Sequence record: OV696614
From: Escherichia phage Cyrano
Direction: 5' to 3' (one strand)
DNA length: 64,000 nucleotides
Positions 1 to 64,000 of the stretch are shown here, piece after piece (positions within the stretch are counted from its first letter, which is position 1; every line of letters starts with the position of its first letter). The translations under genes were made by a program, and so were the position numbers. Under the pieces are notes generated by a model. That model saw nothing but the letters and a program-made list of their open reading frames with translations. It did not search any database and was not told the origin of the DNA.

Positions 1-78
1 TTATTTCCGCCCACTTTCCAGAAGAACTGGAAGAAGCACGGCGGTTTATTGATCCCCTATCTAATTAACTAATACTAG

Positions 79-94
79 AAAACAATTTGTTTAA
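79..94. promoter_or_regulatory. Palindromic motif AAACAA-N-TTGTTT upstream of helicase gene
   Basis: aaaacaatttgtttaa about 18 nt upstream of the ATG at 112; same 13-bp palindrome recurs at 7 other gene 5' regions. Confidence 0.4.
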
Positions 95-111
95 AAAACA
101 AAGGAAAGCAC

Positions 112-1452
112 ATGACCGAACTTTGCCATACAGGACGCGGGCTGTCCGAAGAGTTTGATGAAGATTTCCAGAACAGACTGACGGCATATTTTTGTCGTGA
201 TCACGAGTTTCTTACTCGTGCGGGAGATCTGGTTGTGCCTAGCCAATTTGCCAATGCGGCCAATGCCATATTGGTTAATATGGTTTCGGGCTATTACCGT
301 ATGTACAAGAGCGCGCCCTCTTCATCTGCAATTCTGGATATGCTTAAGCGTGCGAAACGCGATAAGACTATCCGTGAGGAACTATTCGCCGATGTTGTTG
401 CTGCGTTTAAGCGCATTCTTGCAGAAAAATTGTCCGATACCTCGTACATGGTTGACCAGGTATCAACCTTCGCAAAAAGTGTAGCGTTTGATGATGCTCT
501 GATTAAGGCTGCTGAACTGAAAGAGAAAGGCGACTTTCAGGGGGCGATGGCAATCATGGCCAAGGTTCAGCAGATTGGATCGAACGAAGCGACCGGAATC
601 TATGACTACTACACCTCCGCAAGTGAGCGATTGAAAGCGCGTGAATATGAGGCTTCAGAGGAGTATGTGCCAAACAGCATTACAACTGGACTCCCTCTGC
701 TCGATAGGTTGCTGTACCAAAAAGGCTGGGCAAAGCGCGAAATGGTGCTCTTCATGGGGTTCGCTAAATCCGGTAAATCGACCGCAATGGGTGAGTTTTC
801 CATAAACGCAACGCTTGCTGGCTACAATGTTCTGTATCTCTCGCTGGAGGTTCACACCACCATTTTATCCGACCGTTTTGATGCAAGATTGTCGGAGACA
901 GAAATGTCCAAGCTGGTGGAACGGCGCGATGAGGTTCATCGTAAGTTGGCAGAGTTGGGAGCCACGAAGGGGATTGGTAGTTTGTGGGTGGTTGAGCGTC
1001 CGTCAGGAAGTATGTCACCGGCAGATCTGGACCGTATGCTTAACAGCATGAAAGCCAACGGCATGGTACCTGACATGGTTGTTGTCGACTACGCAGATTT
1101 GATGCGTGCCAGTTATGACCTTCGTGATGATCGCGCCAACATTCGTAGTATCTACACCGATTTACGTGCTCTTTATGACAAGCATAACGTTGCTGGGATC
1201 ACGGCATCGCAGACAAACCGTGAAGGTGGCGCGTCAGAAGTTGCCACAATGATGCACGCTGCCGACAACATCGAAAAAGTACGTATTGCTGACCTGGTAA
1301 TAACGATCAACAAAACCGAAGAAGAAGAAGCGAAAGGAGAGGCTCGTCTCTACTTTGCTGGTTCACGTAACCAGCAGGGAGGGATCAGCATTCGCGTTAA
1401 ACAAAACCTCGAACAAATGCGCTTCATTGAGCGAATCTTAGACGTTACCTAA
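112..1452 (+). CDS. DnaB-family replicative DNA helicase
   Basis: 446 aa; Walker A GFAKSGKST, Walker B-like VVVDYADLM, SQTNREG motif. Confidence 0.8.
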   Translation: MTELCHTGRGLSEEFDEDFQNRLTAYFCRDHEFLTRAGDLVVPSQFANAANAILVNMVSGYYRMYKSAPSSSAILDMLKRAKRDKTIREELFADVVAAFKRILAEKLSDTSYMVDQVSTFAKSVAFDDALIKAAELKEKGDFQGAMAIMAKVQQIGSNEATGIYDYYTSASERLKAREYEASEEYVPNSITTGLPLLDRLLYQKGWAKREMVLFMGFAKSGKSTAMGEFSINATLAGYNVLYLSLEVHTTILSDRFDARLSETEMSKLVERRDEVHRKLAELGATKGIGSLWVVERPSGSMSPADLDRMLNSMKANGMVPDMVVVDYADLMRASYDLRDDRANIRSIYTDLRALYDKHNVAGITASQTNREGGASEVATMMHAADNIEKVRIADLVITINKTEEEEAKGEARLYFAGSRNQQGGISIRVKQNLEQMRFIERILDVT

Positions 1453-1533
1453 AAAATAAGCGTGGAGAACACCTCCACGCTTGATTCATTGGTGAAACAA
1501 CTTTTCTTTTGCCAAACCACAAAAGAAAAACAC

Positions 1534-2715
1534 ATGAGCCTTTATGTTATATCAACATTTAGGTTGGTCACAATATTGCCTGTTAAAAGTGGAATTATCG
1601 TGAGCGAGCTGAAAGAGCTAATTACCGAATTAGATTTTGAACAATGGTTGGATACTGAAGGTATCGTTTATCGACGTGGAGGCGTGAGTACTCGCGGTCG
1701 TGAAGTGAATATCAAGGAGTGTCCGGTATGCGGCAGCTCCAACTGGAAGGTATATTTCAATCTGACCAGTGGCGTCGGTAAATGCTTCGCTGGTGATCAT
1801 CCCGAAGAGATTCAGTTCAATAAGCTGGTCTTCCTCAAGCACTACAGCGGCAAATCACGACGACAGTTCGAGGAATATGTGCAGAACGCCCTTCTTTCCC
1901 AGGGGTGGGCACCAAAGAAAGAAGAGCTAGTGCTTGCAAGCACAGTCGAGTTAGAGGGGCCAGTTGCACTCCCTCGTCATTACGAGCTTCCTATAGATGG
2001 CCGTCTTCCAGACTATCTGGTTGAACGAAACATATCGCCTGAAATGGCAAAATATTTTGACCTACGATACTGCGTCGAAGGCAAGCACGCCTATGTAGAT
2101 CCGTATACAGATCAGGTTAAAGGACAGATATTCGATATGCGAATACTGATACCGGTTTACGATCTGGATGGGGTAATGAAGACATTTCAGGGACGAGACA
2201 TTACCGGTACAGCAGAACGCCGCTACCTCTTTCCTATGCAGCTTCCAGCTTCAGGTAAGTTTCTCTACAACGGCCATAATGCAGTTGGCAAACAGACTGT
2301 AGTTGTCTGTGAGGGGGCGTTCGATGTTATGGGAGTTAAACGAGCTATTTTTGATGAAGAAACATTACGTGATTACGTGGAACCAATAGGAACGTTCGGG
2401 ATGCATCTATCTGGCAACACCACTCAGGATGCAGAAGATCAGTTGGGCGCGTTCCTGACGCTCAAGGCGCGTGGATTACGTAATGTGATCATGATGTGGG
2501 ATAGTGAAAAGCAAGCTATACGCAACACTATGGCCGCAGCCAAGCGACTGACCAGTATTGGTCTTAATGTCAAAGTAGCGTGTTTGGGCGAGGAAGGACT
2601 CGACCCAGGCGATGCAACGCCAGAACAAATTATCAAAGCCTATTATCGGGCAAAACCGTATACCAGACAGTTGGAGTTGCAAAGCAAGGTTTTAGGCATT
2701 AAGGCTCTATCGTAA
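1534..2715 (+). CDS. DNA primase (zinc ribbon plus TOPRIM-like)
   Basis: CPVCGSS zinc-ribbon motif, acidic VVVCEGAFD segment; start moved from track GTG 1462 to ATG 1534, which sits behind the conserved AAAAACACATG context and after a hairpin at 1460-1480. Confidence 0.65.
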   Translation: MSLYVISTFRLVTILPVKSGIIVSELKELITELDFEQWLDTEGIVYRRGGVSTRGREVNIKECPVCGSSNWKVYFNLTSGVGKCFAGDHPEEIQFNKLVFLKHYSGKSRRQFEEYVQNALLSQGWAPKKEELVLASTVELEGPVALPRHYELPIDGRLPDYLVERNISPEMAKYFDLRYCVEGKHAYVDPYTDQVKGQIFDMRILIPVYDLDGVMKTFQGRDITGTAERRYLFPMQLPASGKFLYNGHNAVGKQTVVVCEGAFDVMGVKRAIFDEETLRDYVEPIGTFGMHLSGNTTQDAEDQLGAFLTLKARGLRNVIMMWDSEKQAIRNTMAAAKRLTSIGLNVKVACLGEEGLDPGDATPEQIIKAYYRAKPYTRQLELQSKVLGIKALS

Positions 2716-2790
2716 CAAGTGCCGATAAAATAAGTAGATGATTACTTATCTTTCTGTAAGAATACTTTCATCTGTTAGCTAGGAGTTTGT

Positions 2791-3573
2791 ATGAAAGACG
2801 AAATTCAGAAATTAGCCTGCGACATCATTGATAAAACTGGTTTAGAAATCAGCGAGAGCAATCGGCTAGACATCATTGAAAAAGCCGTAAAAACAGCAAT
2901 GGATCATATCGCCACTCGTTTGGTCGAGATCCCGCTACCGGGGCTACCTTATCTGAAGGTTAAGTTACACGTATGGGGTGAACCTTCTTGTGCACGGCGT
3001 TCTGCATTAGTTGTTTTTATTAGCAAAGAAAACCCGATCAGTCTTAAAGTGCAGGTTGGGGCATGGATGGATGGCAAAGCGATCTACACAAATACCGTTT
3101 TTTGTGCGTCAAATGACAGTATTATTGAAGAGGCTATTCAAGAATCACTTCTAACTATGCATAGCTTAGTTTTGCTGGAAGACAAGCAAAACTACGAAGA
3201 GTACTTACGGTCGATAAAAGGTGAGAGAACATTGTCACTTAAAGCCGATTTCGTTACCCCGACAAACCTGTTGGAAGTCTTGCTTAATAAAGGGGCTAAT
3301 GATGCTGTAAACCTAATCAGGGAGAGCGAATATTCGACTCTTTGGGACATGTGCAAAAGCCAGTTGGATCTTGTGCATATCATTGTTGATGCGGGTAAGG
3401 CGTGTGATGGCGTAATGGCGGAATTTGCTGGGAAGGTGGTCAGGATTGCTAACGAATTACCGATGATAGAGCAAGAGGCTAAATCATACGCCACCAATCA
3501 TGTCACAGAGCTTCTTGCCCCCTATCGCTTAGAAAGCAATCAGCGCAAGATGATTAGCTGGGGAAGTTGGTAA
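2791..3573 (+). CDS. hypothetical protein
   Basis: 260-aa ORF with AGGAG RBS upstream; no recognised motifs. Confidence 0.45.
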   Translation: MKDEIQKLACDIIDKTGLEISESNRLDIIEKAVKTAMDHIATRLVEIPLPGLPYLKVKLHVWGEPSCARRSALVVFISKENPISLKVQVGAWMDGKAIYTNTVFCASNDSIIEEAIQESLLTMHSLVLLEDKQNYEEYLRSIKGERTLSLKADFVTPTNLLEVLLNKGANDAVNLIRESEYSTLWDMCKSQLDLVHIIVDAGKACDGVMAEFAGKVVRIANELPMIEQEAKSYATNHVTELLAPYRLESNQRKMISWGSW

Positions 3574-3628
3574 TCTCTCAGTGTGTCGTTTTTTACGCAA
3601 AGAATGATAGGTAAGTACAAGATTATTT

Positions 3629-4111
3629 GTGGCGGTGGTTGTGAAAGCTGATTTGTCAAAAATCCCCTCTATTTCAGGAAATAATGGTTATTCACTTCGT
3701 TGTGAGGAAGTAAAGATAAACGGTGAGTCGGCATATTGCAGCTACTCCGTTTGCCAGCACACCATTCTTGCCTTCAAAGAAAACCGTCTTCCTCGAACTT
3801 CATTCCAGTCGTGCGCAACCGCTATCAAAGCAGGCAAATGCAAGGCGTTAAAAATGATGGTTGAAGAGATTCGTAAAGGAGAATCTCTGTATTTCGAAGA
3901 TATGACCGCACTCATTAAGGAGGTTGAAGAACGGAATAAACAAGCCAGAACTATAAAACGAAAACGTGACAGTGTAACGATTAATAGCATGGTTAAGAAG
4001 AGCGCCACATCACAAACAGCGATCACTGACGTGTATGCGGCGTTGCTTGAAGAAACAACAAAAGAAACACATGAGCAAATCGATCAACATATGGAGGCAA
4101 AACAACAATGA
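3629..4111 (+). CDS. hypothetical protein (start uncertain)
   Basis: 160-aa ORF from a GTG; basic C-terminal half; true start may be an internal ATG. Confidence 0.3.
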   Translation: MAVVVKADLSKIPSISGNNGYSLRCEEVKINGESAYCSYSVCQHTILAFKENRLPRTSFQSCATAIKAGKCKALKMMVEEIRKGESLYFEDMTALIKEVEERNKQARTIKRKRDSVTINSMVKKSATSQTAITDVYAALLEETTKETHEQIDQHMEAKQQ

Positions 4112-5430
4112 AAAAGTTGATCGCACTTAAGCATAAGCTGGACGAAATGAAAGCTATGGGAACCAATGCAAAAAAAGAGGCATTGGCCAACATGGATGAC
4201 TTTGAACAAAGCATGGTTTCATTGATGCTCAACCCTTTCATCCGTTTTGGGGTAAAGAAATACAAAGTGGCAGAGCCGCTTAGTGAGTCCGTCCCAAGTG
4301 ACGAAAAAGCCATTGATGTACTGAATAAGCTGGCCTCTCGCGAGCTGACGGGGAACGCAGCAATAGCAGCTGTTGAGTCTATCGTGGCGTCAATGTGCGC
4401 CGATGGGCAGGACGTGTTCCGTCGTTTCCTCTTAAAAGACCCGAAAGCAGGTGTTGGGATTAGCCTATGCAACAAGGTTTTTGAAAATCCCATTCCGAAA
4501 TTCGAGGTGCAGCTGGCGTCACCGTATAAAGAAAAAGGCGACAAATACCCCTTCAAGCCAAATCCTAAAGCAAAATGGCCGATGATTGGCAGTCTTAAGC
4601 TCGATGGTTTGCGAGTAATTTGCGAGGTTATTGTTGACGAGGAAGAGGTTAACTTCCTTTCTCGTACTGGTAATCCAATCACGTCTCTCGATCACCTAAA
4701 GCCAGCAATGCTCGAATTAGGCAAACTTTCAGGCCACAAACACATCTTCTTCGATGGTGAAGGAACAGCCGGTTCATTTAACCAGTCCGTATCTGCATTG
4801 CGCAAAAAGAACGTGCAGGCAATTGGCGCTATTTATCATGTTTTCGACTTCTTCCTACCGGAATGGCGGGCACAGGCTAAATCCAAAGAGTATGCAAAGA
4901 CAGGTATGAAGCTGAAAGAGCGCCTGGCTATTCTCGTGGCGTTGTTCAAAAACGATCGCAGTGAAGGCTACGCACAAGACATTCACCTGCATCCGTTCTA
5001 TATCATCCATAGCCACGAAGACTTCATCGAACGCTTCATGAAACGCCTGGACGATAACGAAGAAGGGGAGATGGGCAAAGATCCGAACTCTGTTTACGAG
5101 TTTAAACGTACCCGCAGCTGGTGGAAGTTAAAAGACGAAGATTCAGAAGATGGTGAAATTATCGATTTTGAGCCGGGCGATCCGGACTCTGGTTTTGCCA
5201 ACACGCTTGGAAAAATTGTTATTCGCCTTGAAAACGGTGTGATTGTTCGTGCGAGCGGCATTAAGCATAAATATCTGGACGAGATCTGGAACAACAAAGA
5301 GAAGTACCGTGGTCGTATTGTTGAGGTTCATTGTCACGAGAAAACACCGGATGGCAGCTTACGCCACCCCCGACTGAAATGGCCGCGTTGCTTACGCGAT
5401 ACAGAAGATCGAATCGGAGATAAAGAATGA
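4108..5430 (+). CDS. ATP-dependent DNA ligase
   Basis: 440 aa; adenylation motif SLKLDGLRV (KxDG) and downstream ligase-like blocks; start overlaps upstream stop. Confidence 0.75.
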   Translation: MKKLIALKHKLDEMKAMGTNAKKEALANMDDFEQSMVSLMLNPFIRFGVKKYKVAEPLSESVPSDEKAIDVLNKLASRELTGNAAIAAVESIVASMCADGQDVFRRFLLKDPKAGVGISLCNKVFENPIPKFEVQLASPYKEKGDKYPFKPNPKAKWPMIGSLKLDGLRVICEVIVDEEEVNFLSRTGNPITSLDHLKPAMLELGKLSGHKHIFFDGEGTAGSFNQSVSALRKKNVQAIGAIYHVFDFFLPEWRAQAKSKEYAKTGMKLKERLAILVALFKNDRSEGYAQDIHLHPFYIIHSHEDFIERFMKRLDDNEEGEMGKDPNSVYEFKRTRSWWKLKDEDSEDGEIIDFEPGDPDSGFANTLGKIVIRLENGVIVRASGIKHKYLDEIWNNKEKYRGRIVEVHCHEKTPDGSLRHPRLKWPRCLRDTEDRIGDKE

Positions 5431-5606
5431 TGCTCGGCTGGATGATTGCATTTTTAGCAGTTGGTTTTTTCATAGGTATTGTGGTGATGTCCAGTTGCAT
5501 CAATGACTACATTAAAAGCGGTGTTATAGAAAGACGCGGTCGTATTTATCGCATTGTAGAAATAACCAACACCCTGAAGGAGATTAAGGATGATCGTATT
5601 AAGTAA
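5427..5606 (+). CDS. small membrane protein (below ORF-track cutoff)
   Basis: 59-codon ORF read by hand, ATG overlapping the ligase stop (ATGA); hydrophobic N-terminus MMLGWMIAFLAVGFFIGIVV. Confidence 0.3.
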   Translation: MMLGWMIAFLAVGFFIGIVVMSSCINDYIKSGVIERRGRIYRIVEITNTLKEIKDDRIK

Positions 5607-5805
5607 ACGGGAGAAGGAAACGCTTCATGAAATCAGTAAGTGGCCGGAGTTCCCTGAGTACTGGAAGCCTAAAACGCGAGCTAAGTTAGAGCGTTTAGGG
5701 TTGGTTGCAAACGTTTCTGAAACGAAGTGTTCGGCCAACTACCAGTTAACTGATAAAGGGAAAGTATTGCTACAGCAATTAGTAGAATCAGGAGTGTTAA
5801 AATGA
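5590..5805 (+). CDS. hypothetical protein
   Basis: 71 aa; AAGGAG RBS; translationally coupled to neighbours. Confidence 0.4.
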   Translation: MIVLSKREKETLHEISKWPEFPEYWKPKTRAKLERLGLVANVSETKCSANYQLTDKGKVLLQQLVESGVLK

Positions 5806-5954
5806 TTCCATACATCTCATTAGCTTTTATGGGTGGCTTCCTTATCGGCTTCGGCATCTGTCGTGATTTAATTAAGCAGGAACTTAAAACCAAAACACTG
5901 TGCATCGGAAAGCGTGTGTATCGGGTAGTTCATGAAACAAAGGTTAGAAAATGA
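5802..5954 (+). CDS. small membrane protein (below ORF-track cutoff)
   Basis: 50-codon ORF read by hand; ATGA overlap with upstream and downstream genes; hydrophobic segment. Confidence 0.3.
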   Translation: MIPYISLAFMGGFLIGFGICRDLIKQELKTKTLCIGKRVYRVVHETKVRK

Positions 5955-6241
5955 GCAATTTAACTTCTTGGGACTGGTGGTTGGCCACCTATTTCTTAGC
6001 GGCCGGAGTCGCATTCGCCTTTTACGTAGGTCAGTTAGTCGTAAAACTGTTGCTGATTAAATTTGCTAGTCATAAACGTATCGATGATGGTCTGTGGCGT
6101 CTTGGCACCCTGGTGGAAACTCGCTACGGGCAACTTAAGGAGAACGAAACCATTACTATCCAGGCGAAACGATTCACTGCCACCATCACAAGAACACCTA
6201 GTCGTAGAGTGGCCTTGATCAAAAAAGTCACAACCGAATAA
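5951..6241 (+). CDS. membrane protein, unknown function
   Basis: 96 aa; N-terminal transmembrane helix WWLATYFLAAGVAFAFYVGQLVV. Confidence 0.4.
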   Translation: MSNLTSWDWWLATYFLAAGVAFAFYVGQLVVKLLLIKFASHKRIDDGLWRLGTLVETRYGQLKENETITIQAKRFTATITRTPSRRVALIKKVTTE

Positions 6242-6250
6242 AAACATCAT

Positions 6251-6272
6251 GATAAGTATTTACTTACTTATC
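6251..6272. repeat. Intergenic palindrome family (GATAGGTAAGT..ACTTACCTATC-like)
   Basis: gataagtatttacttacttatc just after the stop at 6241. Confidence 0.4.
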
Positions 6273-7020
6273 TTTTATGTATAAGATGACTTTGTTTTCG
6301 TTGAGACGCGACTGTTTGAACTTAAATACAAGTGCAAACGAAGAAGTCTATCTGGCAGTAGCCTAATAAGCCAAACACCAGCGAGGTCAGTTTCCAGCCT
6401 CGTTACCGAAATGGGACACACTGAGCGAGTGTGATTGCAGAACGCAGGAGGGAACATTCATGTTCCCTCCGATGAAGTAACAGAATGGGCGGTTGGTATA
6501 TTTTCAACTCCATATGACTCCCGGATTCTTAGCCACTGACCGCCCATCCTGTTACGTCATTTTGTTCAATTATGTCGTTTATACTGGGTTAAAAAGCGGC
6601 GACGTAGCCCGGCTGGTATGGTTAGCCAGCACACAACGTTGAGGCCATTACATTTTTATCAATTCTAAGGTTCTATTCACAGAGATACCGGCGAGCGTTG
6701 ATATGTAACATGTTGGGCAAACATTCAATCGGAGTAGTGGCCTCAACGTTGTGAAGACGGGATTGTTGTGTAGGTTTAACCACTGTTGCCATTGGTGCCT
6801 GTTTTCACAACAAATGATTCCATACATCACATTGTATAAATTACAAAGTAGGTGCTGTCCTCAGAAACATCATCTACTTAAAGATTTTGCCTTCTACTAT
6901 TGAGCGAAGTCGAAAGCGTCTGGCACTAACGAAAAGTGCAAGTAGCGGTGCGTTTCCTGGCAGAAACTAAACCGTCGCGATTGGCACTGTTGAGTAAAAA
7001 AATACTGGCAGTGCCGAATT

Positions 7021-7095
7021 GATGGTGTAGCTCAGTGGTAGAGCAGTTGGCTGTTAACCAACTGGTCGGTGGTTCGAATCCACCCACCATCGCCA
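7021..7095 (+). tRNA. tRNA-Asn (anticodon GTT)
   Basis: Cloverleaf read by hand: acceptor gatggtg/caccatc, anticodon loop ctGTTaa, T-loop ttcgaat, 3' CCA. Confidence 0.85.
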
Positions 7096-7097
7096 AT

Positions 7098-7173
7098 GCC
7101 GGTTTAGCTCAGTTGGTAGAGCACCTGCCTTGTAAGCAGGATGTCAGCGGTTCGAATCCGTTAACCGGCACCA
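7098..7173 (+). tRNA. tRNA-Thr (anticodon TGT)
   Basis: Acceptor gccggtt/aaccggc, anticodon loop ctTGTaa, T-loop ttcgaat, 3' CCA. Confidence 0.85.
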
Positions 7174-7181
7174 ACACAATT

Positions 7182-7268
7182 GGAGAGTAGAGAGCATGGT
7201 GCTCAAGCGGTCTTGAAAACCGTCCCATTGCGCAAGCGATGATGGTTCGATTCCATTACTCTCCGCCA
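7182..7268 (+). tRNA. tRNA-Ser (anticodon TGA), type II with long variable arm
   Basis: 87 nt; acceptor ggagagt/actctcc, anticodon loop ctTGAaa, long variable arm, T-loop ttcgatt, 3' CCA. Confidence 0.8.
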
Positions 7269-7424
7269 GACACAGCGTTGAGCGGTTTGGCCTTTTAATC
7301 AACTCGATTAAGACTCCGCTAACATAAACCAGACCGCTCAACGCTGTGATAGACAATTACGGCAGACGTTCTTAACCATAGCTTGCTAACATCATAGCAA
7401 CACTTTTTTTTCAGCGCAAAATTC

Positions 7425-7448
7425 AAAGGGGCTTCGGCCCCTTTTTTG
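7425..7448 (+). terminator. Rho-independent terminator after tRNA cluster
   Basis: GC hairpin ggggcttcggcccc followed by ttttttg. Confidence 0.6.
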
Positions 7449-7490
7449 CAACTGAAAGAGTCAAGTCTACGAACTTTGTAGGAAGAAATA

Positions 7491-7841
7491 ATGACCAGCA
7501 AAGAGAACACACCACTAAAAGTCACCTCTGAACACATTGAACAACTCATTCAAAGTGAACATTATTTCACTGCATATGATGCCAGCCACGGGGATAACTT
7601 CATCTCTGTTTACAATTCAAAAACAGATATCGACAAAGGTCATGAGTCGTTAAAACTCTTAACGTTCTGCGTTATGGTTCTCAAAAATGGATATACCGTA
7701 ACGGGAAAATCTGCGTGCGTAAGACCAGAAATCTTCAACTTTGATGTTGGTCGCGAGTACGCTCGAAAAGATGCTGTCGATCAAATCTGGCCCCTGGAAG
7801 GCTATCTCCTGAAGCAAAAGTGGCATGAGGCAAAGCAATGA
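7491..7841 (+). CDS. hypothetical protein
   Basis: 116 aa; RBS aggaag; stop overlaps next start. Confidence 0.45.
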   Translation: MTSKENTPLKVTSEHIEQLIQSEHYFTAYDASHGDNFISVYNSKTDIDKGHESLKLLTFCVMVLKNGYTVTGKSACVRPEIFNFDVGREYARKDAVDQIWPLEGYLLKQKWHEAKQ

Positions 7842-8083
7842 CGATCACTATCTACGGACGAGATAACTGCTCATACTGCAAACGTGCGGTCGAGCTGGCG
7901 AGGCAACTAAAGGGACATGGCTACGGTGATTATGAGTACATCGACATCACCACTGCCGGTATCGACAAGAAAAAACTAAGTGAAATTGTTGGTAAACCGG
8001 TAGAGACTATCCCCCAGGTGCTGATCGATGGCCAGCCGATTGGCGGATACACAGAGATGGCATCTTTCGTAAGTTTCTTATAA
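7838..8083 (+). CDS. glutaredoxin-like protein (NrdH/NrdC-type)
   Basis: 81 aa; N-terminal active site IYGRDNCSYCKRA (CxxC) and glutaredoxin-like fold length. Confidence 0.75.
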   Translation: MTITIYGRDNCSYCKRAVELARQLKGHGYGDYEYIDITTAGIDKKKLSEIVGKPVETIPQVLIDGQPIGGYTEMASFVSFL

Positions 8084-8120
8084 GTAAAAGCCACATCTTT
8101 GTACATATAGTACATATAAC

Positions 8121-8146
8121 AAAAAAGGCCCATATGGGCCTTTTTC
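8121..8146. terminator. Bidirectional rho-independent terminator
   Basis: aaaaaaggcccatatgggccttttt: palindromic hairpin with A-run and T-run, between convergent genes. Confidence 0.6.
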
Positions 8147-8267
8147 ATAACTTCTAGCTAACCACTACAGTGGCTTAAAGACCACTTCACCCTTGCGTTC
8201 AGCTTCAGCTTTAGCAGTCATGAATCGTTTGATCATTTCGACTTTGCTAGCATGGATAGTTTTAAAA

Positions 8268-8822
8268 TCAATCTTCCCTTTGTTTTGGGTAGTGTTGTGT
8301 TCGTATCGCATAGGAAGCTCCGTCATTTAAATAAGTTAGGCCACGCTCTTGTGTAAATCTCTTCACATATCTCTTGTATGTGGCCATCAGTTCTTCGCGT
8401 TCTGCCGCAAAGAATAAAATCTGTATGCCTTCATTGTCGGCAACTTTGAGCATTAAGTCAACTAAAGTACCGTAAAGGTATTGAAGTTCACCTAAAGTAA
8501 GATTAAAAGACCCTTCGGGTTTGGCAAATACGTTAATTGGCTCTTCCGCTCCAAGAGCGACATTCTGGAGCTGTTCTTGCTGCCTGTCAAGTTGAATCAT
8601 GTCCACAAAACTAACGACAGATACACACAACCCATAAACATCAGCACCTAACATATTATGCATAGTTTCTGCGGCAACAGGATCTAAAGAAGGAGGGCAA
8701 AAGACTAAACGGTATCTAGCCTTACGAGCTTCATTGCCAGAGAAAACAAAGTCTATATCTAAATATGACAGATCACCCGGCAATGAAGCCAAACCAGGTG
8801 TAACCAACTTATGCAAGTGCAT
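8268..8822 (-). CDS. hypothetical protein
   Basis: 184-aa minus-strand ORF in a locally reversed segment next to the integrase. Confidence 0.4.
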   Translation of the reverse strand: MHLHKLVTPGLASLPGDLSYLDIDFVFSGNEARKARYRLVFCPPSLDPVAAETMHNMLGADVYGLCVSVVSFVDMIQLDRQQEQLQNVALGAEEPINVFAKPEGSFNLTLGELQYLYGTLVDLMLKVADNEGIQILFFAAEREELMATYKRYVKRFTQERGLTYLNDGASYAIRTQHYPKQRED

Positions 8823-9089
8823 CTGTCTCGAATCCCTCTTTATTAGTATAAGTTGTCTTATTGTACCCTACCAAACGTTTATATGCATTGTTATGTATTA
8901 TTTTGATTTTCAATATTACCTCCTAGAACGAAGGGTAGATTTCAAAAAACGCATCCTCAATGATTCCATACCTACTATGTATGGAATCATTACTGAAAAT
9001 GAGTTACTTTTACTCTTGATCCTATAAGAATCTATGCCTAATATACTGTTTACTTATACAGTGCATCGGCGTAACTCGGTGATTGTCAT

Positions 9090-10193
9090 ATGAAAAATAG
9101 CTTTGACAGAGCACGCGCTGCGGAGAACACCTCAAAAGAGGCGATTGAGTATCTCGAAAGAGCATCTCAAATGCAGGCCGTTATGATCTCCCAGGTCAGC
9201 AATGACATGAGATTCTCGGACGCATTCATGTTATTCACTCGCTTATCTCTGCTGATAACAAGACGTCGGCCAGAGATCGCTGTTCATTGTATTTTGATAC
9301 ATGTTTTGCCGCACATTGCCGATGTAAAAGTAAGTGATATTAATAGGTTCATGGTGAACCAACTGGTCAACCCACTAATACTGGATGGCAAAATTGTTAT
9401 GGGTCGCCGCGTTTTCTCTCTGATGAAGCAGTTCCTCAGCTGGTGCGCCTTCCAGGGGATGATCGACGTGTCACCGTTAAACGATATGTCACTTAACAAA
9501 GTTGCCGGTGGCGCAAAGCCCACACCTCGCGAGCGGAAGCTAACCGACGCAGAGGTATGGGTGTTCTGGAATATATGGGACTACTTCAATGTGTGTGCTG
9601 GTACAAAATGGGCGGCCAGGCTATGTCTTGTATCCGCAAGACGACCTGACGAAGTACTGCGGGCTAAAAAAAGTGAGTTCAACCTCCAGCGTGGGGTTTG
9701 GAATCAAGGCAAGAGAAACAAATCAGCCCGTGAGCATTCTCTGCCTTTAAGCACATTAATGCGCACATGCATTGAAGAGTTATTCGAATATGGTAAAGGC
9801 AGCCAGTGGCTTGTGCCTTCGAATAAAAAAATCGGGAAAGATCTTCCGATGTCTAAAGTGGCAATAGCCCAGGCATTACGCCGTATCCTGGAACGACCAG
9901 AACTGATGGAGCTTGAGCCATTTACACCACGAGATTTGCGTCGTACTGCGCGTAGTTACTTCCCAGCATTAGGCATAAGCCAGGAGGTATCACGTAAAAT
10001 CATGAACCACAGTCTTGAGGGGATAGATCGGGTCTACGACCGGCACGATTATATGGACGAGATGCGAGACGCCTTAGAAAGTTTCTCGACGTACATCGCA
10101 TCAATCGTAGAGCAACCGGATTTAGACGAAATTGACCACAAATTTAAGGGAGATCGTCTATCAACAGAGCTTATTCGTGTAAATTTTTCATAG
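9090..10193 (+). CDS. tyrosine recombinase / integrase (P4-like)
   Basis: C-terminal catalytic region PRDLRRTARS..KIMNHSLEGIDRVYDRHDY (R, H-x-x-R-like, terminal Tyr). Confidence 0.7.
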   Translation: MKNSFDRARAAENTSKEAIEYLERASQMQAVMISQVSNDMRFSDAFMLFTRLSLLITRRRPEIAVHCILIHVLPHIADVKVSDINRFMVNQLVNPLILDGKIVMGRRVFSLMKQFLSWCAFQGMIDVSPLNDMSLNKVAGGAKPTPRERKLTDAEVWVFWNIWDYFNVCAGTKWAARLCLVSARRPDEVLRAKKSEFNLQRGVWNQGKRNKSAREHSLPLSTLMRTCIEELFEYGKGSQWLVPSNKKIGKDLPMSKVAIAQALRRILERPELMELEPFTPRDLRRTARSYFPALGISQEVSRKIMNHSLEGIDRVYDRHDYMDEMRDALESFSTYIASIVEQPDLDEIDHKFKGDRLSTELIRVNFS

Positions 10194-10574
10194 AGACTTT
10201 ATGGCCTCAACAACCTTTTGTGATGCGCCTTTCTCTTTACCGAATCGCTCGTTATATGCAGCAAGAACCTGTTTTTCGTCCTCGTTAAGAGGAGCAGTGC
10301 CTTCTTTGTATAAAAATGCTGCGAGTTCGGGTTGGCGTTCTTCCAGCACCATCATCATAAGACGACTTGGCTCAATGCCCAGTGCCAGCGCCAGCGGACG
10401 AACCTTATCGATAGGCAAAGGAATTTTGCCGCTTTTAATTAAAGAAAGGTTGTTGGCGTTTTTATACCCAATTGTTTTGGCTATCTGGGCCTGGCTCATA
10501 GGTGAGGATTCAATCAACCCTGCGATAAAAGCAGCGTAGCGACTTTCTATAAATTCAATCTTGTTATCAGACAT
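10188..10574 (-). CDS. XRE-family helix-turn-helix transcriptional regulator
   Basis: 128 aa; HTH MSQAQIAKTIGYKNANNLSLIKSGK; divergent from downstream genes. Confidence 0.7.
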   Translation of the reverse strand: MSDNKIEFIESRYAAFIAGLIESSPMSQAQIAKTIGYKNANNLSLIKSGKIPLPIDKVRPLALALGIEPSRLMMMVLEERQPELAAFLYKEGTAPLNEDEKQVLAAYNERFGKEKGASQKVVEAIKSL

Positions 10575-10606
10575 GGTTACAACCTTTGCGCGTTCAATTC
10601 TCTCTG

Positions 10607-10620
10607 GTAAGTGCTTACCG
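10607..10620. promoter_or_regulatory. Palindrome GGTAAGTGCTTACC, candidate operator
   Basis: Perfect 6-2-6 inverted repeat about 35 nt upstream of the HTH regulator start; shares core with the recurrent intergenic palindrome. Confidence 0.4.
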
Positions 10621-10825
10621 ATATTACATCAAAGGTTAGGGTTGTAAAGCTATTATCATTTTTTTCGATAGGCACTTAAAAGACCGGTTAAAGGCCATTG
10701 CACGGAGAAAAATTAGCCCAAAACAGGTAAGAAAATCAACTTGCATATGATATGAATGTATTCAGTATTGATATAAATTTTAGTAGTATTCCTTACCATA
10801 GTATAAGTTAGAATGGATTGATTGA

Positions 10826-11038
10826 ATGAACACCACTATTTCCAGCCTAATCGCTCTTGAGATCGGACACGTACAGAAATTAGTTGATGAGTGTGTAGCT
10901 GACATCCTCACCGATCTACCGAATGAGCAGATTCAGGTTGGTGTGAATGACACAACTGGATTTATATTCGAACTTAACAACAAACGCTTCACGCTTCTCA
11001 ATACCGGCTCCGGGTCTTTAGCCGTCAGAATCTGTTAA
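10826..11038 (+). CDS. hypothetical small protein
   Basis: 70-aa ORF in divergent intergenic region; weak support. Confidence 0.25.
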   Translation: MNTTISSLIALEIGHVQKLVDECVADILTDLPNEQIQVGVNDTTGFIFELNNKRFTLLNTGSGSLAVRIC

Positions 11039-11136
11039 CCCCTCTTCTCCCTGCGCGAATGGCTTAGTTCCCTGTTCGCGCAGTGCTACATTAAACACAC
11101 TAGTAAATAATTTGTTTTCATAACAAAGGATTAGCC

Positions 11137-13245
11137 ATGTCTAAAAAACGTTCCATCAAAGAGGTTCAGGACTTCCGTGACAGTGTAAAACGAGTAGTCG
11201 CTCTCCTTTCAGGTAAAAACATCCCTGTTGCAGAACGAGGGGACGACGCTTATGTACGCTATAACGATGATGGAGAGCCAATTCTCGTAAACATCCCATC
11301 AATCCCGGATAACGCAACACCGGCATTGATGAATGCTGTGCGCGGATTTCTCGATCATGAGGTTGCTCACATTTTGTTTACCGATATTCGTGTGTCCAAC
11401 AAAATGAGAGAAAAAGGACGCGTTCCTTCCTGGTCGCTATGGAATGCCTTAGAAGACGTGTTCATCGAGCGAAAAATGGGTCAGGTCTTTAACGGAACAA
11501 GACGTAATCTGATGGCAACTCAGCGCCTTATTATCGAAAAAGTCTTTAAACCAAAGGCTTCAGAGGCTATTGCTTATTGTGGCAAAGATCAGCGCGCGCT
11601 TTTTCTAAACTTCTTTCTCTGTCCGGTTGTAAGAGCCTGGGATGGCCAAGCACCGTTCGTAGATTTCATGGATGAATATTGGCCTGTCATTGAGAAACCA
11701 ATTTCATTATTAAAAGAACATGGTATCGATGTGGCCGTGCGTAACATGTCTTGCACCGAGGATTGTGTAAAGGTGGCTGCGACCATAGCTAAGATCCTCA
11801 AAGACACTGAAAGTGAAAGCAACGGTAAGGAGTCAGCTCCGGGAAAAACTTCCGATCCTTCAGACGCTGACCAGACGGATGCCTCTGGAGAAAACAATGA
11901 AGATAACGAAGATCATGAGACACCCTCAGCGTTAGATAATCACAAATCTATCAAATCAGAATCACACAATAAGCACAAACATGATAATAATGACAGTGAT
12001 GATTTAGATAATTCTGAATCATCAGAAACAATATTCGATGATACAGAAAATGATAAAGAGGTATCAGATTCTGATGCTTCTGATAACGCGGCGTCAGAAT
12101 CATTAACCGCTGACCACGAAAAAAGAAAAACGACAGAAGACGGCTCTTCAGATATTCCAACTCCGTCAAAAATGAGTCTGGAAGAGGCTTTAGAGGAGCT
12201 GGATAGCATAGAAGATGAAGTCGGAGGCATGACAGAAGATGCTCTATCCGAAACGATTAAAAGCGAGTTAACAGAAAGCTCGAAAAGCGAATACAGGCCA
12301 TACAATCGCTCATACGACTTCATCGGCTCGATTGATCAGGCAGAAGCCCATATCAAACGGCTTATTAAAACATTCTCCGATATTGATTTAGGAGGATGTC
12401 CAATCAGCCGCTATCGCATCGTTCCTGAAGGCAACCAGCTCTTCGACAAATATATTGAAAAGCATCTTTCGTCAGGTGTTTCGTCGACGCTGGCAAAAGA
12501 CCTGGAGCGAGCAATAGCAAGCAGAAACAGAGTTCAGTTTATACCGGGCCAGCGTCGGGGGCGCATTCATGGTTCTAGTATCTACAGATTAGCAATGAAT
12601 GATGATCGCGTGTTTCGTAAAAAAGAAGAATCTAAAGCCGTTAACGCCTGTGTTCAACAAGTGATTGATTTATCAGGTTCAATGAGGGGTATAACGATAC
12701 AATTGGCTCTTGCAAGTGCATATACCATCGCCGATGCCCTTGATCGAATAAATGTTCCCAACATTATCACCGGCTTCACTACATTTGGTAGTCATATGGC
12801 GGCAGGAGAACTTAAGGCTGTCAAGTATGAGTTCTCTCGCTTTGAATCTTTAATGCTACCTATCATCAAAAATTGGAATGAAAAGGTAAATTCTCGCGAA
12901 GTTCGCTCACGTATGGGGTGCGTAGGCTACACATTCCCACTTCTTAATAACGTGGATGGTGAAAGCATAGCCAGCCTTGCATCGTTATTTTCCGGTCGCA
13001 TGGAGGACAGGAAGATCATGCTTGTTCTGAGCGATGGCGAGCCGTGGGCTGTTGGGAGAGGTTTTGACGCTCATTTGCGTTCGGTTGCGAAGCAAATTGA
13101 AACGCAGACTGACATTGATTTGATGGCAATTGGCATCATGACTGACGCACCGGAGAGATTTTACTCAAATCATGCCCTGGTAACGAGCGTTGATAGTCTT
13201 GGTTCATCTGTAGTTACTGAACTATCTCGTATCATTTTAAAGTGA
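11137..13245 (+). CDS. von Willebrand factor A domain protein (CobT-like)
   Basis: 702 aa; C-terminal vWA MIDAS motif VIDLSGSM; long acidic Ser/Asp/Glu-rich linker. Confidence 0.7.
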   Translation: MSKKRSIKEVQDFRDSVKRVVALLSGKNIPVAERGDDAYVRYNDDGEPILVNIPSIPDNATPALMNAVRGFLDHEVAHILFTDIRVSNKMREKGRVPSWSLWNALEDVFIERKMGQVFNGTRRNLMATQRLIIEKVFKPKASEAIAYCGKDQRALFLNFFLCPVVRAWDGQAPFVDFMDEYWPVIEKPISLLKEHGIDVAVRNMSCTEDCVKVAATIAKILKDTESESNGKESAPGKTSDPSDADQTDASGENNEDNEDHETPSALDNHKSIKSESHNKHKHDNNDSDDLDNSESSETIFDDTENDKEVSDSDASDNAASESLTADHEKRKTTEDGSSDIPTPSKMSLEEALEELDSIEDEVGGMTEDALSETIKSELTESSKSEYRPYNRSYDFIGSIDQAEAHIKRLIKTFSDIDLGGCPISRYRIVPEGNQLFDKYIEKHLSSGVSSTLAKDLERAIASRNRVQFIPGQRRGRIHGSSIYRLAMNDDRVFRKKEESKAVNACVQQVIDLSGSMRGITIQLALASAYTIADALDRINVPNIITGFTTFGSHMAAGELKAVKYEFSRFESLMLPIIKNWNEKVNSREVRSRMGCVGYTFPLLNNVDGESIASLASLFSGRMEDRKIMLVLSDGEPWAVGRGFDAHLRSVAKQIETQTDIDLMAIGIMTDAPERFYSNHALVTSVDSLGSSVVTELSRIILK

Positions 13246-13261
13246 ACAAAACAGCCTTAAC

Positions 13262-13284
13262 GATAAGTAACCACTTACGATAGA
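13262..13284. repeat. Intergenic palindrome family
   Basis: gataagtaaccacttacgatag just after the vWA gene stop. Confidence 0.35.
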
Positions 13285-13340
13285 TAATGATATATTTATA
13301 TAAGAAGTTGAACGCTCATTAGAAAACAAAGGAAAAACGC

Positions 13341-14576
13341 ATGACTACTACTGCACTGCAAAATGAAAAAAATCCTTCTGATTACCTTGTTTGCAAGTGG
13401 TGCGGAAAATCATTTCACTATTTTAAGTCCCATGTAGCCAATGGTAATTGCGAGGGCATTCCTGAGTCAGTAAAAGATGCCGATCCTGACACCGTACTGA
13501 AAATGTACACAACACAGTTTCCAGATGAGCCAACGCTATCGAAAAAGGCACTTGATGCAATTCAAGCTAAACGTGCCGAGCAAAAAAGCGAAATGGCCAA
13601 ATCATCTGGCGTGACCAGTAGCCCAGGCTACACAGGCACAGTTGAGTACAAGACAGATCTGGTCGCAGCTCACGAACTGCTAAATGTAACGGTGAAAGAA
13701 CTCGGAACAAAACGTGGGACGCCGCTCATGGTTAGCGTCAACGTCAATACGCCGTTTCCAGAGTTCGTTCCAGAAGTGAAGAAGGGCTACGTATATGGCG
13801 ACTTCGAACTGATCAAAGACATTTTCATGATGCTTGAACTTGGCATACCTGGCTATTTGTGGGGTCATGCAGGAACAGGCAAATCGTCATTGCCTACACA
13901 ACTATGTGCTTTGCTCAATCGTCCGTTGATCCGTGCCCAACATACAGCATCAATGGAAGAGGCACATGTTACGGGGCAAATTCTGGCGCGTGATGGCTCT
14001 ACGTATTTCGAGCCTGGCTTGCTTGCGCTCGCAATGAAGCATGGCTGGGTTTACCTCGCGGATGAATACGACTTTGCGTTTCCACAGATTCTTGGCGTGT
14101 ATCAGCCAGTGCTGGAAGGTGAAGCGTTGGTCATCAAAGAGGCGACTCCAGAATGGCGTCGCATTACTCCGCATGAACGGTTTGCTTTCATTGGCACTGG
14201 CAACACGAACGGATCTGGTGATGAAACCGGCTTGTACCAGGGTACAAACATCCAGAACGCCGCGAACTTTTCGCGTTTTGGCATCGTTTCGAATGTGAAA
14301 TACATGAGCAAAGAGGCAGAGATCAACATGTTGATAAATGCCGGTATCGTGGATGAATACGCAGAAAAGATGGTTAAGTTTGCCGGTATCGTTCGCGATG
14401 GATACGAAGAACACCTTATCAGTCAGCCAATTGGCCCTCGTGAACTTTTGTTGTCGGCCAAGATTGGAATGATGCGAGGCGACTTTGTGACAGGTATTGA
14501 GCGTTCTTTCATTAACAAACTCCCTTCAGCTTCTGCACAAGCGGCTCGTGAAGTTGTTCAAAAAATATTTGGTTGA
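13341..14576 (+). CDS. AAA+ ATPase, MoxR/CbbQ/CobS-like
   Basis: 411 aa; Walker A GHAGTGKSS, Walker B VYLADEYDFA; N-terminal Cys cluster; AAAGGAAAAACGCATG start context. Confidence 0.75.
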   Translation: MTTTALQNEKNPSDYLVCKWCGKSFHYFKSHVANGNCEGIPESVKDADPDTVLKMYTTQFPDEPTLSKKALDAIQAKRAEQKSEMAKSSGVTSSPGYTGTVEYKTDLVAAHELLNVTVKELGTKRGTPLMVSVNVNTPFPEFVPEVKKGYVYGDFELIKDIFMMLELGIPGYLWGHAGTGKSSLPTQLCALLNRPLIRAQHTASMEEAHVTGQILARDGSTYFEPGLLALAMKHGWVYLADEYDFAFPQILGVYQPVLEGEALVIKEATPEWRRITPHERFAFIGTGNTNGSGDETGLYQGTNIQNAANFSRFGIVSNVKYMSKEAEINMLINAGIVDEYAEKMVKFAGIVRDGYEEHLISQPIGPRELLLSAKIGMMRGDFVTGIERSFINKLPSASAQAAREVVQKIFG

Positions 14577-14756
14577 TCGTGCGTAAAGGATGTTTCGGCT
14601 CTCTTATCGCTGCTTCTGAAACTGGTAAGGCTTGTCTGGTATGTCCAGACAAGCCCGATTGTCACCAATCAGCAAAAGAAGTTGCGATTTCGATGTATGG
14701 GAAGTTCGTAGGCTTCCCCAATGACAAAATCAAAAAAACCATAAAGGTAAAAACAC

Positions 14757-17700
14757 ATGAAAGCACTGATGGTTCGAACTGACTTCTCACTTGGGGAGTC
14801 GGCTCTAAAAGCAGAAAACGCGGTGAAGATTGCCAGAGAAGCTGGCTACACCGCTGTAATTTCAGCAGATAGCATGAATATTGCGAGTGTTATTCCACTA
14901 CAACGTGCCGCTGGTGACGACATGGCGGTTATTTGTGGTGTGAAACTAAATATCGTTGATGATCCCACATACGAGCACCGGGCTAAACTTGCTAAAGAAT
15001 CTATGAGATGTATGGAATCATTAGAGCGGGGACGTAACTACTCGTTTACCGCTCTAATTAAAAATGAGCAAGGATATCGCGACATCTGCGAACTAATGAC
15101 GGCGGCCAACACACGAGAACAGTTCTACTTTGTACCGCGTCTCTCGCTCGAACAGTTGGTTTCTACATATGCCAAAGGCAACATCATCCTGCTTACTTCC
15201 GACATCGGTAGCGTGTTCCAACGCAACGATTTTGCAAAAATCATAAGCACACTGATTACAGCGGGTGGAAAAGACAACTTCTATAGTGTGGTTTATCCGC
15301 ACCCTACCCCATTCTACGACCAGATTAACGTCCGGGCGATGAAAGTCGCCAGCGCATTGAAAATAGAGCCAGTGGCGTTCTATCCCGCTTATTACGAATC
15401 GATCGACGATGCAGACATTAAAGACATTGCGCACATGGTTACGAACAACATCAAAATCGACCAGCCGCATCGTCTGCGTATCCCCCACCAGCGAGATAAC
15501 GCCATCAATGGTCGTCGCCATCTCCTTGAGGCGCTTAAAGCCTTCTCCGTTCGCATGGATGTGCCGGTAACAGCTGCAATGGCCTCAACAACGCAGGACT
15601 CCATTATCGATGCCTGCACATGGCGCTGGCATGAATTGCCACCAGCACTGCCCAAGATGGCAGACGACGAACCTGCAACGCTGATGAAACTGGCTGTTGC
15701 AGGGCTGCGTAAACGTCTTACCACAAAAGAGTTTGGATACACACCACCTGCTTCTGAGAACAGGGTTTATGTTGAGCGGCTAAAGTACGAAATGGACACG
15801 CTGACTCGCCTGGGATTCTGTGGTTACTTCCTGATGGTACGCGATCTGATGAATCACAGCCGTGAAACTGGCATTCCTGTCGGGCCTGGTCGTGGTTCCT
15901 CTGCCGGTTCTCTGGTGGCGTGGTGCATAGGCATAACCAACGTCGACCCAATCCGTCACGGTCTTCTGTTTGAGCGTTTCATCAACCCTGAGCGTCTCGA
16001 CTTGCCGGATGCGGACTTGGACTTCAGCCAGGCACGTCGCCATGAGGTGATCGAGTATCTGAATGAACGCTACGGCGAAGATTACGTTGCAGGCATTCCG
16101 AACTTCACCTATCTGGGCGCGGCATCTGCACTACGTGACACCGCTCGTATTTATGGTGTGGAGTCCGCAGATATGGCGGTATCAAAAGAACTGAAGAACG
16201 TCGAGGATGATAGCCTTCCATTGGAAGAGCTGCGCGAACAACTGGCAAGTCTCGACAAATACGCAACAAAATATCCTGATGCATTCAATGCAGCCTGCAA
16301 GTTACAAAGCCTTATGCGTGGCTTTGGTAGACATGCGGCAGGGATGATCGTAGCAGGTGTTCCTCTGACAGAACGTACACCGGTTGAGCGCCGTGGTGAC
16401 GCGCGTTGTATCGCATTTGACAAGCGTTACTGCGAGGCTATGGGCCTAATTAAGCTGGACGTGCTTGGCCTGGCAACTCTCGATTTGCTCGATAGTGCAA
16501 AACGCTACATCAAAGAGAGTACCGGGGAAGACATCAATCTCGACGCTATCCCACTGGACGATCGCAAGGTTCTGGATGGGTTCGCTGCAGGGTACACGCA
16601 GGGCGTATTCCAGCTGGAGTCCGGCCCCATGCGTAAGTTGCTTAAAGATCTGGGCGGTGGCATCGAGCCAATGAGCTTCAAGACCGTTGTCGCCACGACC
16701 GCACTCTTCCGACCAGGCCCGATCCAATCCGGCATGTTGGACGACTATGTCTCCGTGGCCAAAGGCTTCATGGCTCCACATTCAATTCATCCGCGTCTTG
16801 AGGAAGTCACCCGGGAGACTAATGGTGTTTTGCTCTATCAGGAACAAATCATGCAAAGTTCCCGAGTACTTGCCGGGTTCTCTATGGCCGAAGCAGACGC
16901 TCTGCGTTCCGCTATCGGTAAAAAGAACATGGATAAGATGAAAGCGATCGGCAGCGATTTTGTAGAACGAGCACAAGCAGGCTGGGTGACACTGTCACTC
17001 AAAAATGGAGGTACTGTAGAGGTTCACAAACACGCAAAACTGGATTGCTCAGACGGTAAGCGTAGAAGCTACAGCGAGGCTATTAGTGACGGCATAGACT
17101 ACGTGGAGATCGTCTCTGAACAAGAAGGTCTCAGTAAGGAAAAAGCCCAAGAAATATGGGACGCCTTTGAGAAGTTCGGTGGATATGCCTTCAACAAATC
17201 ACACAGTGTTGCTTATTCTTTAATCAGTTATCAGTCTATGTGGCTAAAGACGCACTACCCTGCTGAGTTCTTCGCAGCTGCGCTCACCATTCTGGGCGAG
17301 GATAAGCATCAGGGGCTGGTGAAGGATGCGCTGACCTATGGCATTCGCGTATTGCCACCAGACGTTAATGTGTCATCTAACCGAATTGAGATCCGCACAC
17401 TCGAAGACGGCAGTCAGGCACTGTATGCGCCATTCTCTGCTGTGAAAGGCTGTTCTGAAAATGGTTGTCAGGCAATTATGCGTGCGCGTGAGAAAGTTGG
17501 TGGCAAATTCGAGTCAGTGGCACAATTCGATGAAGCGGTCGAGAAGCGTGCATGTAACAGTCGTGTACGCGAGTCGCTTCATAAAGTAGGGGCTTTTGCG
17601 TCAATTGAGCCAGGCAGTCTGCCAGCAACTGATCCTGAACGACTGCGCGACCAGGCTGAGCTGATGGGCAATCTCATCATTGACGCTGTTAAAGCATCAC

Positions 17701-18263
17701 GTCCGTTCGAAATGAATCCTAAGCGTTCTGCCGAAATCAACGTACTCATGACACGTATGGCGGCTGAAATGGGCTTGGGTGAGGAGTTGATACGCCCGAC
17801 TATTGGTATTAAACCCAAAATCATGATCATTCTGGACAATGCGAACGGCAATGACGCTCGTACCGGCTACTTCATGGAGAACGGATACGACGACTTTAAG
17901 GCAAAACTACTGACAGTTGGAGATCTGCGCATGGGCGATCTTTATGTCACGGGTGTTTGTAAGAAGGTTAAGGACAAAGAGAAAGACTATACCAAAGACG
18001 AGATAGGCCAGTTCACAGACTTTATGCGGGAAGAAATTAATCTTGTACGACCAACCTACATTTTGACGTGTGGTAGTCGTTCAACCGCACTATTTAACAA
18101 TAAGAGTAAACCATCAGATCTGATTGGTCGTAAGGAGTACTTCCCAGAGCTTGATGCAACCGTCTTCTACGGATTTAACCCGAATATCCTGTACTTCCGA
18201 CCGGAAGAAGGAGAGCGACTGGAGGCCATTCTGGCTGATATCGCGGAGACAATAAATAAGTAA
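14757..18263 (+). CDS. dnaE: DNA polymerase III alpha subunit (DnaE-type, family C)
   Basis: 1168 aa; GPGRGSSAGSLVAWCIGIT palm motif; N-terminal PHP-like region lacks the usual His motif. Confidence 0.85.
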   Translation: MKALMVRTDFSLGESALKAENAVKIAREAGYTAVISADSMNIASVIPLQRAAGDDMAVICGVKLNIVDDPTYEHRAKLAKESMRCMESLERGRNYSFTALIKNEQGYRDICELMTAANTREQFYFVPRLSLEQLVSTYAKGNIILLTSDIGSVFQRNDFAKIISTLITAGGKDNFYSVVYPHPTPFYDQINVRAMKVASALKIEPVAFYPAYYESIDDADIKDIAHMVTNNIKIDQPHRLRIPHQRDNAINGRRHLLEALKAFSVRMDVPVTAAMASTTQDSIIDACTWRWHELPPALPKMADDEPATLMKLAVAGLRKRLTTKEFGYTPPASENRVYVERLKYEMDTLTRLGFCGYFLMVRDLMNHSRETGIPVGPGRGSSAGSLVAWCIGITNVDPIRHGLLFERFINPERLDLPDADLDFSQARRHEVIEYLNERYGEDYVAGIPNFTYLGAASALRDTARIYGVESADMAVSKELKNVEDDSLPLEELREQLASLDKYATKYPDAFNAACKLQSLMRGFGRHAAGMIVAGVPLTERTPVERRGDARCIAFDKRYCEAMGLIKLDVLGLATLDLLDSAKRYIKESTGEDINLDAIPLDDRKVLDGFAAGYTQGVFQLESGPMRKLLKDLGGGIEPMSFKTVVATTALFRPGPIQSGMLDDYVSVAKGFMAPHSIHPRLEEVTRETNGVLLYQEQIMQSSRVLAGFSMAEADALRSAIGKKNMDKMKAIGSDFVERAQAGWVTLSLKNGGTVEVHKHAKLDCSDGKRRSYSEAISDGIDYVEIVSEQEGLSKEKAQEIWDAFEKFGGYAFNKSHSVAYSLISYQSMWLKTHYPAEFFAAALTILGEDKHQGLVKDALTYGIRVLPPDVNVSSNRIEIRTLEDGSQALYAPFSAVKGCSENGCQAIMRAREKVGGKFESVAQFDEAVEKRACNSRVRESLHKVGAFASIEPGSLPATDPERLRDQAELMGNLIIDAVKASRPFEMNPKRSAEINVLMTRMAAEMGLGEELIRPTIGIKPKIMIILDNANGNDARTGYFMENGYDDFKAKLLTVGDLRMGDLYVTGVCKKVKDKEKDYTKDEIGQFTDFMREEINLVRPTYILTCGSRSTALFNNKSKPSDLIGRKEYFPELDATVFYGFNPNILYFRPEEGERLEAILADIAETINK

Positions 18264-18269
18264 TAAAGA

Positions 18270-18295
18270 AAACCCGCCTGTTGGCGGGTTTATAA
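18270..18295 (+). terminator. Rho-independent terminator after dnaE-like gene
   Basis: aaacccgcctgttggcgggttt hairpin then T-rich tail. Confidence 0.7.
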
Positions 18296-18566
18296 AGAAT
18301 TATGGCGCTTGTTGAGGAAGTCACTCCTCTTACGCACTTTGTTTTGCCATGCCGGCAGTTAGCTTCTGCCTTTGACTATTCATGCGGCAACCCCGCATTT
18401 CGCCACAATGGGCAATTCACTTTTATGGAATAAACTGGCCGTTGTGTCGATTTAATTAGCATGGCCTTACCATGCTAATTTATTCAACTTGTACAATCCT
18501 ACAAATCTATCCACTCAGGCTTACACCGTCTTCGTTATTGTAGAAATGAGGATCATCAGCGTTGAA

Positions 18567-18782
18567 TCAGCTTAGAGCAACGACATTTGCTGCTGCTGGG
18601 CCTTTAGCACCATTCTCGATAGAGAATTCGACCTGCTGGCCTTCTTCCAAAGTGCGGAAATTATTACTCTGAATTGCCGAAAAATGTACAAAAACATCTT
18701 TACTGCCATCAGCAGGAGAAATAAAGCCAAAGCCTTTATCAGAGTTAAACCATTTTACTAAACCAGTCATTTTATTAGACAT
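18567..18782 (-). CDS. cold-shock protein, CspA family
   Basis: Start moved to internal ATG giving about 70 aa: [30 protein letters not shown] (RNP1/RNP2 motifs). Confidence 0.85.
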
Positions 18783-19111
18783 AGATATTACCTTCTTAAT
18801 TTTGTGAGCCACATAGTGCGGCGAGAATTTGATCTGTATAGATTGGGACTTACTTAGGCACTTAAGGAGGAGACTCACGAAGAAGGGAAATCAGAAGATA
18901 ACACTGAACTGAGACTGCTTTACTAAAACTGCTTACATAAGGTCTGTCTTGCAAACCAACGATGCTATTAACGCATACCCCTTCTTTTCATGCAACCTTT
19001 ATTTTTCAAAGATAACTAATTTTTGTCACCATTGGTTTAGTAAACGTTAACGAACCAGACGATGCCAGACACCTTTACAGAGAACAGATGCCCGCCAATT
19101 GGCGGGCATCA

Positions 19112-19675
19112 TTATGCGCATTTCGCAATATCTTTGCGGCGTTTAATCAGTTTCTCCGCAATTTGCTCTATTTCGTTGAAATCTTTCGAGACGCTGTTTC
19201 GAAGCGCCAGATTCCATTTACTCAAAGTTCGGGCATTTTGGACAATTTGATCGCCCTCTTTAAGTCGTCCGTTATTCATGAGCCATTCAGCCACATCAGC
19301 CCAATCCCAGAGAGGAGACTGGCCTTTTATGCGTTGTACAGGGCAAGGGAAGTCGCCGCTTCCGCGCTTACCGTCTTTGAGCAACGCCACTGCCTGGCGA
19401 GACAGGTCTGTCAGTTCCGCGATATCGCTTAAGCCCACAAGAGCCGAGTCGACGGATTCAACAATTGCACCGATACCGGCTGATTCAATATTGTCGACCG
19501 CAGATGCGATAGCTGCATCAAGTGATTGTGCTTCGCGGTCAAATTCTACATAGACGGAGTTTCCATATGCGCAAATTAGCGCATCGTCACAGCCGTTTTG
19601 GTACAGCGCGTCTTCCAGTCCTTCCGTCTCATACGATACGCCTGAGAGCGTCAGAGTGAAGTTATAAAGCGCCAT
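19112..19675 (-). CDS. hypothetical protein with probable HTH
   Basis: Start moved to MALYNF with AAGGA RBS; central LSDIAELTDLSRQAVAL resembles an HTH. Confidence 0.4.
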   Translation of the reverse strand: MALYNFTLTLSGVSYETEGLEDALYQNGCDDALICAYGNSVYVEFDREAQSLDAAIASAVDNIESAGIGAIVESVDSALVGLSDIAELTDLSRQAVALLKDGKRGSGDFPCPVQRIKGQSPLWDWADVAEWLMNNGRLKEGDQIVQNARTLSKWNLALRNSVSKDFNEIEQIAEKLIKRRKDIAKCA

Positions 19676-19735
19676 AGTTTTCCTTTGAAGATAGTTGGAC
19701 AGTTTCTGCAAAAGGCGGCTAATGCCGCCTTGAAA

Positions 19736-19960
19736 TCATTTACAACGATCAACCATTCGTTTGATCTGTTTGGCATGGTTTTCGGGATTACCCGGAGTCG
19801 ACCATACGCTCATTTGGTGAGTTTTGTGTTCACCTTCTGGATTACCGCATCGCAGTCTGCAAAAACAATGTGCAGCACCACCAGCAGCTACCCAGATCCA
19901 GCCTTTACTTAATGCATAGTCAATGGCTGCTTGAATATGCTTATTCGGATGTTGCTTCAT
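19736..19960 (-). CDS. hypothetical small Cys/His-rich protein
   Basis: 74 aa, upstream of and co-directional with 19112-19675. Confidence 0.35.
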   Translation of the reverse strand: MKQHPNKHIQAAIDYALSKGWIWVAAGGAAHCFCRLRCGNPEGEHKTHQMSVWSTPGNPENHAKQIKRMVDRCK

Positions 19961-20213
19961 TCGCCTCAGATAATAGTATTCTATTCACAGTGTTGACATC
20001 TGTCAACGGCGACTGAATTTCATCCGTTCATGCCACACCCCATCCATCTCATGTATGTGACCTAAAGATGGTCAGCACAGCTTACCAAAATAAGACAACT
20101 AATTATCTTCGGTGATCTCAATATCTTCCCCTGAACAAAGTTGACATGACGCCATAAACCCGTTCTCTGTTTGATATAATTGATACAGATTTTATAAGTA
20201 GGAACCTATTAGA

Positions 20214-20645
20214 GTGAACACTGATATTTTTTCTAAAATCATGGCCGATCTGGAGTTCGACCGCGACAACCTTGAGGAAGTATGGCGTAAACAGCCACGG
20301 CTTTTAATGGAGTATGGGTCAAAACTAGCGCAGGCAGATCGAGATGTCGCAGAGGCAAAACTTAACCTTGAAGCTGTTGAAGCAAAGCTATACGACACAG
20401 AGCGTAAGAACTTGAGTATGAACGGCATTAAGTTCAACGAGTCTGTACTGGACGCTAAGGTTAAAACAAACCCACAGTATCTGTCTAAACGGCAGAAGTT
20501 GGATGAAGCACGGCACATCGCAGACATATACAAACATGCTGTCGCCGCCTTTTCGCATCGCCGAGACATGATCGTTCAGGCGTCAAAGATGGCCATCGTT
20601 GAATTAGAGCGATTAGGCTCTGAACGCTTTATTACTCCCCGTTGA
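20214..20645 (+). CDS. hypothetical protein
   Basis: 143 aa from a GTG; coiled-coil-like composition. Confidence 0.4.
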   Translation: MNTDIFSKIMADLEFDRDNLEEVWRKQPRLLMEYGSKLAQADRDVAEAKLNLEAVEAKLYDTERKNLSMNGIKFNESVLDAKVKTNPQYLSKRQKLDEARHIADIYKHAVAAFSHRRDMIVQASKMAIVELERLGSERFITPR

Positions 20646-20762
20646 TTTTTGATAGATAATAAGTAAGTACTGATCTATCATTTAACAGCTCGAAAGAGCC
20701 ACGAATGAACGAAAGCCCAACGCGCATAGCGCCATCGGCCAAATCACAACAAGGAGAAACAC

Positions 20763-21791
20763 ATGTCTAAGACATTACTTGATTTGCTTAACAAAACTCG
20801 TGAAGACATTGCCGCCAAACGTGGCAACAACGTTGATCTGACTCGCTTAAAAGACGGCGTCAACTATATCCGCATCTTCCCGAATAAAGACGACCCAAAC
20901 GGTAAGTTCTTCCAGACTTTCGGTATGCACTACGTTAAGTATCAGAACGAGGAAGGTAAAGAAGCAACCAACGCTTATATTTGTGAGCAACATACTCACG
21001 GTCGCGCTTGTCAGCTATGCGAAATGGTGATGGAAGGTCGCGCTCGTCACAAGGGTAACAAAGCAATGGAAGAACGCATCGGTCAAATGCGTGCCACTCC
21101 TCGCTACCTGGTCAACGGCATTCTTTCTGCTCGTGAGGATTTCGCAGATGCTGAGAAATGCCAGTTAATCGAGCTGCCGTCTACTGTATTCGATGATATC
21201 TGCAAAGCAATCACCGAAGACATCGCTGATGATATCGGCAATCCACTGAGCAAAGAGGAAGGCTACGCATTCCTGATTAAACGTACTGGCTCTGGTCGCG
21301 ATACCAAATATGACGTCTCGCCTAAGCGTAAAGTCTACAAAGGCGATATCGAAGATAAATTCTGGAACACCCAGCATGATCTGATCGCATACGCAAATCA
21401 GGCTGATGAAACTCGTCTTCTGTCGACAGTTCGCACTATGGGTCGTCTGATTGGCATCGCTGCACCAACTGCCGCAGCATCTGCACCAGCAATTTCCTCA
21501 ACCGCGAAAACATCGGCTGCGGCACTACCTGGATTTGGCTCTGTCACTGGTCATACAGAAGGAGCGACGGCTGTAGCAACCGCGCACACACCGGCTTCTG
21601 AACCAACCAGTCTGGTTGATGAAGAAATCCTCCGTGCCGTTGAAACTGAATTTAAACCAGAGGCAAGTTCCGCTGCCGTTGCCGTATCAGTCAAAGAGTC
21701 TGAAGCAGTCGCAGCGACATCTGTAGCAACCGCATCTGCGACGGAAGATGAAGGTCTGGATGACCTACTGAGAGAGCTGGACTCTCTGTAA
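20763..21791 (+). CDS. single-stranded DNA-binding protein, T4 gp32-like
   Basis: 342 aa; IRIFPNKDDP resembles gp32 N-terminal block; zinc motif CEQHTHGRACQLC; Ala/Ser-rich acidic C-terminal tail. Confidence 0.7.
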   Translation: MSKTLLDLLNKTREDIAAKRGNNVDLTRLKDGVNYIRIFPNKDDPNGKFFQTFGMHYVKYQNEEGKEATNAYICEQHTHGRACQLCEMVMEGRARHKGNKAMEERIGQMRATPRYLVNGILSAREDFADAEKCQLIELPSTVFDDICKAITEDIADDIGNPLSKEEGYAFLIKRTGSGRDTKYDVSPKRKVYKGDIEDKFWNTQHDLIAYANQADETRLLSTVRTMGRLIGIAAPTAAASAPAISSTAKTSAAALPGFGSVTGHTEGATAVATAHTPASEPTSLVDEEILRAVETEFKPEASSAAVAVSVKESEAVAATSVATASATEDEGLDDLLRELDSL

Positions 21792-21807
21792 TCCCATTAC
21801 GTGACCA

Positions 21808-21836
21808 GTAAGGCGTCTACGGACGCCTTACTTTTT
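21808..21836 (+). terminator. Rho-independent terminator after SSB gene
   Basis: taaggcgtctacggacgcctta hairpin then ctttttgg. Confidence 0.6.
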
Positions 21837-21851
21837 GGAAGGAATGTACCG

Positions 21852-22796
21852 GTGAATTATCTCTTCGTAGATGGCAATAGCCTGGGTTATTACCACCAAC
21901 AATCTGACAAATTGCACAACGGCGAAATGGAAGTACAGGCTGCTTTCGGCTTTGTTAAGAACGTCCGTCGTTATGCCTCCATCCTCCATGCCCGACCTAT
22001 GATTCTTTGGGATGGATTTAGTGACAAGCGTCGCGACTTTTACCCGGACTACAAGGCAAATCGCGACGACGATCCTGATATGAAAAAGATGAAGGAAGGC
22101 TTTGCTATCCAGAAGCCATACATCCTCAAAATGATGACCGCGCTTGGAGTTACCCAACTCATTGCAAAAGATGCAGAAGCGGATGATCTGGCCGGGCTGC
22201 TGGTATCCCGCATGGCACCGCAGCCAACCGTTGAACACATCTATCTGTTAACAGGCGATAGCGACTGGCTTCAGTTAGTTCGTGAAAACGTAAGCTGGGT
22301 AAGCCTGCGTGAAGACGCCAAAAACAAGCAGGTTAATTTTGAGCAATTTGCGGAGCTGACAGGATTCGCTACTCCTCGCGCATTTTTGGAAGCAAAAGCA
22401 TTACAAGGCGATAAATCGGACAACATTAGCGGTGTTGGTGGCATTGGTGCTGGCGGTGCGAAAGAGCTGCTGCATGAATGGGGAAGTGTCGCAACGATGG
22501 TACGCGGCATCAACGACGGCTCAATCGTGGTTGACAAAGGACGCCATAAGACCGCCTTCAACAAACTAGCGAAGAATGCCTTCAACGAGAAAACAGGCTG
22601 TCGAATGCTCGAAGCGTTCAAGAGAAACATCACGCTAATGAACCTGATTGAGACGAAGTTTCCGCCTACCGAAATCGAAACAATCAAAGGCAATCGTGAC
22701 GTGAAAGCATTCGAGCAACTGTGCTACGAGCTGAATTTCCGTTCGTTCCTTGAAGACCTTGAAGTGTTTGTTCTTCCATTCGAAAGGTATTGCTAA
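21852..22796 (+). CDS. 5'-3' exonuclease / flap endonuclease (RNase H-like, FEN family)
   Basis: Start moved to GTG 21852 behind GGAAGGA RBS because track start 21801 lies inside the terminator hairpin; NYLFVDGNSLGYY, GDSDWLQLV and KSDNISGVGGIG motifs. Confidence 0.8.
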   Translation: MNYLFVDGNSLGYYHQQSDKLHNGEMEVQAAFGFVKNVRRYASILHARPMILWDGFSDKRRDFYPDYKANRDDDPDMKKMKEGFAIQKPYILKMMTALGVTQLIAKDAEADDLAGLLVSRMAPQPTVEHIYLLTGDSDWLQLVRENVSWVSLREDAKNKQVNFEQFAELTGFATPRAFLEAKALQGDKSDNISGVGGIGAGGAKELLHEWGSVATMVRGINDGSIVVDKGRHKTAFNKLAKNAFNEKTGCRMLEAFKRNITLMNLIETKFPPTEIETIKGNRDVKAFEQLCYELNFRSFLEDLEVFVLPFERYC

Positions 22797-23062
22797 TGCT
22801 TAAATCGATTATTAATGGCGCTACAACCACCCCCACCCAACTGGCAAAAGAGATTGTCTTTTATCACGGTGAGTACGCTGTCATCGCACTGCCGTCAATT
22901 CTAGGCGCTGCCGGAATGAAAGCGACAGATCGCGAGTTTGGATTAGTCAGCGAGCAGGTCGTAAAAATCCTCGCTCGTGTATCCAGACTCCTTAATCACG
23001 ATGCGATTGTATTCGACGAATCCGCCGCTTTAAAACGAATCAACGAAACAAAAGGAGCCTGA
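22790..23062 (+). CDS. hypothetical protein
   Basis: 90 aa; translationally coupled between FEN and RecA-like genes. Confidence 0.4.
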   Translation: MLMLKSIINGATTTPTQLAKEIVFYHGEYAVIALPSILGAAGMKATDREFGLVSEQVVKILARVSRLLNHDAIVFDESAALKRINETKGA

Positions 23063-23064
23063 TC

Positions 23065-25404
23065 ATGGCAAAAGGAAAATCCGCACTGGCACTTGCTCTG
23101 AAAAAGAAAATCGGTAGCAACGACGAAATTCAGAAAGTAACTCATTGGATTGACACAGGCTTTCCTCCGTTAAACAAAGCTATTTCCGGTCGTTACGATG
23201 GCGGTTTCCCATGTGGTCGTATCGTAGAAGTATTCGGGCCACCAAGCGCGGGGAAATGTGTTACCGCAGACACCATGCTGCTGACGGAGCGTGGAATGGT
23301 AACAGTGAAAGAACTGTTTGAGATTGAGGGGCACAAAGCAACATGCACTACTCGCGATGTAGAGCATAACGTTGGACTCATCAATGAAAATGGCGTGATA
23401 GAGAAGACCTCACACCTGACATGGAACAACCGTCGCAAATTCAAGCGTATTAAGCTGGCATCAGGCGGTTATATCGAGGCTACGTTCCGTCACCCAATCC
23501 GTGTGGTTGACGACTTAGGTAATGTCGTCTGGCGACATGCTGAAAAAATCAGTGTAGGCGACACGATTCCTTCAATGGTTGGCACACATCAATTCGGCGA
23601 TCAGCACCTGGATGCCAATATCGCAAAACTGATGGGCTATTTAATTGCTGACGGATACGTGGCCTCTGAAAATTCAGTGAATTTTTCTAACACAGATCCT
23701 TTCATCAAGGATGAGTACTACCGCCTCATTTCGCTGGTATCAGACAAGATGCCAGTTACGAGAAAACATAACGGCTCGGAAGACCATGTGCTGTTTAGCA
23801 AAGAGGTGCGTTCGCTGCTTTTTAAAGAGTATGGTCTGGAGTATGAGAAAGCTGCTGGCAAGCAGGTTCCGTTGAGTGTGCGTCGCGCCAATAGCGAGGC
23901 TCAAATTGCATTCCTTCGCGGCTACTTTGAGCTGGAATGCCACGTCAATGATGGTCGCTGCATTGAGGTTGTGAGCGCGAGTGGGCTGCTGCTACAGCAA
24001 ATTCGCCTCATGCTCCTGAATCTGGGGATTACGTCAACTATCTCTGAAAAACACGTCGCGGGTTATGAAAATACATATTACCGGCTGTCATTCAGTGGCT
24101 CTAATTACGACCTTTTTCTGTCAACGATTGGTTTCGAATCTCCGGCACGTTTATCAGTGGCAACCAAACGGGACATTGGTTTTGACCGCACTTACTCAGG
24201 CTATGTTCCGCACATCAGCGGCTTAGTGAAATCACTCTACGAGTCGCTCACCAAGACCACCCGTGAAGACTACGCTCTGGTAGACCACGTTATTGGCCGC
24301 GGCGATCGTGTCGGAATAGACAAACTGCGAGAAATCTATGTCTCCTTCATTGGCAGAAAGAATCGTTTTAACGAGCATCTGTTTGCACAACTGGCAGCGG
24401 TAATTGGCTCTAACTTGTTCTACGACGAAGTCGTGGCTATTGAGGAAGGTGAAGCACCAACGTTCGACGTAGCGATGCCGGAAACACACTCTTTCTGGTC
24501 TAACGGGATTATCAGCCACAACACATTCCTTGCAACAGCAGCGATGATCTCCGCTCAAAAACAAGATGGTCTGGCGGTATTCCTCGATCATGAAAACAGT
24601 TTTGACGTTGGCCTGGCTGTAGCCAATGGCCTGAACGCAGATGAGGATGACGGTCAGTGGGTATACAAGCAGCCAGATACCTTCGAAGACTCTGTAGAGT
24701 TGATCGGCACAATACTTAAATTGGTTCGTGATGAAGAGCTTATCCCCGAATCAGCACCTATCTGTATCGTGGCTGACTCTCTTGCGTCTATGGTTCCGAA
24801 CTCCAAAGCCGAGAAGTTCGAAAAGATGGCTGAAGGCACTGCCAAAGACAAAGATCAGCTAAACATGAACGACAATACGGCACTGGCTCGTGCGACGAGT
24901 GCGAACTTCCCTACTCTGGCTTTGTGGGCACGCAAATACAACGCCTGCATCATCTTCTTGAATCAGGTTCGCACAAAAATCGGTGTAATGTTTGGCGACC
25001 CTACTACGTCGCCAGGTGGAGATTCACCGAAGTTTTACGCTTCTGTGCGCATCCGTCTCGGTGCATCGGTGATGAAGGATGGGAAAGAGAAGATCGGCCA
25101 GGACGTAGGCGCAGAATGCATCAAAAACAAAGTTGCACCACCGTATGGCAAATGCACCTGGAAATTCTACTTCGATCCTACTCGTGGCCTCGACGTTATC
25201 GAGTCGCTCGTCGAGTACATGCTGGAAGAAGGATACCTGCCAAAGAACGCCAGCGGGCGAGTTGAAATTGGTGACAAGAAATACACCAAATCGCAGATCG
25301 TCGACATGTATCGGGAGAAGCCATTAGCAGAAATCATTGCTGCGTTACAGGCGATAGATGACCGACGAGAGAAGACATCACCAACAGAAGAACTAGAAGA
25401 TTAA
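23065..25404 (+). CDS. recA: RecA-like recombinase interrupted by an intein
   Basis: 779 aa; extein GRIVEVFGPPSAGK..TFLATAAMISAQ resembles the RecA P-loop region GRIVEIYGPESSGKTT; 422-aa insertion inside the Walker A motif. Confidence 0.85.
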   Translation: MAKGKSALALALKKKIGSNDEIQKVTHWIDTGFPPLNKAISGRYDGGFPCGRIVEVFGPPSAGKCVTADTMLLTERGMVTVKELFEIEGHKATCTTRDVEHNVGLINENGVIEKTSHLTWNNRRKFKRIKLASGGYIEATFRHPIRVVDDLGNVVWRHAEKISVGDTIPSMVGTHQFGDQHLDANIAKLMGYLIADGYVASENSVNFSNTDPFIKDEYYRLISLVSDKMPVTRKHNGSEDHVLFSKEVRSLLFKEYGLEYEKAAGKQVPLSVRRANSEAQIAFLRGYFELECHVNDGRCIEVVSASGLLLQQIRLMLLNLGITSTISEKHVAGYENTYYRLSFSGSNYDLFLSTIGFESPARLSVATKRDIGFDRTYSGYVPHISGLVKSLYESLTKTTREDYALVDHVIGRGDRVGIDKLREIYVSFIGRKNRFNEHLFAQLAAVIGSNLFYDEVVAIEEGEAPTFDVAMPETHSFWSNGIISHNTFLATAAMISAQKQDGLAVFLDHENSFDVGLAVANGLNADEDDGQWVYKQPDTFEDSVELIGTILKLVRDEELIPESAPICIVADSLASMVPNSKAEKFEKMAEGTAKDKDQLNMNDNTALARATSANFPTLALWARKYNACIIFLNQVRTKIGVMFGDPTTSPGGDSPKFYASVRIRLGASVMKDGKEKIGQDVGAECIKNKVAPPYGKCTWKFYFDPTRGLDVIESLVEYMLEEGYLPKNASGRVEIGDKKYTKSQIVDMYREKPLAEIIAALQAIDDRREKTSPTEELED
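23257..24522 (+). mobile_element. Intein with LAGLIDADG homing endonuclease domain
   Basis: Begins with Cys right after GK of the P-loop, ends SHN followed by Thr that completes GKT; LAGLIDADG-like blocks LMGYLIADGYV and FLRGYFELECHV. Confidence 0.8.
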
Positions 25405-25409
25405 TTATC

Positions 25410-25434
25410 AGGCGTCCAAACGGACGCCTTTATT
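25410..25434 (+). terminator. Rho-independent terminator after recA-like gene
   Basis: aggcgtccaaacggacgcct hairpin then ttatt. Confidence 0.65.
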
Positions 25435-25497
25435 GTATGTTGAAAATGTATAAGCACTTACTTATCATTAGCACACAATAACCACATAGGAAAACAC

Positions 25498-25698
25498 ATG
25501 TTCAAACTCTATCTTATGGCAGTAGTTACAGGTCTATCTGTAGTTTTCATCTACTGTTTGCTGGTTCCGTCGCTGATCTCTGCTAAAAGCGACATTGCCG
25601 TAATGCTTGGAATCATCGTTGCTTTTGGTGCTCCTGTGATCGGGTTTATTGCAGGTCGTAAGTTTCTAAAGTCACTCATCAATTCGAAGGAGAAGTAA
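25498..25698 (+). CDS. small membrane protein (two predicted TM helices)
   Basis: 66 aa, hydrophobic; coupled to downstream SPFH gene. Confidence 0.5.
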   Translation: MFKLYLMAVVTGLSVVFIYCLLVPSLISAKSDIAVMLGIIVAFGAPVIGFIAGRKFLKSLINSKEK

Positions 25699-25701
25699 GT
25701 A

Positions 25702-26532
25702 ATGAAGAAAGGTTTACTTGCAGTTGCTCTGGCGGCTATTTGCACAATGGGTCTTACTGGCTGCGATCGCGTGGAGCCTGGATACGTTGGCATCAAAGTA
25801 AACAAATTAGGTGAAGACAAAGGGATTGGTGAAGTGGTTGGCGTTGGTCGCCAATGGACAGGTCTTAACACCGAACTTTACGTATTCCCGACCTTCAAAC
25901 AAATGAAGACCTACGACGAGCCGTTCACATTCCAGATGAGTGACGGTACTGCTATTGGTCACAAAATTGGCGTTGCGTATCTGGTTAATCGTGACAAGGT
26001 AACGACGGTGTTCCAGACCTATCGCAAAGGCGTAGACGATATCACCGAATCAGATCTGCGTCAGAAAATTGCCGACTCTCTAAACCGTTTGGCCAGCCGT
26101 ATGACCACTGACTCATTTATCGACGGTGGTAAGGCACAATTGCTGGACAACGCACTGAAAGATATTCAGAAAGAGATGTCTCCGGTTGGTATTGAGGTAC
26201 TGAGCCTGTCATGGGTTGGAAAGCCTGATTACCCAAAAACTGTCATTGAATCTATTAACGCCAAAGTAACGGCTAACCAGCGTACTCTGCAACGTCAGCA
26301 GGAAGTTGAACAACGTAAAGCTGAGGCGAATATGCTACGTGAACAGGCTAATGGTGAAGCTGATGCTATCCGTGCTCGTGCGCAAGCAGAAGCAGACGCC
26401 ATTCGTCTGCGCGGTGAAGCTCTGCGTCAAAACCCGAACGTTATGGAACTGGAAGCCATCAATAAATGGAATGGCCAGTTACCGCAGTACATGACTCAAG
26501 GGGCTAACACTCCTTTCATTACAGTGAAATAA
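25702..26532 (+). CDS. SPFH/band-7 family lipoprotein
   Basis: 276 aa; lipobox LTGC after signal peptide; C-terminal coiled coil rich in A/E/R/Q typical of stomatin/HflK-like proteins. Confidence 0.6.
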   Translation: MKKGLLAVALAAICTMGLTGCDRVEPGYVGIKVNKLGEDKGIGEVVGVGRQWTGLNTELYVFPTFKQMKTYDEPFTFQMSDGTAIGHKIGVAYLVNRDKVTTVFQTYRKGVDDITESDLRQKIADSLNRLASRMTTDSFIDGGKAQLLDNALKDIQKEMSPVGIEVLSLSWVGKPDYPKTVIESINAKVTANQRTLQRQQEVEQRKAEANMLREQANGEADAIRARAQAEADAIRLRGEALRQNPNVMELEAINKWNGQLPQYMTQGANTPFITVK

Positions 26533-26548
26533 CTCCCCTTAAAAGTTC

Positions 26549-26574
26549 AGGCGTCCAGTTGGACGCCTTTTTTA
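26549..26574 (+). terminator. Rho-independent terminator
   Basis: aggcgtccagttggacgcct hairpin then ttttttat. Confidence 0.65.
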
Positions 26575-26593
26575 TCGCAATTATCTTATTAAG

Positions 26594-26609
26594 AAAACAA
26601 TTTGTTTAA
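26594..26609. promoter_or_regulatory. Palindromic motif AAACAA-N-TTGTTT
   Basis: aaaacaatttgtttaa immediately after terminator, upstream of the 26747 gene. Confidence 0.4.
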
Positions 26610-26746
26610 AGGGTTAAGAAAATATAACAGCTATTAAGAAACTCTACGATGCCGCAAACGCGGCTCTGGATGTTATTGATGATGAAGTATCAAAAGGCTT
26701 TCCTGAACCTGATTGGGCGCATCAGCTACGAAACGCTATCGCCGAA

Positions 26747-27049
26747 ATGAATCCACCAGATCCGACCACCGAGGAGACAGACTGGCAGCGATTCATCCGT
26801 ATGTACGCTCAGGAAATAGGTCCAACGCCAACGGCAGAGCAGGCAATGCTGCTGAAATACTTCAAAGAGGCGGGAGAGGATTTACCAATTGATGACTCAG
26901 CATATTGGTTCCACTGCGCATGGCGTAAGTATGACGTGATATTCACACAAGGCATGGGAAGCAAAGATATGGTTGTGTGGCATCTACTCCATATAGACAC
27001 AGCCGTTGACAGAGTTATTGAACAGTTTTTCCCTAAACAAGAAGATTGA
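26747..27049 (+). CDS. hypothetical protein (start uncertain)
   Basis: 100 aa; about 40 in-frame stop-free codons upstream without an ATG, so start may be non-canonical. Confidence 0.35.
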   Translation: MNPPDPTTEETDWQRFIRMYAQEIGPTPTAEQAMLLKYFKEAGEDLPIDDSAYWFHCAWRKYDVIFTQGMGSKDMVVWHLLHIDTAVDRVIEQFFPKQED

Positions 27050-27104
27050 TCGCCTATTCATAACTAACAAAATAAGTAAACACTAACCACAAAAGGAAAA
27101 ACAC

Positions 27105-27380
27105 ATGAGAGTTTTAGTTCGAATCGTTACCAGCACTGTCTATGACGTGTTTCCGGTTTTTATGGTCAAAGCCGATGGCCTTAACGACGAAGAAACTGAC
27201 GCGCTGATCCAGCGTATTCTCGTTGAATATACAGGTCATGACGCTGATTCAGTGATGGTTGATGATGATGGTGTTTGTTGGCATAACGGCAACTGTTGGT
27301 ACGTAGAAGAGACTCAACAAATCAGTGATGAAGATGCCGAACATCTTGAGCGTATTTTAAGCATCAGCACTTTTGAGTGA
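27105..27380 (+). CDS. hypothetical acidic protein
   Basis: 91 aa; AAAAGGAAAAACACATG start context. Confidence 0.5.
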   Translation: MRVLVRIVTSTVYDVFPVFMVKADGLNDEETDALIQRILVEYTGHDADSVMVDDDGVCWHNGNCWYVEETQQISDEDAEHLERILSISTFE

Positions 27381-27595
27381 GTTTACAGTAAAATTTATAT
27401 AAGTTAGTATCTACCTATCATGAAGATTTTTATTGAATACTTGTTACTCATCGTTTCAATAGCTTTTGTCATCGACTGCATTTTCACTGGTGTCATTCGT
27501 AAAGTCTTTTCCCCGGTGCACGACGTAGTCATAAACGCTTTGGCTATCGTGCTCGTATTTAATTCAGCATTTGATGTAATCAAAGAGGTGGCAGC

Positions 27596-27931
27596 ATGAA
27601 GGCCATCCCATTCGCGCTGTTGTTCCTTTCTTCGATCGTTGTGGCCGACACCACTGTTTATCAGTGTGAAATGTCTGTAGCCGACGTTAAGAATGGCGCT
27701 CTTACCGACGTCATAAAAGCACCATATGGAGCGATGGTCGTAGACAGCGGCGACCAGTTCTATGTTGTGCGTGACGATCGAGTGTTGTCATCCCCATATC
27801 TCACAAATCGTAATGGCAAATTAACCGGCGTCGGAGAAGACCACTTCGTATACAACAAATACAAGGGCTTCTATGGCGTTCACGCTTCTCAGCAAAGCTA
27901 CCTTTTCGATGACTGCAAGGAGGTTGGATAA
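27596..27931 (+). CDS. secreted or periplasmic small protein
   Basis: 111 aa; N-terminal signal peptide MKAIPFALLFLSSIVVA. Confidence 0.5.
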   Translation: MKAIPFALLFLSSIVVADTTVYQCEMSVADVKNGALTDVIKAPYGAMVVDSGDQFYVVRDDRVLSSPYLTNRNGKLTGVGEDHFVYNKYKGFYGVHASQQSYLFDDCKEVG

Positions 27932-28143
27932 TGGCATTAACACTGGCAGGTCTGGAAATCGAGAAAACAAGCGGCTACTGGCGTGCCAAGGGTTTCAAGC
28001 AACCTGGCATTCTTGAGCGTCTGGAACGTGAAGATGGGTATATCGTCCACCAGCGGCGTGAATGGCGTATGTACAATCCAGAAACAGGAAAACTGACTAC
28101 AAAAGCCGGAACACTTTGGGGTCTGTTGAAGAAAATACACTAA
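27931..28143 (+). CDS. hypothetical protein
   Basis: 70 aa; coupled start. Confidence 0.35.
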   Translation: MALTLAGLEIEKTSGYWRAKGFKQPGILERLEREDGYIVHQRREWRMYNPETGKLTTKAGTLWGLLKKIH

Positions 28144-28150
28144 TAGCACC

Positions 28151-28634
28151 AACCACTGCGGTGAGTAGTCTGCTCACCGCATTCGTATCCAGCTCATTAT
28201 CCACTGTAGTCAGTAACAAAACCTTCCTACATATCTGCTAACCACTGTAGCGAGTAGACAGCCTTTCATTCGCATCAAACAACCACTATGGTGAGTATTG
28301 GAGTGAGATGTCCAGCGGGTATCCACTATGGTGAGTAAGCCTTTGCTGTTTTCAGTGGATATCCACTCGCCACAGTGGATACGCTCAAAGATGAGGGCGA
28401 CAACAACCACTATAGACAGTAAATTTTCCAAGATACCCAGTGACCACTAACCTCGCAGCCCTTGTTTCATCAGTGTTAGTGATCACTAACATTTAATTCA
28501 GTATTTGCATTCTACTGCCTACAGTGGTTATCAACAGATAACGATACTCACTATAGTGGATAGCGAATTACAGATATAAGTAAGGCTCACTACAGTGGAT
28601 AGTGAGCCTTACTACTAACTACAGTGGTTGGGCT
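28151..28634. repeat. Iteron array downstream of repA (incA-like copy-control region)
   Basis: About 7 copies of aaCCACTRYRGTGAGTA then about 4 inverted copies (ctacagtgg / cactatagtgg). Confidence 0.75.
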
Positions 28635-29688
28635 ATTTGCGAGTCTTTGCCTTGCGCAACTCTTCGAGAAGCGCCAGTTCTTCTTTACTCAACATGACCA
28701 TTTTGCCTTCTTTTTCGTCAGGCACAACGTCGATAATGTCATCTTGATTCTCATCTGGGAGGCTATATTCCGTCTCATCATTATCGATTTTTGTTGATAT
28801 TTGTGCCTGGCGTAACTTTGGCCGCCTATAGTGGATGACGAAGTAGACCGAGTTTCCGCGCTTAACTTCCGTGTAATCGAGATATCCTATCTCTCGCAGC
28901 TGTTCCATAGCCTTTCTTACCGTCGCATTCTGAGTAATAGTGCGACTTGTCAGATTAAGTCTGGCGCGTAAACGGGCTAGTGATATTGGTGCCGGATCAG
29001 GCGGCAAACTTTCAATAAAAGTATAAAGCGCCTGAGCGGATTCTTTTCTTGAGAGTTCGTTTATAGCCCGGAGTTGCAGAAGAACCTTTTTGTCGAACTG
29101 GTAGAGTTCGAAAATCTTGGGATCTGCTTTCAGTTCGACCGTATCGTGCTTGACACTATATTTTGCCGTTTGCACAAGATGCGTTACGTAAAACTCATCA
29201 GAGCCTTTGCTACGGAACGAGATGGTATTTGTGGCAATACGGCTTAGCGAACTGTCCAGGCGTTTGCGTAACTTCGCTGATGACCTGGCGGTCGGAATGC
29301 CACACAGCCTTACAAACTCAACGAACGGCAACGTGACAGTATCGCCAACGACCTTGTGTTTGGCAAACGCGTGGATTATTCCCACCCACGTTTTAAAGTC
29401 GTTATCCATATCAAGCCGAAGGCCAGAGATCCTTATGTCTTCGTACCCTTCGGCTTTTGCCAGAGACAGCTGTTTGAGTTCAGCAGAGGCATCCATAGAG
29501 ACCATTTGCCCCTTTCTTCCTCTGGATGTCGATTTCAGCGTCGGAACGAAGAGGCCCAGACGCATCAAAGCAACAGGCTGAACAGTGTTATTAGTGTTAG
29601 GAACCAACGTAACAACTTCGCCTGTCTTTTTATCTGTTTCTGAAAATGCTTCAACGATCGCTATGTTTTTATTGCCGTTTTCGCTCAT
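28633..29688 (-). CDS. repA: Plasmid replication initiator RepA (P1 RepA-like)
   Basis: 351 aa; flanked by iterons; blocks [54 protein letters not shown] match my recollection of phage P1 RepA. Confidence 0.8.
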
Positions 29689-29732
29689 TCCAAATGTCTC
29701 TTGTTATTCGACGGCTTTGGTGGCCTTTGCTG

Positions 29733-29856
29733 ATTACAGTGGATAGTAGCACTCATCACAGCGGTTATCCTACCGTCTATAGTGGTTTTTCTCCTCTCTA
29801 TAGTGGTTGCTTTGCTCCCTATAGTGGATTATTCGCTCTCTATAGTGGATATCGAT
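29733..29856. repeat. Iteron array upstream of repA (origin/incC-like)
   Basis: ctctatagtggWT units at about 22-bp periodicity. Confidence 0.75.
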
Positions 29857-29898
29857 CATGTCTGAAGGCAGATGGCACAACGGTTTGAGGTGGGCGGG

Positions 29899-29971
29899 GA
29901 TCTTATTGGGTCTTTATGGGTCTCTTTGGTTCTCTTTGTGATCTGAATTACTGGATCGGGCCTGTGGATAA
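29899..29971. promoter_or_regulatory. Origin core elements: GATC sites and DnaA box
   Basis: GATC at about 29899, 29940 and 29954; perfect DnaA box tgtggataa at about 29963-29971; AT-rich stretch follows at about 30040-30110. Confidence 0.6.
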
Positions 29972-30129
29972 AAATCAGAGGATTTCAAGAACAGGTAACT
30001 CTACTCTTCTGTGGATATTTAAGGACATAAGAATCATGACTAAGAGTAGAGTTTAAAATATATCTATGTATATCAGTATGTTAATGAAGAATTAAGTCAT
30101 TAAGTTATCCATAAAAGACAATGTGCTCT

Positions 30130-30235
30130 ACTCTCTACAGTGGATATATACAGCTCTCCAGAGTGGTTGTTTTACTCTTCATAGCGGTTATTCAGCTCTC
30201 TACAGAGGTTTCTTTGCTCTCCATAGTGGATGGCA
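30130..30235. repeat. Second iteron array on far side of origin
   Basis: Five units (ctctacagtgg, ctccagagtgg, cttcatagcgg, ctctacagagg, ctccatagtgg) at 22-bp spacing. Confidence 0.7.
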
Positions 30236-30272
30236 ACACCCTTTCAGACCAGTAACCGCAACGGCTAGAGGC

Positions 30273-30330
30273 GATCGGGGATCTCTTTGGATCTTCTATT
30301 TGATCTTACTTGGGATCTCTTATTTGGATC
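30273..30330. promoter_or_regulatory. GATC cluster (probable Dam/SeqA-controlled origin element)
   Basis: Six GATC within about 58 bp at 7-13 bp spacing, followed by a DnaA-box-like agtggataa. Confidence 0.6.
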
Positions 30331-30431
30331 TATCCAGTGGATAACTGGGATAAGTAAAACAGGCAAATGCAGATTAAGGTATGCCTAATGAGTTATCGTA
30401 GCATCGGCCAATAACTACTGAAAAAACGATT

Positions 30432-31076
30432 ATGGATCTAAAACGCACGCGCTGGGTTCGTCGTCTTGAGGACGGCTCCTACACTATCGAATCAAATTCC
30501 AACCTGAATAAGCAGAAGTTACTTTGTGATATCTGCGGTATAGCGGCGAAGTGCCCGATCTACGAAACCAGAATTAAACTTGATAAGGCTGGTGTGAACT
30601 TTCATTTGAATAGTTGTATCAGGTACGTTCCATTGCTCGCATTTCGTAAACCGATCATCGGATTGGATGCGCCCTACTTCAACACACTCCGTTCAGGAGT
30701 AACGTGGCGAGATCGTTTAACACCAGACAAACTGATTTGCCTTGTATCCGCAGATACAGGAAAAATCATTCGTTTTGGGAAAGTAGACAAGGTTTACTCA
30801 GGCCCAGTTGACGAGATGTTGCGGAAACACAGCCGGTTTAATCACCTCTGCATGGGTGGTGAGAAAATCGAGAAGGTTGAAGAAGTGATCCGCAAATCCT
30901 ACGGACACTTCCTGACCAAAGATAGCCTGCTCACTGCAATCTACATCAGACATGTAAAACGTGAGTTCGACCTTGAATACCATAGCGAAGAAGAACTGAA
31001 CCTTGTCGATCCACGTCCTAAAGCTGGCGTCATAAGCATAAATGCAGCGCGTAAAAAGCCCACTGACGCGCTGTAA
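30432..31076 (+). CDS. hypothetical protein
   Basis: 214-aa ORF. Confidence 0.45.
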   Translation: MDLKRTRWVRRLEDGSYTIESNSNLNKQKLLCDICGIAAKCPIYETRIKLDKAGVNFHLNSCIRYVPLLAFRKPIIGLDAPYFNTLRSGVTWRDRLTPDKLICLVSADTGKIIRFGKVDKVYSGPVDEMLRKHSRFNHLCMGGEKIEKVEEVIRKSYGHFLTKDSLLTAIYIRHVKREFDLEYHSEEELNLVDPRPKAGVISINAARKKPTDAL

Positions 31077-31330
31077 CCCTCCAGATCGTATATTGGCGTA
31101 GATAGAATCTACGCCCCCTCAAAATAGCTCTCATAGCGTTCTACAGTGATCCAGTCTTATTTTTAGTCATACAGACAAGCAAAGTTGCGCCACGATAAAT
31201 AGGTATATACTTACTTATAAATTTTGTATATTAAGGCGCTCGTTTCATTCCTAACATACCGTTATGCATAGTTGTTTACCTCCTCATTGCTCTTAGAATT
31301 TGTATCAAAATAACCACAAAGGAAAAACAC

Positions 31331-32416
31331 ATGACTTTGCCATACGGCGTCATTTCTGACTGCCACTACCACAAATGGGATGCGTTCTCCACGACGAACG
31401 CTGAGGGGCTTAACTCCAGACTTGAAATACAGTTGGAAGCAACGAAAGAAGCAGCCATCGCCATGAAGAAGGCCGGTTGTAAGTACATGTTGGTTGCCGG
31501 TGATACATTTCACGTCCGAGGAACTGTGTCCCCTTCTGTTTTGCATTACGTAACTGAAACGTACAAGTGGATTATCAACGAGCTTGATCTGACAGTAGTA
31601 ATGCTGGCCGGTAATCACGATCTTGAAACCAACGATTCAGTATATAGCGCCAACGCAGCAGCATCGCTGAGTTCTATCGGCGTGGTAATCGTATGTGGCA
31701 AGCGCCCACACTCAATAAAAATTGGTGATGTGACTGTCCACCTGATTAGCTGGCGTAACAATCATGCGGAGCTTATCAGCGATCTGAAAGCATTACGTAA
31801 GAGCGTAGAAGGTGATAATCATGACGTTGTTATCCATACATCCATTAACAAAGCCATTCCAACAATGCCTGACGTCGGTATCGATGCGCAGGAGTTAAAG
31901 GATATCGGCTTTCGTCTCGTGCTTAGTGGGCATTACCACAACCACAAAGAGGTCATTCCTGGAGTTATCAGTGTCGGTGCACTGACTCATCAAAATTGGG
32001 GAGATGTTGGATCTCTGGCTGGCTACATGATCGTAAACCCGGACGGCAGTTTCAGTCACTACGAAACCAGTGCGCCTAAATTCATTAACCTGGAAGATGA
32101 TGTTGCTGATGACCAAATTCGCGGCAACTACGTGCGTTTCCGCGCCGTAATTGAGAACGATGAAGAAGGCATTAAGTACCAGAACATCCTCAAAACAATG
32201 GGTGCAAAAGGTGTCGTGTGCAACTTCATCCGTAAGTCATCAATGATGGAAGGGACAGCCAGCACAACTGAAACCAGCAAAATCGATAGCCTGGGAGAGT
32301 CGGTATCTGCTTATTGCAAGATTGTCCACGATACTGACGGCGGATTTGATCTGAGCAAATTGGATATTTTGTGTCAGGAAATCCTCACCGAAGCGGAGAG
32401 TTCGGAGGCTGTGTGA
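31331..32416 (+). CDS. SbcD/Mre11-family nuclease
   Basis: 361 aa; phosphoesterase motifs GVISDCHYH, LVAGDTFH, LAGNHD, SGHYHNH. Confidence 0.8.
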   Translation: MTLPYGVISDCHYHKWDAFSTTNAEGLNSRLEIQLEATKEAAIAMKKAGCKYMLVAGDTFHVRGTVSPSVLHYVTETYKWIINELDLTVVMLAGNHDLETNDSVYSANAAASLSSIGVVIVCGKRPHSIKIGDVTVHLISWRNNHAELISDLKALRKSVEGDNHDVVIHTSINKAIPTMPDVGIDAQELKDIGFRLVLSGHYHNHKEVIPGVISVGALTHQNWGDVGSLAGYMIVNPDGSFSHYETSAPKFINLEDDVADDQIRGNYVRFRAVIENDEEGIKYQNILKTMGAKGVVCNFIRKSSMMEGTASTTETSKIDSLGESVSAYCKIVHDTDGGFDLSKLDILCQEILTEAESSEAV

Positions 32417-32649
32417 AGCAAAGTCGTTATGGGAGCTTTCGAGACTTTGCCATCACGATGAAAAGACTTGAACGAGGCCAGACGGTGATGTTTCACAAGC
32501 CCTACCCGCCACAAGGAAATCCCGTAGCGTTTTATCTTGGAAGGTTAACAAGAAAAGGCGTATTGAGGCGCAGATCCTTCCCGGCGCATACGGAGTTCAG
32601 ATTGAAAGAAGGTCAAAAGCTAACACACGGTATCAAAGGTGTTATATGA
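32413..32649 (+). CDS. small hypothetical protein between sbcD and sbcC
   Basis: GTG start overlapping the sbcD stop; basic 78-aa product; weak support. Confidence 0.3.
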   Translation: MKQSRYGSFRDFAITMKRLERGQTVMFHKPYPPQGNPVAFYLGRLTRKGVLRRRSFPAHTEFRLKEGQKLTHGIKGVI

Positions 32650-34562
32650 AGTTTTTAAAGCTCCAGGTTGAGAATTTTATGGCTATCGCCAGCGCAGAGG
32701 TCGAGTTAGATCAGCGTGGTTTAGTGCTTATTCAGGGTGTTAATAGTGATGATAGTTCCGCATCAAGTAATGGCTCTGGAAAGTCAACTCTAATGAATAG
32801 CCTGATGTGGTGTCTTTATGGCGAAACAGCTCATGGTGTGAAGGGTGAAGATGTGTTGTCTACCGACCATGAAAAGAACTGTCGTGTTGCAGTAACCATC
32901 GAGGATGAAGGCAAGAGATACGCAATCATTCGTCACCGTAAACACAAAGAGTTCAAAAATCGTCTTATCGTTCGTGGTGAAGATGGCGATATGACGAAAG
33001 GCAAAGATGCGCTGACGCAGGAGTTCGTCGAGCGTCTGATCGGTGCATCTAAAGAGGTTTTCATGGCTTCCATCTATGCGAGCCAAGAAGCTATGCCAGA
33101 TTTACCTGGAATGTCCGACAAAAACCTCAAAACCATCGTAGAAGAAGCCGCTGGCGTTGACAGACTGACACGCGCCTACGCTATTGCTCGTGAGCGAGCT
33201 AATGCAGCTGCCGCACGTATGGATGTGGTTAAAACCAAATTGGAGTCGACAATCTCGACCATTGAGGCAACACAGTCAGAAATTGAGTCAGCGAAAGCCT
33301 CCTCTGAATCATGGGAGCAAGAGCGTTCTAAACGTTATGACGATGCCCTGGCTGGGCTGGCCAGTGCCGAAGTTGAGTTAACGGAAGTTGAACTTGAGAT
33401 CCGCACTCTTCCCGAACAGATACGTGATACCGAGAAGGCAATCGAAAGTGAGCGCAAAAAGTTAGCCTCAAAAGAAGAACATGACGCCAAGTTGCTCAAA
33501 GTTCGTGGTGCGATAACTGATATTCGGGCAAGCATCAAAGCTACAGAAAATAGTCAGGCTGATGCAATGAACCGCGCGCGTAATTTTAAGACCAAAGCAG
33601 AAGAGGTTGGTACTAAAGTGGGATCACCATGCCCTACTTGTGGCAAAGCCTACTGCGAAGAAGATCTATCAACGGTGAAGGAGAGTTTCATTGAACAAGC
33701 ACGTCAGGAAATTGGTCAGGCGAAGACACTTGCAGAGGCAATGGCTAAACACAAAACGAATCTTGAGAAAGCGTTAAGCATTGAGTCTGCCCTTGTTAAA
33801 ACGACACCTGATGTAACGGCTATCATTGCCCGGATTGAAGAGCTTACGAAACAACTCTCATCTTTGCGTCATCGTGAGAAGGAGGTTGTTGCTATTGAGT
33901 CTCTTGTGACTCGTGCTCGTACTGAGGTCGATCGTATATCAAAAGAGATTAATCCGTTTATTGCTCTTATCGCCAGACACGAAGATAACTTGGTATCCAG
34001 TAAGTCTACCTTCAAGTCCTTAAAAGATGAGTTGAAGGCTATTCAGGAACAAACGTTGCTATTGGAAAAAGCTCGTCAGGTCTACTCTCCTGCCGGGGTG
34101 CGTTCTCATATTTTGACGTCTGTTACGCCTTTCCTGAATACACGCACTGCCGAGTATCTCAATACGTTGTCTGACGGGAATATTACTGCTGAGTGGTCGA
34201 CGATGGATGTCACTAAAAAAGGTGAGTATCGCGACAAATTCAACATTAGTGTGCAGAAGAAAGGTTCAAGTAAGTCGTTCCAGACCCTCTCTGGTGGTGA
34301 GAAGCGGAAGGTTCGCATTGCGTGTTCTTTGGCATTGCAGGATCTGGTTAGTAACCGGGCGAGTAAAAACATCGATTTGTTTATCGGCGACGAAATTGAC
34401 GATGCACTCGATACAGCCGGTCTTGAACGCCTCATGGGTATTCTGGAGTCCAAAGCTCGCGAGCGAGGTACTGTGCTGATTATCTCCCATAAAGAGATGA
34501 AGTCATGGTTCCGGGAAACTATTACGCTGGAAGTTAAAGAGGGGCGCAGCTATGTCGTTTAA
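32646..34562 (+). CDS. SbcC/Rad50-family ATPase
   Basis: 638 aa; Walker A GVNSDDSSASSNGSGKST, coiled-coil middle with CPTCGK zinc hook, signature SGGEKRKV, Walker B LFIGDEIDDALD. Confidence 0.8.
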   Translation: MKFLKLQVENFMAIASAEVELDQRGLVLIQGVNSDDSSASSNGSGKSTLMNSLMWCLYGETAHGVKGEDVLSTDHEKNCRVAVTIEDEGKRYAIIRHRKHKEFKNRLIVRGEDGDMTKGKDALTQEFVERLIGASKEVFMASIYASQEAMPDLPGMSDKNLKTIVEEAAGVDRLTRAYAIARERANAAAARMDVVKTKLESTISTIEATQSEIESAKASSESWEQERSKRYDDALAGLASAEVELTEVELEIRTLPEQIRDTEKAIESERKKLASKEEHDAKLLKVRGAITDIRASIKATENSQADAMNRARNFKTKAEEVGTKVGSPCPTCGKAYCEEDLSTVKESFIEQARQEIGQAKTLAEAMAKHKTNLEKALSIESALVKTTPDVTAIIARIEELTKQLSSLRHREKEVVAIESLVTRARTEVDRISKEINPFIALIARHEDNLVSSKSTFKSLKDELKAIQEQTLLLEKARQVYSPAGVRSHILTSVTPFLNTRTAEYLNTLSDGNITAEWSTMDVTKKGEYRDKFNISVQKKGSSKSFQTLSGGEKRKVRIACSLALQDLVSNRASKNIDLFIGDEIDDALDTAGLERLMGILESKARERGTVLIISHKEMKSWFRETITLEVKEGRSYVV

Positions 34563-35295
34563 ATTAAGCCGCTCGCAGTTTTTGCAGGTATTTGCAGTGA
34601 TGCAGTCGATAAAACTGATCAATGGGCATACTTCCAATGGTGCGGCTCCACGTATTCTGTGGGGCAGCAACAATATTGACGGAGTACAATTCGCCGCGTT
34701 GCTTGGTCTAATATCCGAGACGCCATTGATGCAAAGTTTGAAATCACTACCACCTGGATGTATTGCGCCGATCCTGATTAATCCTTTTGTTGAGGGGGGA
34801 TATCTTCCCAACGTCGGGCCTGGGTTTATTGCATCCCATGAAACTGAAGATCTTAACATTAATAGCGAAGGGTTCTTTGGGGGAATGGGTGCGCATCACT
34901 GTATGGCTTTCACGAACCTTATTCGACTTGCCAATAAGCGGGTGGATAGTTTGGCATCGCCAGGTGATGCTTTTACTGGTTTCCTTATCCAAAGGAGGGA
35001 TAAAAAGTACAGTGCGGACAAACTACAGTTTGTTGGTAAGTATGGAGAAATGGTAGAAATCGAACTTCAGCTCCCTCATGTTTTAGCAAACGATAGTGCA
35101 GACAGTCGGAGGCTATTGGGCATCATGCGTCATTTCATAGCAAGTGGTGTTAAACATGCCGCAGATAAACGTGTCACGCAGGAAAATGAGTATTCAGACT
35201 TTGCAAACTATCCCCAACCAACGTTGCAAACGGCAATAGTAGCCAATTCGTTGGAGGCGAGATTATTGGAAAACCCTATATGGGGAACATGGTAA
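34552..35295 (+). CDS. hypothetical protein (possible sliding-clamp-like)
   Basis: 247 aa; N-terminus loosely resembles T4 gp45; size fits a clamp; weak. Confidence 0.3.
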   Translation: MSFKLSRSQFLQVFAVMQSIKLINGHTSNGAAPRILWGSNNIDGVQFAALLGLISETPLMQSLKSLPPGCIAPILINPFVEGGYLPNVGPGFIASHETEDLNINSEGFFGGMGAHHCMAFTNLIRLANKRVDSLASPGDAFTGFLIQRRDKKYSADKLQFVGKYGEMVEIELQLPHVLANDSADSRRLLGIMRHFIASGVKHAADKRVTQENEYSDFANYPQPTLQTAIVANSLEARLLENPIWGTW

Positions 35296-35304
35296 GGAGA
35301 CTAT

Positions 35305-35874
35305 ATGAGTAAAAAAATCAGCGTAGTTGGTGTTGATCCCTCAATGAGCAACTTTGGGCTTGCTGTGGGCACTTTAGACCTTGAGACGGACGAACTTGAG
35401 ATTCACGGCCTTACTCTTGTTGAGACTAAAGCGGGGAGTAACAAAAAGACCGTTCGTGTGAACAGTGACGATCTGCGCCGCGCCAGTGAAATATGGCGTG
35501 TTGCGAAGCCAATCATTGATAAGGCAAATATGGTTTTTTGTGAGCTACCGGTTGGGAGCCAAAACTCTCGTTCGCAGACGTCTTACGGTATTTGTATCGG
35601 TGTACTTGCGTGTGTGGATAAGCCATTGATCCAGGTTACTCCAAACGAAATCAAGCATTTTGTCGGCAATAAACTTACTACATCGAAAGAAGAGATTATC
35701 CAGTGGGCTACGAAAAAACACCCTAAAGCACCGTGGCTGCGTCGTAAGCAATCTGGACAGGATGTTCTCGTGAACAAAAACGAACATTTGGCTGATGCGG
35801 TGGCTGCCATCCATACCGGTATGCAAACAGATCAGTTCCGCCAGGTGCGCGATGTTCTTAAGTCTCTCATTTGA
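35305..35874 (+). CDS. RuvC-like Holliday junction resolvase
   Basis: 189 aa; ISVVGVDPSMSNFGLAVG N-terminus and HLADAVAAIHTG C-terminal motif, both RuvC-like. Confidence 0.55.
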   Translation: MSKKISVVGVDPSMSNFGLAVGTLDLETDELEIHGLTLVETKAGSNKKTVRVNSDDLRRASEIWRVAKPIIDKANMVFCELPVGSQNSRSQTSYGICIGVLACVDKPLIQVTPNEIKHFVGNKLTTSKEEIIQWATKKHPKAPWLRRKQSGQDVLVNKNEHLADAVAAIHTGMQTDQFRQVRDVLKSLI

Positions 35875-35881
35875 TTTCATT

Positions 35882-35902
35882 GATAGGTAAGTGCTTATCT
35901 AT
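35882..35902. repeat. Intergenic palindrome family
   Basis: gataggtaagtgcttatctat just after the stop at 35874. Confidence 0.4.
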
Positions 35903-35947
35903 TAACATGGGCCACTATATTTAGTGGCCCTCTTTATTTGGTGATAC

Positions 35948-38263
35948 ATGATAAGCATCGTAAAACGTAACGGCCAAACAGAGCCGTTATCCGAAGAAAA
36001 ATACAACCGCGTCGTAATGTATGGCGTAGAAGGCATTCGTGGTGTAAGCGCATCCGCTGTAGCAATGGGAGCTGCGGCCAGCATTTTTGATGGGATTACC
36101 ACCAGCCAGTTGCATGAGGCTTTGGTTAAATCTGCCGCTGATTTGATCTCACCAGAAGCACCAAATTACTCACAGGTGGCTGCCCGCCTGAACATTTTTA
36201 AAATCCGCAAAGATGCCTTCGGTCGTTACGACTATCCGAACTTCTACCAACACATTGTCAAGAACGTTAACAAGGGCGTTTATGACAAGGATTTGCTGAC
36301 ACATTATTCGTTTGAAGAGATCGAAGAACTCGGCAATTACATTAAGCCGAAACGTGACGATCTTTTTGGCTATGCAGCTACGGTGCAGTTGCAAAGCAAA
36401 TACCTCGTTCAAAACCGTGTTACTGGTGAGATTCATGAGGGGCCGCAACATATCTATATGCTGGTAGGCATGTGTCTGTTCCAGAATTGGGAAGACGACT
36501 GCGCTGGCAAAACACGTATGGAGATGGTCAAAGGTTTCTATGACGTTACAAGTACGTTCAAACTGTCTCTGCCCACACCAATCATGGCCGGCGTCCGTAC
36601 TCCAACCCGTCAGTTCTCCAGTTGTGTGCTGATTGAGTCTGGCGATAGTCTGAAAGGGATTAGTGCAGCTTCAGCCGCAATTATCGACTACGTTTCACGT
36701 CGTGCTGGAATTGGTATTGGTTTTGGCCGTATCCGTGCGCTGGGCAGCGAGATCCGCAATGGTGAAGCCACCCATACTGGAGTTATTCCATTCCTGAAGC
36801 ATTTCCAGACGGCTGTTAAATCTTGTTCGCAAGGTGGTGTTCGTGGTGGCGCAGCAACAGCGTTTTACCCGATCTGGCATCTTGAAGTTGAAAGTCTGCT
36901 GGTGGTGAAAAATAACCGTGGTATTGATGAAAACCGCGTTCGCCATCTTGATTACGGCGTCATGAGTAACCGTCTAATGTACCGTCGACTCGTCAGAAGC
37001 GAGAACATCACTCTGTTCAGCCCGCATGATGTGCCTGATATGTACGAAGCCTTCTTCACAGACCAGGAGCTGTTTGAAAAGCTGTACCATAAATACGAAG
37101 CCGATGATTCAATTCGCAAGAAGTCAGTACCTGCCATTGAGCTGTTCTCATCTCTGATGCAGGAACGAGCGTCCACGGGCCGAATTTATATTGCGAACGT
37201 CGATCATATTAACGAGCATGGCGCTTTCATTCCCGCTCTTGCACCTGTTCGCCAGTCAAACCTGTGCATGGAGATCACTCTACCCACTCGTCCACTGGCA
37301 TTTACCGACGACCCGAACGGTGAGATCGCGCTATGCACTTTATCCGCTTTTAACCTCGGAGCCATCCGTTCACTGGAGTCTCTTAAAGAGGTGGCGTTCT
37401 ATGCCGTTGCTGCACTGGATTCGTTACTGGATTATCAAGACTATCCGATGGAGGCAGCCGAAGTGCCTGCCAAAGCTCGTCGTAGCTTGGGAATTGGTGT
37501 AACCAACTTTGCTTATTACCTGGCAAAGAATGGCGTTCGTTATTCTGATACCGCTGGCAATAAACTGGTGCATGAAACGTTCGAAGCTATCCAGTATTAC
37601 CTTCTTGATGCCAGCTGCCGACTTGCTGAAGCAAAAGGTGAGTGTGACTGGTTTGAGCAGACCAAGTACGCAATTGGTCAGTTGCCGATCGACCATTACC
37701 GTTCTTCATTAGACGAAAGTGGCGAAACCAACTTTGAGTTAAAGATGCCGTGGGAAGAACTGCGTGAACGTATTGCAAAATACGGCCTTCGCAACTCCAC
37801 ACTGACGGCACAAATGCCATGCGAGACTTCCAGCCAGATCACTAATTCCACCAACGGCATCGAACCGCCTCGTGGACCGGTGTCGGTGAAATCTTCTAAG
37901 GACGGCATCGTTAAGATGGTCGTGCCTGAGTTTGAAAAACTGAAGGAACAGTATGAATACCTGTGGGATATGCCGGACAACCGCGGCTATCTGACAAAGG
38001 TGGCGATCATCCAGAAGTTCTTTGACCAGGCTATTTCAGCCAATACCAACTATGACCCTTCTCGCTTTGAAGGCGATAAAGTCCCAATGATGACGCTACT
38101 GTCAGATTTGCTTCTCGCCTACAAGATGGGAGTTAAAACGCTTTACTACCACAACACCAGAGATGGGGCAGGAAAGCGTGATGACGACGAACCGCAGAAT
38201 CCACTGACGCAAGCTGTAGCCGTCGAGCCAGAAGATGAGTGCGACGGAGCCTGCAAAATCTGA
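35948..38263 (+). CDS. nrdA: Ribonucleoside-diphosphate reductase alpha subunit (class Ia)
   Basis: 771 aa; active-site block SNLCMEITLPT, C-terminal Cys pair ECDGAC; overall enterobacterial NrdA-like. Confidence 0.9.
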   Translation: MISIVKRNGQTEPLSEEKYNRVVMYGVEGIRGVSASAVAMGAAASIFDGITTSQLHEALVKSAADLISPEAPNYSQVAARLNIFKIRKDAFGRYDYPNFYQHIVKNVNKGVYDKDLLTHYSFEEIEELGNYIKPKRDDLFGYAATVQLQSKYLVQNRVTGEIHEGPQHIYMLVGMCLFQNWEDDCAGKTRMEMVKGFYDVTSTFKLSLPTPIMAGVRTPTRQFSSCVLIESGDSLKGISAASAAIIDYVSRRAGIGIGFGRIRALGSEIRNGEATHTGVIPFLKHFQTAVKSCSQGGVRGGAATAFYPIWHLEVESLLVVKNNRGIDENRVRHLDYGVMSNRLMYRRLVRSENITLFSPHDVPDMYEAFFTDQELFEKLYHKYEADDSIRKKSVPAIELFSSLMQERASTGRIYIANVDHINEHGAFIPALAPVRQSNLCMEITLPTRPLAFTDDPNGEIALCTLSAFNLGAIRSLESLKEVAFYAVAALDSLLDYQDYPMEAAEVPAKARRSLGIGVTNFAYYLAKNGVRYSDTAGNKLVHETFEAIQYYLLDASCRLAEAKGECDWFEQTKYAIGQLPIDHYRSSLDESGETNFELKMPWEELRERIAKYGLRNSTLTAQMPCETSSQITNSTNGIEPPRGPVSVKSSKDGIVKMVVPEFEKLKEQYEYLWDMPDNRGYLTKVAIIQKFFDQAISANTNYDPSRFEGDKVPMMTLLSDLLLAYKMGVKTLYYHNTRDGAGKRDDDEPQNPLTQAVAVEPEDECDGACKI

Positions 38264-38324
38264 CATATGGTGGGGGATATCCCCACCTTCTCTTTGATTT
38301 GTAAGCCTTGTTTAAACACATAAG

Positions 38325-38340
38325 ATAACAACTTGTTTAA
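38325..38340. promoter_or_regulatory. Palindromic motif AAACAA-N-TTGTTT
   Basis: ataacaacttgtttaa about 30 nt upstream of the nrdB start. Confidence 0.4.
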
Positions 38341-38369
38341 ACCCACCAAAAAAGAAAAAGGAAAAACAC

Positions 38370-39512
38370 ATGTCATATTCAACGTTCCGTTTGGGTGCTA
38401 ATGATGCAACCAAAGAGCCTATGTTCCTCGGACAATCTGTCAACGTGGCACGTTACGATCAGCAAAAATACCGTGATTTTGAAAAGTTGATTGAACGTCA
38501 ATTGTCTTTCTTCTGGCGGCCGGAAGAAGTTGATATTTCGAGCGATCGTATCGACTTCAACACGAAGCTGCGGGACCACGAACGTCACATTTTTCTGAGC
38601 AATCTCCGTTATCAAACGTTACTCGATTCAGTTCAGGGACGTAGCCCAAATGCAACGCTGCTGCCGCTTATCTCTATTCCTGAACTGGAAACGTGGGTTG
38701 AAACATGGTCTTTCTCTGAGACTATCCATAGCCGCAGCTACACCCACATTATTCGTGGCATGGTGGACGATCCGAGCATTGTTTTTGACGGTATTGTTAC
38801 GGATGAAGAAATCATCAACCGAGCGATCAGTATCTCTGCTGAATATGACAGGCTTTATGGGATGACCTGCGAGCGCCAGTCGTTAGGTGAGAAAGAGTTT
38901 GAACGTCTGTACGTAAATGAATATGGCTGGGAGCCATACCCTTTGCATCGTCAGCTTTTCCGCACGTTGGTGTCCATTAATGCGCTTGAGGCGATCCGTT
39001 TCTATGTAAGTTTTGCATGTACGTTTGCCTTTGGCGAACGGAAGTTGCTTGAGGGTAACACCAAAATTATGCGCTTTATTGCCCGTGATGAAGCTCTGCA
39101 TTGCGAAGGAACTGAACGCATGATCCGCTTCATGCGTACCGGTCGCGAAGGTTTATTGTGGAAAGAGATTGCTGCTGATGAAGAAAACGTCATTTACGAC
39201 ACCATGAAATCAGTCGCCGAACAAGAAATGAACTGGGCAGACTATCTCTTCAAAGACGGTTCGATGATTGGTTTAAACGCGGATATTCTGAAGACCTATG
39301 TAAAATACCGAACCAATCTGGCTATGAATCGTCTTGGCCTGAAGGCTTTATTTCCAGAGGTTACCACCGATCCGCTGGTCTGGATGAACAAGTGGTTGTT
39401 AACCGACACACTGCAAATTGCACCACAAGAGGCAGAGCAAAGCACATATCTGGTAGGTCAGATCGATTCTACCGTGGATAAGGCTTCTCTAAGCCAGTTT
39501 GCTGACCTGTAA
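38370..39512 (+). CDS. nrdB: Ribonucleoside-diphosphate reductase beta subunit
   Basis: 380 aa; blocks [51 protein letters not shown] match my recollection of E. coli NrdB. Confidence 0.85.
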
Positions 39513-39589
39513 ACCGATACAAAGCATTATGTGGCCTGGCAACGCTGGGCCACAATGGATCACAAGAATTAAGAAGGAACAAAACTAGC

Positions 39590-40459
39590 ATGAACTTTAC
39601 CAAACTGACTGACCACCTGAAACTTGCCACCGATCGACTCATTGGATTTAAGCCAGAACCATATGAGTTGCATGAAGGTCATGGTGTAGCTACTGAAAGT
39701 ATTTACAAGATGGTCGATCAGTTTCATGAACTCTTCCAGCATCCGAGACGCGTTATGCCGACACCAGAGCTGCTTCGTCTCCGTGCAAGCCTGATTCATG
39801 AAGAAGCTGTAGTGGAAGGTATTCCAGCTGCAATGAATGGGGATATTGAGCAACTGCTGGATGCAATGGCCGACTTTTTATACGTTGGTGTTGGTACGAT
39901 GGTCGCCATCAAAGGTGGTATTTCTACCGGCATGACCTATTACACGCAGGAACAGAGCATTGATCGCTTTATGCAGACAATTTTTGTGCCTGGTAACACT
40001 GTTTTCGATGATATGGCAATGCCATTTCAGGAAGCTCGTGAGGCGTCATGTATGCTCGAAGAGCTGGCAGATAAACTTGAGAACAAGACTGTTAAGGATT
40101 CTGAGCTGATTCAGGAACTGCGCCGTGTCATGAACAAAATCTATGTGGCGTGCATGATGACCTATCGACTGGCTGATTTCCTCGGTATCAATGTAGTCGA
40201 GCTGGTTGGCGAAATTCATCGGTCTAACATGACAAAATTATGGCCTGCTGATGTTGAGGAACGTCGCCAGGCTGTGGCCAACTGCAAATACGACTCTTCA
40301 GATCTGGGATTCCGCCATGCTGATGGCACCGATAAGATGATCGGTTTTCGAATTTCCGATGGAAAGATTCTGAAGTCTCCAACCTATAGTGATGTCGATT
40401 TATCCTCCTTTGTTGAGCAAGCTAAAGCCTCAGCAATGTACGGAATGATCAAAAAATAA
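39590..40459 (+). CDS. hypothetical protein, possibly MazG-like NTP pyrophosphohydrolase
   Basis: 289 aa; acidic helical motif LIHEEAVVEGIPAAMNGDIEQLLDAMADFLYV resembles the MazG EExxE..D pattern; tentative. Confidence 0.4.
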   Translation: MNFTKLTDHLKLATDRLIGFKPEPYELHEGHGVATESIYKMVDQFHELFQHPRRVMPTPELLRLRASLIHEEAVVEGIPAAMNGDIEQLLDAMADFLYVGVGTMVAIKGGISTGMTYYTQEQSIDRFMQTIFVPGNTVFDDMAMPFQEAREASCMLEELADKLENKTVKDSELIQELRRVMNKIYVACMMTYRLADFLGINVVELVGEIHRSNMTKLWPADVEERRQAVANCKYDSSDLGFRHADGTDKMIGFRISDGKILKSPTYSDVDLSSFVEQAKASAMYGMIKK

Positions 40460-40629
40460 TTGTAGGTAGTTATCTATCTGTGTATATTTAACATGCGTAA
40501 TAAAACTCTGGAATGACTATTCGTTTTGGTGGCCTATGGCCACCATTTTTTTATCTGTCTGGTCTTGTTCTCTCAATGAATGTAAACTCACACGATGAAT
40601 AAGTAATTACTTATCTTTGTGAGGTTTTT

Positions 40630-41733
40630 GTGTCACTCCTTTTGAATCGAGAGCATACGAACGGTCAGGTAACAAACGCATCGTATGCAAAAGTTATTGA
40701 GACGGTGCTTAAAAGCGGCGTGCAGGCTGATGATCGCACAGGCACTGGCACTTTAAGCACCTGCTACGTTCCCTCTTACTACATGCTTACTGGTGGGACT
40801 GTGCCGCTTATTTCTGGAAAGGCGGTAAATCTTAAGCCACTACTTGTCGAACTTGAGTGGTATCTGAAAGGCACGGGCAACATCCAATTTCTCAAGGATA
40901 ACGGCGTTAAGATTTGGGATGCATGGGCCGATGAGAATGGCGATTTGGGGCCGGTTTACGGTAAGCAGTGGCGTCGATGGGAAGATACCCGCATCGTGAG
41001 CCATAGTGAATATCTGAGCAAGATCGCTACTTTCCGTGAACGCGGGTACAAAGTCGAGGGATACCTGGGTATCAGTGAAGATCGCGTAGTGCTGTCCCGT
41101 GAAATCGATCAGCTACAGCGTATTGTCGATACACTGCGCACGAACCCTACCGATCGTCGCATCATGCTTAACGCATGGAACGTAGGCGAGCTTGAGGATA
41201 TGAAACTGCCACCTTGCCACTTTGTCTTCTCTTTGTGGAGTCGTGAGCTGGATTTTGAAACCCGTTTAACGATGGCAACTGACATTGGTCTTCAACACAG
41301 TCGCCTCGGTTACGAGTCTATCTACACCAAGATGCTATACGATCTGGAGATGGACGGCAGTGTTACTGAAGCTGAACTGGATGAACTTGGAATCCCCAAA
41401 CGCATCCTCAACTCCTGCCTCGTACAGCGTAGCGTAGACACTTTTGTTGGTATGCCATTCAATATTGCTGGCTATGGCATTCTCACTCATTTTCTCGCGA
41501 AGATTACGGGTCACATGGCCGGTGCATTTGTGCATTTTGGCTTTGACGTGCATTTGTACAACAACCACATGGAAGGTGTGTGTGAGCTAATGAAACGACA
41601 GGCTCCAGAGCATTCAGATCCGGTCGTTATTTTCCCTCATGAATGGTCAGAGTTGGATGATTTCAAATGGGACGAGGTTTTAATTCTTGGCTATGACCCT
41701 CTACCGTGGATCAAGGTTCCAGTGGCGGTGTGA
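40630..41733 (+). CDS. Thymidylate synthase with internal insertion
   Basis: 367 aa; ThyA blocks DRTGTGTLS, DENGDLGPVYGKQWR, NAWNVGELE, PCH, GMPFNIAGY; about 100 extra residues. Confidence 0.85.
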   Translation: MSLLLNREHTNGQVTNASYAKVIETVLKSGVQADDRTGTGTLSTCYVPSYYMLTGGTVPLISGKAVNLKPLLVELEWYLKGTGNIQFLKDNGVKIWDAWADENGDLGPVYGKQWRRWEDTRIVSHSEYLSKIATFRERGYKVEGYLGISEDRVVLSREIDQLQRIVDTLRTNPTDRRIMLNAWNVGELEDMKLPPCHFVFSLWSRELDFETRLTMATDIGLQHSRLGYESIYTKMLYDLEMDGSVTEAELDELGIPKRILNSCLVQRSVDTFVGMPFNIAGYGILTHFLAKITGHMAGAFVHFGFDVHLYNNHMEGVCELMKRQAPEHSDPVVIFPHEWSELDDFKWDEVLILGYDPLPWIKVPVAV

Positions 41734-41734
41734 T

Positions 41735-42148
41735 ATGGCAAGAGGTATGTATGTCTTATGCGAAATTGAAGGTGTGCTGGCAAATGCCAGCCATCGTAAA
41801 TCAGTATCTGACGCGGATGCAGGCCAGCTCATTGCCGGTGATGAACTCATTTTCCCCACCAGCCGTATGTTGCGTGGTTTTGCTCGCTCAGGGGCTGAAG
41901 TGGTGCTTATCAGTAGCCGCTCTGAAACTCTTGAAGCGCCCACTAAACGATGGCTGAAAGATTTTGGCGTTGATTACGACTGGCTTCATCTCGTACCGAA
42001 TAGCACCAGTTATGAGAAGCATATTAAGCGCACATTAGCGGAGCATAAAGGCGATCTGCTTATCGCTGCGCTGGTGCACGATCCTCGACTCCGTGCCGCT
42101 TTAGCTGACTCTCATCATAGACCGGTCATCTATGAGGTGAGCAAATGA
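41735..42148 (+). CDS. hypothetical protein
   Basis: Start moved to ATG right after the thyA stop (MARGMYVL); 137 aa. Confidence 0.4.
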   Translation: MARGMYVLCEIEGVLANASHRKSVSDADAGQLIAGDELIFPTSRMLRGFARSGAEVVLISSRSETLEAPTKRWLKDFGVDYDWLHLVPNSTSYEKHIKRTLAEHKGDLLIAALVHDPRLRAALADSHHRPVIYEVSK

Positions 42149-42621
42149 AGATGATAGCTGCTGTTGGCCGTAACTATGAGATCGGCATAGCGAACGAACT
42201 GCCCTGGCGTTGTTCTACCGATCTGAAGCTATTTAAGAGACTCACCAAAAACGCCACTGTCGTTATGGGGCGTAAAACGATGGAAAGTCTCAAACGCCCT
42301 CTTCCAGAGCGTCATAACCTCGTTTTGACGCGCTCTCATGGCTTTGTACCAAATGGATTCTACCCTGCTGGTGTGGATGATGTGTTGCGATTACCAGAGC
42401 CTGTGTGGGTGATTGGCGGGGAACAAATTTACTCGCTATTCATGCCGCATGTTGAAGAGATTTGGCTCTCCCACATCGGCGTTGATGTACCAAACGCCGA
42501 TGCATTCTTCCCGGCAAGCATGATGCGTAACTTAGGCTTTGTGCCTGTTGAAACAGCTTATACCCAACGAGCCAGCGAGGAAGAGCCTGGCTTTTCGCAG
42601 ATCGTATACAGAAGGTCGTAA
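42145..42621 (+). CDS. Dihydrofolate reductase
   Basis: 158 aa; MIAAVGRNYEIG..LPW, VVMGRKT, VIGGEQIY motifs. Confidence 0.85.
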   Translation: MKMIAAVGRNYEIGIANELPWRCSTDLKLFKRLTKNATVVMGRKTMESLKRPLPERHNLVLTRSHGFVPNGFYPAGVDDVLRLPEPVWVIGGEQIYSLFMPHVEEIWLSHIGVDVPNADAFFPASMMRNLGFVPVETAYTQRASEEEPGFSQIVYRRS

Positions 42622-43265
42622 TGGATTACCGGATTGGGATCACTGGTGCTCAGGGCAGTGGGAAAACAACCCTGGCTAAATATATCGACAAACATTACGG
42701 AATCCCTTACGTGGATGCTGGTGTCGGAAGTTTGATGAGCCGCCTCGGTGTTCGAGTAGGTGAGTCTATGCCTCTATATGAGCGGCTTCAGATTCAAATG
42801 GAAATAGCAAAGCATATAGAGCTACTTACACGTGGTGTTGAAGGCTTTGTTATCGATCGCACACCTGCTGATGTTATGGCCTACACGTTGGATTTGGTCG
42901 GCCATACAAATGAAGATCGGTGTATTGAGTTAGCCCTCGATATCGAAAAGTTTTGCCACAAAACTGCTATTTCAAACTTTAACGCCATTGCTGGCCTACG
43001 CCCGGGGGTCGCTCTCTCAGAGCGAGATTACTTGCGATCACAACGAGCATCATTAGACCGTCTGTATGTCGCTCGTATTGATGCGTTGATGTGCGGGGAA
43101 CTGACAAAAATTCACCTGCATCCGCAAAGGGGAGATCTGCAAACCTTCGTCGTTTCCAACCGATATCGCACGGTTGAAGCAAGAGCCAGATCAGTGATGA
43201 GAATGCTAGATAACGCTGTAGAAAAGATAGAAAACCGGTTCTGTGGCCGAGTAACCGTTCATTAG
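42621..43265 (+). CDS. P-loop nucleotide kinase (dNMP kinase-like)
   Basis: 214 aa; Walker A GITGAQGSGKTT near N-terminus; sits in the nucleotide-metabolism cluster. Confidence 0.55.
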   Translation: MDYRIGITGAQGSGKTTLAKYIDKHYGIPYVDAGVGSLMSRLGVRVGESMPLYERLQIQMEIAKHIELLTRGVEGFVIDRTPADVMAYTLDLVGHTNEDRCIELALDIEKFCHKTAISNFNAIAGLRPGVALSERDYLRSQRASLDRLYVARIDALMCGELTKIHLHPQRGDLQTFVVSNRYRTVEARARSVMRMLDNAVEKIENRFCGRVTVH

Positions 43266-43326
43266 AAATTGTTCGCCTCTTCGACATTGCGACAATAAAA
43301 CTCTCAAAATGGGTTAAGGATAAAAA

Positions 43327-43746
43327 ATGTTTAGTGAAATGTTACTTGAAGATGAACTGGATCGGAAAACAACAGAGGCTTTGATTCGTGTAGCGGACGA
43401 ACATTCCCGGTCGCTTATGAGCGATCGAGAGGCTCGTCTGGCTATTCGTACCGTATTCGAAATTGCGCAAGGGCTTGTTGGCGCACAAGTAGGTGAAGCC
43501 ATTAACATCGCCATGTCTCAGTTCAGTGAAGACAGTAAAAAGCCTCTGTTTCCTATGCATTTGATGCTGGCTGGTGGCACGGTGCTTTATATCTCTGTTT
43601 GTCTGGATAGCAACCAAATCAATATTCTCAACACTGCGTCAGGTAAGTGGAAAGATCCGATTGTCTGTGAAACCAGTGAAGAAACTTTGAAAAAAGCGGC
43701 TCAATTTGTACGTAGCGCACTACTTAAGGGCGCTAAGAAGTTGTAA
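43327..43746 (+). CDS. hypothetical protein
   Basis: 139-aa ORF. Confidence 0.4.
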   Translation: MFSEMLLEDELDRKTTEALIRVADEHSRSLMSDREARLAIRTVFEIAQGLVGAQVGEAINIAMSQFSEDSKKPLFPMHLMLAGGTVLYISVCLDSNQINILNTASGKWKDPIVCETSEETLKKAAQFVRSALLKGAKKL

Positions 43747-43755
43747 GGAGTTCTG

Positions 43756-44313
43756 ATGACAACGATTGTTGCAGGCATCGATATCGAGTCTACGGGACTG
43801 GATTTCCTTGCTGGTCATAAAATTATTGAAATCGCAATTACCCGCTATGAACTGGAGACACAGAGACATATTGATAGTCTGGAGATGCGTTTTAACCCTC
43901 GCAGAAACATAGATCCGAAAGCTCAAGCCGTTCATGGCATTTCATTAGAACAGCTGGCAGCTGAACCTTTGTTGTCAAATCATGCCAGCGAAATTGGCGC
44001 TTATATGGAGGCATGTAGTGCGTGGGTTGCTCATAACGGCGAAGCATTTGATATACCATTTATTAGACACGAGTTTTCAGGGTATGGAGTAAGACTGCCA
44101 GACGTTCCCGTTATAGATACTATGTTATCGGGATTGTGGGCCACAGAAGACGGTAAACGTCCTCGTCTTGAAGAATTGGCCTTCTCTCTTGGCTTTATAT
44201 ACGATCATGCCAAAGCACATAGTGCCTTATATGACACAAACTTAATGATGCAATGCTTCTTTAAGGCACGTAATAAATACGGATTTTTTAAATTACCCTC
44301 TGAAATTGTGTAA
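43756..44313 (+). CDS. DnaQ-like 3'-5' exonuclease
   Basis: 185 aa; Exo I GIDIESTG, Exo II AHNGEAFDIPF, Exo III HSALYDT; AGGAG RBS. Confidence 0.75.
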   Translation: MTTIVAGIDIESTGLDFLAGHKIIEIAITRYELETQRHIDSLEMRFNPRRNIDPKAQAVHGISLEQLAAEPLLSNHASEIGAYMEACSAWVAHNGEAFDIPFIRHEFSGYGVRLPDVPVIDTMLSGLWATEDGKRPRLEELAFSLGFIYDHAKAHSALYDTNLMMQCFFKARNKYGFFKLPSEIV

Positions 44314-44317
44314 AACA

Positions 44318-44357
44318 AAAGCCTGCTTTAAAGAGAGTTTGAAGCAGGCTTTCTTTT
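44318..44357 (+). terminator. Probable rho-independent terminator
   Basis: agcctgctt .. aagcaggct stem followed by ttcttttaaag. Confidence 0.5.
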
Positions 44358-44473
44358 AAAGAACAGTCGCCTTTCAATCATTTCCTGCCTGTATTTAATA
44401 CTTTTCCGCCTGATAGGTTTAGTCAAAATGTAGCCATCGAAACGCAAATGCAACTAAACAGAAGGAGACTTAC

Positions 44474-45283
44474 ATGAGTTCGGTTGAAAATGTAATGACA
44501 AATGATGATCTGGATGAGCTGACAGCCATGTTGCAATCACTTGATGAACCAGTAAAAAAAGCTGCACAGGTTGAAAATACTGATGATATTGACGATCTGC
44601 TTCTCGGCCTCGATGCTGGCGTAGCCATGAGTTCTGATGATGTTGCCGAAGAACTGTTCAATGAAGAAAAAGCAGGTGATTTCAGCTCTGCTTTAAATGA
44701 GTTGGAGTTAGCGCATGAGCCTATAAACGTAATTAATGCTGAAAGTGTTGAAGCTGCCGTAAACGAGCCAGAACAATTGGGATTTATTGAGGTTGAAGGG
44801 TGTGTTGAGGTTAATGAAGAATTAAAAGTTCAACAGTCAAATGATAGCAATACAAATAAAAAAGCTCGTACTGCAAGAGGTCCTCGCTTCACTTTAAGTG
44901 ATAAAGATGATTCGTTTTTCAATAAAGCGGGCTTAGAAAAAGATATTTTCTTAGACGCTTACGATAACGCGCCTGTCAAAGCAAAGGATAAGATATTAAA
45001 CCTTCTTAATTGGTTTAGCGGAGGTCCAGATATTAGTGTTTACACGGTAATTTCCATGAGACACCTTCTCACAGAAAAGAAGGCTACAAGTAATAGTATT
45101 AAGATTGCTTTAATGAGCAATCCAGAAAAACCGTATCCGCTTAACACTGCGTCAACTCAGGCTGGGCAAATGATGGCTGTATTTCCAGCGACAGGAATTG
45201 CCGTTAGAGACGGTGGAAATCTAACATTGAACGAAGAATCACCGATCGTTAAGAAGTTTGTAGCGGAGTACACTATTGGATGA
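44474..45283 (+). CDS. highly acidic protein, unknown function
   Basis: 269 aa; N-terminal half very rich in Asp/Glu; GAAGGAG RBS. Confidence 0.5.
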   Translation: MSSVENVMTNDDLDELTAMLQSLDEPVKKAAQVENTDDIDDLLLGLDAGVAMSSDDVAEELFNEEKAGDFSSALNELELAHEPINVINAESVEAAVNEPEQLGFIEVEGCVEVNEELKVQQSNDSNTNKKARTARGPRFTLSDKDDSFFNKAGLEKDIFLDAYDNAPVKAKDKILNLLNWFSGGPDISVYTVISMRHLLTEKKATSNSIKIALMSNPEKPYPLNTASTQAGQMMAVFPATGIAVRDGGNLTLNEESPIVKKFVAEYTIG

Positions 45284-45435
45284 CGTCCCCCTACTGAAAA
45301 TAAAGCCCATAGAGAGCTTTATAGTGCTGGGTAAGCCAATCACATATCCAGCACCACAAAAACGCGCCAGAGAGCTTCTCGTTTGCATTTCTGGCGCGTT
45401 TTATTTGATTGCCAGACATAAAATCAAATGCAAAA

Positions 45436-45456
45436 ATAGGTAATCACTTACCTATC
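45436..45456. repeat. Intergenic palindrome family (best copy)
   Basis: ataggtaatcacttacctatc, near-perfect inverted repeat just upstream of the methyltransferase gene. Confidence 0.45.
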
Positions 45457-45466
45457 GAGAAAGAAG

Positions 45467-46060
45467 ATGATTGCAGCCGAAAAAATCAAACAGCGAAAGC
45501 GCGACAACTCTCTTCGTGACCTCTGGAGAACACCTGACTGGCTGTTTTCTGCCATTCAACGTTATCTTGGAGTGACATTTGATGTTGACGTTGCCTGCAA
45601 CAAGGACAATGCGAAGCTGCCTAATTTCATAGGCGTTGAGCGTGATGCTTTGAAATCTGAATGGGGACAGCCAGGTACAATTGCCTTCCTCAATCCACCC
45701 TACTCCAAAATCTCCCCCTGGATTGATGCGGCTATACGTGAGCAGGCTCGCGGAGTTACAACAGTGATGCTAATTCCTCAATCCCTCGATACAAAGTGGT
45801 ATGAGCGTGCAACAGAGTGTGCGAATGAGACGATTATTCTGTCTGGTGGCCGCGTAGCGTTTGTCGAGCCTGACGTCAATTTGGGTCAGGTAGAAGTAAA
45901 CATCAACCCCGGTGGCAGTATGCTCGTTGTTTTTCGAGGATTCTGTCAGGACGCTGGGCACTCTATAAGCAAGATCCCTTTGGACGTCATGAAAAGTCTG
46001 GGAGGGTATGATCCTGCGAATGTGATCAGGAAAAAAAGACCATCAAAGAAGGCTGCTTAG
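45467..46060 (+). CDS. DNA N6-adenine methyltransferase (phage Dam-like)
   Basis: 197 aa; catalytic motif FLNPPYS. Confidence 0.7.
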   Translation: MIAAEKIKQRKRDNSLRDLWRTPDWLFSAIQRYLGVTFDVDVACNKDNAKLPNFIGVERDALKSEWGQPGTIAFLNPPYSKISPWIDAAIREQARGVTTVMLIPQSLDTKWYERATECANETIILSGGRVAFVEPDVNLGQVEVNINPGGSMLVVFRGFCQDAGHSISKIPLDVMKSLGGYDPANVIRKKRPSKKAA

Positions 46061-46222
46061 TTTGTTCTGGCGTCTGTAATTAGCCTGCTTCTGTATATAT
46101 AAATAACTACATATTAATTATTAATATACGGAAGCAGGCTGTTTTATATCAGAGACTCCCAGACCTGAACACCACTACAGAATCCACTAGAACCCCTTCC
46201 CAGACGCTTTAAAATCGATTTT

Positions 46223-46477
46223 ATGAACCACTTTAAGGAAACCAACATGTCATACCCGACTAATGTCGTTGCGCTCGTAGAGAGCGATTTTCTGGCCCAG
46301 GCTCGTGAAATGATGAAAGATCGTGAGCAGGCTTTCAACTTGTACGAGTGGGCAATTAAGTGCTTGCATCTTGGCGAGCATCGCGAACTTGTTGAACAGC
46401 TTTTAGGTGAGTTGATCAATGAGGTGTTTGCCTTGAATGTTCAACTACATGGTCGAGAAAATAATCAATCACAATGA
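46223..46477 (+). CDS. hypothetical protein
   Basis: 84-aa ORF. Confidence 0.4.
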   Translation: MNHFKETNMSYPTNVVALVESDFLAQAREMMKDREQAFNLYEWAIKCLHLGEHRELVEQLLGELINEVFALNVQLHGRENNQSQ

Positions 46478-47060
46478 TAGATAAGTACAAACTATTTATA
46501 AAGTGAATTGTAAGTGCTAAGATCTGATAGTTTCCAGTCGTAGACTGGAGACTCGACCTGATGGGTGGGGGTAAGCGTCACTGGCGTCAGGTTTAAAAAA
46601 GCTCACTACCAGCGTAGAACCGGCACCGTTTAGGGGTTGGGGAAGGGGGAACCAAAGTGGGCAGAGACAAGGGTCACTTTATGATTGTCGAGTCTGGAGT
46701 GTTTCGAGAGGTTGAATCCAGTACTCCCCTTCATAAAGTGTGGGAAGATCTCGGTTCTGGGGTGCTGTCATCCATAACTTCCCAAGCCTAAGCTGGCAGT
46801 AGACTTAGGTCATAACTTTTCAGGTTATGAAACGACCAGGTTGGTGAGGAAATTTTGTACTCACCTCCCTGGGAGAGTATTACCTGAAAAGACAACCTCT
46901 CACTTCGTTCGAGGTGAACTTCACTCACTTCGTTCGTTCAGTTCAGGTTTATAAAAACCTGTTCTGGGAAGTAATTTGTTTATTTTAATAATTATTAACA
47001 CGCACGCGTGTGCGCACGCGCGAGGAAAAAATCGGCGCGGCGCTTGATTCAGGAGTTTAT

Positions 47061-47654
47061 ATGACGACGAAGACACCAGCCCGATCGCAAGCAAAAACTC
47101 GCAAAAAAGCCAAAAACAAAAATTCTCCCCGCACCAATCCCACAACGTCTGTCGTAGAGTTCAATCCCCAGCTTAAAACCGTGAAAATCTTCAGTGATGG
47201 CTCTTGCCTTAAAAATCCGGGTGGCCCGGGCGGTTACGGTATAGTTCTCCAGTATCGTGGTGAGGAACGCGAGTTCTCAGATGGTTTTCATAGCACCACC
47301 AATAACCGCATGGAGATGATGGGGGCACTTATCGGGCTGGAGCGTTTGAAATATCCATGCAACGTTATTTTGCACTCTGATAGCCAGTATCTGAAAAACG
47401 GCATGACACTGTGGATGAAATGGTGGAAACGCAATGGATGGATGACTTCTGACAAAAAACCGGTAAAGAATGTTGATCTGTGGAAGCGTCTGGATGAGGC
47501 CGCAAGTCGACATAATGTTCGCTGGAAGTGGGTTAAAGGTCACGCCGGGCATCGTGAAAATGAAATATGTGATCGACTCGCGAAGATCGCAGCTTTTTCA
47601 GCAGCAGATATGCCTCACAAGAAAGATATTGGTTTTGTTTATAACAAGTGGTAA
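47061..47654 (+). CDS. Ribonuclease HI
   Basis: Start moved to internal ATG behind AGGAG RBS; basic N-terminal tail then RNase HI blocks [29 protein letters not shown]. Confidence 0.85.
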
Positions 47655-47671
47655 GTAAGTGTTTACCTATC
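47651..47671. repeat. Intergenic palindrome family
   Basis: gtaagtaagtgtttacctatc just after the RNase H stop. Confidence 0.35.
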
Positions 47672-47799
47672 ATTTTAAATCATGTATCTTATCAGCGTCA
47701 GGATGACAATGTGTCGGTAAGACACAGTTCCAGGATGGAACGAGAAAGGCGGCTGGCAATCGCCAGCCGCAACTCTTTCTGACACTGGATGGAGTCCAC

Positions 47800-48294
47800 A
47801 TGGCACGTCAAACCTATTTCACTTCTGCAACTAAACGTCCTCGTTCACTACGTCAAATTTTGGCCGAATTATTTAGCGGTCGTGTTCTGTCACGTCTTGA
47901 TGAACTGGAGACTACCGTTCGGTTGCTGAATGAACGTTTAGATAAGCAAGCGTCAGTTGTTGCGAACGTGGGGGCGATTGTTACCTCTGGTTCTTCACAC
48001 CAAGCGAAAAATGCACGGCCTTTAGTGAAGGAGAAAAACAACAAGGACAGTTCGAATGGAAAATTTTCAAAGAAAGAGGCTGAAACCAATGGCCTACGTT
48101 CTCATTATAGTTTCACTGGCGACGGTAGCCGTTCCAGCCGGCCAGAGCCTTTTGATGCCGGGTTCATCCATCACCACACCTCCGTCGACGACAATTACCA
48201 CCACTCCAGTAGAGCGTCCTGTCACTCTGGATGGGATGACGGTGGATGCGATACCTCAAGTTCATCCGGTTACTCAGGATCATGCTGTGACTAA
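47800..48294 (+). CDS. hypothetical protein with Ser/Cys-rich C-terminus
   Basis: 164 aa; C-terminal low-complexity tail SSSSGYSGSCCD. Confidence 0.4.
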   Translation: MARQTYFTSATKRPRSLRQILAELFSGRVLSRLDELETTVRLLNERLDKQASVVANVGAIVTSGSSHQAKNARPLVKEKNNKDSSNGKFSKKEAETNGLRSHYSFTGDGSRSSRPEPFDAGFIHHHTSVDDNYHHSSRASCHSGWDDGGCDTSSSSGYSGSCCD

Positions 48295-48303
48295 GGCGGT
48301 TGT

Positions 48304-48492
48304 ATGAACTGGTTTTCAAATCACTTTGGAAAAATTTGGCTGGCAATTCTTGCCCTCATGGCCGCCGGTTGGGTATCGAACATTATAAAACTTGTTTGCT
48401 CTGGCGATCTCCAGTTTCAGGCTGGCATGACCTTGGCTCGTGTAGTTGGGATTTTTGTTTTTCCAGTCGGTTCGGTACTTGGTTATTTCTGA
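48304..48492 (+). CDS. small membrane protein
   Basis: 62 aa with two hydrophobic segments. Confidence 0.4.
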   Translation: MNWFSNHFGKIWLAILALMAAGWVSNIIKLVCSGDLQFQAGMTLARVVGIFVFPVGSVLGYF

Positions 48493-48546
48493 CGGCTGTT
48501 AGTGCATATGCATTGACCATCTTTGCGTAAGCAATTTATGAAACTA

Positions 48547-48561
48547 TAAAACAACTTGTTT
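48547..48561. promoter_or_regulatory. Palindromic motif AAACAA-N-TTGTTT
   Basis: aaaacaacttgtttt about 25 nt upstream of the 48586 start. Confidence 0.4.
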
Positions 48562-48585
48562 TGACAAATAACAAAAGGAAAACAC

Positions 48586-49011
48586 ATGTTAGGTTTCTTC
48601 AAAAAGAAAACTCGTAAAGCAGTTATCGAAGTCAAAAAAATGGAGAACCGTGATGCGGTTGAGGCCACCGTGTGGGGCGCGTACATGATCTCCTATGCCG
48701 ACGGCACATGTGACGCAAAAGAAATTGCCATTCTTGAGAAGACAATTGCAGCTCTGCCTGCGTTTTCTCCGTTTGCTGGTGAAATTGCCCAAATGAGCGC
48801 CAATATCCGTGCTCGTTACGAAGCGTCCCCTCGTTCTGCTAATGCACAGGCTATTCGTGAGCTGTCTGATATTGCGGGTACTCCAGAGGCGGTCGATGTT
48901 CTGTGTCTGTGCCTTGATATTGCCGACCAGGACGGCATTGATGAACCAGAAGAGCAGGCGCTGAAAAAGATCGCCCAGGCGCTTCAGTTGTCACTGGATG
49001 CTTATCTCTAA
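48586..49011 (+). CDS. TerB-like domain protein (tentative)
   Basis: 141 aa; helical acidic pattern ADGTCDAKEIAILEK..EQALKKIA reminiscent of TerB; tentative. Confidence 0.4.
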   Translation: MLGFFKKKTRKAVIEVKKMENRDAVEATVWGAYMISYADGTCDAKEIAILEKTIAALPAFSPFAGEIAQMSANIRARYEASPRSANAQAIRELSDIAGTPEAVDVLCLCLDIADQDGIDEPEEQALKKIAQALQLSLDAYL

Positions 49012-49276
49012 TGCTTGAGAGATTCCGGCTTGTGACCGTCATTGCTCTTCTGGTGATAGCGGTGTTGGTGGATTTTACGGGAAAGATGATGTCTGTCATT
49101 TCTGATGGCGTCCTCATTGGTCTGGCGATCTACTTCGCTTATCCGCTAGTCCGTAAAGCAACGTGTTAATGACAAGGGCCAAATGGCCCTTGTGTTTCGT
49201 TGACCGAAATAGAGAGTTTGCACCTTTACGTTTAGCTTGCTCCCCTTTTATGCCACATCACAATAAAGCCAATAAG

Positions 49277-49292
49277 AAAACAACTTGTTTAA
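49277..49292. promoter_or_regulatory. Palindromic motif AAACAA-N-TTGTTT
   Basis: aaaacaacttgtttaa upstream of the 49309 start. Confidence 0.4.
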
Positions 49293-49308
49293 GCATTAGG
49301 AAAAATAC

Positions 49309-49878
49309 ATGTGCAAGAAATGCAAAGCGATAGCTGATGAACAAAACGCCTTATTCGAAGAAATGGATGCTAATGAGCTGGTCAAAATGTTAGCCATTCT
49401 TCGAGGAATAGAAGACGTTTCCATATTTGAGAGAGTGGTTACAGCACTTAATTTTGAGTCCACCTTTGAAGAGCCAACTCAGGTTGTAGCTTTAGCACAT
49501 CATTTCGGTGTTCATTATCTTGCTGAAAAAGAGCGCGCTGATAAGTTGCAGGCGACTTTGGATATGGTGAGCGAGACTCAACGAACTGATGACACTAACA
49601 AGAGTGAGGCGATTATTGCCAGCAAAGATCGTGAAATTGCTGGGCTTAAATCCTCTCTAACGATGTTGATGTCTGCGTTCAATCTTATGTCTTCTCAGGC
49701 GGGTTATAAAATGCCATCACTAAACAGCGATGATCCGATGGCCGTTCGTCAGCTTTTGGGAGCAATGGCCGACCAACTCGACGACACAAAGAGTCGCCTT
49801 GAAGACATGATGCGTGAGTTAAGCCATCGACATAACCTCGCAACACAACCACACAAAGTCTTTCAAAGCTCTAATTGA
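49309..49878 (+). CDS. hypothetical protein
   Basis: 189 aa; N-terminal CKKC. Confidence 0.45.
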   Translation: MCKKCKAIADEQNALFEEMDANELVKMLAILRGIEDVSIFERVVTALNFESTFEEPTQVVALAHHFGVHYLAEKERADKLQATLDMVSETQRTDDTNKSEAIIASKDREIAGLKSSLTMLMSAFNLMSSQAGYKMPSLNSDDPMAVRQLLGAMADQLDDTKSRLEDMMRELSHRHNLATQPHKVFQSSN

Positions 49879-49932
49879 TCTGATATGGCCGCATGATCGG
49901 CCATATTGTGTTGATAAAAACAAGGGTGAAAA

Positions 49933-50214
49933 ATGGCATACGGTACAGGGATTTACAACAATAAAGGAATTAACGTTACTGGCTTCCTTACACCTATTTT
50001 TTTTCTTGATCGATTTACGGCGTCATCAGGCTCTAAGACGTACTCTAATCCGCCACCGGGTAAATCACTACATGCCGTGTGGTCATTAATGCCTCTTAAC
50101 AACGACAACTACATCAATTTACCTGTTCCAAATGTTACTATTAATGGAAATACGGTTAGTTGGTCAAATTTATATACGGGGCTTGGTTCTTACATATACA
50201 CATACTGGGGATAA
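49933..50214 (+). CDS. hypothetical protein (AT-rich cassette)
   Basis: 93 aa; Asn/Tyr/Thr/Gly-rich; noticeably AT-rich local DNA. Confidence 0.4.
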   Translation: MAYGTGIYNNKGINVTGFLTPIFFLDRFTASSGSKTYSNPPPGKSLHAVWSLMPLNNDNYINLPVPNVTINGNTVSWSNLYTGLGSYIYTYWG

Positions 50215-50216
50215 TT

Positions 50217-50831
50217 ATGTTCGGGATGTCAATTACTCAATCAGATGGAAGTTTGTGGATGAGTCCAGAATTTACTCCGCAAAATCTGATTAATAAAGGG
50301 ACAATGTCTACATCTAAAGGTTCTGTTTTTCAAACATCAATCCCATCAAACAAATCATGTTTTTTTTTCATAAAAAGCAGTAATAAGGCGAACATGATGT
50401 TTATTCATGAGCATAGTAACGGATACAATGCTCTCAGATTGCATCAGGTAAATGGTAGCCCCGGAACAATAACAGTTTATGCTTTTTCTGATATGGTGTT
50501 ACCACATTCTGGCTATGGCATTGCCATGTATAACAGCGCAGGCGCAATGGTGTATCACGGTGAGATGATGCCCCTTGATGCGAAACTTATCACTATTTCT
50601 GACCCTCAATTTACAATAGATATGGGGTATCCATGTGCGGTAATGCCTGCTATGGTTGGAGTATATAACTATAGACGAACCGATTACGACAGACCTGTCT
50701 ATGTAACAATGACAGGTGCAACTGGAAACCAAGTATATAACGGTAAATGGTATTCCGGTAATGTCACATGGGATATTAAGAAGATTTATACAAACAAAAT
50801 TCTGGTGATAAATACCTCCAAGTATGATTAG
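50217..50831 (+). CDS. hypothetical protein (AT-rich cassette)
   Basis: Start moved to ATG 3 nt after the upstream stop; about 204 aa; beta-rich Tyr/Asn/Thr composition. Confidence 0.45.
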   Translation: MFGMSITQSDGSLWMSPEFTPQNLINKGTMSTSKGSVFQTSIPSNKSCFFFIKSSNKANMMFIHEHSNGYNALRLHQVNGSPGTITVYAFSDMVLPHSGYGIAMYNSAGAMVYHGEMMPLDAKLITISDPQFTIDMGYPCAVMPAMVGVYNYRRTDYDRPVYVTMTGATGNQVYNGKWYSGNVTWDIKKIYTNKILVINTSKYD

Positions 50832-50934
50832 CCAATGCCTTTATTTGAAGGATTGCCTGTTTATTTCTATTTAGTACCTTTTCATTTTTGAAATAATTGC
50901 ACCATTAAACAAATCACTTCTTAATGGTGCAATT

Positions 50935-52620
50935 ATGAATACAGCCCTTTCCATCATCGACGATGCCAACTCAAACACTGCTATCGACTATCGGCAGGAA
51001 ATGAACGTCATCCACGAAATTGTGGCCGAGTGCGAGAAAGAGATCGCTTTCATGTACCAGGTTCACGACTTCGTTTATGGCGACGAACGCCACAACATGA
51101 TTAATCGCCTGCTGCAACTGAACCACCGACCAGATGAAGAACGCTCACGTTTGAATCGAGCTTGGCTGGATAAAGTCGATCTGGAATGGGTGAAACAGAA
51201 TATTTGGGCCGAGTACTGGAGGAAGGTCACGGACATGACTAACGTTTTGCTGATCATGCCAGCTTCCCGTCGAGATGAGTGGCGCGAGCAGTTTATAGAG
51301 GGCAAACAGGAAGTCATCAAAACTGACAGAACCGGCTACCAGATGAAGGTTAAAGAGTTCGTTGGTGTACCGGAGTTCAAAGCAGAAACGGTCATACCCA
51401 CGATGCTTAATTTGCTGAATGACAGGCACAAATATCTCTCTGAGCGCGTGTATGGCTTGTTTAAGGCGCTGAGTCCTGCGCACAAGACAAATAAGACAAA
51501 CGGTTTCAGCGAGCGGCTGATAATCGCTGACTGCATTTCTGATTTCTGGCGGGACAGCGTTAGCGTGAACTATCGCAAAGAGGACTACATCGACGATCTG
51601 CGTGTCTTGCTTCATTTCTTCGCGCACAAAGAATTTATTACCATCAACCGCACTGCTGAGGTGCTATCAGCTGCGTATCGGGCAAACGACTGCCAGACCG
51701 GTGACTGGATGAACGTCGATGGAAATCTGATGCGCGTGAAGATGTTCAAGAACGGCAACGTTCACTTTGAAATACATCCTGACGTGGCCTGGAAGTTGAA
51801 TGAGGTGCTGGCTTACAGTATGCCTGCTGCAATTCCCGCGCCATGCCGAACTGCGCCAAAAACACGGGCACCAAAGCAGTTCGGGTTAATCCAGAAGACG
51901 ATCTCCGTGCCGGTTCGCACTGCGCTTCGTGACGGGCGATTGAGCAAAGACAAAGGCGTATGGTACTTCTCTGATTCAGCTCTCCAGAAGTCGCAGGTGG
52001 AAGAGCTTGAGCGCACACTGAGCTTCATTGGCGGCGTGCAGGAGAAAAAGCACTGGCAGTTCCCGTATGACATCGGCCATACGCTAAATACGATTGTGGC
52101 TACCGGTTTAATACCGGATACAAAATCACACCAGTTCTACCCTACCCCACGCTTGATTGCTGAGTACGTTGCCAGAGCCACTGAATTGAAGCCTGGTGAG
52201 AAGCTGCTTGAGCCTCAAGCCGGACGTGGGGATCTTCTGGCCTATATTAACGCCGATCTGGAAGATGTTACCTGCATAGAAATCGCACCTCTCTTCGCTG
52301 ATATCCTGCGTGGAAAAGGGTATACGAACACGATTTGCTGCGACTTCATAAAGTGGTCTGAGGACAACGCAGGTTATCAGTTCGACAAAATCGTTATGAA
52401 CCCGCCGTACTCGCTTGGTCGTCATAGAGAGCACACGCTGGCTGCGCTGGGGCATCTGAAAGTCGGCGGGCGTCTTGTAGCAGTATTGCCGGGCACTGCG
52501 CCAATCCTGAGCTGGATGACGATGGATAATTACGTTTATGCCAAAGGGAAGTCGTTTACCAACGAGTTTGAAGATACCGGGATCACAGTCAGCGTATACG
52601 TTTTCAAACGCGTTAAATGA
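50935..52620 (+). CDS. N6-adenine DNA methyltransferase with large N-terminal domain
   Basis: 561 aa; C-terminal SAM-binding LEPQAGRGDL and catalytic MNPPYS; N-terminal about 380 aa unassigned. Confidence 0.65.
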   Translation: MNTALSIIDDANSNTAIDYRQEMNVIHEIVAECEKEIAFMYQVHDFVYGDERHNMINRLLQLNHRPDEERSRLNRAWLDKVDLEWVKQNIWAEYWRKVTDMTNVLLIMPASRRDEWREQFIEGKQEVIKTDRTGYQMKVKEFVGVPEFKAETVIPTMLNLLNDRHKYLSERVYGLFKALSPAHKTNKTNGFSERLIIADCISDFWRDSVSVNYRKEDYIDDLRVLLHFFAHKEFITINRTAEVLSAAYRANDCQTGDWMNVDGNLMRVKMFKNGNVHFEIHPDVAWKLNEVLAYSMPAAIPAPCRTAPKTRAPKQFGLIQKTISVPVRTALRDGRLSKDKGVWYFSDSALQKSQVEELERTLSFIGGVQEKKHWQFPYDIGHTLNTIVATGLIPDTKSHQFYPTPRLIAEYVARATELKPGEKLLEPQAGRGDLLAYINADLEDVTCIEIAPLFADILRGKGYTNTICCDFIKWSEDNAGYQFDKIVMNPPYSLGRHREHTLAALGHLKVGGRLVAVLPGTAPILSWMTMDNYVYAKGKSFTNEFEDTGITVSVYVFKRVK

Positions 52621-52681
52621 TAGGTAAATGCTTACTTAATTTGTGTAAGAATGTAGTAACTAAACGATAAGAGAAAAACAC

Positions 52682-53386
52682 ATGAGCAACCTCCAGTTAG
52701 AGCATTTTAACGTCACAGGACATTCCGATTTTCCTTTCAAGTTTACATTGAAAGGTTATGCAGAGGATGCGGTAGGCCAGATCATTATTGATAAAGGCAT
52801 CGTTAAGTTTGAGGGGAATTTTGATGAATCCGCGAAAACATTCATAGACTTCGTTGCCAAACGTTGGAGCGAGCAATGGAAAGACCTGGAAAAGCGCGCT
52901 AGTGAGTTTGATCGGTTCATGGATGCAATGGATACAGCAAAAGAGGCTATTGCTGCCGGGACTCCGTTAGATCTGGAGTCACTTTTCAACGGCGAAGTGG
53001 CCTCTGCGATGTTCGCTACCATGTTCGCGGGTGAGTTCGTCCGCAGCGGTGCCAAAAACTACCTTGAGCTGGATTACAACGTCCCTGCAATTGGCGATTT
53101 CGTCGTTACCATCCAACGCAAAGAAGGTAAGACGCCAGGTGAACGCGTCGCAGAACTTGAGGCTGTTGTGGATCAGCGTAACGGAGAGTGTGACCGTTTG
53201 ATCAACGAGCTTCATGCACTTCGGGAAGAAAGAATATGCGAGGGTAGTAATACACGTAATGCAGCGGATATCTACTTCCAGTTAGTTGAGGAATGCCAGA
53301 TTCCACCAGGTGGCTCTCTTGTCGATTACGTCGGACATTTAATGGCGGAAGTTAACTCCAGCCATAAAGATGGTGAGGTGCGCTGA
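52682..53386 (+). CDS. hypothetical protein
   Basis: 234 aa; GAGAAAAACACATG start context. Confidence 0.45.
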   Translation: MSNLQLEHFNVTGHSDFPFKFTLKGYAEDAVGQIIIDKGIVKFEGNFDESAKTFIDFVAKRWSEQWKDLEKRASEFDRFMDAMDTAKEAIAAGTPLDLESLFNGEVASAMFATMFAGEFVRSGAKNYLELDYNVPAIGDFVVTIQRKEGKTPGERVAELEAVVDQRNGECDRLINELHALREERICEGSNTRNAADIYFQLVEECQIPPGGSLVDYVGHLMAEVNSSHKDGEVR

Positions 53387-53766
53387 TGTTTGGCATTGAC
53401 GCACAGCGTATAGCCGCTTTTGCAAAAAGCCCTCTTGATAATCCCTTGTCTCGTAGTGAGCAAATGGAGCTGGCAAGGCTTTTTCTTCACATTCAAAAAC
53501 AGGCAGACATTTTCAATAACATGCCTAATCAACCTATTCTGGATGGTCACATCCAGATGGTCATTAACAGTCATGAGAAAGGCTGGGCTGCAATCGTCCC
53601 CTGCACAATTACATACAGGTTGGCTAAAGAGGTTCAAGAGTTTCGAAAAGTCAGTGTCGAATCAGAGTCTACCAAAGCCGCAATAAACACTCTTATTCGC
53701 ATGGGGTTCACATGGACCGGTGGAGCCTACTGGCAAGCACCTCACCCCATTTTATCCGGCAATTAG
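53386..53766 (+). CDS. hypothetical protein
   Basis: 126 aa; ATGA-coupled start. Confidence 0.4.
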   Translation: MFGIDAQRIAAFAKSPLDNPLSRSEQMELARLFLHIQKQADIFNNMPNQPILDGHIQMVINSHEKGWAAIVPCTITYRLAKEVQEFRKVSVESESTKAAINTLIRMGFTWTGGAYWQAPHPILSGN

Positions 53767-53903
53767 ACGCTACAAATCCTTCGGCATGAATAAATAAAGG
53801 CCATAAGTTGTGGCCTTAAATAAATTGTTTTCTACCTTTTCTTATTTGTGAAAATAACCAGCACTTGGTAGTGCTTATGTAACAGCAAAGAAGAGAAAAA
53901 CAC

Positions 53904-54455
53904 ATGAGTAACAAAATCGAAAATCCCGTAGTTCTCATTCACAAGCGCGAGAACCACGACTCCTATGCGGTGGCGATCACCAATGGGAGTCACGATTTTT
54001 ACGATGGCCTGCTAATGGCCTCAGTGTCGCCTGATAAGGCAGACAACTCTTTTGCCGTCTTCGCTATGGTTGGTTACTACATGGCTGCCGAAATTGAGAA
54101 GTTGCGGGCGCAGAGAGACGCATTAGCGGCGGAGAATGTGGCATTGCGATCTAAGGCTGCGGAACTGGCACATGAAGCGTCAAAAATTTACTCGGCATAT
54201 AACGCCACTATCACAGAGCCTGACGGGGATTTTATGGACATGCAGACATTGCATGAAATGCAGTGCATAGAAACTCCAGCCACCGATGCTTTTCTGGCTG
54301 AAGTACGTGCGCAGGGCGTGGATATGGCTCGTAACGCGATGATTGATTTTGTTGATGGTGAAGTTGGGCCAAACAAGAACGTTCCGGGGCTGATTAGAGG
54401 CGCAGAGATATGCGTAAGTATTGCTGAACAGCTTCGTAAAGGAGTCATCCAGTGA
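53904..54455 (+). CDS. hypothetical protein (lambdoid early-region-like)
   Basis: 183 aa; AGAGAAAAACACATG context; DAFLAEVRAQGVDMA resembles ead/Ea22-type proteins. Confidence 0.45.
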   Translation: MSNKIENPVVLIHKRENHDSYAVAITNGSHDFYDGLLMASVSPDKADNSFAVFAMVGYYMAAEIEKLRAQRDALAAENVALRSKAAELAHEASKIYSAYNATITEPDGDFMDMQTLHEMQCIETPATDAFLAEVRAQGVDMARNAMIDFVDGEVGPNKNVPGLIRGAEICVSIAEQLRKGVIQ

Positions 54456-55012
54456 GCAAGATTGACTATCAGGCACTGCGTGAGATAGCAGAGAAAGCAA
54501 CGTGTGGTGTGTGGTCGCTCGAGTATGGAGAGGGCCGATTTGATGGTGATGATGCACTAATTCATCGCGAGGCTGCTGGATATATTCCCATTTGCAGAAT
54601 TGAAGGAGCGCATCCTGAAAGCGGTTTCGATGAAGATTTCCAAATGGAACAGCAGGCCAATGCTGAATTCATCGCCGCAGCCAATCCGGCTACTGTGCTG
54701 ACGCTGCTGGATGAACGGGAAGGAAACCAGCAATACATCAAACGCCGCGACCAGGAGAACGAGGAGATTGCGTTAACGGTAGGGAAGTTGCGCGTTGAGC
54801 TTGAGGCAGAAAAACAGCGGGCAAAGGATCTGTTTATGGAAAATGCTCGGCTTAAGTCAGGCATAGCTGGTCTGATACACCTCGGTATTCGATATGCGGA
54901 TGTTGAGGTCATGAAAATTGCTGGAGATGCCCAGCTTTCTACTCCATGCACTGACAGCATCATAAACAGCATTGCAGCAGGCATTTTCACCAAAGAGGGG
55001 GCAGCACGATGA
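54452..55012 (+). CDS. Ead/Ea22-like protein
   Basis: 186 aa; EFIAAANPATVLTLLDE block typical of Ea22-like prophage proteins as I recall them. Confidence 0.45.
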   Translation: MSKIDYQALREIAEKATCGVWSLEYGEGRFDGDDALIHREAAGYIPICRIEGAHPESGFDEDFQMEQQANAEFIAAANPATVLTLLDEREGNQQYIKRRDQENEEIALTVGKLRVELEAEKQRAKDLFMENARLKSGIAGLIHLGIRYADVEVMKIAGDAQLSTPCTDSIINSIAAGIFTKEGAAR

Positions 55013-55194
55013 GAACACTAGAGGTTCGCGCTGAAGACGTAATCCCTGGTGATGTGCTCATAACATCTAAAGGTCAACAATGTGCGGTTAAATCTTTTTG
55101 GATGGAAAATGACAAAGTGACTCTGTTCGGTACGGATGGTTCCGAAACTGATTATGACTACGACGAATTGCTTGTTGTTGAGAGAGCTGCCTAA
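55009..55194 (+). CDS. hypothetical small protein
   Basis: 61 aa; coupled starts on both sides. Confidence 0.35.
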   Translation: MRTLEVRAEDVIPGDVLITSKGQQCAVKSFWMENDKVTLFGTDGSETDYDYDELLVVERAA

Positions 55195-55847
55195 TGACCA
55201 CCGTTAACAATAAGAAATGCTACCCAAGCGAGAAATATCTTAATGAGCTGATCACCAACATTGAGTTTGCTGCAAGGGCACCAGTTGAAGTCGTGAGAGC
55301 GATTGCAGCAGAGCTACAGAAGCACCGTAAGGCCTATGCCAATACAGCCGCATCTAAGGATGGTTGGATAAGCTGTAGTGAGCGAATGCCTGTAATCGGC
55401 GAGCTAAATTGGAGAACTGGTTTTCCTTTGCTGATTACGTGTGAGATCGGCGTTATACCTGCTTATTACGGCTTTGTGAGCGTTAATGGTGATAGGCATT
55501 ATGGCTTTATGGAGAGTCTTAAATACGGAGACGATAACGGCAACCATCCTCAAACTAATGAATATGGTCTGATTAGCAATGTCACACACTGGATGCCACT
55601 ACCAGAACGCCGCAGGAGTCGAACAGTGAATAATGCAGAGTTATTTCAGAAAATATCGGCTCTCGCGACTGAATGCCACGCTATAGCATCTGAGCTTGAT
55701 GTTGGCGATGAACGAACCGAGATGTTCGAAATATACAGTGTGCTGCGCAATCTCTGTCGGCGTGGCTACGCCACTCAAGTAGGGCGAATGACTAACCCAC
55801 TACTCTCATCCTGTGATGAGGATGACTCGGATGAGGATGACGAATGA
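55194..55847 (+). CDS. DUF551-like protein
   Basis: 217 aa; GWISCSERMP block resembles the DUF551 signature of lambdoid prophage proteins. Confidence 0.45.
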   Translation: MTTVNNKKCYPSEKYLNELITNIEFAARAPVEVVRAIAAELQKHRKAYANTAASKDGWISCSERMPVIGELNWRTGFPLLITCEIGVIPAYYGFVSVNGDRHYGFMESLKYGDDNGNHPQTNEYGLISNVTHWMPLPERRRSRTVNNAELFQKISALATECHAIASELDVGDERTEMFEIYSVLRNLCRRGYATQVGRMTNPLLSSCDEDDSDEDDE

Positions 55848-56509
55848 TGCATAAATCAGTAGCCGGTGAGTTTCAGAAGGAAGTCGATAATACTACCGTT
55901 CTATTGGACGATATTTTAAGCATTCTCGCGCTTCTTGAGGCTGGCGATTGGTCAGAACATTGCACTAAAACGGAGTTAGGCGGTCGGCTTGAAAGAGAGA
56001 TTACACGACTTATTGGTGATGCGCAGGAAGCTACAGTCACTAGTTATGAGTTAATCGCTGAAGCCTGGCGTTTGATGGATGGACAAGATCCTAAAACCAG
56101 CGATTGGCATAGCAAGGCTTCGAAGTATTTAAATTCCGATAGGGTAGAAAAAGTTGATGATGTGAAACCGAAGCCAGTAGACCACGGTTTCCGCGATAAC
56201 TGCGAATGCTCTAGTTGCCAGACCACGGCCCGTATTTGTTCCGAATTGACAGATAAGTCCAGCCTAATCTACGAAGTTAATGTAGGCGGTAATACATGGG
56301 TCGAATGCACAAGAGCTGCATACGTAAGAGCAAAAGACAAGGGTGAATTAACCAGAGTTGTTACCAATCACCCAAATAATGAGCTTAAAGATCACCAGAT
56401 TCGAGAACTGGTGAACGAGTTGAGAGATATTGCGGTTCAGTACCACGGAACGCAGCAATTGCGGGAGAAGATTGCCAGAGCAGTGAACAACTCAGTCCGT
56501 AAAAAATAA
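55844..56509 (+). CDS. hypothetical protein
   Basis: 221 aa; ATGA-coupled start. Confidence 0.45.
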   Translation: MMHKSVAGEFQKEVDNTTVLLDDILSILALLEAGDWSEHCTKTELGGRLEREITRLIGDAQEATVTSYELIAEAWRLMDGQDPKTSDWHSKASKYLNSDRVEKVDDVKPKPVDHGFRDNCECSSCQTTARICSELTDKSSLIYEVNVGGNTWVECTRAAYVRAKDKGELTRVVTNHPNNELKDHQIRELVNELRDIAVQYHGTQQLREKIARAVNNSVRKK

Positions 56510-56949
56510 GCAATAGTACGATAAAGAGGCCCCATGCTCTTGATGGGGCCTGTAGCAACTAGCGTTATGGACGCTGGTTTACGTACTCAATGATCGCTTT
56601 GATAATCGCGAACATCGGCGGCACGATTTTGAACAGTAAGTTAACCATAACAGGCCTCACTTAGTTTTATCGCGCCTAGCTGCAAATACCTTTGGGCTTG
56701 CCTTTGCAGTTGCAATATCTGTAGTCGCCAGATACTTACGGCACGATTTCGAGTTAAGGTAAGGTTTTAGAGTCACCAAAAACCTGGACTTAAATCTTCT
56801 TTGAGAACAACGATGTTTAGTAAATGGTCATTATTACCTGGTATGACCACTCAACGTTTCTTGATGAATCCAGTACATTCGGTTAATCTTAATTCAGTCG
56901 CCAGATACTTATGGCTCAGGAACAGAGCCGCAAACTCTGTTTCCTTTTA

Positions 56950-56980
56950 AAAAGCCCAGCCTAGTCAACTGGGCTTTTTA
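56950..56980. terminator. Bidirectional rho-independent terminator
   Basis: aaaaagcccag..ctgggcttttta hairpin with flanking A and T runs. Confidence 0.6.
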
Positions 56981-57274
56981 ATGTCTATTTTTAACCCAAT
57001 GAACCTTCAATACCGCAACATCAGTGTCTTGCGAATTAAGATAGTGTGTATAGGTTATGCATGCAAGTGCATAACTCTGTGGATAACTCAGGAAGGAAAA
57101 AGTAGCTTCCGCGCAATTTAGGCCAGACAAGGCTTTCGCAAAAGTCAACAGAGAGAAAAAATTTGTTAAAAATAACGTTTGTTGGAATTGTATATATTTA
57201 TGCCTTTCAATAGTTAGCATCTTATTAACATCTTTTTTAAGAGATAGAGTTCAAAAATATATAGCTTCAACATA

Positions 57275-57294
57275 TACTGTATGTGTATACAGTA
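57275..57294. promoter_or_regulatory. LexA (SOS) box
   Basis: tactgtatgtgtatacagta: perfect CTGT-N8-ACAG palindrome about 17 nt upstream of the humD-like start. Confidence 0.8.
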
Positions 57295-57310
57295 TTAAGA
57301 GGCGAGTATT

Positions 57311-57700
57311 ATGGGCTTCCCTTCTCCTGCGGCGGATTATGCTGAGAGCCGTATTTCTCTTGATCAGCAGATAATTAGACATCCTTCAGCGACCTACTTC
57401 ATGAGGGCAGCTGATAGTCATCATCGTGAGGGAATATTACAGGGTGCATTGCTGGTGGTCGATTCCTCACTTACCCCGGTTGATGGTTCTCTGCTTGTAT
57501 GCGCTCTGGATGGGGAATATCGCGTAAAAAGATACCGGAAGTACCCACGTCAGCATCTGGAGGATTTAAGAACCGGTAAGAAGGAAGCATTGCCAAAGGA
57601 TGACGATGGATGCACGGGCAGCAATGCCGTGTTTGGTGTGATCACTCACATTATCAACGACGCAAGAAGTGGCGAGTTTGATGATTGTCCCGTGATGTAG
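57311..57700 (+). CDS. humD: UmuD'-like protein (P1 HumD-like, pre-truncated)
   Basis: 129 aa beginning MGFPSPAADYAE, i.e. at the position of the UmuD Cys24-Gly25 cleavage site; S24 peptidase-like core. Confidence 0.8.
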   Translation: MGFPSPAADYAESRISLDQQIIRHPSATYFMRAADSHHREGILQGALLVVDSSLTPVDGSLLVCALDGEYRVKRYRKYPRQHLEDLRTGKKEALPKDDDGCTGSNAVFGVITHIINDARSGEFDDCPVM

Positions 57701-57712
57701 GAGAACTGATTA

Positions 57713-57736
57713 GGCGGTGCATTGCACCGCCTTTTT
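57713..57736. terminator. Bidirectional terminator between humD-like gene and mrp
   Basis: ggcggtgcattgcaccgcc hairpin followed by tttttat. Confidence 0.7.
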
Positions 57737-57737
57737 A

Positions 57738-58838
57738 TCACACTGCGCGGAATGCGATTTCGCCAGGTATTACTTCACCTTGCCAATACATTTGGGCAGC
57801 AACGCGATCTGCGAGGTCACGATAAATAGCCGTAAATTCGCTATCTGGACGACTAATAACGGTTGGTGTTCCGTTATCCAGATCTTCACGAAGAGAGATA
57901 TGAAGTGGCATTTGGCCTAACAACTGCGTGTTGTATTTCTCGGCCAGTTTCTGTGCGCCACCGGTGCCAAAAATTGGCTCGTGATGACCGCAGTTACTGC
58001 AAATATGCACACTCATGTTTTCGACGATACCCAGTACCGGCACTTCGACTTTTTCGAACATCACAATGCCTTTCTTCGCATCGATCAGCGCGATGTCTTG
58101 CGGCGTAGTTACCACAACCGCACCAGTTACAGGAATGTTCTGCGCCAGCGTCAACTGAATATCACCAGTGCCCGGCGGCATATCGAGAACGAGATAGTCC
58201 AGATCAGGCCACAGTGTTTCCTGCAACATCTGCATCAGCGCCTTGCTGGCCATCGGTCCACGCCACACCATCGCATTGTCGTCAGTGACCAGATAACCAA
58301 TTGAATTGGTTGCCAGGCCATGAGACATGATAGGTGCCATGTGAGTACCGTCAGGTGAGGTTGGACGTTGGTTTTCCGCGCCCAGCATGGTTGGAATTGA
58401 TGGCCCGTAGATATCGGCATCCAAAATACCAACTTTCGCACCTTCAGCCGCCAGCGCCAGCGCCAGGTTTACCGCCGTGGAGGATTTACCCACGCCGCCT
58501 TTACCGGAGCTGACCGCAATGATGTTCTTCACGCCATTAATGCCTGGTTGGTTTTTGACGCGCTTAAGCGTGGCAATGTTGTACGACAGCTTCCAGTCAA
58601 TAGCCTTTGCGCCAGTGATACGGAGCAGATCACCACTACATTGCTCTTTCAGATCTTCAAAAGGCTTATTCCACACGAAAGGCATGATTAGTTCGACATG
58701 CAGTGTGTCATCCATCAACGCAACATGGTGTAACGCTTTAAGCGTAGTCAGGTTGTGTTTCAGGGTTGGGTGCTGAAAATTAGCCAGCGTACCGGCTACC
58801 ATTGCTCTCAGGGCATCCGGCGATTTGGACTCGCTCAT
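57738..58838 (-). CDS. mrp: Iron-sulfur cluster carrier ATPase Mrp/ApbC
   Basis: 366 aa; P-loop SSGKGGVGKSST, CxxC motif ICSNCGHHEPIFG; enterobacterial Mrp-like; divergent from metG. Confidence 0.9.
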   Translation of the reverse strand: MSESKSPDALRAMVAGTLANFQHPTLKHNLTTLKALHHVALMDDTLHVELIMPFVWNKPFEDLKEQCSGDLLRITGAKAIDWKLSYNIATLKRVKNQPGINGVKNIIAVSSGKGGVGKSSTAVNLALALAAEGAKVGILDADIYGPSIPTMLGAENQRPTSPDGTHMAPIMSHGLATNSIGYLVTDDNAMVWRGPMASKALMQMLQETLWPDLDYLVLDMPPGTGDIQLTLAQNIPVTGAVVVTTPQDIALIDAKKGIVMFEKVEVPVLGIVENMSVHICSNCGHHEPIFGTGGAQKLAEKYNTQLLGQMPLHISLREDLDNGTPTVISRPDSEFTAIYRDLADRVAAQMYWQGEVIPGEIAFRAV

Positions 58839-58995
58839 CCCGTCTCCTTTATTTTAATTTGCGCAATTGTCGCCTTGTAGTGTACTCCAGCTACGACATT
58901 TAATCATTTATGAGAAATGCTGTTATCACATGGCAGACATAAGGCCATTTTGTTACTATCAAGCCCCTTTTCACTACAAAGAAGTAATGCCTACT

Positions 58996-61029
58996 ATGAC
59001 CCAAGTCGCGAAGAAAATTCTGGTGACGTGCGCGCTGCCGTACGCTAACGGCTCAATCCACCTCGGCCATATGCTGGAGCACATCCAGGCTGATGTCTGG
59101 GTTCGTTACCAGCGAATGCGCGGCCACGAGGTTAATTTCATCTGTGCCGACGATGCCCACGGTACGCCGATCATGCTGAAAGCACAGCAGCTTGGTATCA
59201 CACCGGAGCAGATGATTGGCGAAATGAGTCAGGAGCATCAGACTGATTTCGCAGGCTTTAACATCAGCTATGACAACTATCACTCGACGCACAGCGAAGA
59301 GAACCGTCAGTTGTCTGAGCTTATCTATACTCGCCTGAAAGAGAACGGTTTTATTAAAAACCGCACTATCTCTCAGTTGTACGACCCGGAAAAAGGCATG
59401 TTCCTGCCGGATCGTTTTGTGAAAGGCACCTGCCCGAAATGTAAAGCGCCAGATCAATACGGCGATAACTGTGAAGTCTGCGGCGCAACATATAGCCCGA
59501 CTGAATTGATCGAGCCGAAATCGGTGGTTTCTGGCGCTACCCCGGTAATGCGTGATTCCGAACACTTCTTCTTTGATCTGCCTTCTTTCAGCGAAATGTT
59601 GCAGGCATGGACCCGCAGCGGCGCGTTGCAGGAGCAGGTGGCAAACAAAATGCAGGAGTGGTTTGAATCTGGCCTGCAACAGTGGGATATCTCCCGCGAT
59701 GCGCCTTACTTCGGTTTTGAAATTCCGGACGCGCCGGGCAAATATTTCTACGTCTGGCTGGACGCGCCGATTGGCTACATGGGTTCCTTCAAGAATCTGT
59801 GCGACAAGCGCGGCGATACCACCAGCTTCGATGAATACTGGAAGAAAGACTCCACCGCCGAGCTGTACCACTTCATCGGTAAAGATATTGTTTACTTCCA
59901 CAGCCTGTTCTGGCCTGCCATGCTGGAAGGCAGCAACTTCCGCAAGCCGACCAACCTGTTTGTTCACGGCTATGTGACGGTGAACGGCGCGAAGATGTCC
60001 AAGTCTCGCGGCACCTTTATTAAAGCCAGCACCTGGCTGAATCATTTTGACGCTGACAGCCTGCGTTACTACTACACTGCGAAACTCTCTTCGCGCATTG
60101 ATGATATCGATCTCAACCTGGAGGATTTCGTTCAGCGCGTGAATGCCGATATCGTGAACAAAGTGGTTAACCTGGCCTCCCGTAATGCAGGCTTTATCAA
60201 CAAGCGTTTTGACGGCGTGCTGGCAAGCGAACTGGCTGACCCGCAACTGTACAAAACCTTTACTGATGCCGCTGAAGTGATTGGCGAAGCATGGGAAAGC
60301 CGTGAATTTGGTAAAGCTATCCGTGAAATCATGGCATTGGCTGACCTGGCTAACCGCTATGTCGATGAACAGGCTCCGTGGGTGGTGGCGAAGCAGGAAG
60401 GACGCGATGCCGATCTGCAGGCGATTTGCTCTATGGGCATTAACCTGTTCCGCGTGCTGATGACGTACCTGAAGCCGGTACTGCCGAAACTGACTGAACG
60501 TGCAGAAGCATTCCTGAATACAGAACTGACCTGGGATGGCATCCAGCAACCGTTGCTGGGCCATAAAGTGAATCCGTTCAAGGCACTGTATAACCGCATC
60601 GATATGAAGCAGGTTGAAGCACTGGTGGAAGCATCCAAAGAAGAAGTGAAAGCCACAGCCGCACCGGTAACTGGCCCACTGGCTGACGACCCGATTCAGG
60701 AAACTATCACCTTTGACGACTTCGCCAAAGTTGACCTGCGCGTGGCGCTGATTGAAAACGCAGAGTTTGTAGAAGGTTCTGACAAACTGCTACGCCTGAC
60801 GCTGGATCTCGGTGGTGAAAAGCGTAATGTCTTCTCAGGCATCCGTTCTGCTTATCCAGACCCACAGGCACTGATTGGTCGTCACACCATTATGGTGGCT
60901 AACCTGGCTCCGCGTAAAATGCGCTTCGGTATCTCCGAAGGCATGGTGATGGCTGCTGGCCCCGGCGGGAAAGATATCTTCCTGTTAAGCCCGGATGCTG
61001 GTGCTAAACCAGGCCACCAGGTTAAGTAA
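58996..61029 (+). CDS. metG: Methionyl-tRNA synthetase
   Basis: Start set at [26 protein letters not shown] (HIGH motif), KMSKS present, zinc-knuckle CPKC..CEVC, C-terminal tRNA-binding domain; 677 aa. Confidence 0.9.
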
Positions 61030-61049
61030 TTAAACAACCTCTCTTCGCA

Positions 61050-61076
61050 ATGCCCGGCAACACGCCGGGCATTTTC
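61050..61076 (+). terminator. Rho-independent terminator after metG
   Basis: gcccggcaacacgccgggc hairpin then atttt. Confidence 0.65.
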
Positions 61077-61102
61077 ATATAGACACAATCCCTTCTGATT
61101 TA

Positions 61103-61117
61103 CACAGTACCTAAAAC
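61103..61117. promoter_or_regulatory. Palindromic motif AAACAA-N-TTGTTT
   Basis: aaaacaatttgtttt downstream of metG. Confidence 0.4.
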
Positions 61118-61153
61118 AATTTGTTTTCTGCCTTTTGTTGATTGAGATAATAA

Positions 61154-61167
61154 GCCACATAAGAAAA
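61154..61167. promoter_or_regulatory. Palindromic motif AAACAA-N-TTGTTT
   Basis: aaaacaaattgttt about 15 nt upstream of the 61182 start. Confidence 0.4.
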
Positions 61168-61181
61168 CAAATTGTTTCGGA

Positions 61182-61490
61182 GTGGTTGAAATGTTGAACA
61201 TTACCCAAGCCTACCAGGTGGCATTGATCAGTTCATCTCATACATCAGAGGAAGATGCTCGCCGATTCATGATCGCAAGCAATGAGCTGGATTGGGTTTC
61301 ACAAATTGATGGCGGTTGTATTGTCCACGCCGGGTTACAGGATGATGTCTGGAAAGAGGACTTGCGTCGATATGGTATATCCGAAGGCGCGATTGCTAAC
61401 ATTCAGAAAGTACTTGATGTAGGCTTTGACTCTGTACATTTTGATTGTGGTGCACCGGTCGTTGAAGGGCTTGAGTGCTGGAACTGGTAA
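61182..61490 (+). CDS. hypothetical protein
   Basis: 102 aa. Confidence 0.45.
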   Translation: MVEMLNITQAYQVALISSSHTSEEDARRFMIASNELDWVSQIDGGCIVHAGLQDDVWKEDLRRYGISEGAIANIQKVLDVGFDSVHFDCGAPVVEGLECWNW

Positions 61491-61535
61491 CAGATATTAA
61501 AGCATTGGTAGTTTGTTTTTAGGATTATCAAAGAA

Positions 61536-62270
61536 ATGAAAAAGTTGAAAAGTTTAGAAATCCCTGGAACTGGTTATAAATTCTTTATGGACAACGCGGA
61601 GTGTGCACCTAACGCGTTGGAAAAAATACAAAGTCTTATCAACAGCCTTACTGAAGAAGCGAAAGAACTGAAGAGCGAGGCGACAAAGGACAATACAGCT
61701 AAAATCCAATGCTTAAATCTCGTCTCTTATTGTTTATATCAAGTATCCAAAACACTGATTAAAGGCAATATCTATTACGACGATGAAGACACCTCGACAC
61801 CTGAAGAAAAAGATAGCGATGAAGAACTCTATGAAGATATCTCTACTAGTGCGGGTCACGCTGCCTTCGATGCTATGGGTGAATCGTCAGGCATCAGATC
61901 ATTTGTTGAACAGAACAATTCGACAATAATGATTGAGTACTGTGAACAAACAAGCTCCAAGGCCATACATGTTCTTCACGATGTTGCTGCAGGGGTTCGC
62001 TGTGAGGCTGAAGCGGTCAGAAAAGATGTATTTGGTGCAGACAGTAATACCGTGAAAGCGTTTATCAACAGTGCTCTGCTAAATTCTTACTCAAACCTTA
62101 TAGTCAATGCGGCACTATGCGCAAATTCAGGTGAAGAACACATTGTCATAACTGAAACCAAACATGAGCATCAACAGTCACCAACCATAGAAGAGGTAAC
62201 TGCATTGGCTATCAAACAGGCGAGTGAAATTAGTGATGAAATTCTCTCTCTGCTAAACAAAACTAAGTAA
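61536..62270 (+). CDS. hypothetical acidic protein
   Basis: 244 aa; acidic, Ser/Glu-rich. Confidence 0.45.
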   Translation: MKKLKSLEIPGTGYKFFMDNAECAPNALEKIQSLINSLTEEAKELKSEATKDNTAKIQCLNLVSYCLYQVSKTLIKGNIYYDDEDTSTPEEKDSDEELYEDISTSAGHAAFDAMGESSGIRSFVEQNNSTIMIEYCEQTSSKAIHVLHDVAAGVRCEAEAVRKDVFGADSNTVKAFINSALLNSYSNLIVNAALCANSGEEHIVITETKHEHQQSPTIEEVTALAIKQASEISDEILSLLNKTK

Positions 62271-62399
62271 AACATTGATAATGGCGGTCACAATTTGATT
62301 CTTTTCTATAAGAATCCGTTGATCGCCACTACTCCCCTTCCATACCCGCAACCACATCCTTAAATATCAATAAGTTATAGTTGTTTATACAATCAAGAA

Positions 62400-63120
62400 A
62401 ACAACTGAATAACAGATCAACGAAACGTCAACGCTTTCACCCGATTTGGCCTAAAAAATTGACGTTTTCACACATCACTGCTTATACCCGTAATTCTACG
62501 CAGCAGACAGCACCACAGCGTTCAATTTTCACCACAGACGACTCAACACACTACCAACAAAAACACACGCTCAAAATCGCTCCCGTTGCGTTACATAACC
62601 ATATAAACAACTTATTTTCAGGCATAACAAAACAACTAAATAACACATATGCCATTACCCAAAACAACCAACCTCTTTATGGCAGGCTACCGAAAAGACC
62701 CACCTCTTCTTCCCAGGCTACCGGACAACCAACCTAACTTTCACAGGCAATCCGAAAACATTCATACGCGCGATACCCACGACACGCCATTACCCAAACA
62801 GCGAAGAAACACCAGAATCACTGAAACCCCAACGAAGCCTGTAACCGCAAGGTTTCTCTCAATCCCAAAAGACACGAAACATAACAATCACGGGAAACGC
62901 CATTACCCAATACACGAATAACTACAAAAGCCTTTCACACACTCCAGACAAACAACTCAAACACAATAACGAAAGGAATCGCCCACCTGCCATTACTCCA
63001 TACACGGAGAAGAACAATCACCAAAACGACGAGAACACCCCATAGAAGAACCACCGCAAAACTAACGAAACCACATACACCGACAGAGAAAACAACACAC
63101 CCAATTCACCAACAGAAATA
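62400..63120. repeat. Strand-asymmetric A+C-rich noncoding region with dispersed GCCATTACYC repeats
   Basis: Top strand almost devoid of G and T runs; four copies of gccattac(c/t)c at about 62651, 62786, 62899 and 62989. Confidence 0.5.
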
Positions 63121-63329
63121 GTCGCCGTATAGAACGTTCTGGAAGGAGTGAGCATTAACGCCTATAGAGAGGTTGAAACAGATAAAACACGAAGAAAACA
63201 CAACATGTATAGCGAACAAGACAGGTATGTATAAGTGGGGAGGGAAGGAGGGGTGTCGCCTCCTTTTTCGTATTTATTCAACTCCTGATTTTATCCCCCG
63301 TAACACCCCTACGGTCAGCCTTCGGTCCA

Positions 63330-63475
63330 TACAGGGAAAAGGCTGCATCCCGCTACAGAAACGGCTGGGTTGCCTTCGGGGAACGGCTGGAGGTTTTCAG
63401 GGAAACGGTCGAGTTGCCTGTGTGGATTTCGGGAAAAGGCTCGATGCCGGTTCAGGAACGGCGGCGTACCGGTAT
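63330..63475. repeat. G-rich iteron-like direct repeat array
   Basis: About six units resembling cAGGGAAAcGGCTsG at 22-23 bp periodicity. Confidence 0.5.
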
Positions 63476-63789
63476 AGCGTGAGGGAGAGTTGCGGCTACC
63501 CACCTGTAATGTGCGGGAAGAAGAGAGGCGCTCACGTGCAGGCGAACTTACTTACCGCAGGATTCCCTCTGAATGCCCAACTACAGCGTAATTGTGCCAG
63601 ACAGCCAACGGGCCACAATCGATTTCAGTAGGTTTTCGGGGAGATGATTATTCTGCCCACCAGCCACCTTCGGCCACTAAATCAGAATAATGTAAAAAGT
63701 GTACTCGGTACTGAACCTGAAAACTCACTGCCAAAACCACATTCACCGGAATAAAATCCTTTTTCGCCTTTGCGTTATTGCGATAATAA

Positions 63790-63805
63790 CACCATCAAGA
63801 AAACA
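63790..63805. promoter_or_regulatory. Palindromic motif AAACAT-N-TTGTTT (one mismatch)
   Basis: gaaaacatgttgtttaa about 10 nt upstream of the partial gene. Confidence 0.35.
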
Positions 63806-63815
63806 TGTTGTTTAA

Positions 63816-64000
63816 GGATTGCTTTATGTTTGCAAATATCGACATCAACCAAATTAAGAAATTGACTCAAAAAGAGTTTGACCAGTTTTATGAGTTAGAA
63901 GGTTGGTCTTCCACTCTGATTAATTCAAGATGGGTGCTGGAACTGATGACTCGTGATGACGCACCTGCTTTGATGATCAGCGACCTGGGTGAAGATGCTG
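63816..64000 (+). CDS. hypothetical protein (3' truncated by window end)
   Basis: ATG at 63816 read by hand, open to the end of the window. Confidence 0.4.

Follow-up and report, generated by a model that had tools for sequence, protein, structure and literature searches.

The 13-bp dyad AAACAA-N-TTGTTT, which recurs across the 64,000-nucleotide stretch of Cyrano DNA analysed here (the window), is probably the operator of a global, and probably dimeric, DNA-binding repressor in phage-plasmids of the SSU5/pHCM2/pMT1 type, to which Cyrano belongs. The original prediction had proposed that this palindrome could be either the operator of a dimeric regulator with a co-regulated gene set or a specialised promoter element. 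The former proposal is the best supported, by the conservation of the dyad, its phasing to -10 hexamers, the lack of RNA structure around it and the near-background expression of the genes behind it, while the binder stays a matter of candidates.

The repetition itself was borne out. The window contains six exact matches to AAACAANTTGTTT (at 80, 26595, 48549, 49278, 61114 and 61165), whereas 0.02 are expected; this frequency is above the expectation from base composition, and none of 100 shuffled sequences reached six. When up to one mismatch was allowed, 11 copies were found against 0.46 expected, the one-mismatch copies lying at 11105, 38326, 53818, 62605 and 63801. Moreover, an unbiased enumeration of all dyads ranked AAACAA-N1-TTGTTT first both in the window and in two distant relatives. 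According to the gene annotation published for Cyrano, under which intergenic DNA makes up 16.3% of the window, 9 of the 11 copies are intergenic (binomial P = 3e-6); the gene coordinates used here are the published Cyrano/pLF82 coordinates minus 32,000. The eight copies originally listed all exist, at positions 1-11 nt away from the numbers given (61103, 61154 and 63790 become 61114, 61165 and 63801), but the copies at 11105, 53818 and 62605 had been missed, and a mismatch, attributed to the last copy alone, is also present at 38326 (TAACAA...).

The first dyad in the window, AAACAATTTGTTT at 80-92, belongs to the downstream class defined below; it ends 19 nt before the DnaB-like helicase gene CYRAN_32 (112-1452) and is kept at the orthologous promoters of SSU5 and PhiR41_1. 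Similarly, AAATAATTTGTTT (11105-11117, one mismatch) ends 19 nt before the cobT-like gene CYRAN_47 (11137-13245), the copy in the SSU5 orthologue being perfect, and TAACAACTTGTTT (38326-38338, one mismatch) ends 31 nt before nrdB (CYRAN_70, 38370-39512), with the identical mismatch in orthologues. The sequence AAACAATTTGTTT is found again at 26595-26607, behind a terminator-like hairpin and before CYRAN_58, while AAACAACTTGTTT at 48549-48561 ends 24 nt before the TciA/TerB-like gene CYRAN_85 (48586-49011). A second AAACAACTTGTTT, at 49278-49290, is part of a plus-strand promoter module (49259-49290) in which a -10-like CACAAT (49259-49264) is followed after 13 nt by the dyad, with CYRAN_87 (49309-49878) behind. 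Another plus-strand module, at 63782-63813, joins the extended -10 TGc-GATAAT (63782-63787) through 13 nt to AAACATGTTGTTT (63801-63813, one mismatch) in front of CYRAN_105; here, the palindrome contains the annotated start, and the following ATG is 12 nt downstream. In the upstream-class module at 53818-53855 (plus strand), a terminator-like hairpin and AAATAAATTGTTT (53818-53830) are followed, 19 nt further on, by the extended -10 TGt-GAAAAT (53850-53855, plus strand), and then by the Eae-like gene CYRAN_93 (53904-54455). Both arrangements are combined in a putative double-operator promoter (61114-61177, plus strand), whose dyads at 61114-61126 and 61165-61177 have their centres 51 bp apart, the first centred at about -38 and the second spanning about +8 to +20, with the extended -10 TGa-GATAAT (61146-61151, plus strand) between them. 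CYRAN_101 (DUF5983, 61191-61490) lies behind this promoter, and the same pair is found in SSU5 at 88319/88370. The remaining copy, AAACAACTTATTT (62605-62617, one mismatch), has an atypical context, falling within CYRAN_103, an ORF annotated with a TTG start, and preceding an alternative ATG at 62649 by 31 nt; it is nevertheless conserved in PhiR41_1 and SSU5. The gene set first proposed (the helicase, nrdB and several unknowns) was too narrow, as it also includes the cobT-like and TciA-like genes and several small genes and, outside the window, the leader of the terS late operon and parA.

The dyad is phased to promoter sequences in two ways. Among 79 sites pooled from related genomes, which include orthologous copies so that the counts are not fully independent, a -10-like hexamer lies exactly 19 nt downstream of the dyad in 24 (1.1 expected) and 13-14 nt upstream of it in 21 (2.3 expected). 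The dominant hexamer at the phased promoters is GATAAT, and a TG at -15/-14, which has a background of 6.4%, is present in 20 of the 24 upstream-class and 11 of the 21 downstream-class promoters. By sequence, the predicted promoters carrying the dyad are mostly of the extended -10 sigma-70 kind (A and T as the second and sixth letters of the hexamer, and TG at -15/-14), and the dyad is an add-on to such ordinary promoters, on either side, not as the specialised promoter element that had been suggested. A canonical -10 at the phased offsets is missing in 29 of the 79 copies, including those of the helicase, nrdB, terS and parA. In the upstream class the dyad covers about -44 to -32, centred near -38 over the -35 region; in the downstream class it covers about +8 to +20, centred near +14, in the interval from the inferred start site to the ribosome-binding site; and some promoters have both positions, 51 bp apart. 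Downstream-class copies make up 13 of the 17 in the full E. coli element (a composite of the window and the remainder of CP053388.1) and 7 of the 11 in the window, and upstream-class copies predominate in distant relatives. The distance of 10-35 nt upstream of start codons, as initially described, fits the downstream class (seven copies, with gaps of 13-31 nt) but not the dyads at 53818 and 61114, which lie 64-73 nt upstream of starts, in front of the promoter and not behind it. A simple -35/-10 consensus scan did not call the dyad promoters because their -35 is weak, and it was replaced by the analysis of phased hexamers and TG. At the RNA level, the six leaders that were folded showed no hairpin (dG -0.3 to -2.5 kcal/mol, z ~0 against shuffles), no Rfam family matched at any dyad copy and no compensatory changes were seen among variant dyad copies; a structured cis-regulatory RNA was rejected on these grounds.

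The dyad is also conserved among relatives, and in each of the Enterobacteriaceae relatives examined no palindrome is more strongly over-represented. Full genomes carry 17-20 copies (the composite element, PhiR41_1, PO552 and SSU5, which has 20), with none in the ~30-kb structural module of the full genomes scanned. Orthologous dyads are kept while their flanks diverge and the central base varies. The dyad is also found in Y. pestis pMT1, and all its carriers are elements from Enterobacteriaceae and Yersinia; it is absent from the Pectobacterium and Moellerella relatives, which still encode all the candidate regulators. A scan of IMG/VR with an extended motif gave mostly single, chance-like matches together with SSU5-sized contigs, and homologues of SSU5-type marker genes occur on ~800 PLSDB plasmids, including those of the S. 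Typhi pHCM2 type and Y. pestis pMT1.

We propose that the dyad promoters would be constitutive for host RNA polymerase if unbound, and that a protein sitting on either dyad position would occlude polymerase or block its escape, while two dyads at one promoter may cooperate. Since the bound repressor would block these promoters, about 17-20 transcription units would be kept off jointly in the plasmid state, among them those of the helicase, the cobT-like gene, nrdB, the TciA-like gene and many small early genes, as well as, outside the window, the terS late-operon leader and parA; induction would then release them together. Only DNA occlusion would account for function from both -38 and +14. 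In the published RNA-seq of Cyrano in the carried state, where the background per-gene value is 9.8, the first gene behind the dyad stands at 5.0-12.9 in 12 of 14 cases and the helicase at 21, yet parA, with its downstream-class dyad, is expressed at 49.8. However, some three in four Cyrano genes show no expression in this state anyway, so the silence of the dyad genes is consistent with repression but not discriminating.

The leading candidate for the binder is a FljA-family protein, CYRAN_114, encoded ~5 kb beyond the window in a leftward operon that is expressed in the carried state. This protein matches Pfam Flag1_repress (PF03614) over its full length (E = 1.3e-68), is encoded in every SSU5-type element examined and on 834 plasmids of the group, and, alone among the proteins annotated as regulators, combines conservation with transcription in the carried state. 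Its tandem Hfq/Sm-like fold, which lacks a helix-turn-helix, suits RNA binding better than binding to a DNA dyad; a PDB sequence search with it gave no match. FljA-like proteins are 25-38% identical in some lineages with an identical dyad, and the Pectobacterium element, which lacks the dyad, has a homologue at the same position that is 27% identical in a pairwise comparison, so covariation between protein and site does not discriminate. The 92-aa protein of the same operon, CYRAN_117, and a host factor are possible binders too; CYRAN_117 was considered as a candidate ribbon-helix-helix protein, but its AF2 model (pLDDT 54) was unusable. Other proteins fared worse. CYRAN_45 (10188-10574, minus strand), a 'putative repressor' adjoining the integrase, has a weak HTH_19 match and is expressed in the carried state, but it is an unlikely binder because SSU5 has 20 dyads and no CYRAN_45 homologue. 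CYRAN_123 (88 aa), which adjoins the terS double dyad and is conserved at 74-100%, gave a weak full-length match to LexA_DNA_bind (E = 0.07); it was rejected as the maintenance repressor on account of its silence in the carried state, in which CYRAN_119-123 are at background, and of its presence in the dyad-less Pectobacterium element, and it may serve the second dyad instead. The gene at 19112-19711 (minus strand), labelled 'excisionase and transcriptional regulator' by PHROG, was likewise set aside, being a HicB antitoxin in the Cyrano annotation and absent from PO552. Pfam searches with ~25 further core proteins found no DNA-binding domain.

Several other readings of the dyad have to be weighed against a repressor operator. 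The position of the upstream class, centred at about -38 next to a weak -35 and an extended -10, could suggest a class-II-type activator site or an intrinsic element that replaces the -35, with the right arm TTGTTT as the -35 (sharing TTG with the consensus) and a proximal UP-like A-tract in the left arm; a missing activator would also explain why dyad genes are silent in the carried state. We consider this quite unlikely, since in the E. coli element 13 of the 17 dyads have their centre at about +14, which is unworkable for an activator, a -35 or an UP element, the 19-nt spacing from TTGTTT to the hexamer is poor for a -35, conservation covers both arms and not the right arm alone, and early genes must fire with host polymerase alone after infection. 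One could also see copies of a mobile promoter cassette, multiplied through duplication or recombination, as small early genes are repeatedly separated by a ~60-bp module (hairpin, dyad, gCCTTTT, TGnGATAAT, CCAAnAAGA, dyad), much as the promoter-early stem-loop (PeSL) cassettes of T4-type phages repeat a terminator hairpin and an early promoter. However, PeSLs have no operator, whereas here the conserved core is the dyad, which has changed far less than the remainder of the module, also stands at promoters with unrelated flanks (helicase, nrdB, parA, terS) and changes promoter side between lineages while keeping its exact phase; a dyad without a binding function of its own is thus highly improbable.

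Control could instead be exerted on RNA, with the FljA-family protein binding the transcribed motif (5'-AAnAAGAAAACAAnUUGUUUAA-), which immediately precedes the ribosome-binding site, so that translation would be blocked and the mRNA destabilised. FljA of Salmonella flagellar phase variation acts in this way on the fliC leader, binding fliC mRNA and blocking its translation. Downstream-class dyads would, at 13-31 nt from the start codon, be part of the 5' leader and, like FljA's target, lie between start site and ribosome-binding site; the left half of the motif is rich in A, following an ARN-like pattern, and its right half is U-rich; and the fliC leader (CCCAATAACATCAAGTTGTAAT..AAGGA) and the module (GCCAATAAGAAAACAAnTTGTTTAAGGA) share CCAATAA, CAAGTTGT and the AAGGA ribosome-binding site. 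Still, the likeness to fliC is partial, with 8 of 12 dyad positions matching, for which we roughly estimate a ~13% chance somewhere in a 60-nt leader, and FljA has one known mRNA target, while the element has ~20 sites, of which many precede the start site. Upstream-class copies, dominant in distant relatives, precede the -10 and are therefore absent from the mRNA of that promoter. Single-strand recognition, moreover, needs no perfect dyad symmetry, there is no hairpin, and the dyad stays identical where the FljA-like proteins have diverged, all of which makes an RNA target unlikely. This last observation, and the restriction of the dyad to Enterobacteriaceae and Yersinia elements while dyad-less relatives keep the candidate regulators, would also fit a transcription factor of these hosts, to whose signal the element promoters would be tuned. 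No E. coli regulator is known to recognise such a consensus, and the dispersed operators of P1 and of IncP plasmids are bound by proteins that the elements themselves encode, so a host factor seems decidedly doubtful.

The repressor-operator reading has well-known counterparts. The dyad has the properties of a dispersed operator, as one intergenic, phased sequence at many promoters in 17-20 copies per genome. In P1, likewise a phage-plasmid carried extrachromosomally, one operator is scattered over many promoters, overlapping them, and holds replication and lytic functions off together, as we propose for Cyrano. In contrast, a C1 monomer binds the P1 operators, which are 17 bp long and asymmetric, while the Cyrano site is a perfectly symmetric 13-mer that takes either of two fixed phases (-38 or +14). 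The KorA/KorB systems of IncP plasmids (RK2/RP4) resemble Cyrano in architecture only: short perfect palindromes (12-13 bp), placed at set distances from the -10/-35 elements of many promoters on a single replicon, coordinate the whole backbone, but the KorA and KorB operators are unrelated in sequence to the dyad. KorB is a member of the ParB family. The element encodes two ParB_N proteins, whose operon is at background in the carried state, and no KorA/KorB-type binder expressed during maintenance was found there.

We could speculate further that the FljA-family tandem Hfq-like protein is the master regulator of SSU5/pHCM2/pMT1-type phage-plasmids, recognising AAGAAAACAA-N-TTGTTT on ~20 units, in the leader RNA, whether nascent or mature, and perhaps also in DNA; we offer this tentatively, as something that may well prove wrong. 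If true, lysogeny maintenance would be built on an Hfq-like fold instead of a helix-turn-helix repressor, phage immunity would be linked with flagellar phase variation, and Salmonella FljA would descend by domestication from an immunity protein of phage-plasmids, while the fliC leader would carry a phage operator in degenerate form. Few large plasmids are commoner in Enterobacteriaceae than the SSU5-type phage-plasmids; the searchable literature holds nothing about their choice between being carried as plasmids and growing lytically, and the dyad regulon appears to be undescribed there. Our analysis supplies a cis-element (the 13-mer dyad), a regulon of ~20 promoters and a short list of candidate binders, making this choice directly testable in LF82, for which induction and transcriptome data exist. 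Cyrano is inducible with ciprofloxacin. The dyad does not match the LexA (SOS) box CTGT-N8-ACAG; genuine LexA-like boxes lie elsewhere in the window, at 9044-9063 and 57275-57294.

In an unbiased count of all dyads with 5-6-nt arms, AAACAA-N1-TTGTTT ranked first in the window, and the original claim of a recurrent palindrome was borne out by a shuffle-controlled scan. The 13-mer AAACAANTTGTTT has six exact matches, at 80, 26595, 48549, 49278, 61114 and 61165, where dinucleotide-preserving shuffles predict 0.02; allowing up to one mismatch raises the number to 11 against 0.46, the extra copies lying at 11105, 38326, 53818, 62605 and 63801. The copies listed in the original prediction were the right palindrome, with coordinates a few bases off and three copies overlooked, and the last of them is not the only mismatched one, as copy 38326 also has a mismatch. 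Nine of the 11 copies are intergenic in the published annotation, in a window whose intergenic share is only 16.3% (P = 3e-6).

Because the published Cyrano gene coordinates minus exactly 32,000 give those of the window (for example for cobT-like, CYRAN_99, MetRS and CYRAN_101), the window appears, on this match by gene coordinates, to be Cyrano 32,001-96,000. E. coli LF82 carries Cyrano, an SSU5-like phage-plasmid also called pLF82, at about 5.5 copies in each cell, and ciprofloxacin induces it 39-fold; the SSU5-type group is very widespread. Identity to the window is 97% for CMS-2020a ('Escherichia phage'), 95% for PhiR41_1 and about 80% for Salmonella phage SSU5. A composite full element, made of the window and the remainder of CP053388.1, has 17 dyad copies, 11 of them in the window and three in the following 2 kb. 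Outside the window, two copies 25 bp apart precede terS and one precedes parA, and the structural module of about 30 kb has none. The dyad occurs 18 times in PhiR41_1 and 20 times in SSU5, mostly at orthologous promoters, and it is also the top palindrome in two distant plasmids of Klebsiella that are syntenic, CP110724.1 and CP037443.1, the latter with 18 copies. In Y. pestis pMT1 it survives at terS and two early promoters, and it is absent from the syntenic relatives found in Pectobacterium (Drgb1) and Moellerella.

The conserved sequence around the dyad reaches far past the 13-mer and is asymmetric. In the downstream class, where the dyad lies between the putative start site and the ribosome-binding site, the module runs (TGn)GATAAT, 13-14 nt ending in CCAAnAAGA, dyad, AA, ribosome-binding site and ATG; in the upstream class, where the dyad precedes the -10, it runs, often from a hairpin, through the dyad and 19 nt, TCTgCCTTTT coming first, to (TGn)GATAAT. 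Among 79 copies pooled from five genomes, which include orthologous sites and hence are not independent, a -10-like hexamer follows the dyad at a distance of exactly 19 nt in 24 (1.1 expected) and precedes it by 13-14 nt in 21 (2.3 expected). TG at -15/-14 accompanies 20 of these 24 hexamers and 11 of these 21, compared with 6.4% of -10-like hexamers genome-wide, which marks these as sigma-70 promoters of the extended -10 type whose -35 elements are poor, and it is because of the latter that a plain consensus scan overlooks them. Relative to the putative start sites, the dyad is centred at about +14 in the downstream class and about -38 in the upstream class; both positions, 51 bp apart, are occupied at 61114/61165 and in the SSU5 orthologue. 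The +14 position is commonest in the E. coli/Salmonella lineage and the -38 position in the distant Klebsiella plasmids. No canonical hexamer is found at the phased offsets for 29 of the 79 copies, including those of helicase, nrdB, terS and parA.

The cassette of hairpin, dyad and promoter recurs among small early genes (window 53796-53830 and 26540-26607; SSU5 85580-85614 and 87603-87637) and recalls the promoter-early-stem-loop cassettes of T4-type phages, which are thought to drive gene shuffling. Behind the 26595 dyad (window 26624-26635), the start codon is ATG in PhiR41_1 and ATA here; the published annotation has CYRAN_58 begin with an ATT that lies 9 nt past the ATA. Either the start has decayed or it is non-canonical.

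Four lines of evidence speak for the dyad being recognised as double-stranded DNA. The dyad leaders do not fold (dG -0.3 to -2.5 kcal/mol, z-scores near 0), and the dyad lies mostly outside their minimum-energy RNA structure; no Rfam family matches these leaders; variant copies have single, uncompensated changes in either arm; and upstream-class dyads, since they precede the -10, are missing from that promoter's transcript.

Published RNA-seq of LF82 (LB overnight; median background 9.8) gives these values for the gene that comes first behind a dyad: 21 for the helicase, 7.8 for cobT-like, 5.7 for CYRAN_58, 12.9 for nrdB, 7.0 for TciA-like, 7.1 for CYRAN_87, 6.3 for Eae-like, 7.5 for CYRAN_101, 5.0 for CYRAN_103, 12.8 for CYRAN_105, 12.2 for CYRAN_106, 5.7 for CYRAN_108 and 7.1 for terS, with parA the exception at 49.8. 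That promoters with a near-consensus extended -10 are yet silent argues for repression; with some three quarters of all Cyrano genes silent, the silence behind the dyads is consistent with repression, not decisive.

We consider it reasonably probable that a dimeric repressor occupies the dyads and silences these promoters jointly during carriage. It would sit on the dyad at -38, at +14 or at both, some 20 extended -10 promoters would be switched off together while the plasmid is carried, and induction, which is SOS-linked in Cyrano, would take the repressor off. Of the originally predicted operator for a dimeric regulator, what the data show is an enriched and conserved dyad phased to promoters of one type, leaders that lack RNA structure, and genes that are silent during carriage; the start sites, the choice of repression over activation, binding by a dimer and the nature of the binder are what we infer. 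LexA-box-like sites (CTGT-N8-ACAG) lie at 57275-57294, before the umuD-like CYRAN_98, and at 9044-9063, before the integrase CYRAN_44; SOS signals may reach the ciprofloxacin-inducible Cyrano through them.

We rate the dyad set as a probable global operator regulon of the phage-plasmid. In architecture it resembles the scattered C1 operators of the phage-plasmid P1 and the KorA/KorB palindromes of IncP plasmids. However, it falls outside both systems, because the P1 C1 operator is asymmetric whereas the Cyrano dyad is symmetric, the dyad sequence is unrelated, and the Cyrano ParB-type proteins are silent during carriage. Searches of the literature on operators, promoters, repressors and transcriptomes of SSU5 or pHCM2 turned up no account of the dyad element.

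A candidate binder is the FljA-like protein CYRAN_114. It is encoded 5-8 kb past the window end in a leftward operon, oriented against the lytic direction, whose conserved genes specify a DEAD-box/UvsW-like helicase, a 92-aa protein (CYRAN_117), the FljA-family protein and a 216-aa protein. The operon has no AAACAA dyad in its promoter and is transcribed in the carried state (LB overnight: helicase 46, 92-aa protein 114, FljA-like 18), FljA-like reaching log2 7-8 in the remaining conditions of the LF82 RNA-seq. The protein has an end-to-end match to Pfam Flag1_repress (E = 1e-68) and a match to a PHROG annotated 'transcriptional repressor', is present on 834 plasmids, and had no relative in a PDB sequence search. 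It is the sole regulator-annotated core protein expressed in carriage, and it passes a phyletic filter for the few core genes common to dyad-bearing elements and barely recognisable in dyad-less Pectobacterium, the other survivors being four small or unknown proteins and a TciA-like protein. Its PSRRDFF-IC and FDWV-RI motifs are common to most dyad-bearing lineages and true FljA (partly degenerate in PO552, a dyad-bearing SSU5-type relative), and both dyad-less lineages have other residues at these positions. However, its Sm fold is no reader of dyad DNA, an RNA mode would leave the upstream-class sites out of reach, and the dyad is identical where the protein is merely 25-38% identical. True FljA attaches to fliC mRNA and prevents its translation. 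The fliC leader of Salmonella and Citrobacter (CCCAATAACATCAAGTTGTAATTGATAAGGAAAAGATCATG) has CCAATAA, CAAGTTGT and a ribosome-binding site in common with the module GCCAATAAGAAAACAAnTTGTTTAAGGAG and matches the dyad at only 8 of 12 positions, for which we estimate a chance of about 13% in a leader of that length. It seems to us unlikely that the master regulator is this Hfq-like protein of the FljA family, with Salmonella FljA as its domesticated descendant. The dyad-less Pectobacterium plasmid Drgb1 has an annotated bona fide Hfq (L237:48354-48575) directly upstream of its DnaB-like helicase gene, noteworthy because the FljA-family protein has an Hfq-like fold.

Another candidate binder is the 92-aa protein, which by eye resembles a ribbon-helix-helix and whose N-terminal strand is not the same in lineages with and without the dyad; its structure model, at pLDDT 54, is unusable. 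A host factor may bind the dyad instead. Two other proteins were rejected: CYRAN_123 (88 aa, winged-helix-like) is silent in carriage and occurs without the dyad, and HicB is an antitoxin missing from PO552. CYRAN_45 (HTH_19), although expressed, is an unlikely binder, as SSU5 lacks a homologue.

Another dyad, (G/A)TAAGTA-NN-TACTTA(C/T), is likewise dispersed, in most cases with TAT behind it, and has 20 matches at up to two mismatches against 1.85 expected. It lies at window 6253, 13264, 20660, 25451, 27073, 31200, 40600, 45437, 47652 and 52625, has further copies beyond the window in the structural module, and precedes a separate gene set (cobS-like, thyA, CYRAN_59 and structural genes). Every lineage has it in its own spelling (TATGTAnnTACATA in CP037443.1; TATGTA or AGGTAT-N4-ATACCT in Pectobacterium), and it looks like a second promoter/operator class, possibly middle or late. 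In the terS (late-operon) leader, the two AAACAA dyads 25 bp apart (composite element 75298-75400; SSU5 56-133; pMT1 L242:20385-20470) are followed by a GC-rich hairpin and T-run, agagcgcatggacgcgctct-gtgtgtttt, just before the ribosome-binding site, a sequence that suggests an extra termination/antitermination step.

CYRAN_43 (window 8268-8822, minus strand; 184 aa) reaches 7084 in the carried state against 9.8, about 700 times background; it matches no Pfam family, lacks a homologue in both SSU5 and PO552, and may be a moron with high expression or hide a small RNA. Three tandem tRNA genes lie at window 7021-7265, and the CspA-like gene at window 18542-18960 (minus strand) still has the complete 5' leader of the cspA thermoregulator (Rfam RF01766, 188 bits).

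What the first reader, a model, noticed from the sequence alone, without database searches (positions are those of the whole stretch)
99..53906. Conserved translation-initiation context AAAGGAAAAACACATG on at least 12 genes
The same SD-spacer-start string, with small variations, precedes genes at 112, 1534, 13341, 14757, 20763, 25498, 27105, 31331, 38370, 48586, 52682 and 53904. Conservation extends beyond the Shine-Dalgarno into the spacer (AAACAC), which is more than ribosome binding needs. That pattern is typical of sites recognised by a translational repressor (a T4 RegA-like mechanism) or of a duplicated promoter-leader cassette.
Basis: partly seen in the sequence, partly recalled or inferred. 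Interest (0 to 1): 0.45.

Follow-up and report, generated by a model that had tools for sequence, protein, structure and literature searches.

The report
Shared start-codon leader on phage-plasmid early genes
Thirteen unrelated replication and nucleotide-metabolism genes of an SSU5-type E. coli phage-plasmid start with nearly the same 13-22 bases ending in AAACAC-ATG, and selection preserves this sequence more than ribosome binding alone requires, so it is a real start-associated element whose reader (the ribosome alone or a dedicated regulator) is unknown.

Summary
AAAGGAAAAACACATG (3 or fewer mismatches) occurs 11 times against 1 expected. Every copy is on the + strand and sits on the ATG of a real gene.

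The window is an SSU5-like E. coli phage-plasmid. The 13 genes form a discrete class. All follow intergenic gaps. Their Shine-Dalgarno sequences are weak to moderate. Their leaders are A/C-only and poorly structured.

Among orthologues from about 230 related contigs, the spacer (-7..-1) of motif genes is about three times less variable than the spacer of non-motif genes, and less variable than the SD block. The recurrence is specific to this lineage. It is absent from E. coli ribosomal-protein operons, from phage T5, from 735 gene starts of unrelated phages, and from syntenic Acinetobacter and Pseudomonas relatives. It is present, on a partly different gene set, in a divergent Klebsiella relative.

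A promoter-leader cassette is excluded, because similarity ends near -20. No RegA homologue and no antisense RNA were found.

Best reading: a cis-acting, ACA-type, structure-free translation-initiation cassette. A dedicated translational regulator remains a serious rival. The closest analogue is the start-associated sequences of Cluster K mycobacteriophages.

The parts
99..114 (+). Motif variant CAAAGGAAAGCAC-ATG at the DnaB-like helicase gene (112-1452)
   Evidence: The same AAAGCAC variant is found at the dnaB orthologues of SSU5 and a Klebsiella plasmid. Palindrome palA lies at 80-92.
1521..1536 (+). AAAAGAAAAACAC-ATG at the primase gene (1534-2715). The SD is almost absent (-0.9 kcal/mol) but the spacer is perfect.
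   Evidence: The SD-poor form is kept in SSU5 and in the Klebsiella relative.
13328..13343 (+). AAAGGAAAAACGC-ATG at the CobS-like AAA ATPase gene (13341-14576)
   Evidence: Two orthologue clades have different leaders upstream of the SD but the same AAGGAAAAAC(A/G)C-ATG.
14744..14759 (+). AAGGTAAAAACAC-ATG at the Pol III alpha gene (14757-18263). It lies inside the small upstream ORF 14579-14782.
   Evidence: nearly invariant in 79 loci. SSU5_051 overlaps the pol start.
20750..20765 (+). CAAGGAGAAACAC-ATG at the gp32-like single-strand-binding protein gene (20763-21791)
   Evidence: (Pfam gp32, E=1.7e-66).
25485..25500 (+). CATAGGAAAACAC-ATG at a 66-aa membrane protein gene (25498-25698)
   Evidence: Invariant in 17 orthologue haplotypes. 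A sigma70-like TTGAAA-17-TATCAT promoter with palindrome palB in its spacer lies upstream.
27092..27107 (+). Perfect AAAGGAAAAACAC-ATG at a 91-aa protein of unknown function (27105-27380)
31318..31333 (+). Perfect motif at the SbcD-like nuclease gene (31331-32416)
   Evidence: AACCACAAAGGAAAA(N)ACAC-ATG is conserved across 80 loci, and a conserved TAnAAT -10-like hexamer ends about 31 nt upstream of the ATG.
38357..38372 (+). Perfect motif at the NrdB gene (38370-39512)
   Evidence: The orthologue clades differ in SD (AAAGGA vs AAAGGG) but keep AAACAC-ATG. palA lies at 38326-38338.
48573..48588 (+). AAAAGGAAAACAC-ATG at the TerB-like gene (48586-49011)
   Evidence: palA lies at 48549-48561.
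49296..49311 (+). TTAGGAAAAATAC-ATG at a 189-aa gene of unknown function (49309-49878).
   Evidence: Most orthologues have AAAAACAC or AAAACAC here. palA lies at 49278-49290.
52669..52684 (+). AAGAGAAAAACAC-ATG at a 234-aa gene of unknown function (52682-53386). There is no GGA in the SD.
   Evidence: spacer diversity 0.024 over 24 haplotypes.
53891..53906 (+). AAGAGAAAAACAC-ATG at a 183-aa gene of unknown function (53904-54455)
   Evidence: Relatives in which this gene is coupled to an upstream gene lack the motif.

Best explanation
The string is a start-associated translation-initiation cassette of SSU5-type enterobacterial phage-plasmids. On the mRNA it consists of a weak to moderate SD (AAGGA, sometimes only AAGAG or AAAAG). 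The SD is embedded in an A/C-only, structure-free leader that carries ACA trinucleotides on both sides (..ACA-AAGGA-AAA-ACA-C-AUG).

It is used by genes that must recruit a 30S subunit de novo: first cistrons, or genes after a gap, in the non-structural (replication and nucleotide-metabolism) half of the genome. I propose that it works mainly in cis. The single-stranded, G/U-poor leader and its ACA motifs enhance 30S binding, probably through protein S1, independently of SD strength. This gives about 13 unrelated early genes the same initiation behaviour.

- Shown: the motif, its discreteness, its register with the ATG, its accessibility, its purifying selection and its lineage specificity.
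For: 1. The motif is a discrete class of 13 of 65 genes, always on the ATG.
2. All 13 follow gaps of 55 nt or more: 13 of 39 gapped genes against 0 of 20 coupled genes, Fisher p=0.0025. SD energy averages -4.7 kcal/mol against -7.0 for coupled genes. The cost of opening -20..+12 is 6.6 kcal/mol against 9.9 and 10.3 (p=0.007 and 0.003). G+T in -20..-1 is 3.7 against 10.6.
3. ACA count in -25..+1 is 2.8 against 0.5 in the other genes (p=3e-7) and 0.4 in E. coli genes. ACA motifs next to the SD are experimentally shown translation enhancers in Salmonella, where single-base changes cost 23-62% of expression (PMC3879156). That gives base-level selection without a dedicated factor.
4. The spacer is under purifying selection only in motif genes: diversity 0.125 against 0.333 (p=0.003), with third codon positions at about 0.2 in both classes.
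5. Three genes keep a perfect spacer with almost no SD (1534, 52682, 53904). In primase this holds across three lineages. So the spacer contributes positively to initiation.
6. The exact 16-mer is a working start context in at least 89 unrelated viral contigs of 26-67% GC.
7. No RegA homologue and no complementary RNA elsewhere in the window or SSU5.
Against: - ACA enhancers were reported to be position-independent (PMC3879156). Here AAACAC abuts the ATG in strict register in 13 of 13 sites, and in 13 of 13 sites of a Klebsiella relative.
- If host ribosomes simply preferred this sequence, highly expressed E. coli genes and lytic coliphages should use it. They do not: 0 of 65 r-protein-region genes, and 0 copies in 50 kb of T5.
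- New instances on other genes in a divergent lineage (RecA-like, RNase H-like) appear as the complete motif.
- That lineage has a modal A-run of 4 (9 of 13 sites, none with 5) where the window has 5 (9 of 13). This hints at copying or at a lineage-specific reader.
- No expression data exist.
Confidence: 0.45

Rival explanations
1. Translational operator of a regulon. A dedicated trans-acting factor binds AAACAC-AUG plus the A tract on about 13 early mRNAs and coordinately represses (or activates) their translation. The factor could be a phage-encoded protein not homologous to RegA, the gp32-like SSB acting on unstructured leaders, or a small RNA. One purpose could be to keep lytic replication genes silent while the element lives as a plasmid.
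For: - Strict register with the AUG and near-identity of 13 non-homologous sites.
- The spacer is more conserved than the SD.
- Lineage-specific recurrence, absent from host genes, T5 and other phages, and absent from syntenic Acinetobacter and Pseudomonas relatives.
- Gene-set turnover with the full motif, and a different modal A-run in a divergent Klebsiella lineage.
- Restriction to the non-structural half: 10 of 79 genes against 1 of 29 in SSU5.
- Resemblance to RegA operators, which contain the AUG and a 5' poly(A) tract and are unstructured (PMC3014915).
- A gp32-family protein is encoded, and its own gene carries the motif. T4 gp32 is an autogenous translational repressor (PMC3014915).
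Against: - No RegA homologue by tblastn or phmmer in the window, the first 100 kb of the 103-kb SSU5 genome, or the PhiR41_1 segment.
- No complementary sequence of 8 nt or more elsewhere.
- Pfam found no RNA-binding domain in the unknown motif-bearing proteins.
- Within the close SSU5 clade each site keeps its own variant, with no genome-wide concerted change.
- No candidate factor has been identified.
Confidence: 0.32
2. Copy-and-paste or recombination element. The 16-22 nt string spreads between gene starts by short-homology recombination or gene conversion. It marks module junctions and has no specific function beyond being an adequate RBS.
For: - The motif sits at gene boundaries after gaps.
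- A partly different set of genes carries it in a divergent lineage.
- That lineage has a uniform A4 form against A5 here.
- The phage encodes RecA-like, SbcCD and exonuclease functions.
Against: - Orthologous sites are under site-specific purifying selection, three-fold below neighbouring intergenic positions.
- Clades with completely different leaders upstream retain the same SD-spacer (13341, 38370, 48586).
- Each site keeps its own variant within the close clade, so there is no ongoing homogenisation.
Confidence: 0.08
3. DNA-level site. This would be an asymmetric operator for a DNA-binding protein, like the stoperators of Cluster A mycobacteriophages, which silence prophage genes by blocking transcription.
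For: The motif is asymmetric, has a single orientation relative to transcription, occurs in many copies across the non-structural region of a temperate element, and lies between genes.
Against: - The site always contains a correctly spaced SD and the start codon itself, with zero offset in 13 of 13 sites.
- There are no copies away from starts.
- Two separate palindrome families upstream (palA, palB) are better candidates for DNA operators.
Confidence: 0.05

Closest known systems
[quoted passage not shown] 2011, PMC3203893)
   Same: - A 13-bp asymmetric repeat present in 11-19 copies per genome.
- One orientation, a few bases upstream of start codons, nearly always ATG.
- Contains an SD core plus conserved positions that cannot pair with 16S rRNA.
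- Restricted to the non-structural half of a temperate phage, on genes of unrelated families, with gene-set turnover between subclusters.
- About half the copies are preceded by inverted repeats with a variable spacer. Here 11 of 13 sites are preceded by palA or palB.
- Function still untested (PMC12699233).
   Different: - The sequence is unrelated: GGGATAGGAGCCC there, AAAGGAAAAACAC here.
- The host is a high-GC Gram-positive, not an enterobacterium.
- SAS lie 3-7 bp from the start, whereas this motif abuts the ATG with zero offset.
- This is an analogy of form. There is no evidence of common origin or of a common reader.
T4 RegA translational operators (PMC3014915)
   Same: The sites overlap or abut the AUG of many early replication and nucleotide-metabolism mRNAs, contain a 5' poly(A) tract and are unstructured.
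   Different: No RegA homologue is encoded. RegA sites are A+U-rich and poorly conserved among targets. This motif is A/C-rich, U-free and nearly identical among targets.
ACA / C-A-rich translational enhancers of enterobacterial mRNAs (yifK, dppA, gltI; Yang et al. 2014, PMC3879156)
   Same: ACA trinucleotides flank the SD in a G/U-poor leader. The host family is the same. Base-specific effects on initiation could explain the constraint.
   Different: Those enhancers act at variable positions, usually upstream of the SD, and are targets of the sRNA GcvB. Here the conserved block is the SD-AUG spacer in fixed register, and pairing with GcvB is no better than with shuffled GcvB.
T4 gp32 autogenous translational control
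   Same: A gp32-family SSB is encoded at 20763-21791. Its own leader and 12 others are unusually unstructured, which is the property gp32 exploits on its mRNA.
   Different: The T4 operator is a pseudoknot plus an A/U-rich tract on a single mRNA. No pseudoknot was looked for or seen here. SSBs are not known to read a specific hexamer.

Membership tests
T4 RegA translational repression system | A RegA protein (Pfam Translat_reg, PDB 1REG) encoded by the phage | tested here: not met
   tblastn and phmmer of T4 RegA (sequence confirmed against 1REG) against the window, 100 kb of SSU5 and 31 kb of PhiR41_1 gave a best E-value of 1 or worse. The last 3 kb of SSU5 and about 44 kb of this element outside the window were not searched.
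T4 RegA translational repression system | Operators overlap or abut the AUG of many early mRNAs, carry a 5' poly(A) tract and are unstructured | tested here: met
   13 sites on ATGs of early-type genes. A-run of 3-5 in 12 of 13 sites. Low opening energy. The defining features are taken from PMC3014915.
T4 RegA translational repression system | A+U-rich operator of the AAAAUUGUUAUGUAA type | tested here: not met
   The logo is A/C-only at -7..-1, with T at 0.08 or less at every position.
T4 RegA translational repression system | The protein competes with 30S subunits for the site | not testable with these tools
   Needs toeprinting or filter binding.
Cluster K mycobacteriophage SAS/ESAS | Asymmetric repeat of about 13 bp, 11-19 copies, single orientation, immediately upstream of (mostly ATG) start codons | tested here: met
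   13 copies, all + strand, all on ATG.
Cluster K mycobacteriophage SAS/ESAS | Consensus GGGATAGGAGCCC | tested here: not met
   The consensus here is AAAGGAAAAACAC. This is an analogue, not a member.
Cluster K mycobacteriophage SAS/ESAS | Restricted to the non-structural half of the genome | tested here: met
   In SSU5, 10 of 79 non-structural starts against 1 of 29 structural or lysis starts are within 4 mismatches.
Cluster K mycobacteriophage SAS/ESAS | About half the copies are preceded by imperfect inverted repeats with a variable spacer (ESAS) | tested here: inconclusive
   11 of 13 sites have palA (AAACAAnTTGTTT) or palB (ATAAGTAA-N0-6-TTACTTAT) 20-120 nt upstream. These palindromes also precede non-motif genes.
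ACA / C-A-rich translational enhancer | ACA trinucleotides clustered at the ribosome-binding site | tested here: met
   2.8 ACA per -25..+1 against 0.5 in other genes and 0.4 in E. coli genes.
ACA / C-A-rich translational enhancer | Stimulates translation initiation; base substitutions lower expression | not testable with these tools
   Purifying selection on the spacer is consistent with this but is indirect.
ACA / C-A-rich translational enhancer | Silenced by pairing with the GcvB R1 region | tested here: inconclusive
   AAACACA is complementary to UGUGUUU in GcvB (sequence). However, 23.5% of shuffled R1 sequences pair as well with the 13 leaders.
CsrA-binding site | Invariant GGA core | tested here: not met
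   Three members lack GGA (AAAAGA at 1534; AAGAGA at 52682 and 53904). GGA is less conserved than the spacer.
Duplicated promoter-leader cassette | Similarity extending over promoter length (40 nt or more) upstream of the start | tested here: not met
   Pairwise identity falls to random (0.25-0.28) upstream of -26. The motif is also present inside upstream coding sequence.
Stoperator-type DNA operator (Cluster A mycobacteriophages) | Asymmetric site oriented with transcription, bound by the immunity repressor, position not tied to the start codon | tested here: inconclusive
   Orientation and copy number fit. But the register with the ATG is exact and an SD is always included, which argues for an RNA-level role. 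Binding is not testable here.

The most novel reading that the evidence does not exclude
SSU5-type phage-plasmids of Enterobacteriaceae may possess a previously undescribed post-transcriptional regulon. In this reading a factor unrelated to RegA (a phage protein, the gp32-like SSB, or a small RNA) reads the AUG-anchored AAACAC element on about 13 early mRNAs. It would coordinately gate translation of the lytic replication machinery, for example keeping it off in the plasmid state. This would be the enterobacterial counterpart of the unexplained mycobacteriophage SAS.
Probability: 0.3. Interest if true: 0.7.

Novelty: new variant of a known kind. Interest (0 to 1): 0.5.

Why it matters
Conserved start-associated sequences have been known in Cluster K mycobacteriophages since 2011, and no function has been tested (PMC3203893, PMC12699233). 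An analogous element in an E. coli / Salmonella / Klebsiella phage-plasmid would put the question into the most tractable genetic system available. Reporter fusions, toeprints and pull-downs are routine there.

SSU5-like phage-plasmids are very common in clinical enterobacteria. At least 994 PLSDB plasmids hold 80% or more of the CobS-like protein. How they keep a full lytic replication module silent while living as plasmids is unknown.

If the element works in cis only, it is a compact, portable leader that drives SD-independent initiation. That would be of interest for expression design and for improving start-codon calling in these genomes. For example, RefSeq places the SSU5 primase start 68 nt downstream of the motif ATG.

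Tried and rejected
1. **RegA homologue.** None found.
2. **Phage-encoded antisense or anti-motif RNA.** There is no reverse-complement match with 3 or fewer mismatches, and no GTGTTTTTC, CATGTGTT or similar string elsewhere in the window or SSU5.
3. **Host sRNA GcvB.** A 7-nt complementarity exists, but duplex energies are no better than with shuffled R1. The first attempt with full-length GcvB gave unrealistic long-loop duplexes and was discarded.
4. **Promoter-leader cassette.** Rejected by block-wise identity. The sigma70 consensus scan of 1-20000 found fewer promoter-like sites than shuffles (14 against 31.5) and none on the + strand next to motif genes.
5. **Generic RBS.** Rejected by controls in E. 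coli, T5 and unrelated phages.
6. **CsrA.** Rejected because three sites lack GGA.
7. **Genome-wide concerted evolution of the A-run.** It is seen only in the comparison with one divergent Klebsiella plasmid. It is not seen within the close clade, where each site keeps its own form. It is left as a hint only.
8. **First guess at the palB pattern** (ATAAGTAANNNTTACTTAT). The spacing was wrong and the matches were chance. It was replaced by a variable-spacer scan.
9. **Pfam on the unknown motif-bearing proteins.** No RNA-binding domain found.
10. **Heavy homology and structure searches** for a candidate factor were not run. No single candidate justified them.
11. **One preprint on phage-plasmid heteroresistance** could not be opened.

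Full report
**What the window is.** The window is 95.7% identical to Escherichia phage PhiR41_1 and 81% identical to Salmonella phage SSU5. It is therefore the non-structural part of an SSU5-type phage-plasmid. It carries, almost all on the + strand:
- a DnaB-like helicase, primase, ligase, CobT/CobS-like ATPases, Pol III alpha, a gp32-like SSB, an exonuclease and a RecA-like protein;
- a RepA gene flanked by iterons;
- SbcCD, NrdAB, ThyA, DHFR and methyltransferases.

- AAAGGAAAAACACATG with 3 or fewer mismatches has 11 matches against 0.99 expected. All are on the + strand.
Site 49309 is a thirteenth member.
- AAACACATG is the most over-represented 9-mer of the window: 11 on +, 0 on -.
- PHROG profiles align from residue 1 of most of these proteins, so the start codons are right.
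- The Hamming distance of the 65 gene starts to AAAGGAAAAACAC is bimodal: 11 genes at 0-3, the bulk at 7-11.
- No ATG of the window that is not a gene start comes within 3 mismatches.
- The shared sequence is short and anchored on the AUG. Pairwise identity among the 13 sites is 0.91 at -7..-1, 0.54 at -16..-8, 0.37 at -25..-17, and random beyond that and downstream.

**Which genes carry it, and what their leaders look like.**
- All 13 genes follow intergenic gaps of 55 nt or more. That is 13 of 39 gapped genes against 0 of 20 translationally coupled genes (Fisher p=0.0025).
- Their SD pairing is weak to moderate: mean -4.7 kcal/mol, against -7.0 for coupled genes. Three genes have hardly any SD (AAAAGA, AAGAGA).
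- The leader is A/C-only, with 3.7 G+T in -20..-1 against 10.6 in other genes.
- The leader is cheaper to open: 6.6 kcal/mol against about 10.
- ACA trinucleotides are five-fold enriched, 2.8 against 0.5 per leader.
- The products are replication and nucleotide-metabolism proteins plus five small or unknown proteins.
- In the annotated SSU5 record (first 100 kb of 103 kb), the motif is confined to the non-structural part: 10 of 79 starts against 1 of 29.

**The spacer is under selection.** I collected about 230 related loci from IMG/VR with three protein queries. I anchored the orthologous starts by their coding sequence.
- Nucleotide diversity among distinct haplotypes at -7..-1 is 0.125 for 11 motif genes and 0.333 for 15 gapped non-motif genes (Mann-Whitney p=0.003).
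- Third codon positions are about 0.2 in both classes.
- Within motif genes the spacer is less diverse than -30..-17 (Wilcoxon p=0.002) and than the SD block (p=0.03). In non-motif genes the spacer evolves like the rest of the intergenic DNA (p=0.33).
- Clades whose leaders have diverged completely upstream of the SD keep the same SD-spacer. This is seen at CobS-like 13341, nrdB 38370 and terB-like 48586.
- In the family-wide logo, -6..-1 carry 1.1-1.8 bits each, more than the SD positions.

These counts use haplotypes, not independent events. However, the same loci serve as the control for the non-motif genes.

**It is not a generic ribosome-binding site.**
- The exact 16-mer occurs in at least 99 unrelated viral contigs (GC 26-67%). 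In 89 of them it opens an ORF of 50 aa or more, so it is a workable start context anywhere. But it occurs only once per contig.
- In 735 automatically called gene starts of those contigs, AAACAC at -6..-1 occurs 0 times and CAC at -3..-1 in 0.5%.
- In 65 annotated E. coli genes, including the ribosomal-protein, EF-Tu and EF-G operons, none has CAC at -3..-1. Fifty kb of coliphage T5 have no AAACACATG.

**How far it reaches in the family.**
- Syntenic but distant relatives lack it. These are Pseudomonas phage nickie (gp32-like about 30% identical) and an Acinetobacter baumannii phage-plasmid (CobS-like 41% identical).
- A divergent Klebsiella phage-plasmid (CobS-like 60% identical) has 13 copies in 41 kb. 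These lie on a partly different set of genes, including the RecA-like and RNase H-like genes, which lack the motif in the window. One copy lies inside the 3' end of an overlapping upstream gene.
- There the modal form has four A's before CAC (9 of 13 sites, none with five). The window has five A's (9 of 13).
- Within the close clade each site keeps its own variant. I therefore treat the lineage shift as a hint only, not as proof of concerted evolution.

**Interpretations tested.**
- *Promoter-leader cassette.* Excluded. Similarity ends near -20, and the motif occurs without any room for a promoter: inside ORF 14579-14782 before pol, after the dnaB terminator hairpin before primase, and inside coding sequence in the Klebsiella plasmid. 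Some motif genes do have their own sigma70-like promoter 25-40 nt upstream. Examples are TTGAAA-17-TATCAT before 25498 and a conserved TAnAAT before sbcD. These promoters are not part of the repeat.
- *RegA-like system.* The T4 RegA sequence (verified against PDB 1REG) has no homologue in the window, SSU5 or the PhiR41_1 segment. The site is A/C-rich rather than A/U-rich. It nevertheless shares the operator logic described for RegA: the AUG, a 5' poly(A) tract and no structure (PMC3014915).
- *Antisense or sRNA control.* No complementary sequence exists elsewhere. Host GcvB has a 7-nt match, but it pairs no better than shuffled controls.
- *CsrA.* Unlikely, because GGA is missing in three sites.
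- *DNA-level operator.* Unlikely, because the ATG and a spaced SD are always part of the site.

**Best explanation and its rival.** The data support a start-associated translation-initiation cassette read on the mRNA.

I favour a cis-acting mechanism (confidence 0.45). The structure-free A/C leader with ACA motifs on both sides of a modest SD promotes 30S recruitment for genes that cannot rely on translational coupling. ACA motifs at ribosome-binding sites are experimentally established enhancers in Salmonella, with base-specific effects of 23-62% per substitution (PMC3879156). That can account for purifying selection on individual spacer bases. It can also account for members with almost no SD.

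Several things are not explained by this reading:
- the strict register with the AUG;
- the near-identity of 13 sites;
- the absence of the motif from highly expressed host genes and from other coliphages;
- the appearance of complete copies on new genes in a sister lineage.

These features favour a dedicated reader, that is, a translational operator of a regulon (confidence 0.32). No candidate factor was identified. The only lead is the gp32-family SSB encoded at 20763-21791 (Pfam E=1.7e-66). Its T4 namesake represses its own unstructured leader.

**Comparison with what is known.** The closest known phenomenon is the start-associated sequences of Cluster K mycobacteriophages. These are a 13-bp asymmetric repeat in 11-19 copies, just upstream of ATG starts. 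They occur only in the non-structural half, on unrelated gene families, and are often preceded by inverted repeats with a variable spacer. They were proposed to act in translation initiation through an unknown host or phage factor (PMC3203893). They were still untested in 2025 (PMC12699233).

The present element matches that description point by point. It differs in sequence, in host, and in its zero offset from the ATG. I found no description of it for SSU5-like elements in the searchable literature. I therefore rate it a new variant of a known kind, of moderate interest. It is a real, selected, lineage-specific element in a very common and genetically tractable group of phage-plasmids, but its mechanism is unresolved.

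Noticed in passing
window 80-92, 11105-11117, 26595-26607, 38326-38338, 48549-48561, 49278-49290, 53818-53830, 61114-61126, 61165-61177, 62605-62617, 63801-63813: Palindrome family palA, (AG)AAAACAAnTTGTTT(A). There are 24 strand-matches against 3.2 expected. It lies 15-45 nt upstream of + strand gene starts (6 of the 13 motif genes and several others). It is conserved in orthologues and in a divergent Klebsiella plasmid. It is a candidate operator or promoter element for a DNA-binding regulator.
   Followed up: partly
window ~2738, 3608, 6251-6272, 10606, 13266, 20655, 25450, 31198, 35883-35902, 40598-40615, 45435-45456, 47649, 52623: Second palindrome family, palB, with arms (G/A)ATA(A/G)GTAA and TTAC(T/C)TATC separated by a variable 0-6 nt. 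It lies 10-150 nt upstream of + strand genes. At 25498 it sits in the spacer of a TTGAAA-17-TATCAT promoter. The Acinetobacter relative has an analogous but different palindrome, TAAGCGCTTA. It is a candidate repressor operator and resembles the ESAS repeats in form.
   Followed up: partly
window 28199-28415 (-), 28551-28836, 29777-29850, 30135-30231, around ORF 28633-29688 (-): Twelve copies of the iteron CTATAGTGGAT (0.68 expected), four of them in tandem with a 21-nt period. They flank the RepA-like gene, so this is the plasmid replication origin.
   Followed up: partly
window 18542-18960 (-): A complete cspA 5'-UTR thermoregulator (Rfam RF01766, 187.6 bits) with a 71-aa cold-shock protein gene at 18782-18570 (Pfam CSD). 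It is absent from PhiR41_1 at this position and similar to csp genes of other coliphages, so it is a moron.
   Followed up: partly
window 23065-25404 (+): The RecA-like gene is interrupted by an intein (Intein_splicing plus a LAGLIDADG homing endonuclease domain, residues about 73-486) inserted after the P-loop GPPSAGK. SSU5 has the intein-less 359-aa form.
   Followed up: partly
window 57738-61029: Divergent apbC/mrp-like (57738-58838, -) and full-length metG (methionyl-tRNA synthetase; native start 58996, N-terminus MTQVAKKIL) genes are carried by the element. The same block is present in at least 97 plasmids (covering 80% or more of the query) of about 107-124 kb, mainly from Escherichia. 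These genes keep their own start context and do not carry the motif.
   Followed up: partly
window 57274-57295, before 57311-57700: A perfect inverted repeat ATACTGTAT-gtgt-ATACAGTAT (LexA-box-like CTGT-N8-ACAG) lies 15 nt upstream of an S24 peptidase (UmuD/LexA-like) gene. This is probably an SOS-controlled gene.
   Followed up: no
window 7021-7268: A cluster of three tRNA genes (Asn-GTT, Thr-TGT, Ser-TGA). SSU5 has only tRNA-Asn annotated at the corresponding place.
   Followed up: no
L165 (Pseudomonas phage nickie, NC_042091.1 40001-90000): This distant syntenic relative lacks the AAACAC-ATG motif. However, several gapped genes share another leader, (T)CAAACAG..GAG, just upstream of or overlapping the SD (starts 3817, 7618, 9981, 12156, 17461, 23429, 31592, 43841). 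It may be a lineage-specific counterpart.
   Followed up: no
L359 (A. baumannii plasmid p5760_2) 18092-18757: The Acinetobacter relative encodes a sigma-70 family sigma factor directly after the CobS-like gene. In the window, only a 67-aa ORF (14579-14782) overlapping the pol start is found at that place.
   Followed up: no
SSU5 NC_018843.1 35837 vs 35905: RefSeq annotates the SSU5 primase start at 35905. The motif ATG at 35837 corresponds to the start used in PhiR41_1 and in the window (1534). The motif could help to correct start calls in this phage group.
   Followed up: partly

Follow-up and report, generated by a model that had tools for sequence, protein, structure and literature searches.

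Dispersed intergenic palindromes of an Escherichia coli SSU5/pHCM2-type phage-plasmid, predicted to be protein-binding sites

An E. coli SSU5/pHCM2-type phage-plasmid carries, in the gaps where its lytic-cycle genes end, a family of palindromes which is conserved at the same gene junctions in distant relatives and which we predict to consist of protein-binding DNA sites rather than RNA elements. The analysed window, a stretch of 64,000 nucleotides (Escherichia phage Cyrano, record OV696614), is a part of this element. A literature search retrieved neither a description of the motif nor a link between the host protein SlmA and elements of this type.

Palindromes between lytic-cycle genes

The consensus palindrome, designated family A, reads (G)ATARGTAAGT/ACTTACYTAT(C) and comprises 20-22 bp; DNA of the ATAGGTAAGTACTTACCTAT type is representative. 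Searching the window with ATARGTAANNNNTTACYTAT yielded 11 matches at two or fewer mismatches and 14 at three or fewer, whereas Markov shuffles averaged 0.03 and 0.53, and TAAGTNNNNACTTA was matched exactly three times with 0.05 expected. An iterated palindromic weight matrix, the basis of the site counts for the window and for whole genomes, gave 17-18 sites for the window, 24-30 for each complete genome and none for shuffles; for the PhiR41 genome, the numbers were 24 and 0. The window tally of 17 refers to the weight-matrix sites including a weak one at 11932, with a core-only site (10603-10622) in addition. The sites are the following, the palindromes being given without strand (.).

2730..2749, family A, ATAAGTAGATGATTACTTAT, found by pattern and weight matrix; primase stop codon 14 nt before, next start 41 nt after; TGTAAGAAT (extended -10-like) lies downstream, and the SSU5 orthologue at 38178 has the same box
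3607..3626, family A, left arm good (ATAGGTAAGT), right arm degenerate, found by weight matrix
6252..6271, family A, ATAAGTATTTACTTACTTAT; stop codon 10 nt before, then TGTATAAGAT; SSU5 counterpart at 41773
10603..10622, core-only site GGTAAGTGCTTACC (10606-10619) at the point where transcription from the XRE promoter is predicted to begin; kept in Salmonella, Klebsiella and Y. pestis
11932, weak site inside an ORF, found by weight matrix
13263..13299, composite site in which the registers GATAAGTAACCACTTAC and ATAGATAATGATATATTTAT overlap, after a CobT-like gene; matrix register 13280
20659..20678, family A, 13 nt past a stop codon and upstream of a gp32-like SSB gene
25446..25465, family A, directly after the intrinsic terminator 25410-25429; next start 32 nt on
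27399..27418, family A, ATAAGTTAGTATCTACCTAT, found by pattern and weight matrix
31199..31218, family A, upstream of an SbcD-like exonuclease gene; then TGTATATTA (TGTCATAAT in SSU5)
35883..35902, family A, 8 nt past a stop codon; then the intrinsic terminator 35909-35930 and the nrdA start at 35948
40458..40477, weaker family A, overlapping the pyrophosphohydrolase stop codon; SSU5 counterpart at 72357
40595..40614, family A; thyA start 15 nt on, no room for a downstream promoter
45436..45455, best copy, ATAGGTAATCACTTACCTAT; methyltransferase start 11 nt on; at about +1 of a predicted promoter TTGCCA-17-(TG)AAAAAT
46099..46118, degenerate copy in the centre of an inverted repeat of about 55 bp, CCTGCTTC..GAAGCAGG
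46477..46496, family A, overlapping the stop codon of the small ORF 46223-46477
47651..47670, family A, overlapping the RNase H stop codon
52620..52639, family A, overlapping the stop codon of a DUF4942 gene; then TGTAAGAAT

Seventeen of the 18 site centres lie outside modelled ORFs in a window that is 89% coding (binomial P = 6e-16). In the window and the genome as a whole, sites occupy short gaps at the ends of lytic-cycle genes, namely those for replication, nucleotide metabolism, head, tail and lysis. An earlier note on this DNA had described a family of intergenic palindromes, which our analysis confirms: all 14 positions listed there correspond to a copy or partial copy, with the registers of those at 20651, 25449, 31196 and 40598 off by 3-8 nt, and the sites at 40458, 46099 and 46477 were missing from its list. 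The location after stop codons likewise stood, most sites being found at -8 to 41 nt from the upstream stop codon and four overlapping it, whereas the next start codon is 1-220 nt away and not 20-60 nt as proposed. The mrp-metG segment was correctly described as free of copies: no site scoring above 8.1 occurs between 52.7 and 64 kb, and the accessory/lysogeny region including mrp-metG forms a 22-kb site-free zone. No site was detected upstream of parA or repA.

Symmetry and conservation of the sites

The sites are symmetric, with equal information in both arms and in both flanks (AAWR...YWTT). Five relatives were compared, namely SSU5, Klebsiella MK422451, Klebsiella NZ_CP101792, Acinetobacter p5759_1 and Y. 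pestis pFra. The motif is shared, junction by junction, by Salmonella SSU5 (25 sites), the two Klebsiella lineages, Y. pestis pMT1/pFra and the Acinetobacter relative (about 30 sites), the DnaB of which is only 37% identical; conservation at equivalent positions, a check named in the earlier note, is thus observed from E. coli to Acinetobacter. The outer bases A-T-A are present in 91-99% of phage sites. Between orthologous sites, one half-site is retained and the other drifts, and what is conserved across lineages is the sequence rather than pairing. The succession of site, terminator and nrdA at 35883 is also found in SSU5 and both Klebsiella lineages, and the corresponding Acinetobacter junction has kept the site with no terminator after it. 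The intrinsic terminators proper are separate hairpins near the palindromes.

The position of the sites just past stop codons and the ability of some copies to form stems of 7-10 bp would suit a role as RNA hairpins, whether for RNase processing, for 3'-end stabilisation or for factor-dependent termination. The arms, however, vary independently, with 184 one-sided deviations against 21 compensated ones. At the R/Y position we counted 27 Watson-Crick, 9 G·U and 10 A·C combinations, where about 23, 12 and 11 are expected under independence; that A·C and G·U are equally common speaks against pairing, whichever strand is considered. The claim that each copy forms a stable stem-loop as RNA did not withstand folding of 26-nt RNAs: minimum free energies ranged from 0.0 to -8.3 kcal/mol, three sites showed no structure (0.0), and only 4-8 of the 10 arm positions were paired. 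RNase III needs roughly 20 bp of double-stranded RNA, far more than these stems offer. Features of intrinsic terminators are lacking at the palindromes, which are A+U-rich and possess no G+C-rich stem and, as already noticed earlier, no U-tract. Because the arms do not covary, A·C is as common as G·U and the hairpins are weak, the palindromes are predicted to be recognised as DNA by a protein, and we regard a function as RNA element as extremely unlikely. Of the roles proposed for them previously, RNA processing sites and factor-dependent terminators or attenuators are therefore disfavoured, and operators of an element repressor are the reading that we prefer.

Protein binding could also serve activation, with the palindromes as activator-dependent promoter elements at which a lytic-phase transcription factor replaces the -35 region, with parallels in P1 (Lpa-dependent late promoters) and T4 (MotA-dependent middle promoters). 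Most lytic transcription units have a site in front of them, and at four loci (2730, 6252, 31199 and 52620) an extended -10-like box, TGTAAGAAT, TGTATAAGA, TGTATATT or TGTCATAAT, follows 6-9 nt after the palindrome and places its centre near -31, an arrangement kept in SSU5 and Klebsiella. At 45436 and at the XRE promoter, the palindrome is instead found at about +1, so that its position relative to predicted promoters ranges from about -31 to +1/+10; as the spacing to the -10 box is not fixed, the site does not appear to be a promoter element. Downstream of the palindrome and beyond the symmetric flank, no position holds directional information, hence no directional -10 box is attached to it, and the palindrome itself has no direction, yet nearly all genes run one way. 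Moreover, at least five window sites (3607, 13280 and 27399 by annotation, 40595, 45436) end 1-15 nt before a start codon, which leaves no room for a -10 box and leader, and in the late region a site lies directly before an intrinsic terminator or the portal ribosome-binding site. We consider activator-dependent promoters very unlikely.

Candidate binding proteins

Three features of the window are relevant to the operator reading.

10188..10574, minus strand, XRE-type helix-turn-helix regulator of 128 aa with HTH_19 and phrog_8 matches
9090-10193, plus strand, integrase gene adjoining the XRE regulator gene
10621..10648, minus strand, predicted sigma-70 promoter TTTACA-16-TAATAT of the XRE gene, kept in four lineages

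We hold with about even confidence that the palindromes are double-stranded DNA operators for a dimeric, sequence-specific protein encoded by the element, most likely its conserved XRE-type regulator. Operators are favoured by the symmetric, dimer-type site, the variable position relative to promoters, the absence from plasmid-state genes and the core at the XRE promoter. The XRE regulator is regarded as the most likely binder; its own promoter contains the motif core at the transcription start, the usual layout of autoregulation. This core, GTAAG-NN-CTTAC, is kept in E. coli, Salmonella, Klebsiella and Yersinia, and in the divergent lineages of Klebsiella and Acinetobacter, family-A half-sites precede the XRE gene. 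The regulator co-occurs with the motif; the module of regulator and integrase was found in 994 plasmids representing every lineage and is absent only from the virulent phage SSU5. In an alignment of five lineages, the recognition-helix residues N39, N41, S44, I46 and G49 are invariant. The regulator is thus the leading candidate for the binder and for the prophage repressor; which protein binds, and that the sites act repressively, are both inferred.

In the plasmid-prophage state, the regulator would occupy all sites. A site covering the -35/spacer region or the start site would then block initiation, and one located between co-directional genes or just before a terminator would act as a roadblock to read-through transcription. 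Jointly, the sites would silence the entire lytic gene set, in the manner of the many C1 operators of P1 or the "stoperators" of mycobacteriophage L5. The accessory and maintenance block, expected to be switched on in this state, carries no sites.

Several observations speak against the XRE regulator. Although SSU5 has lost the XRE gene, 25 good sites persist in it; compared with the nearest relatives that do have the gene, identity in that region is only about 93%, a divergence at which some site decay would be expected had the sites lost their function. The recognition helix of the Klebsiella regulator differs at three positions, yet the motif is unchanged. At the XRE promoter, the outer ATA/TAT, elsewhere almost invariant, is missing from the site, and a different tandem repeat in the immunity-like region, TGATATGAATGTATTCAGTAT x2, could be the true XRE operator. 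Some sites are conserved between a stop codon and an intrinsic terminator, where repression has no obvious need of them. Finally, a ParB/Spo0J/Noc-like protein of the element is equally conserved and is retained in SSU5.

Binding by this ParB-like protein, which would silence transcription or organise the genome in the lytic cycle, appears unlikely. It would follow the mode of KorB (RK2) or Noc (Bacillus), ParB-family proteins which load at many dispersed palindromes, an arrangement typical of both. The element encodes two ParB-like paralogues, located at the head of the late operon outside the window. The protein at PhiR41 42383-43063 contains a ParB_N domain and aligns with Noc and, over residues 23-171, with Spo0J 1vz0, a span that should include the DNA-binding helix-turn-helix; Pfam detected no helix-turn-helix domain in it. 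It is present in all lineages including Acinetobacter at 36-43% identity, and its retention in the virulent SSU5 would explain the intact sites there. Both E. coli and Acinetobacter have a family-A site 17 nt upstream of the parB-like start; the copy in SSU5 is weak. Known ParB-family sites, on the other hand, measure 13-16 bp (OB of KorB 13 bp, Noc site 14-16 bp) versus 20-22 bp for family A. A second palindrome family in the genome, designated family B (AAACAAnTTGTTT, 13 bp, 6+1+6), resembles the KorB operator in format and would suit a ParB-type protein at least as well. Furthermore, the conserved core site on the XRE promoter is left unexplained by ParB binding.

The binder could also be supplied by the host; no TetR or SlmA homologue is encoded by the element. 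SlmA, a nucleoid-occlusion factor of the host, would, in enterobacteria, bind an array of sites far denser than that of the chromosome and cause repression of lytic genes or a block of division upon amplification of the DNA. SlmA requires G, T, A and G at positions 1, 2, 4 and 5 of its site, accepts any purine at position 3 (Kd about 60 versus 50 nM) and any pyrimidine at position 6 (PMC3020112). The core GTAAGT/ACTTAC fits this rule at every position, the consensus agreeing with 12 of 12 positions of GTRAGY/RCTYAC, and the 20-bp motif aligns with the consensus AAGTAAGTGAGCGCTCACTTACGT of E. coli SlmA-binding sites (SBSs) and with the right half of SBS17, ATTTACTTAC (PMC4423959). The likeness thus covers the 12-bp core and much of the 20-bp site, including the tandem xTAA-GTAA half-site structure. 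Among the 12-mers of the window, one is perfect and eight have one mismatch, against 0.06 and 1.6 in shuffles; the perfect one is the core site GGTAAGTGCTTACC at 10606-10619, and the Acinetobacter plasmid contains 11 perfect ones. SlmA was shown to repress an SBS-carrying promoter, and multicopy SBS plasmids block division under mild SlmA overproduction (PMC3573117).

However, A. baumannii has no SlmA orthologue (PMC7481262, PMC13060281), yet about 30 homologous palindromes lie at the same junctions in the Acinetobacter relative; SlmA binding therefore cannot account for the sites of the family as a whole. At the outermost position, the phage sites have A and the three SBS sequences compared have G. 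Family-A sites occur once per 4 kb and are almost all intergenic, whereas the chromosome carries about one SBS per 100-200 kb. Most of the chromosomal SBSs are located within genes rather than at promoters (PMC3020112). Taken together, we judge binding by SlmA decidedly unlikely. It is also unlikely that a phage-plasmid of about 108 kb with about 25 sites and about five copies per cell outnumbers the chromosomal SlmA sites and causes a division block or titration upon induction. If it did, amplification would spread activated SlmA, blocking division, or titrate SlmA, coupling derepression to copy number; a mobile element would then have achieved a DNA-encoded takeover of the host division checkpoint.

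Comparison with known systems and significance

If the sites are operators of the XRE regulator, two repressor systems offer themselves for comparison. In P1, also an enterobacterial plasmid prophage, the single repressor C1 controls many dispersed operators, which precede separate lytic operons and the gene of C1 itself. The operators of P1 comprise 17 bp and are asymmetric, and C1 bears no relation to XRE proteins. Family-A sites further differ in that some lie within the late structural operon and beside terminators. For P1, 45 transcription units were described (PMC10695390). The stoperators of cluster A mycobacteriophages (L5 gp71) resemble family A in number (about 24-30 copies), in genome-wide distribution over early and late operons and in their position, almost all lying in short intergenic gaps and often touching stop codons. 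They are thought to silence the prophage by blocking elongation as well as initiation (PMC9283540, PMC4319613). Hosts and phage lineages are unrelated, and L5 stoperators are 13-bp, asymmetric, oriented and monomer-bound, whereas the 20-22 bp palindromes imply a dimer or higher oligomer; asymmetry and a single orientation of the L5 type are absent from the family-A motif and its flanks. T1-like phages (T1, Stevie) possess 22-bp repeats in 16-20 mostly intergenic copies in a siphovirus genome rich in intrinsic terminators, but these are asymmetric, oriented with transcription and unrelated in sequence (PMC4319613).

Phage-plasmids of the SSU5/pHCM2 type are very common: between about 800 and 1000 plasmid records of PLSDB match the element. 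These plasmids originate from E. coli, Klebsiella, Enterobacter, Salmonella Typhi (pHCM2-like), Acinetobacter and in part Y. pestis (pMT1/pFra), and some SSU5/pHCM2-type phage-plasmids carry resistance genes. For this group, the motif provides a concrete map of regulatory sites together with a short list of candidate regulators, and a simple signature conserved from Enterobacteriaceae to Moraxellaceae. If the sites act as genome-wide roadblocks, the stoperator principle would be extended to phage-plasmids of Gram-negative bacteria, with a palindromic dimer site; if SlmA binds them as well, prophage control would be linked to the cell-division checkpoint.

A conserved palindrome family in a phage-plasmid

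Judged by sequence, family A, a group of 20-22 bp intergenic palindromes represented by ATAGGTAAGTACTTACCTAT, is a real and strongly conserved set of protein-binding DNA sites. The palindrome ATARGTAANNNNTTACYTAT has 11 matches in the window at ≤2 mismatches compared to 0.03 in shuffles, and an iterated palindromic weight matrix, which yielded the consensus aatGATAAGTAAGTACTTACTTATCatt, located 17 sites. The same matrix found 24 sites in the complete genome of the E. coli relative PhiR41_1 and none in 20 shuffles. Each of the 14 positions listed in an earlier note carries a full or partial copy; three further sites (40458, 46099 and 46477) had been overlooked there.

Site centres lie outside modelled ORFs in 17 of 18 cases, in a window that is 89% coding (P = 6e-16). 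Most sites start no more than ~40 nt from the stop codon of the gene before, with an overlap in four cases, so the described location just after stop codons holds for most of them, but the next start codon is anywhere from 1 to >200 nt away rather than the claimed 20-60 nt. The reported absence of copies from the mrp-metG segment was confirmed, as no family-A site lies between 52.7 and 64 kb. Throughout complete genomes the sites span the early region as well as the head, tail and lysis region. Save for one weak conserved copy, the ~22-kb accessory and maintenance block has none, and none was found upstream of repA or parA.

The window itself covers part of an SSU5/pHCM2-type E. coli phage-plasmid, with 98% identity to Escherichia phage PhiR41_1, 99% to many E. 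coli plasmids and ~77% to Salmonella phage SSU5 and Klebsiella phage-plasmids. Most of it is filled by plus-strand lytic genes, which encode a DnaB-like helicase, primase, ligase, CobT/CobS-like proteins, DnaE, a gp32-like SSB, exonucleases, NrdAB, ThyA, DHFR, RNase H and methyltransferases. Pfam and PHROGs scans of ~50 proteins returned mostly 'unknown function'. The following other genes are referred to below.

Other genes of the window
10188-10574, minus strand, XRE regulator, a 128-aa helix-turn-helix protein
18567-18878, minus strand, cold-shock protein (CspG-like)
19112-19711, minus strand, phrog_2620 'excisionase and transcriptional regulator'
23065-25404, RecA-like protein of 779 aa
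57311-57700, UmuD-like S24 peptidase
57738-61029, mrp (apbC) and metG

The phage-plasmid itself bears mrp and metG, which share a variable accessory block with the peptidase gene, and this segment is neither host nor flanking chromosome. The cold-shock and phrog_2620 genes form a minus-strand island within the early region that PhiR41_1 does not have. Only ~38% of the RecA-like protein aligns to the SSU5 recombinase and the equivalent ORF carries the PGAP label LAGLIDADG homing endonuclease, suggestive of an inserted endonuclease or an intein. The Acinetobacter plasmid p5759_1 encodes a sigma-70 family sigma factor (17690-18355 of its sequence) between the MoxR/CobS-like ATPase gene and dnaE, a position at which enterobacterial elements have a 69-aa ORF only.

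Family-A motifs were found at the same gene junctions in SSU5 (25 sites), Klebsiella phage MK422451, Y. pestis pFra/pMT1, a divergent Klebsiella plasmid with 70% identity in DnaB (~26 sites, reading ATAAGTAAnnATTTACTTAT) and an Acinetobacter baumannii phage-plasmid with only 37% DnaB identity (~30 sites, reading ATTAGTAAGCGCTTACTAAT). Conservation of the family is unusually deep. Sites are kept in all four lineages compared at, among other places, the junction of the TerL stop and the portal start, between the stop of the major capsid gene and an intrinsic terminator, and in the gap between the RNase H-like gene and nrdA, where the terminator after the site is missing in the Acinetobacter copy alone. 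The exact perfect palindrome occurred in IMG/VR in SSU5-like contigs only, and no description of the motif for SSU5-type elements was found in the searchable literature.

DNA sites and their relation to promoters and terminators

The earlier note had proposed that each palindrome forms a stable stem-loop as RNA. Predicted hairpins turned out to be weak (0 to -8.3 kcal/mol), three sites being structureless. When 51 distinct sites pooled from three genomes were tested for covariation of their arms, one-sided departures from the consensus (184) far outnumbered compensated ones (21), and the arms behaved independently. At the variable R/Y position, 27 Watson-Crick, 9 G·U and 10 A·C combinations were observed, in agreement with ~23, ~12 and ~11 expected for independent half-sites; as A·C is as frequent as G·U, pairing is constrained on neither strand. 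In orthologous sites one arm is retained and the other diverges, as illustrated by the thyA site with its versions ATGAATAAGTAATTACTTAT (window), ATAAATAATTGATTACTTAT (PhiR41_1) and ATATGTATGTACTTACTTAT (SSU5). An RNA hairpin or processing site was rejected for its absent covariation and weak folds. Information is symmetric in both arms and both flanks, the pattern of a putative dimeric or higher-order DNA-binding protein.

At four loci (2730, 6252, 31199 and 52620) an extended -10-like box, conserved in SSU5 and Klebsiella, follows 6-9 nt past the palindrome, which consequently covers the -35/spacer region. At 45436 and at the XRE-regulator gene, the palindrome falls on about +1 of a predicted promoter, and at 40595 and 45436 it ends 11-15 nt ahead of the start codon. 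In the late region, an intrinsic terminator or the portal ribosome-binding site follows directly. Such variable placement relative to promoters fits repressor operators, not activator sites. A fixed -10 promoter element of the P1 Lpa or T4 MotA kind was rejected because the sites share no uniform spacing and several directly adjoin a start codon or a terminator. The palindrome end TATCAT as a -10 hexamer was also discarded, since the flank is symmetric and neither a -35 nor a TG element accompanies it. Recombinase core sites were dismissed as well; ~25 per genome would presumably be destructive and the spacer geometry appears wrong.

Intrinsic terminators beside sites of family A, or of a second palindrome family termed family B, split the genome into many short units.

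Stretches of the window with a terminator beside such a site
35883-35948
25410-25465
38269-38338
40527-40614
47651-47770

Ahead of nrdA the order is stop codon, family-A site, terminator and start codon; as no promoter would fit behind the terminator, transcription of nrdA has to read through it.

A second palindrome family and other repeats

The family-B palindrome AAACAAnTTGTTT comprises 13 bp (6+1+6), a format resembling KorB operators, and has 11 copies at ≤1 mismatch compared to 0.46 expected.

Family-B copies in the window
80-92
11105-11117
26595-26607
38326-38338
48549-48561
49278-49290
53818-53830
61114-61126
61165-61177
62605-62617
63801-63813

It sits in a conserved cassette, ..gcCTTTTcTTaTTGcGATAATAAcaCCAacAAGA-AAACAAnTTGTTT-aaGGAg..ATG, which reads as a putative extended -10 promoter with the palindrome at about +8 to +20, followed by a ribosome-binding site. 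In some cassettes a terminator hairpin is followed by another copy, ~45 nt upstream of the first. Family B is common in the accessory region that lacks family A and also occurs ahead of dnaB, the CobT-like gene, nrdB, parA and the small terminase gene.

A regulatory region of ~190 bp is common to two loci per genome, found at ~46070-46225 in the window and in PhiR41_1 (L002 sequence, 25095-25290), just left of the window start. It contains a long inverted repeat, CCTGCTTCCGTATATAT..[degenerate family-A palindrome]..ATATATACGGAAGCAGG, followed by a T-run, ~100 nt and a -10-like box. Of the two copies, one is located ahead of the helicase-primase operon's first gene. The region could function as a regulatory site, as an origin-like hairpin or as a terminator in both directions. 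Between the XRE gene and a small ORF (10826-11038), a 21-nt sequence is repeated in tandem at 10748-10789 (TGATATGAATGTATTCAGTAT / TGATATAAATTTTAGTAGTAT), its first copy including the near-palindrome TGAATGTATTCA. The two copies could serve the immunity switch as an operator pair of their own.

Candidate binding proteins

Cross-binding of family A by SlmA, the nucleoid-occlusion factor of E. coli, is possible in enteric hosts. SlmA requires G, T, A and G at positions 1, 2, 4 and 5 of its site and accepts any purine at 3 and any pyrimidine at 6 (PMC3020112), and the 12-bp core GTAAGT/ACTTAC satisfies all of these positions. The 20-bp motif can moreover be aligned with the consensus of SlmA-binding sequences (SBS), AAGTAAGTGAGCGCTCACTTACGT, and with SBS17 (PMC4423959), although its outermost bases are A-T-A as opposed to G in the three SBS sequences compared. 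SlmA cross-binding is worth testing, because a promoter bearing an SBS is repressed by SlmA, and cell division is blocked by multicopy plasmids with SBSs upon mild SlmA overproduction (PMC3573117). However, A. baumannii has no SlmA orthologue (PMC7481262, PMC13060281) and its phage-plasmids nevertheless keep the motif, which speaks strongly against host SlmA as the binder for the whole family. A phage-encoded TetR or SlmA paralogue was detected neither by tblastn, using an SlmA query checked against PDB entry 3nxc, nor in the PGAP annotation.

Another credible candidate for the binder is a ParB/Spo0J/Noc-like protein, which every lineage conserves and SSU5 has retained; KorB and Noc sites would then be the closest known counterparts. 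The SSU5_054-type 'excisionase and transcriptional regulator' (19112-19711, minus strand) was rejected, being absent from PhiR41_1, which keeps all sites. A FljA-like 'transcriptional regulator' outside the window was likewise rejected as master repressor. Its gene lies in the lysogeny-side block of PhiR41_1 (L001 sequence, 37192-37710), matches PF03614 (Flag1_repress, E = 1e-68), a family repressing phase-1 flagellin, and is preceded by GTCTAC/GTAGAC inverted repeats, with no family-A site nearby. Its membership of this family suggests a moron acting on host flagellin expression.

We propose the XRE regulator as the best candidate for both binder of family A and prophage repressor, on the following evidence. 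Its gene is oriented opposite to the lytic genes, adjoins the integrase gene and diverges from a small ORF, which is the layout of an immunity region. Homologues, of which WP_001282576.1 is one, occur on 994 plasmids of every lineage, Yersinia and Acinetobacter included. A predicted promoter, TTTACA-16-TAATAT, carries the motif core GTAAG-NN-CTTAC at its start site (GGTAAGTGCTTACC), an arrangement conserved in E. coli, Salmonella pHCM2-like, Klebsiella and Y. pestis plasmids, and the divergent Klebsiella and Acinetobacter lineages have family-A half-sites upstream of the gene. Residues N39, N41, S44, I46 and G49 of the recognition helix are invariant in the five lineages compared. Against this proposal, the outer ATA is missing at the XRE-promoter site, the regulator's real operator could be a tandem repeat of other sequence within this region, and the virulent phage SSU5, the only element from which the gene is missing, keeps intact sites. 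The nearest XRE-bearing relatives of SSU5 are only ~93% identical in that region.

Bound to family-A sites, the XRE regulator would block initiation where a site overlaps a promoter and act as a roadblock elsewhere; both the binder's identity and this mechanism are what we infer. In function, family A comes closest to the scattered C1 operators found in P1 and to mycobacteriophage L5 stoperators. As those sites are asymmetric and monomer-bound whereas family A is palindromic, the latter represents a variant of such systems rather than a member among them. Family A most likely constitutes a genome-wide operator set for an element-encoded repressor.
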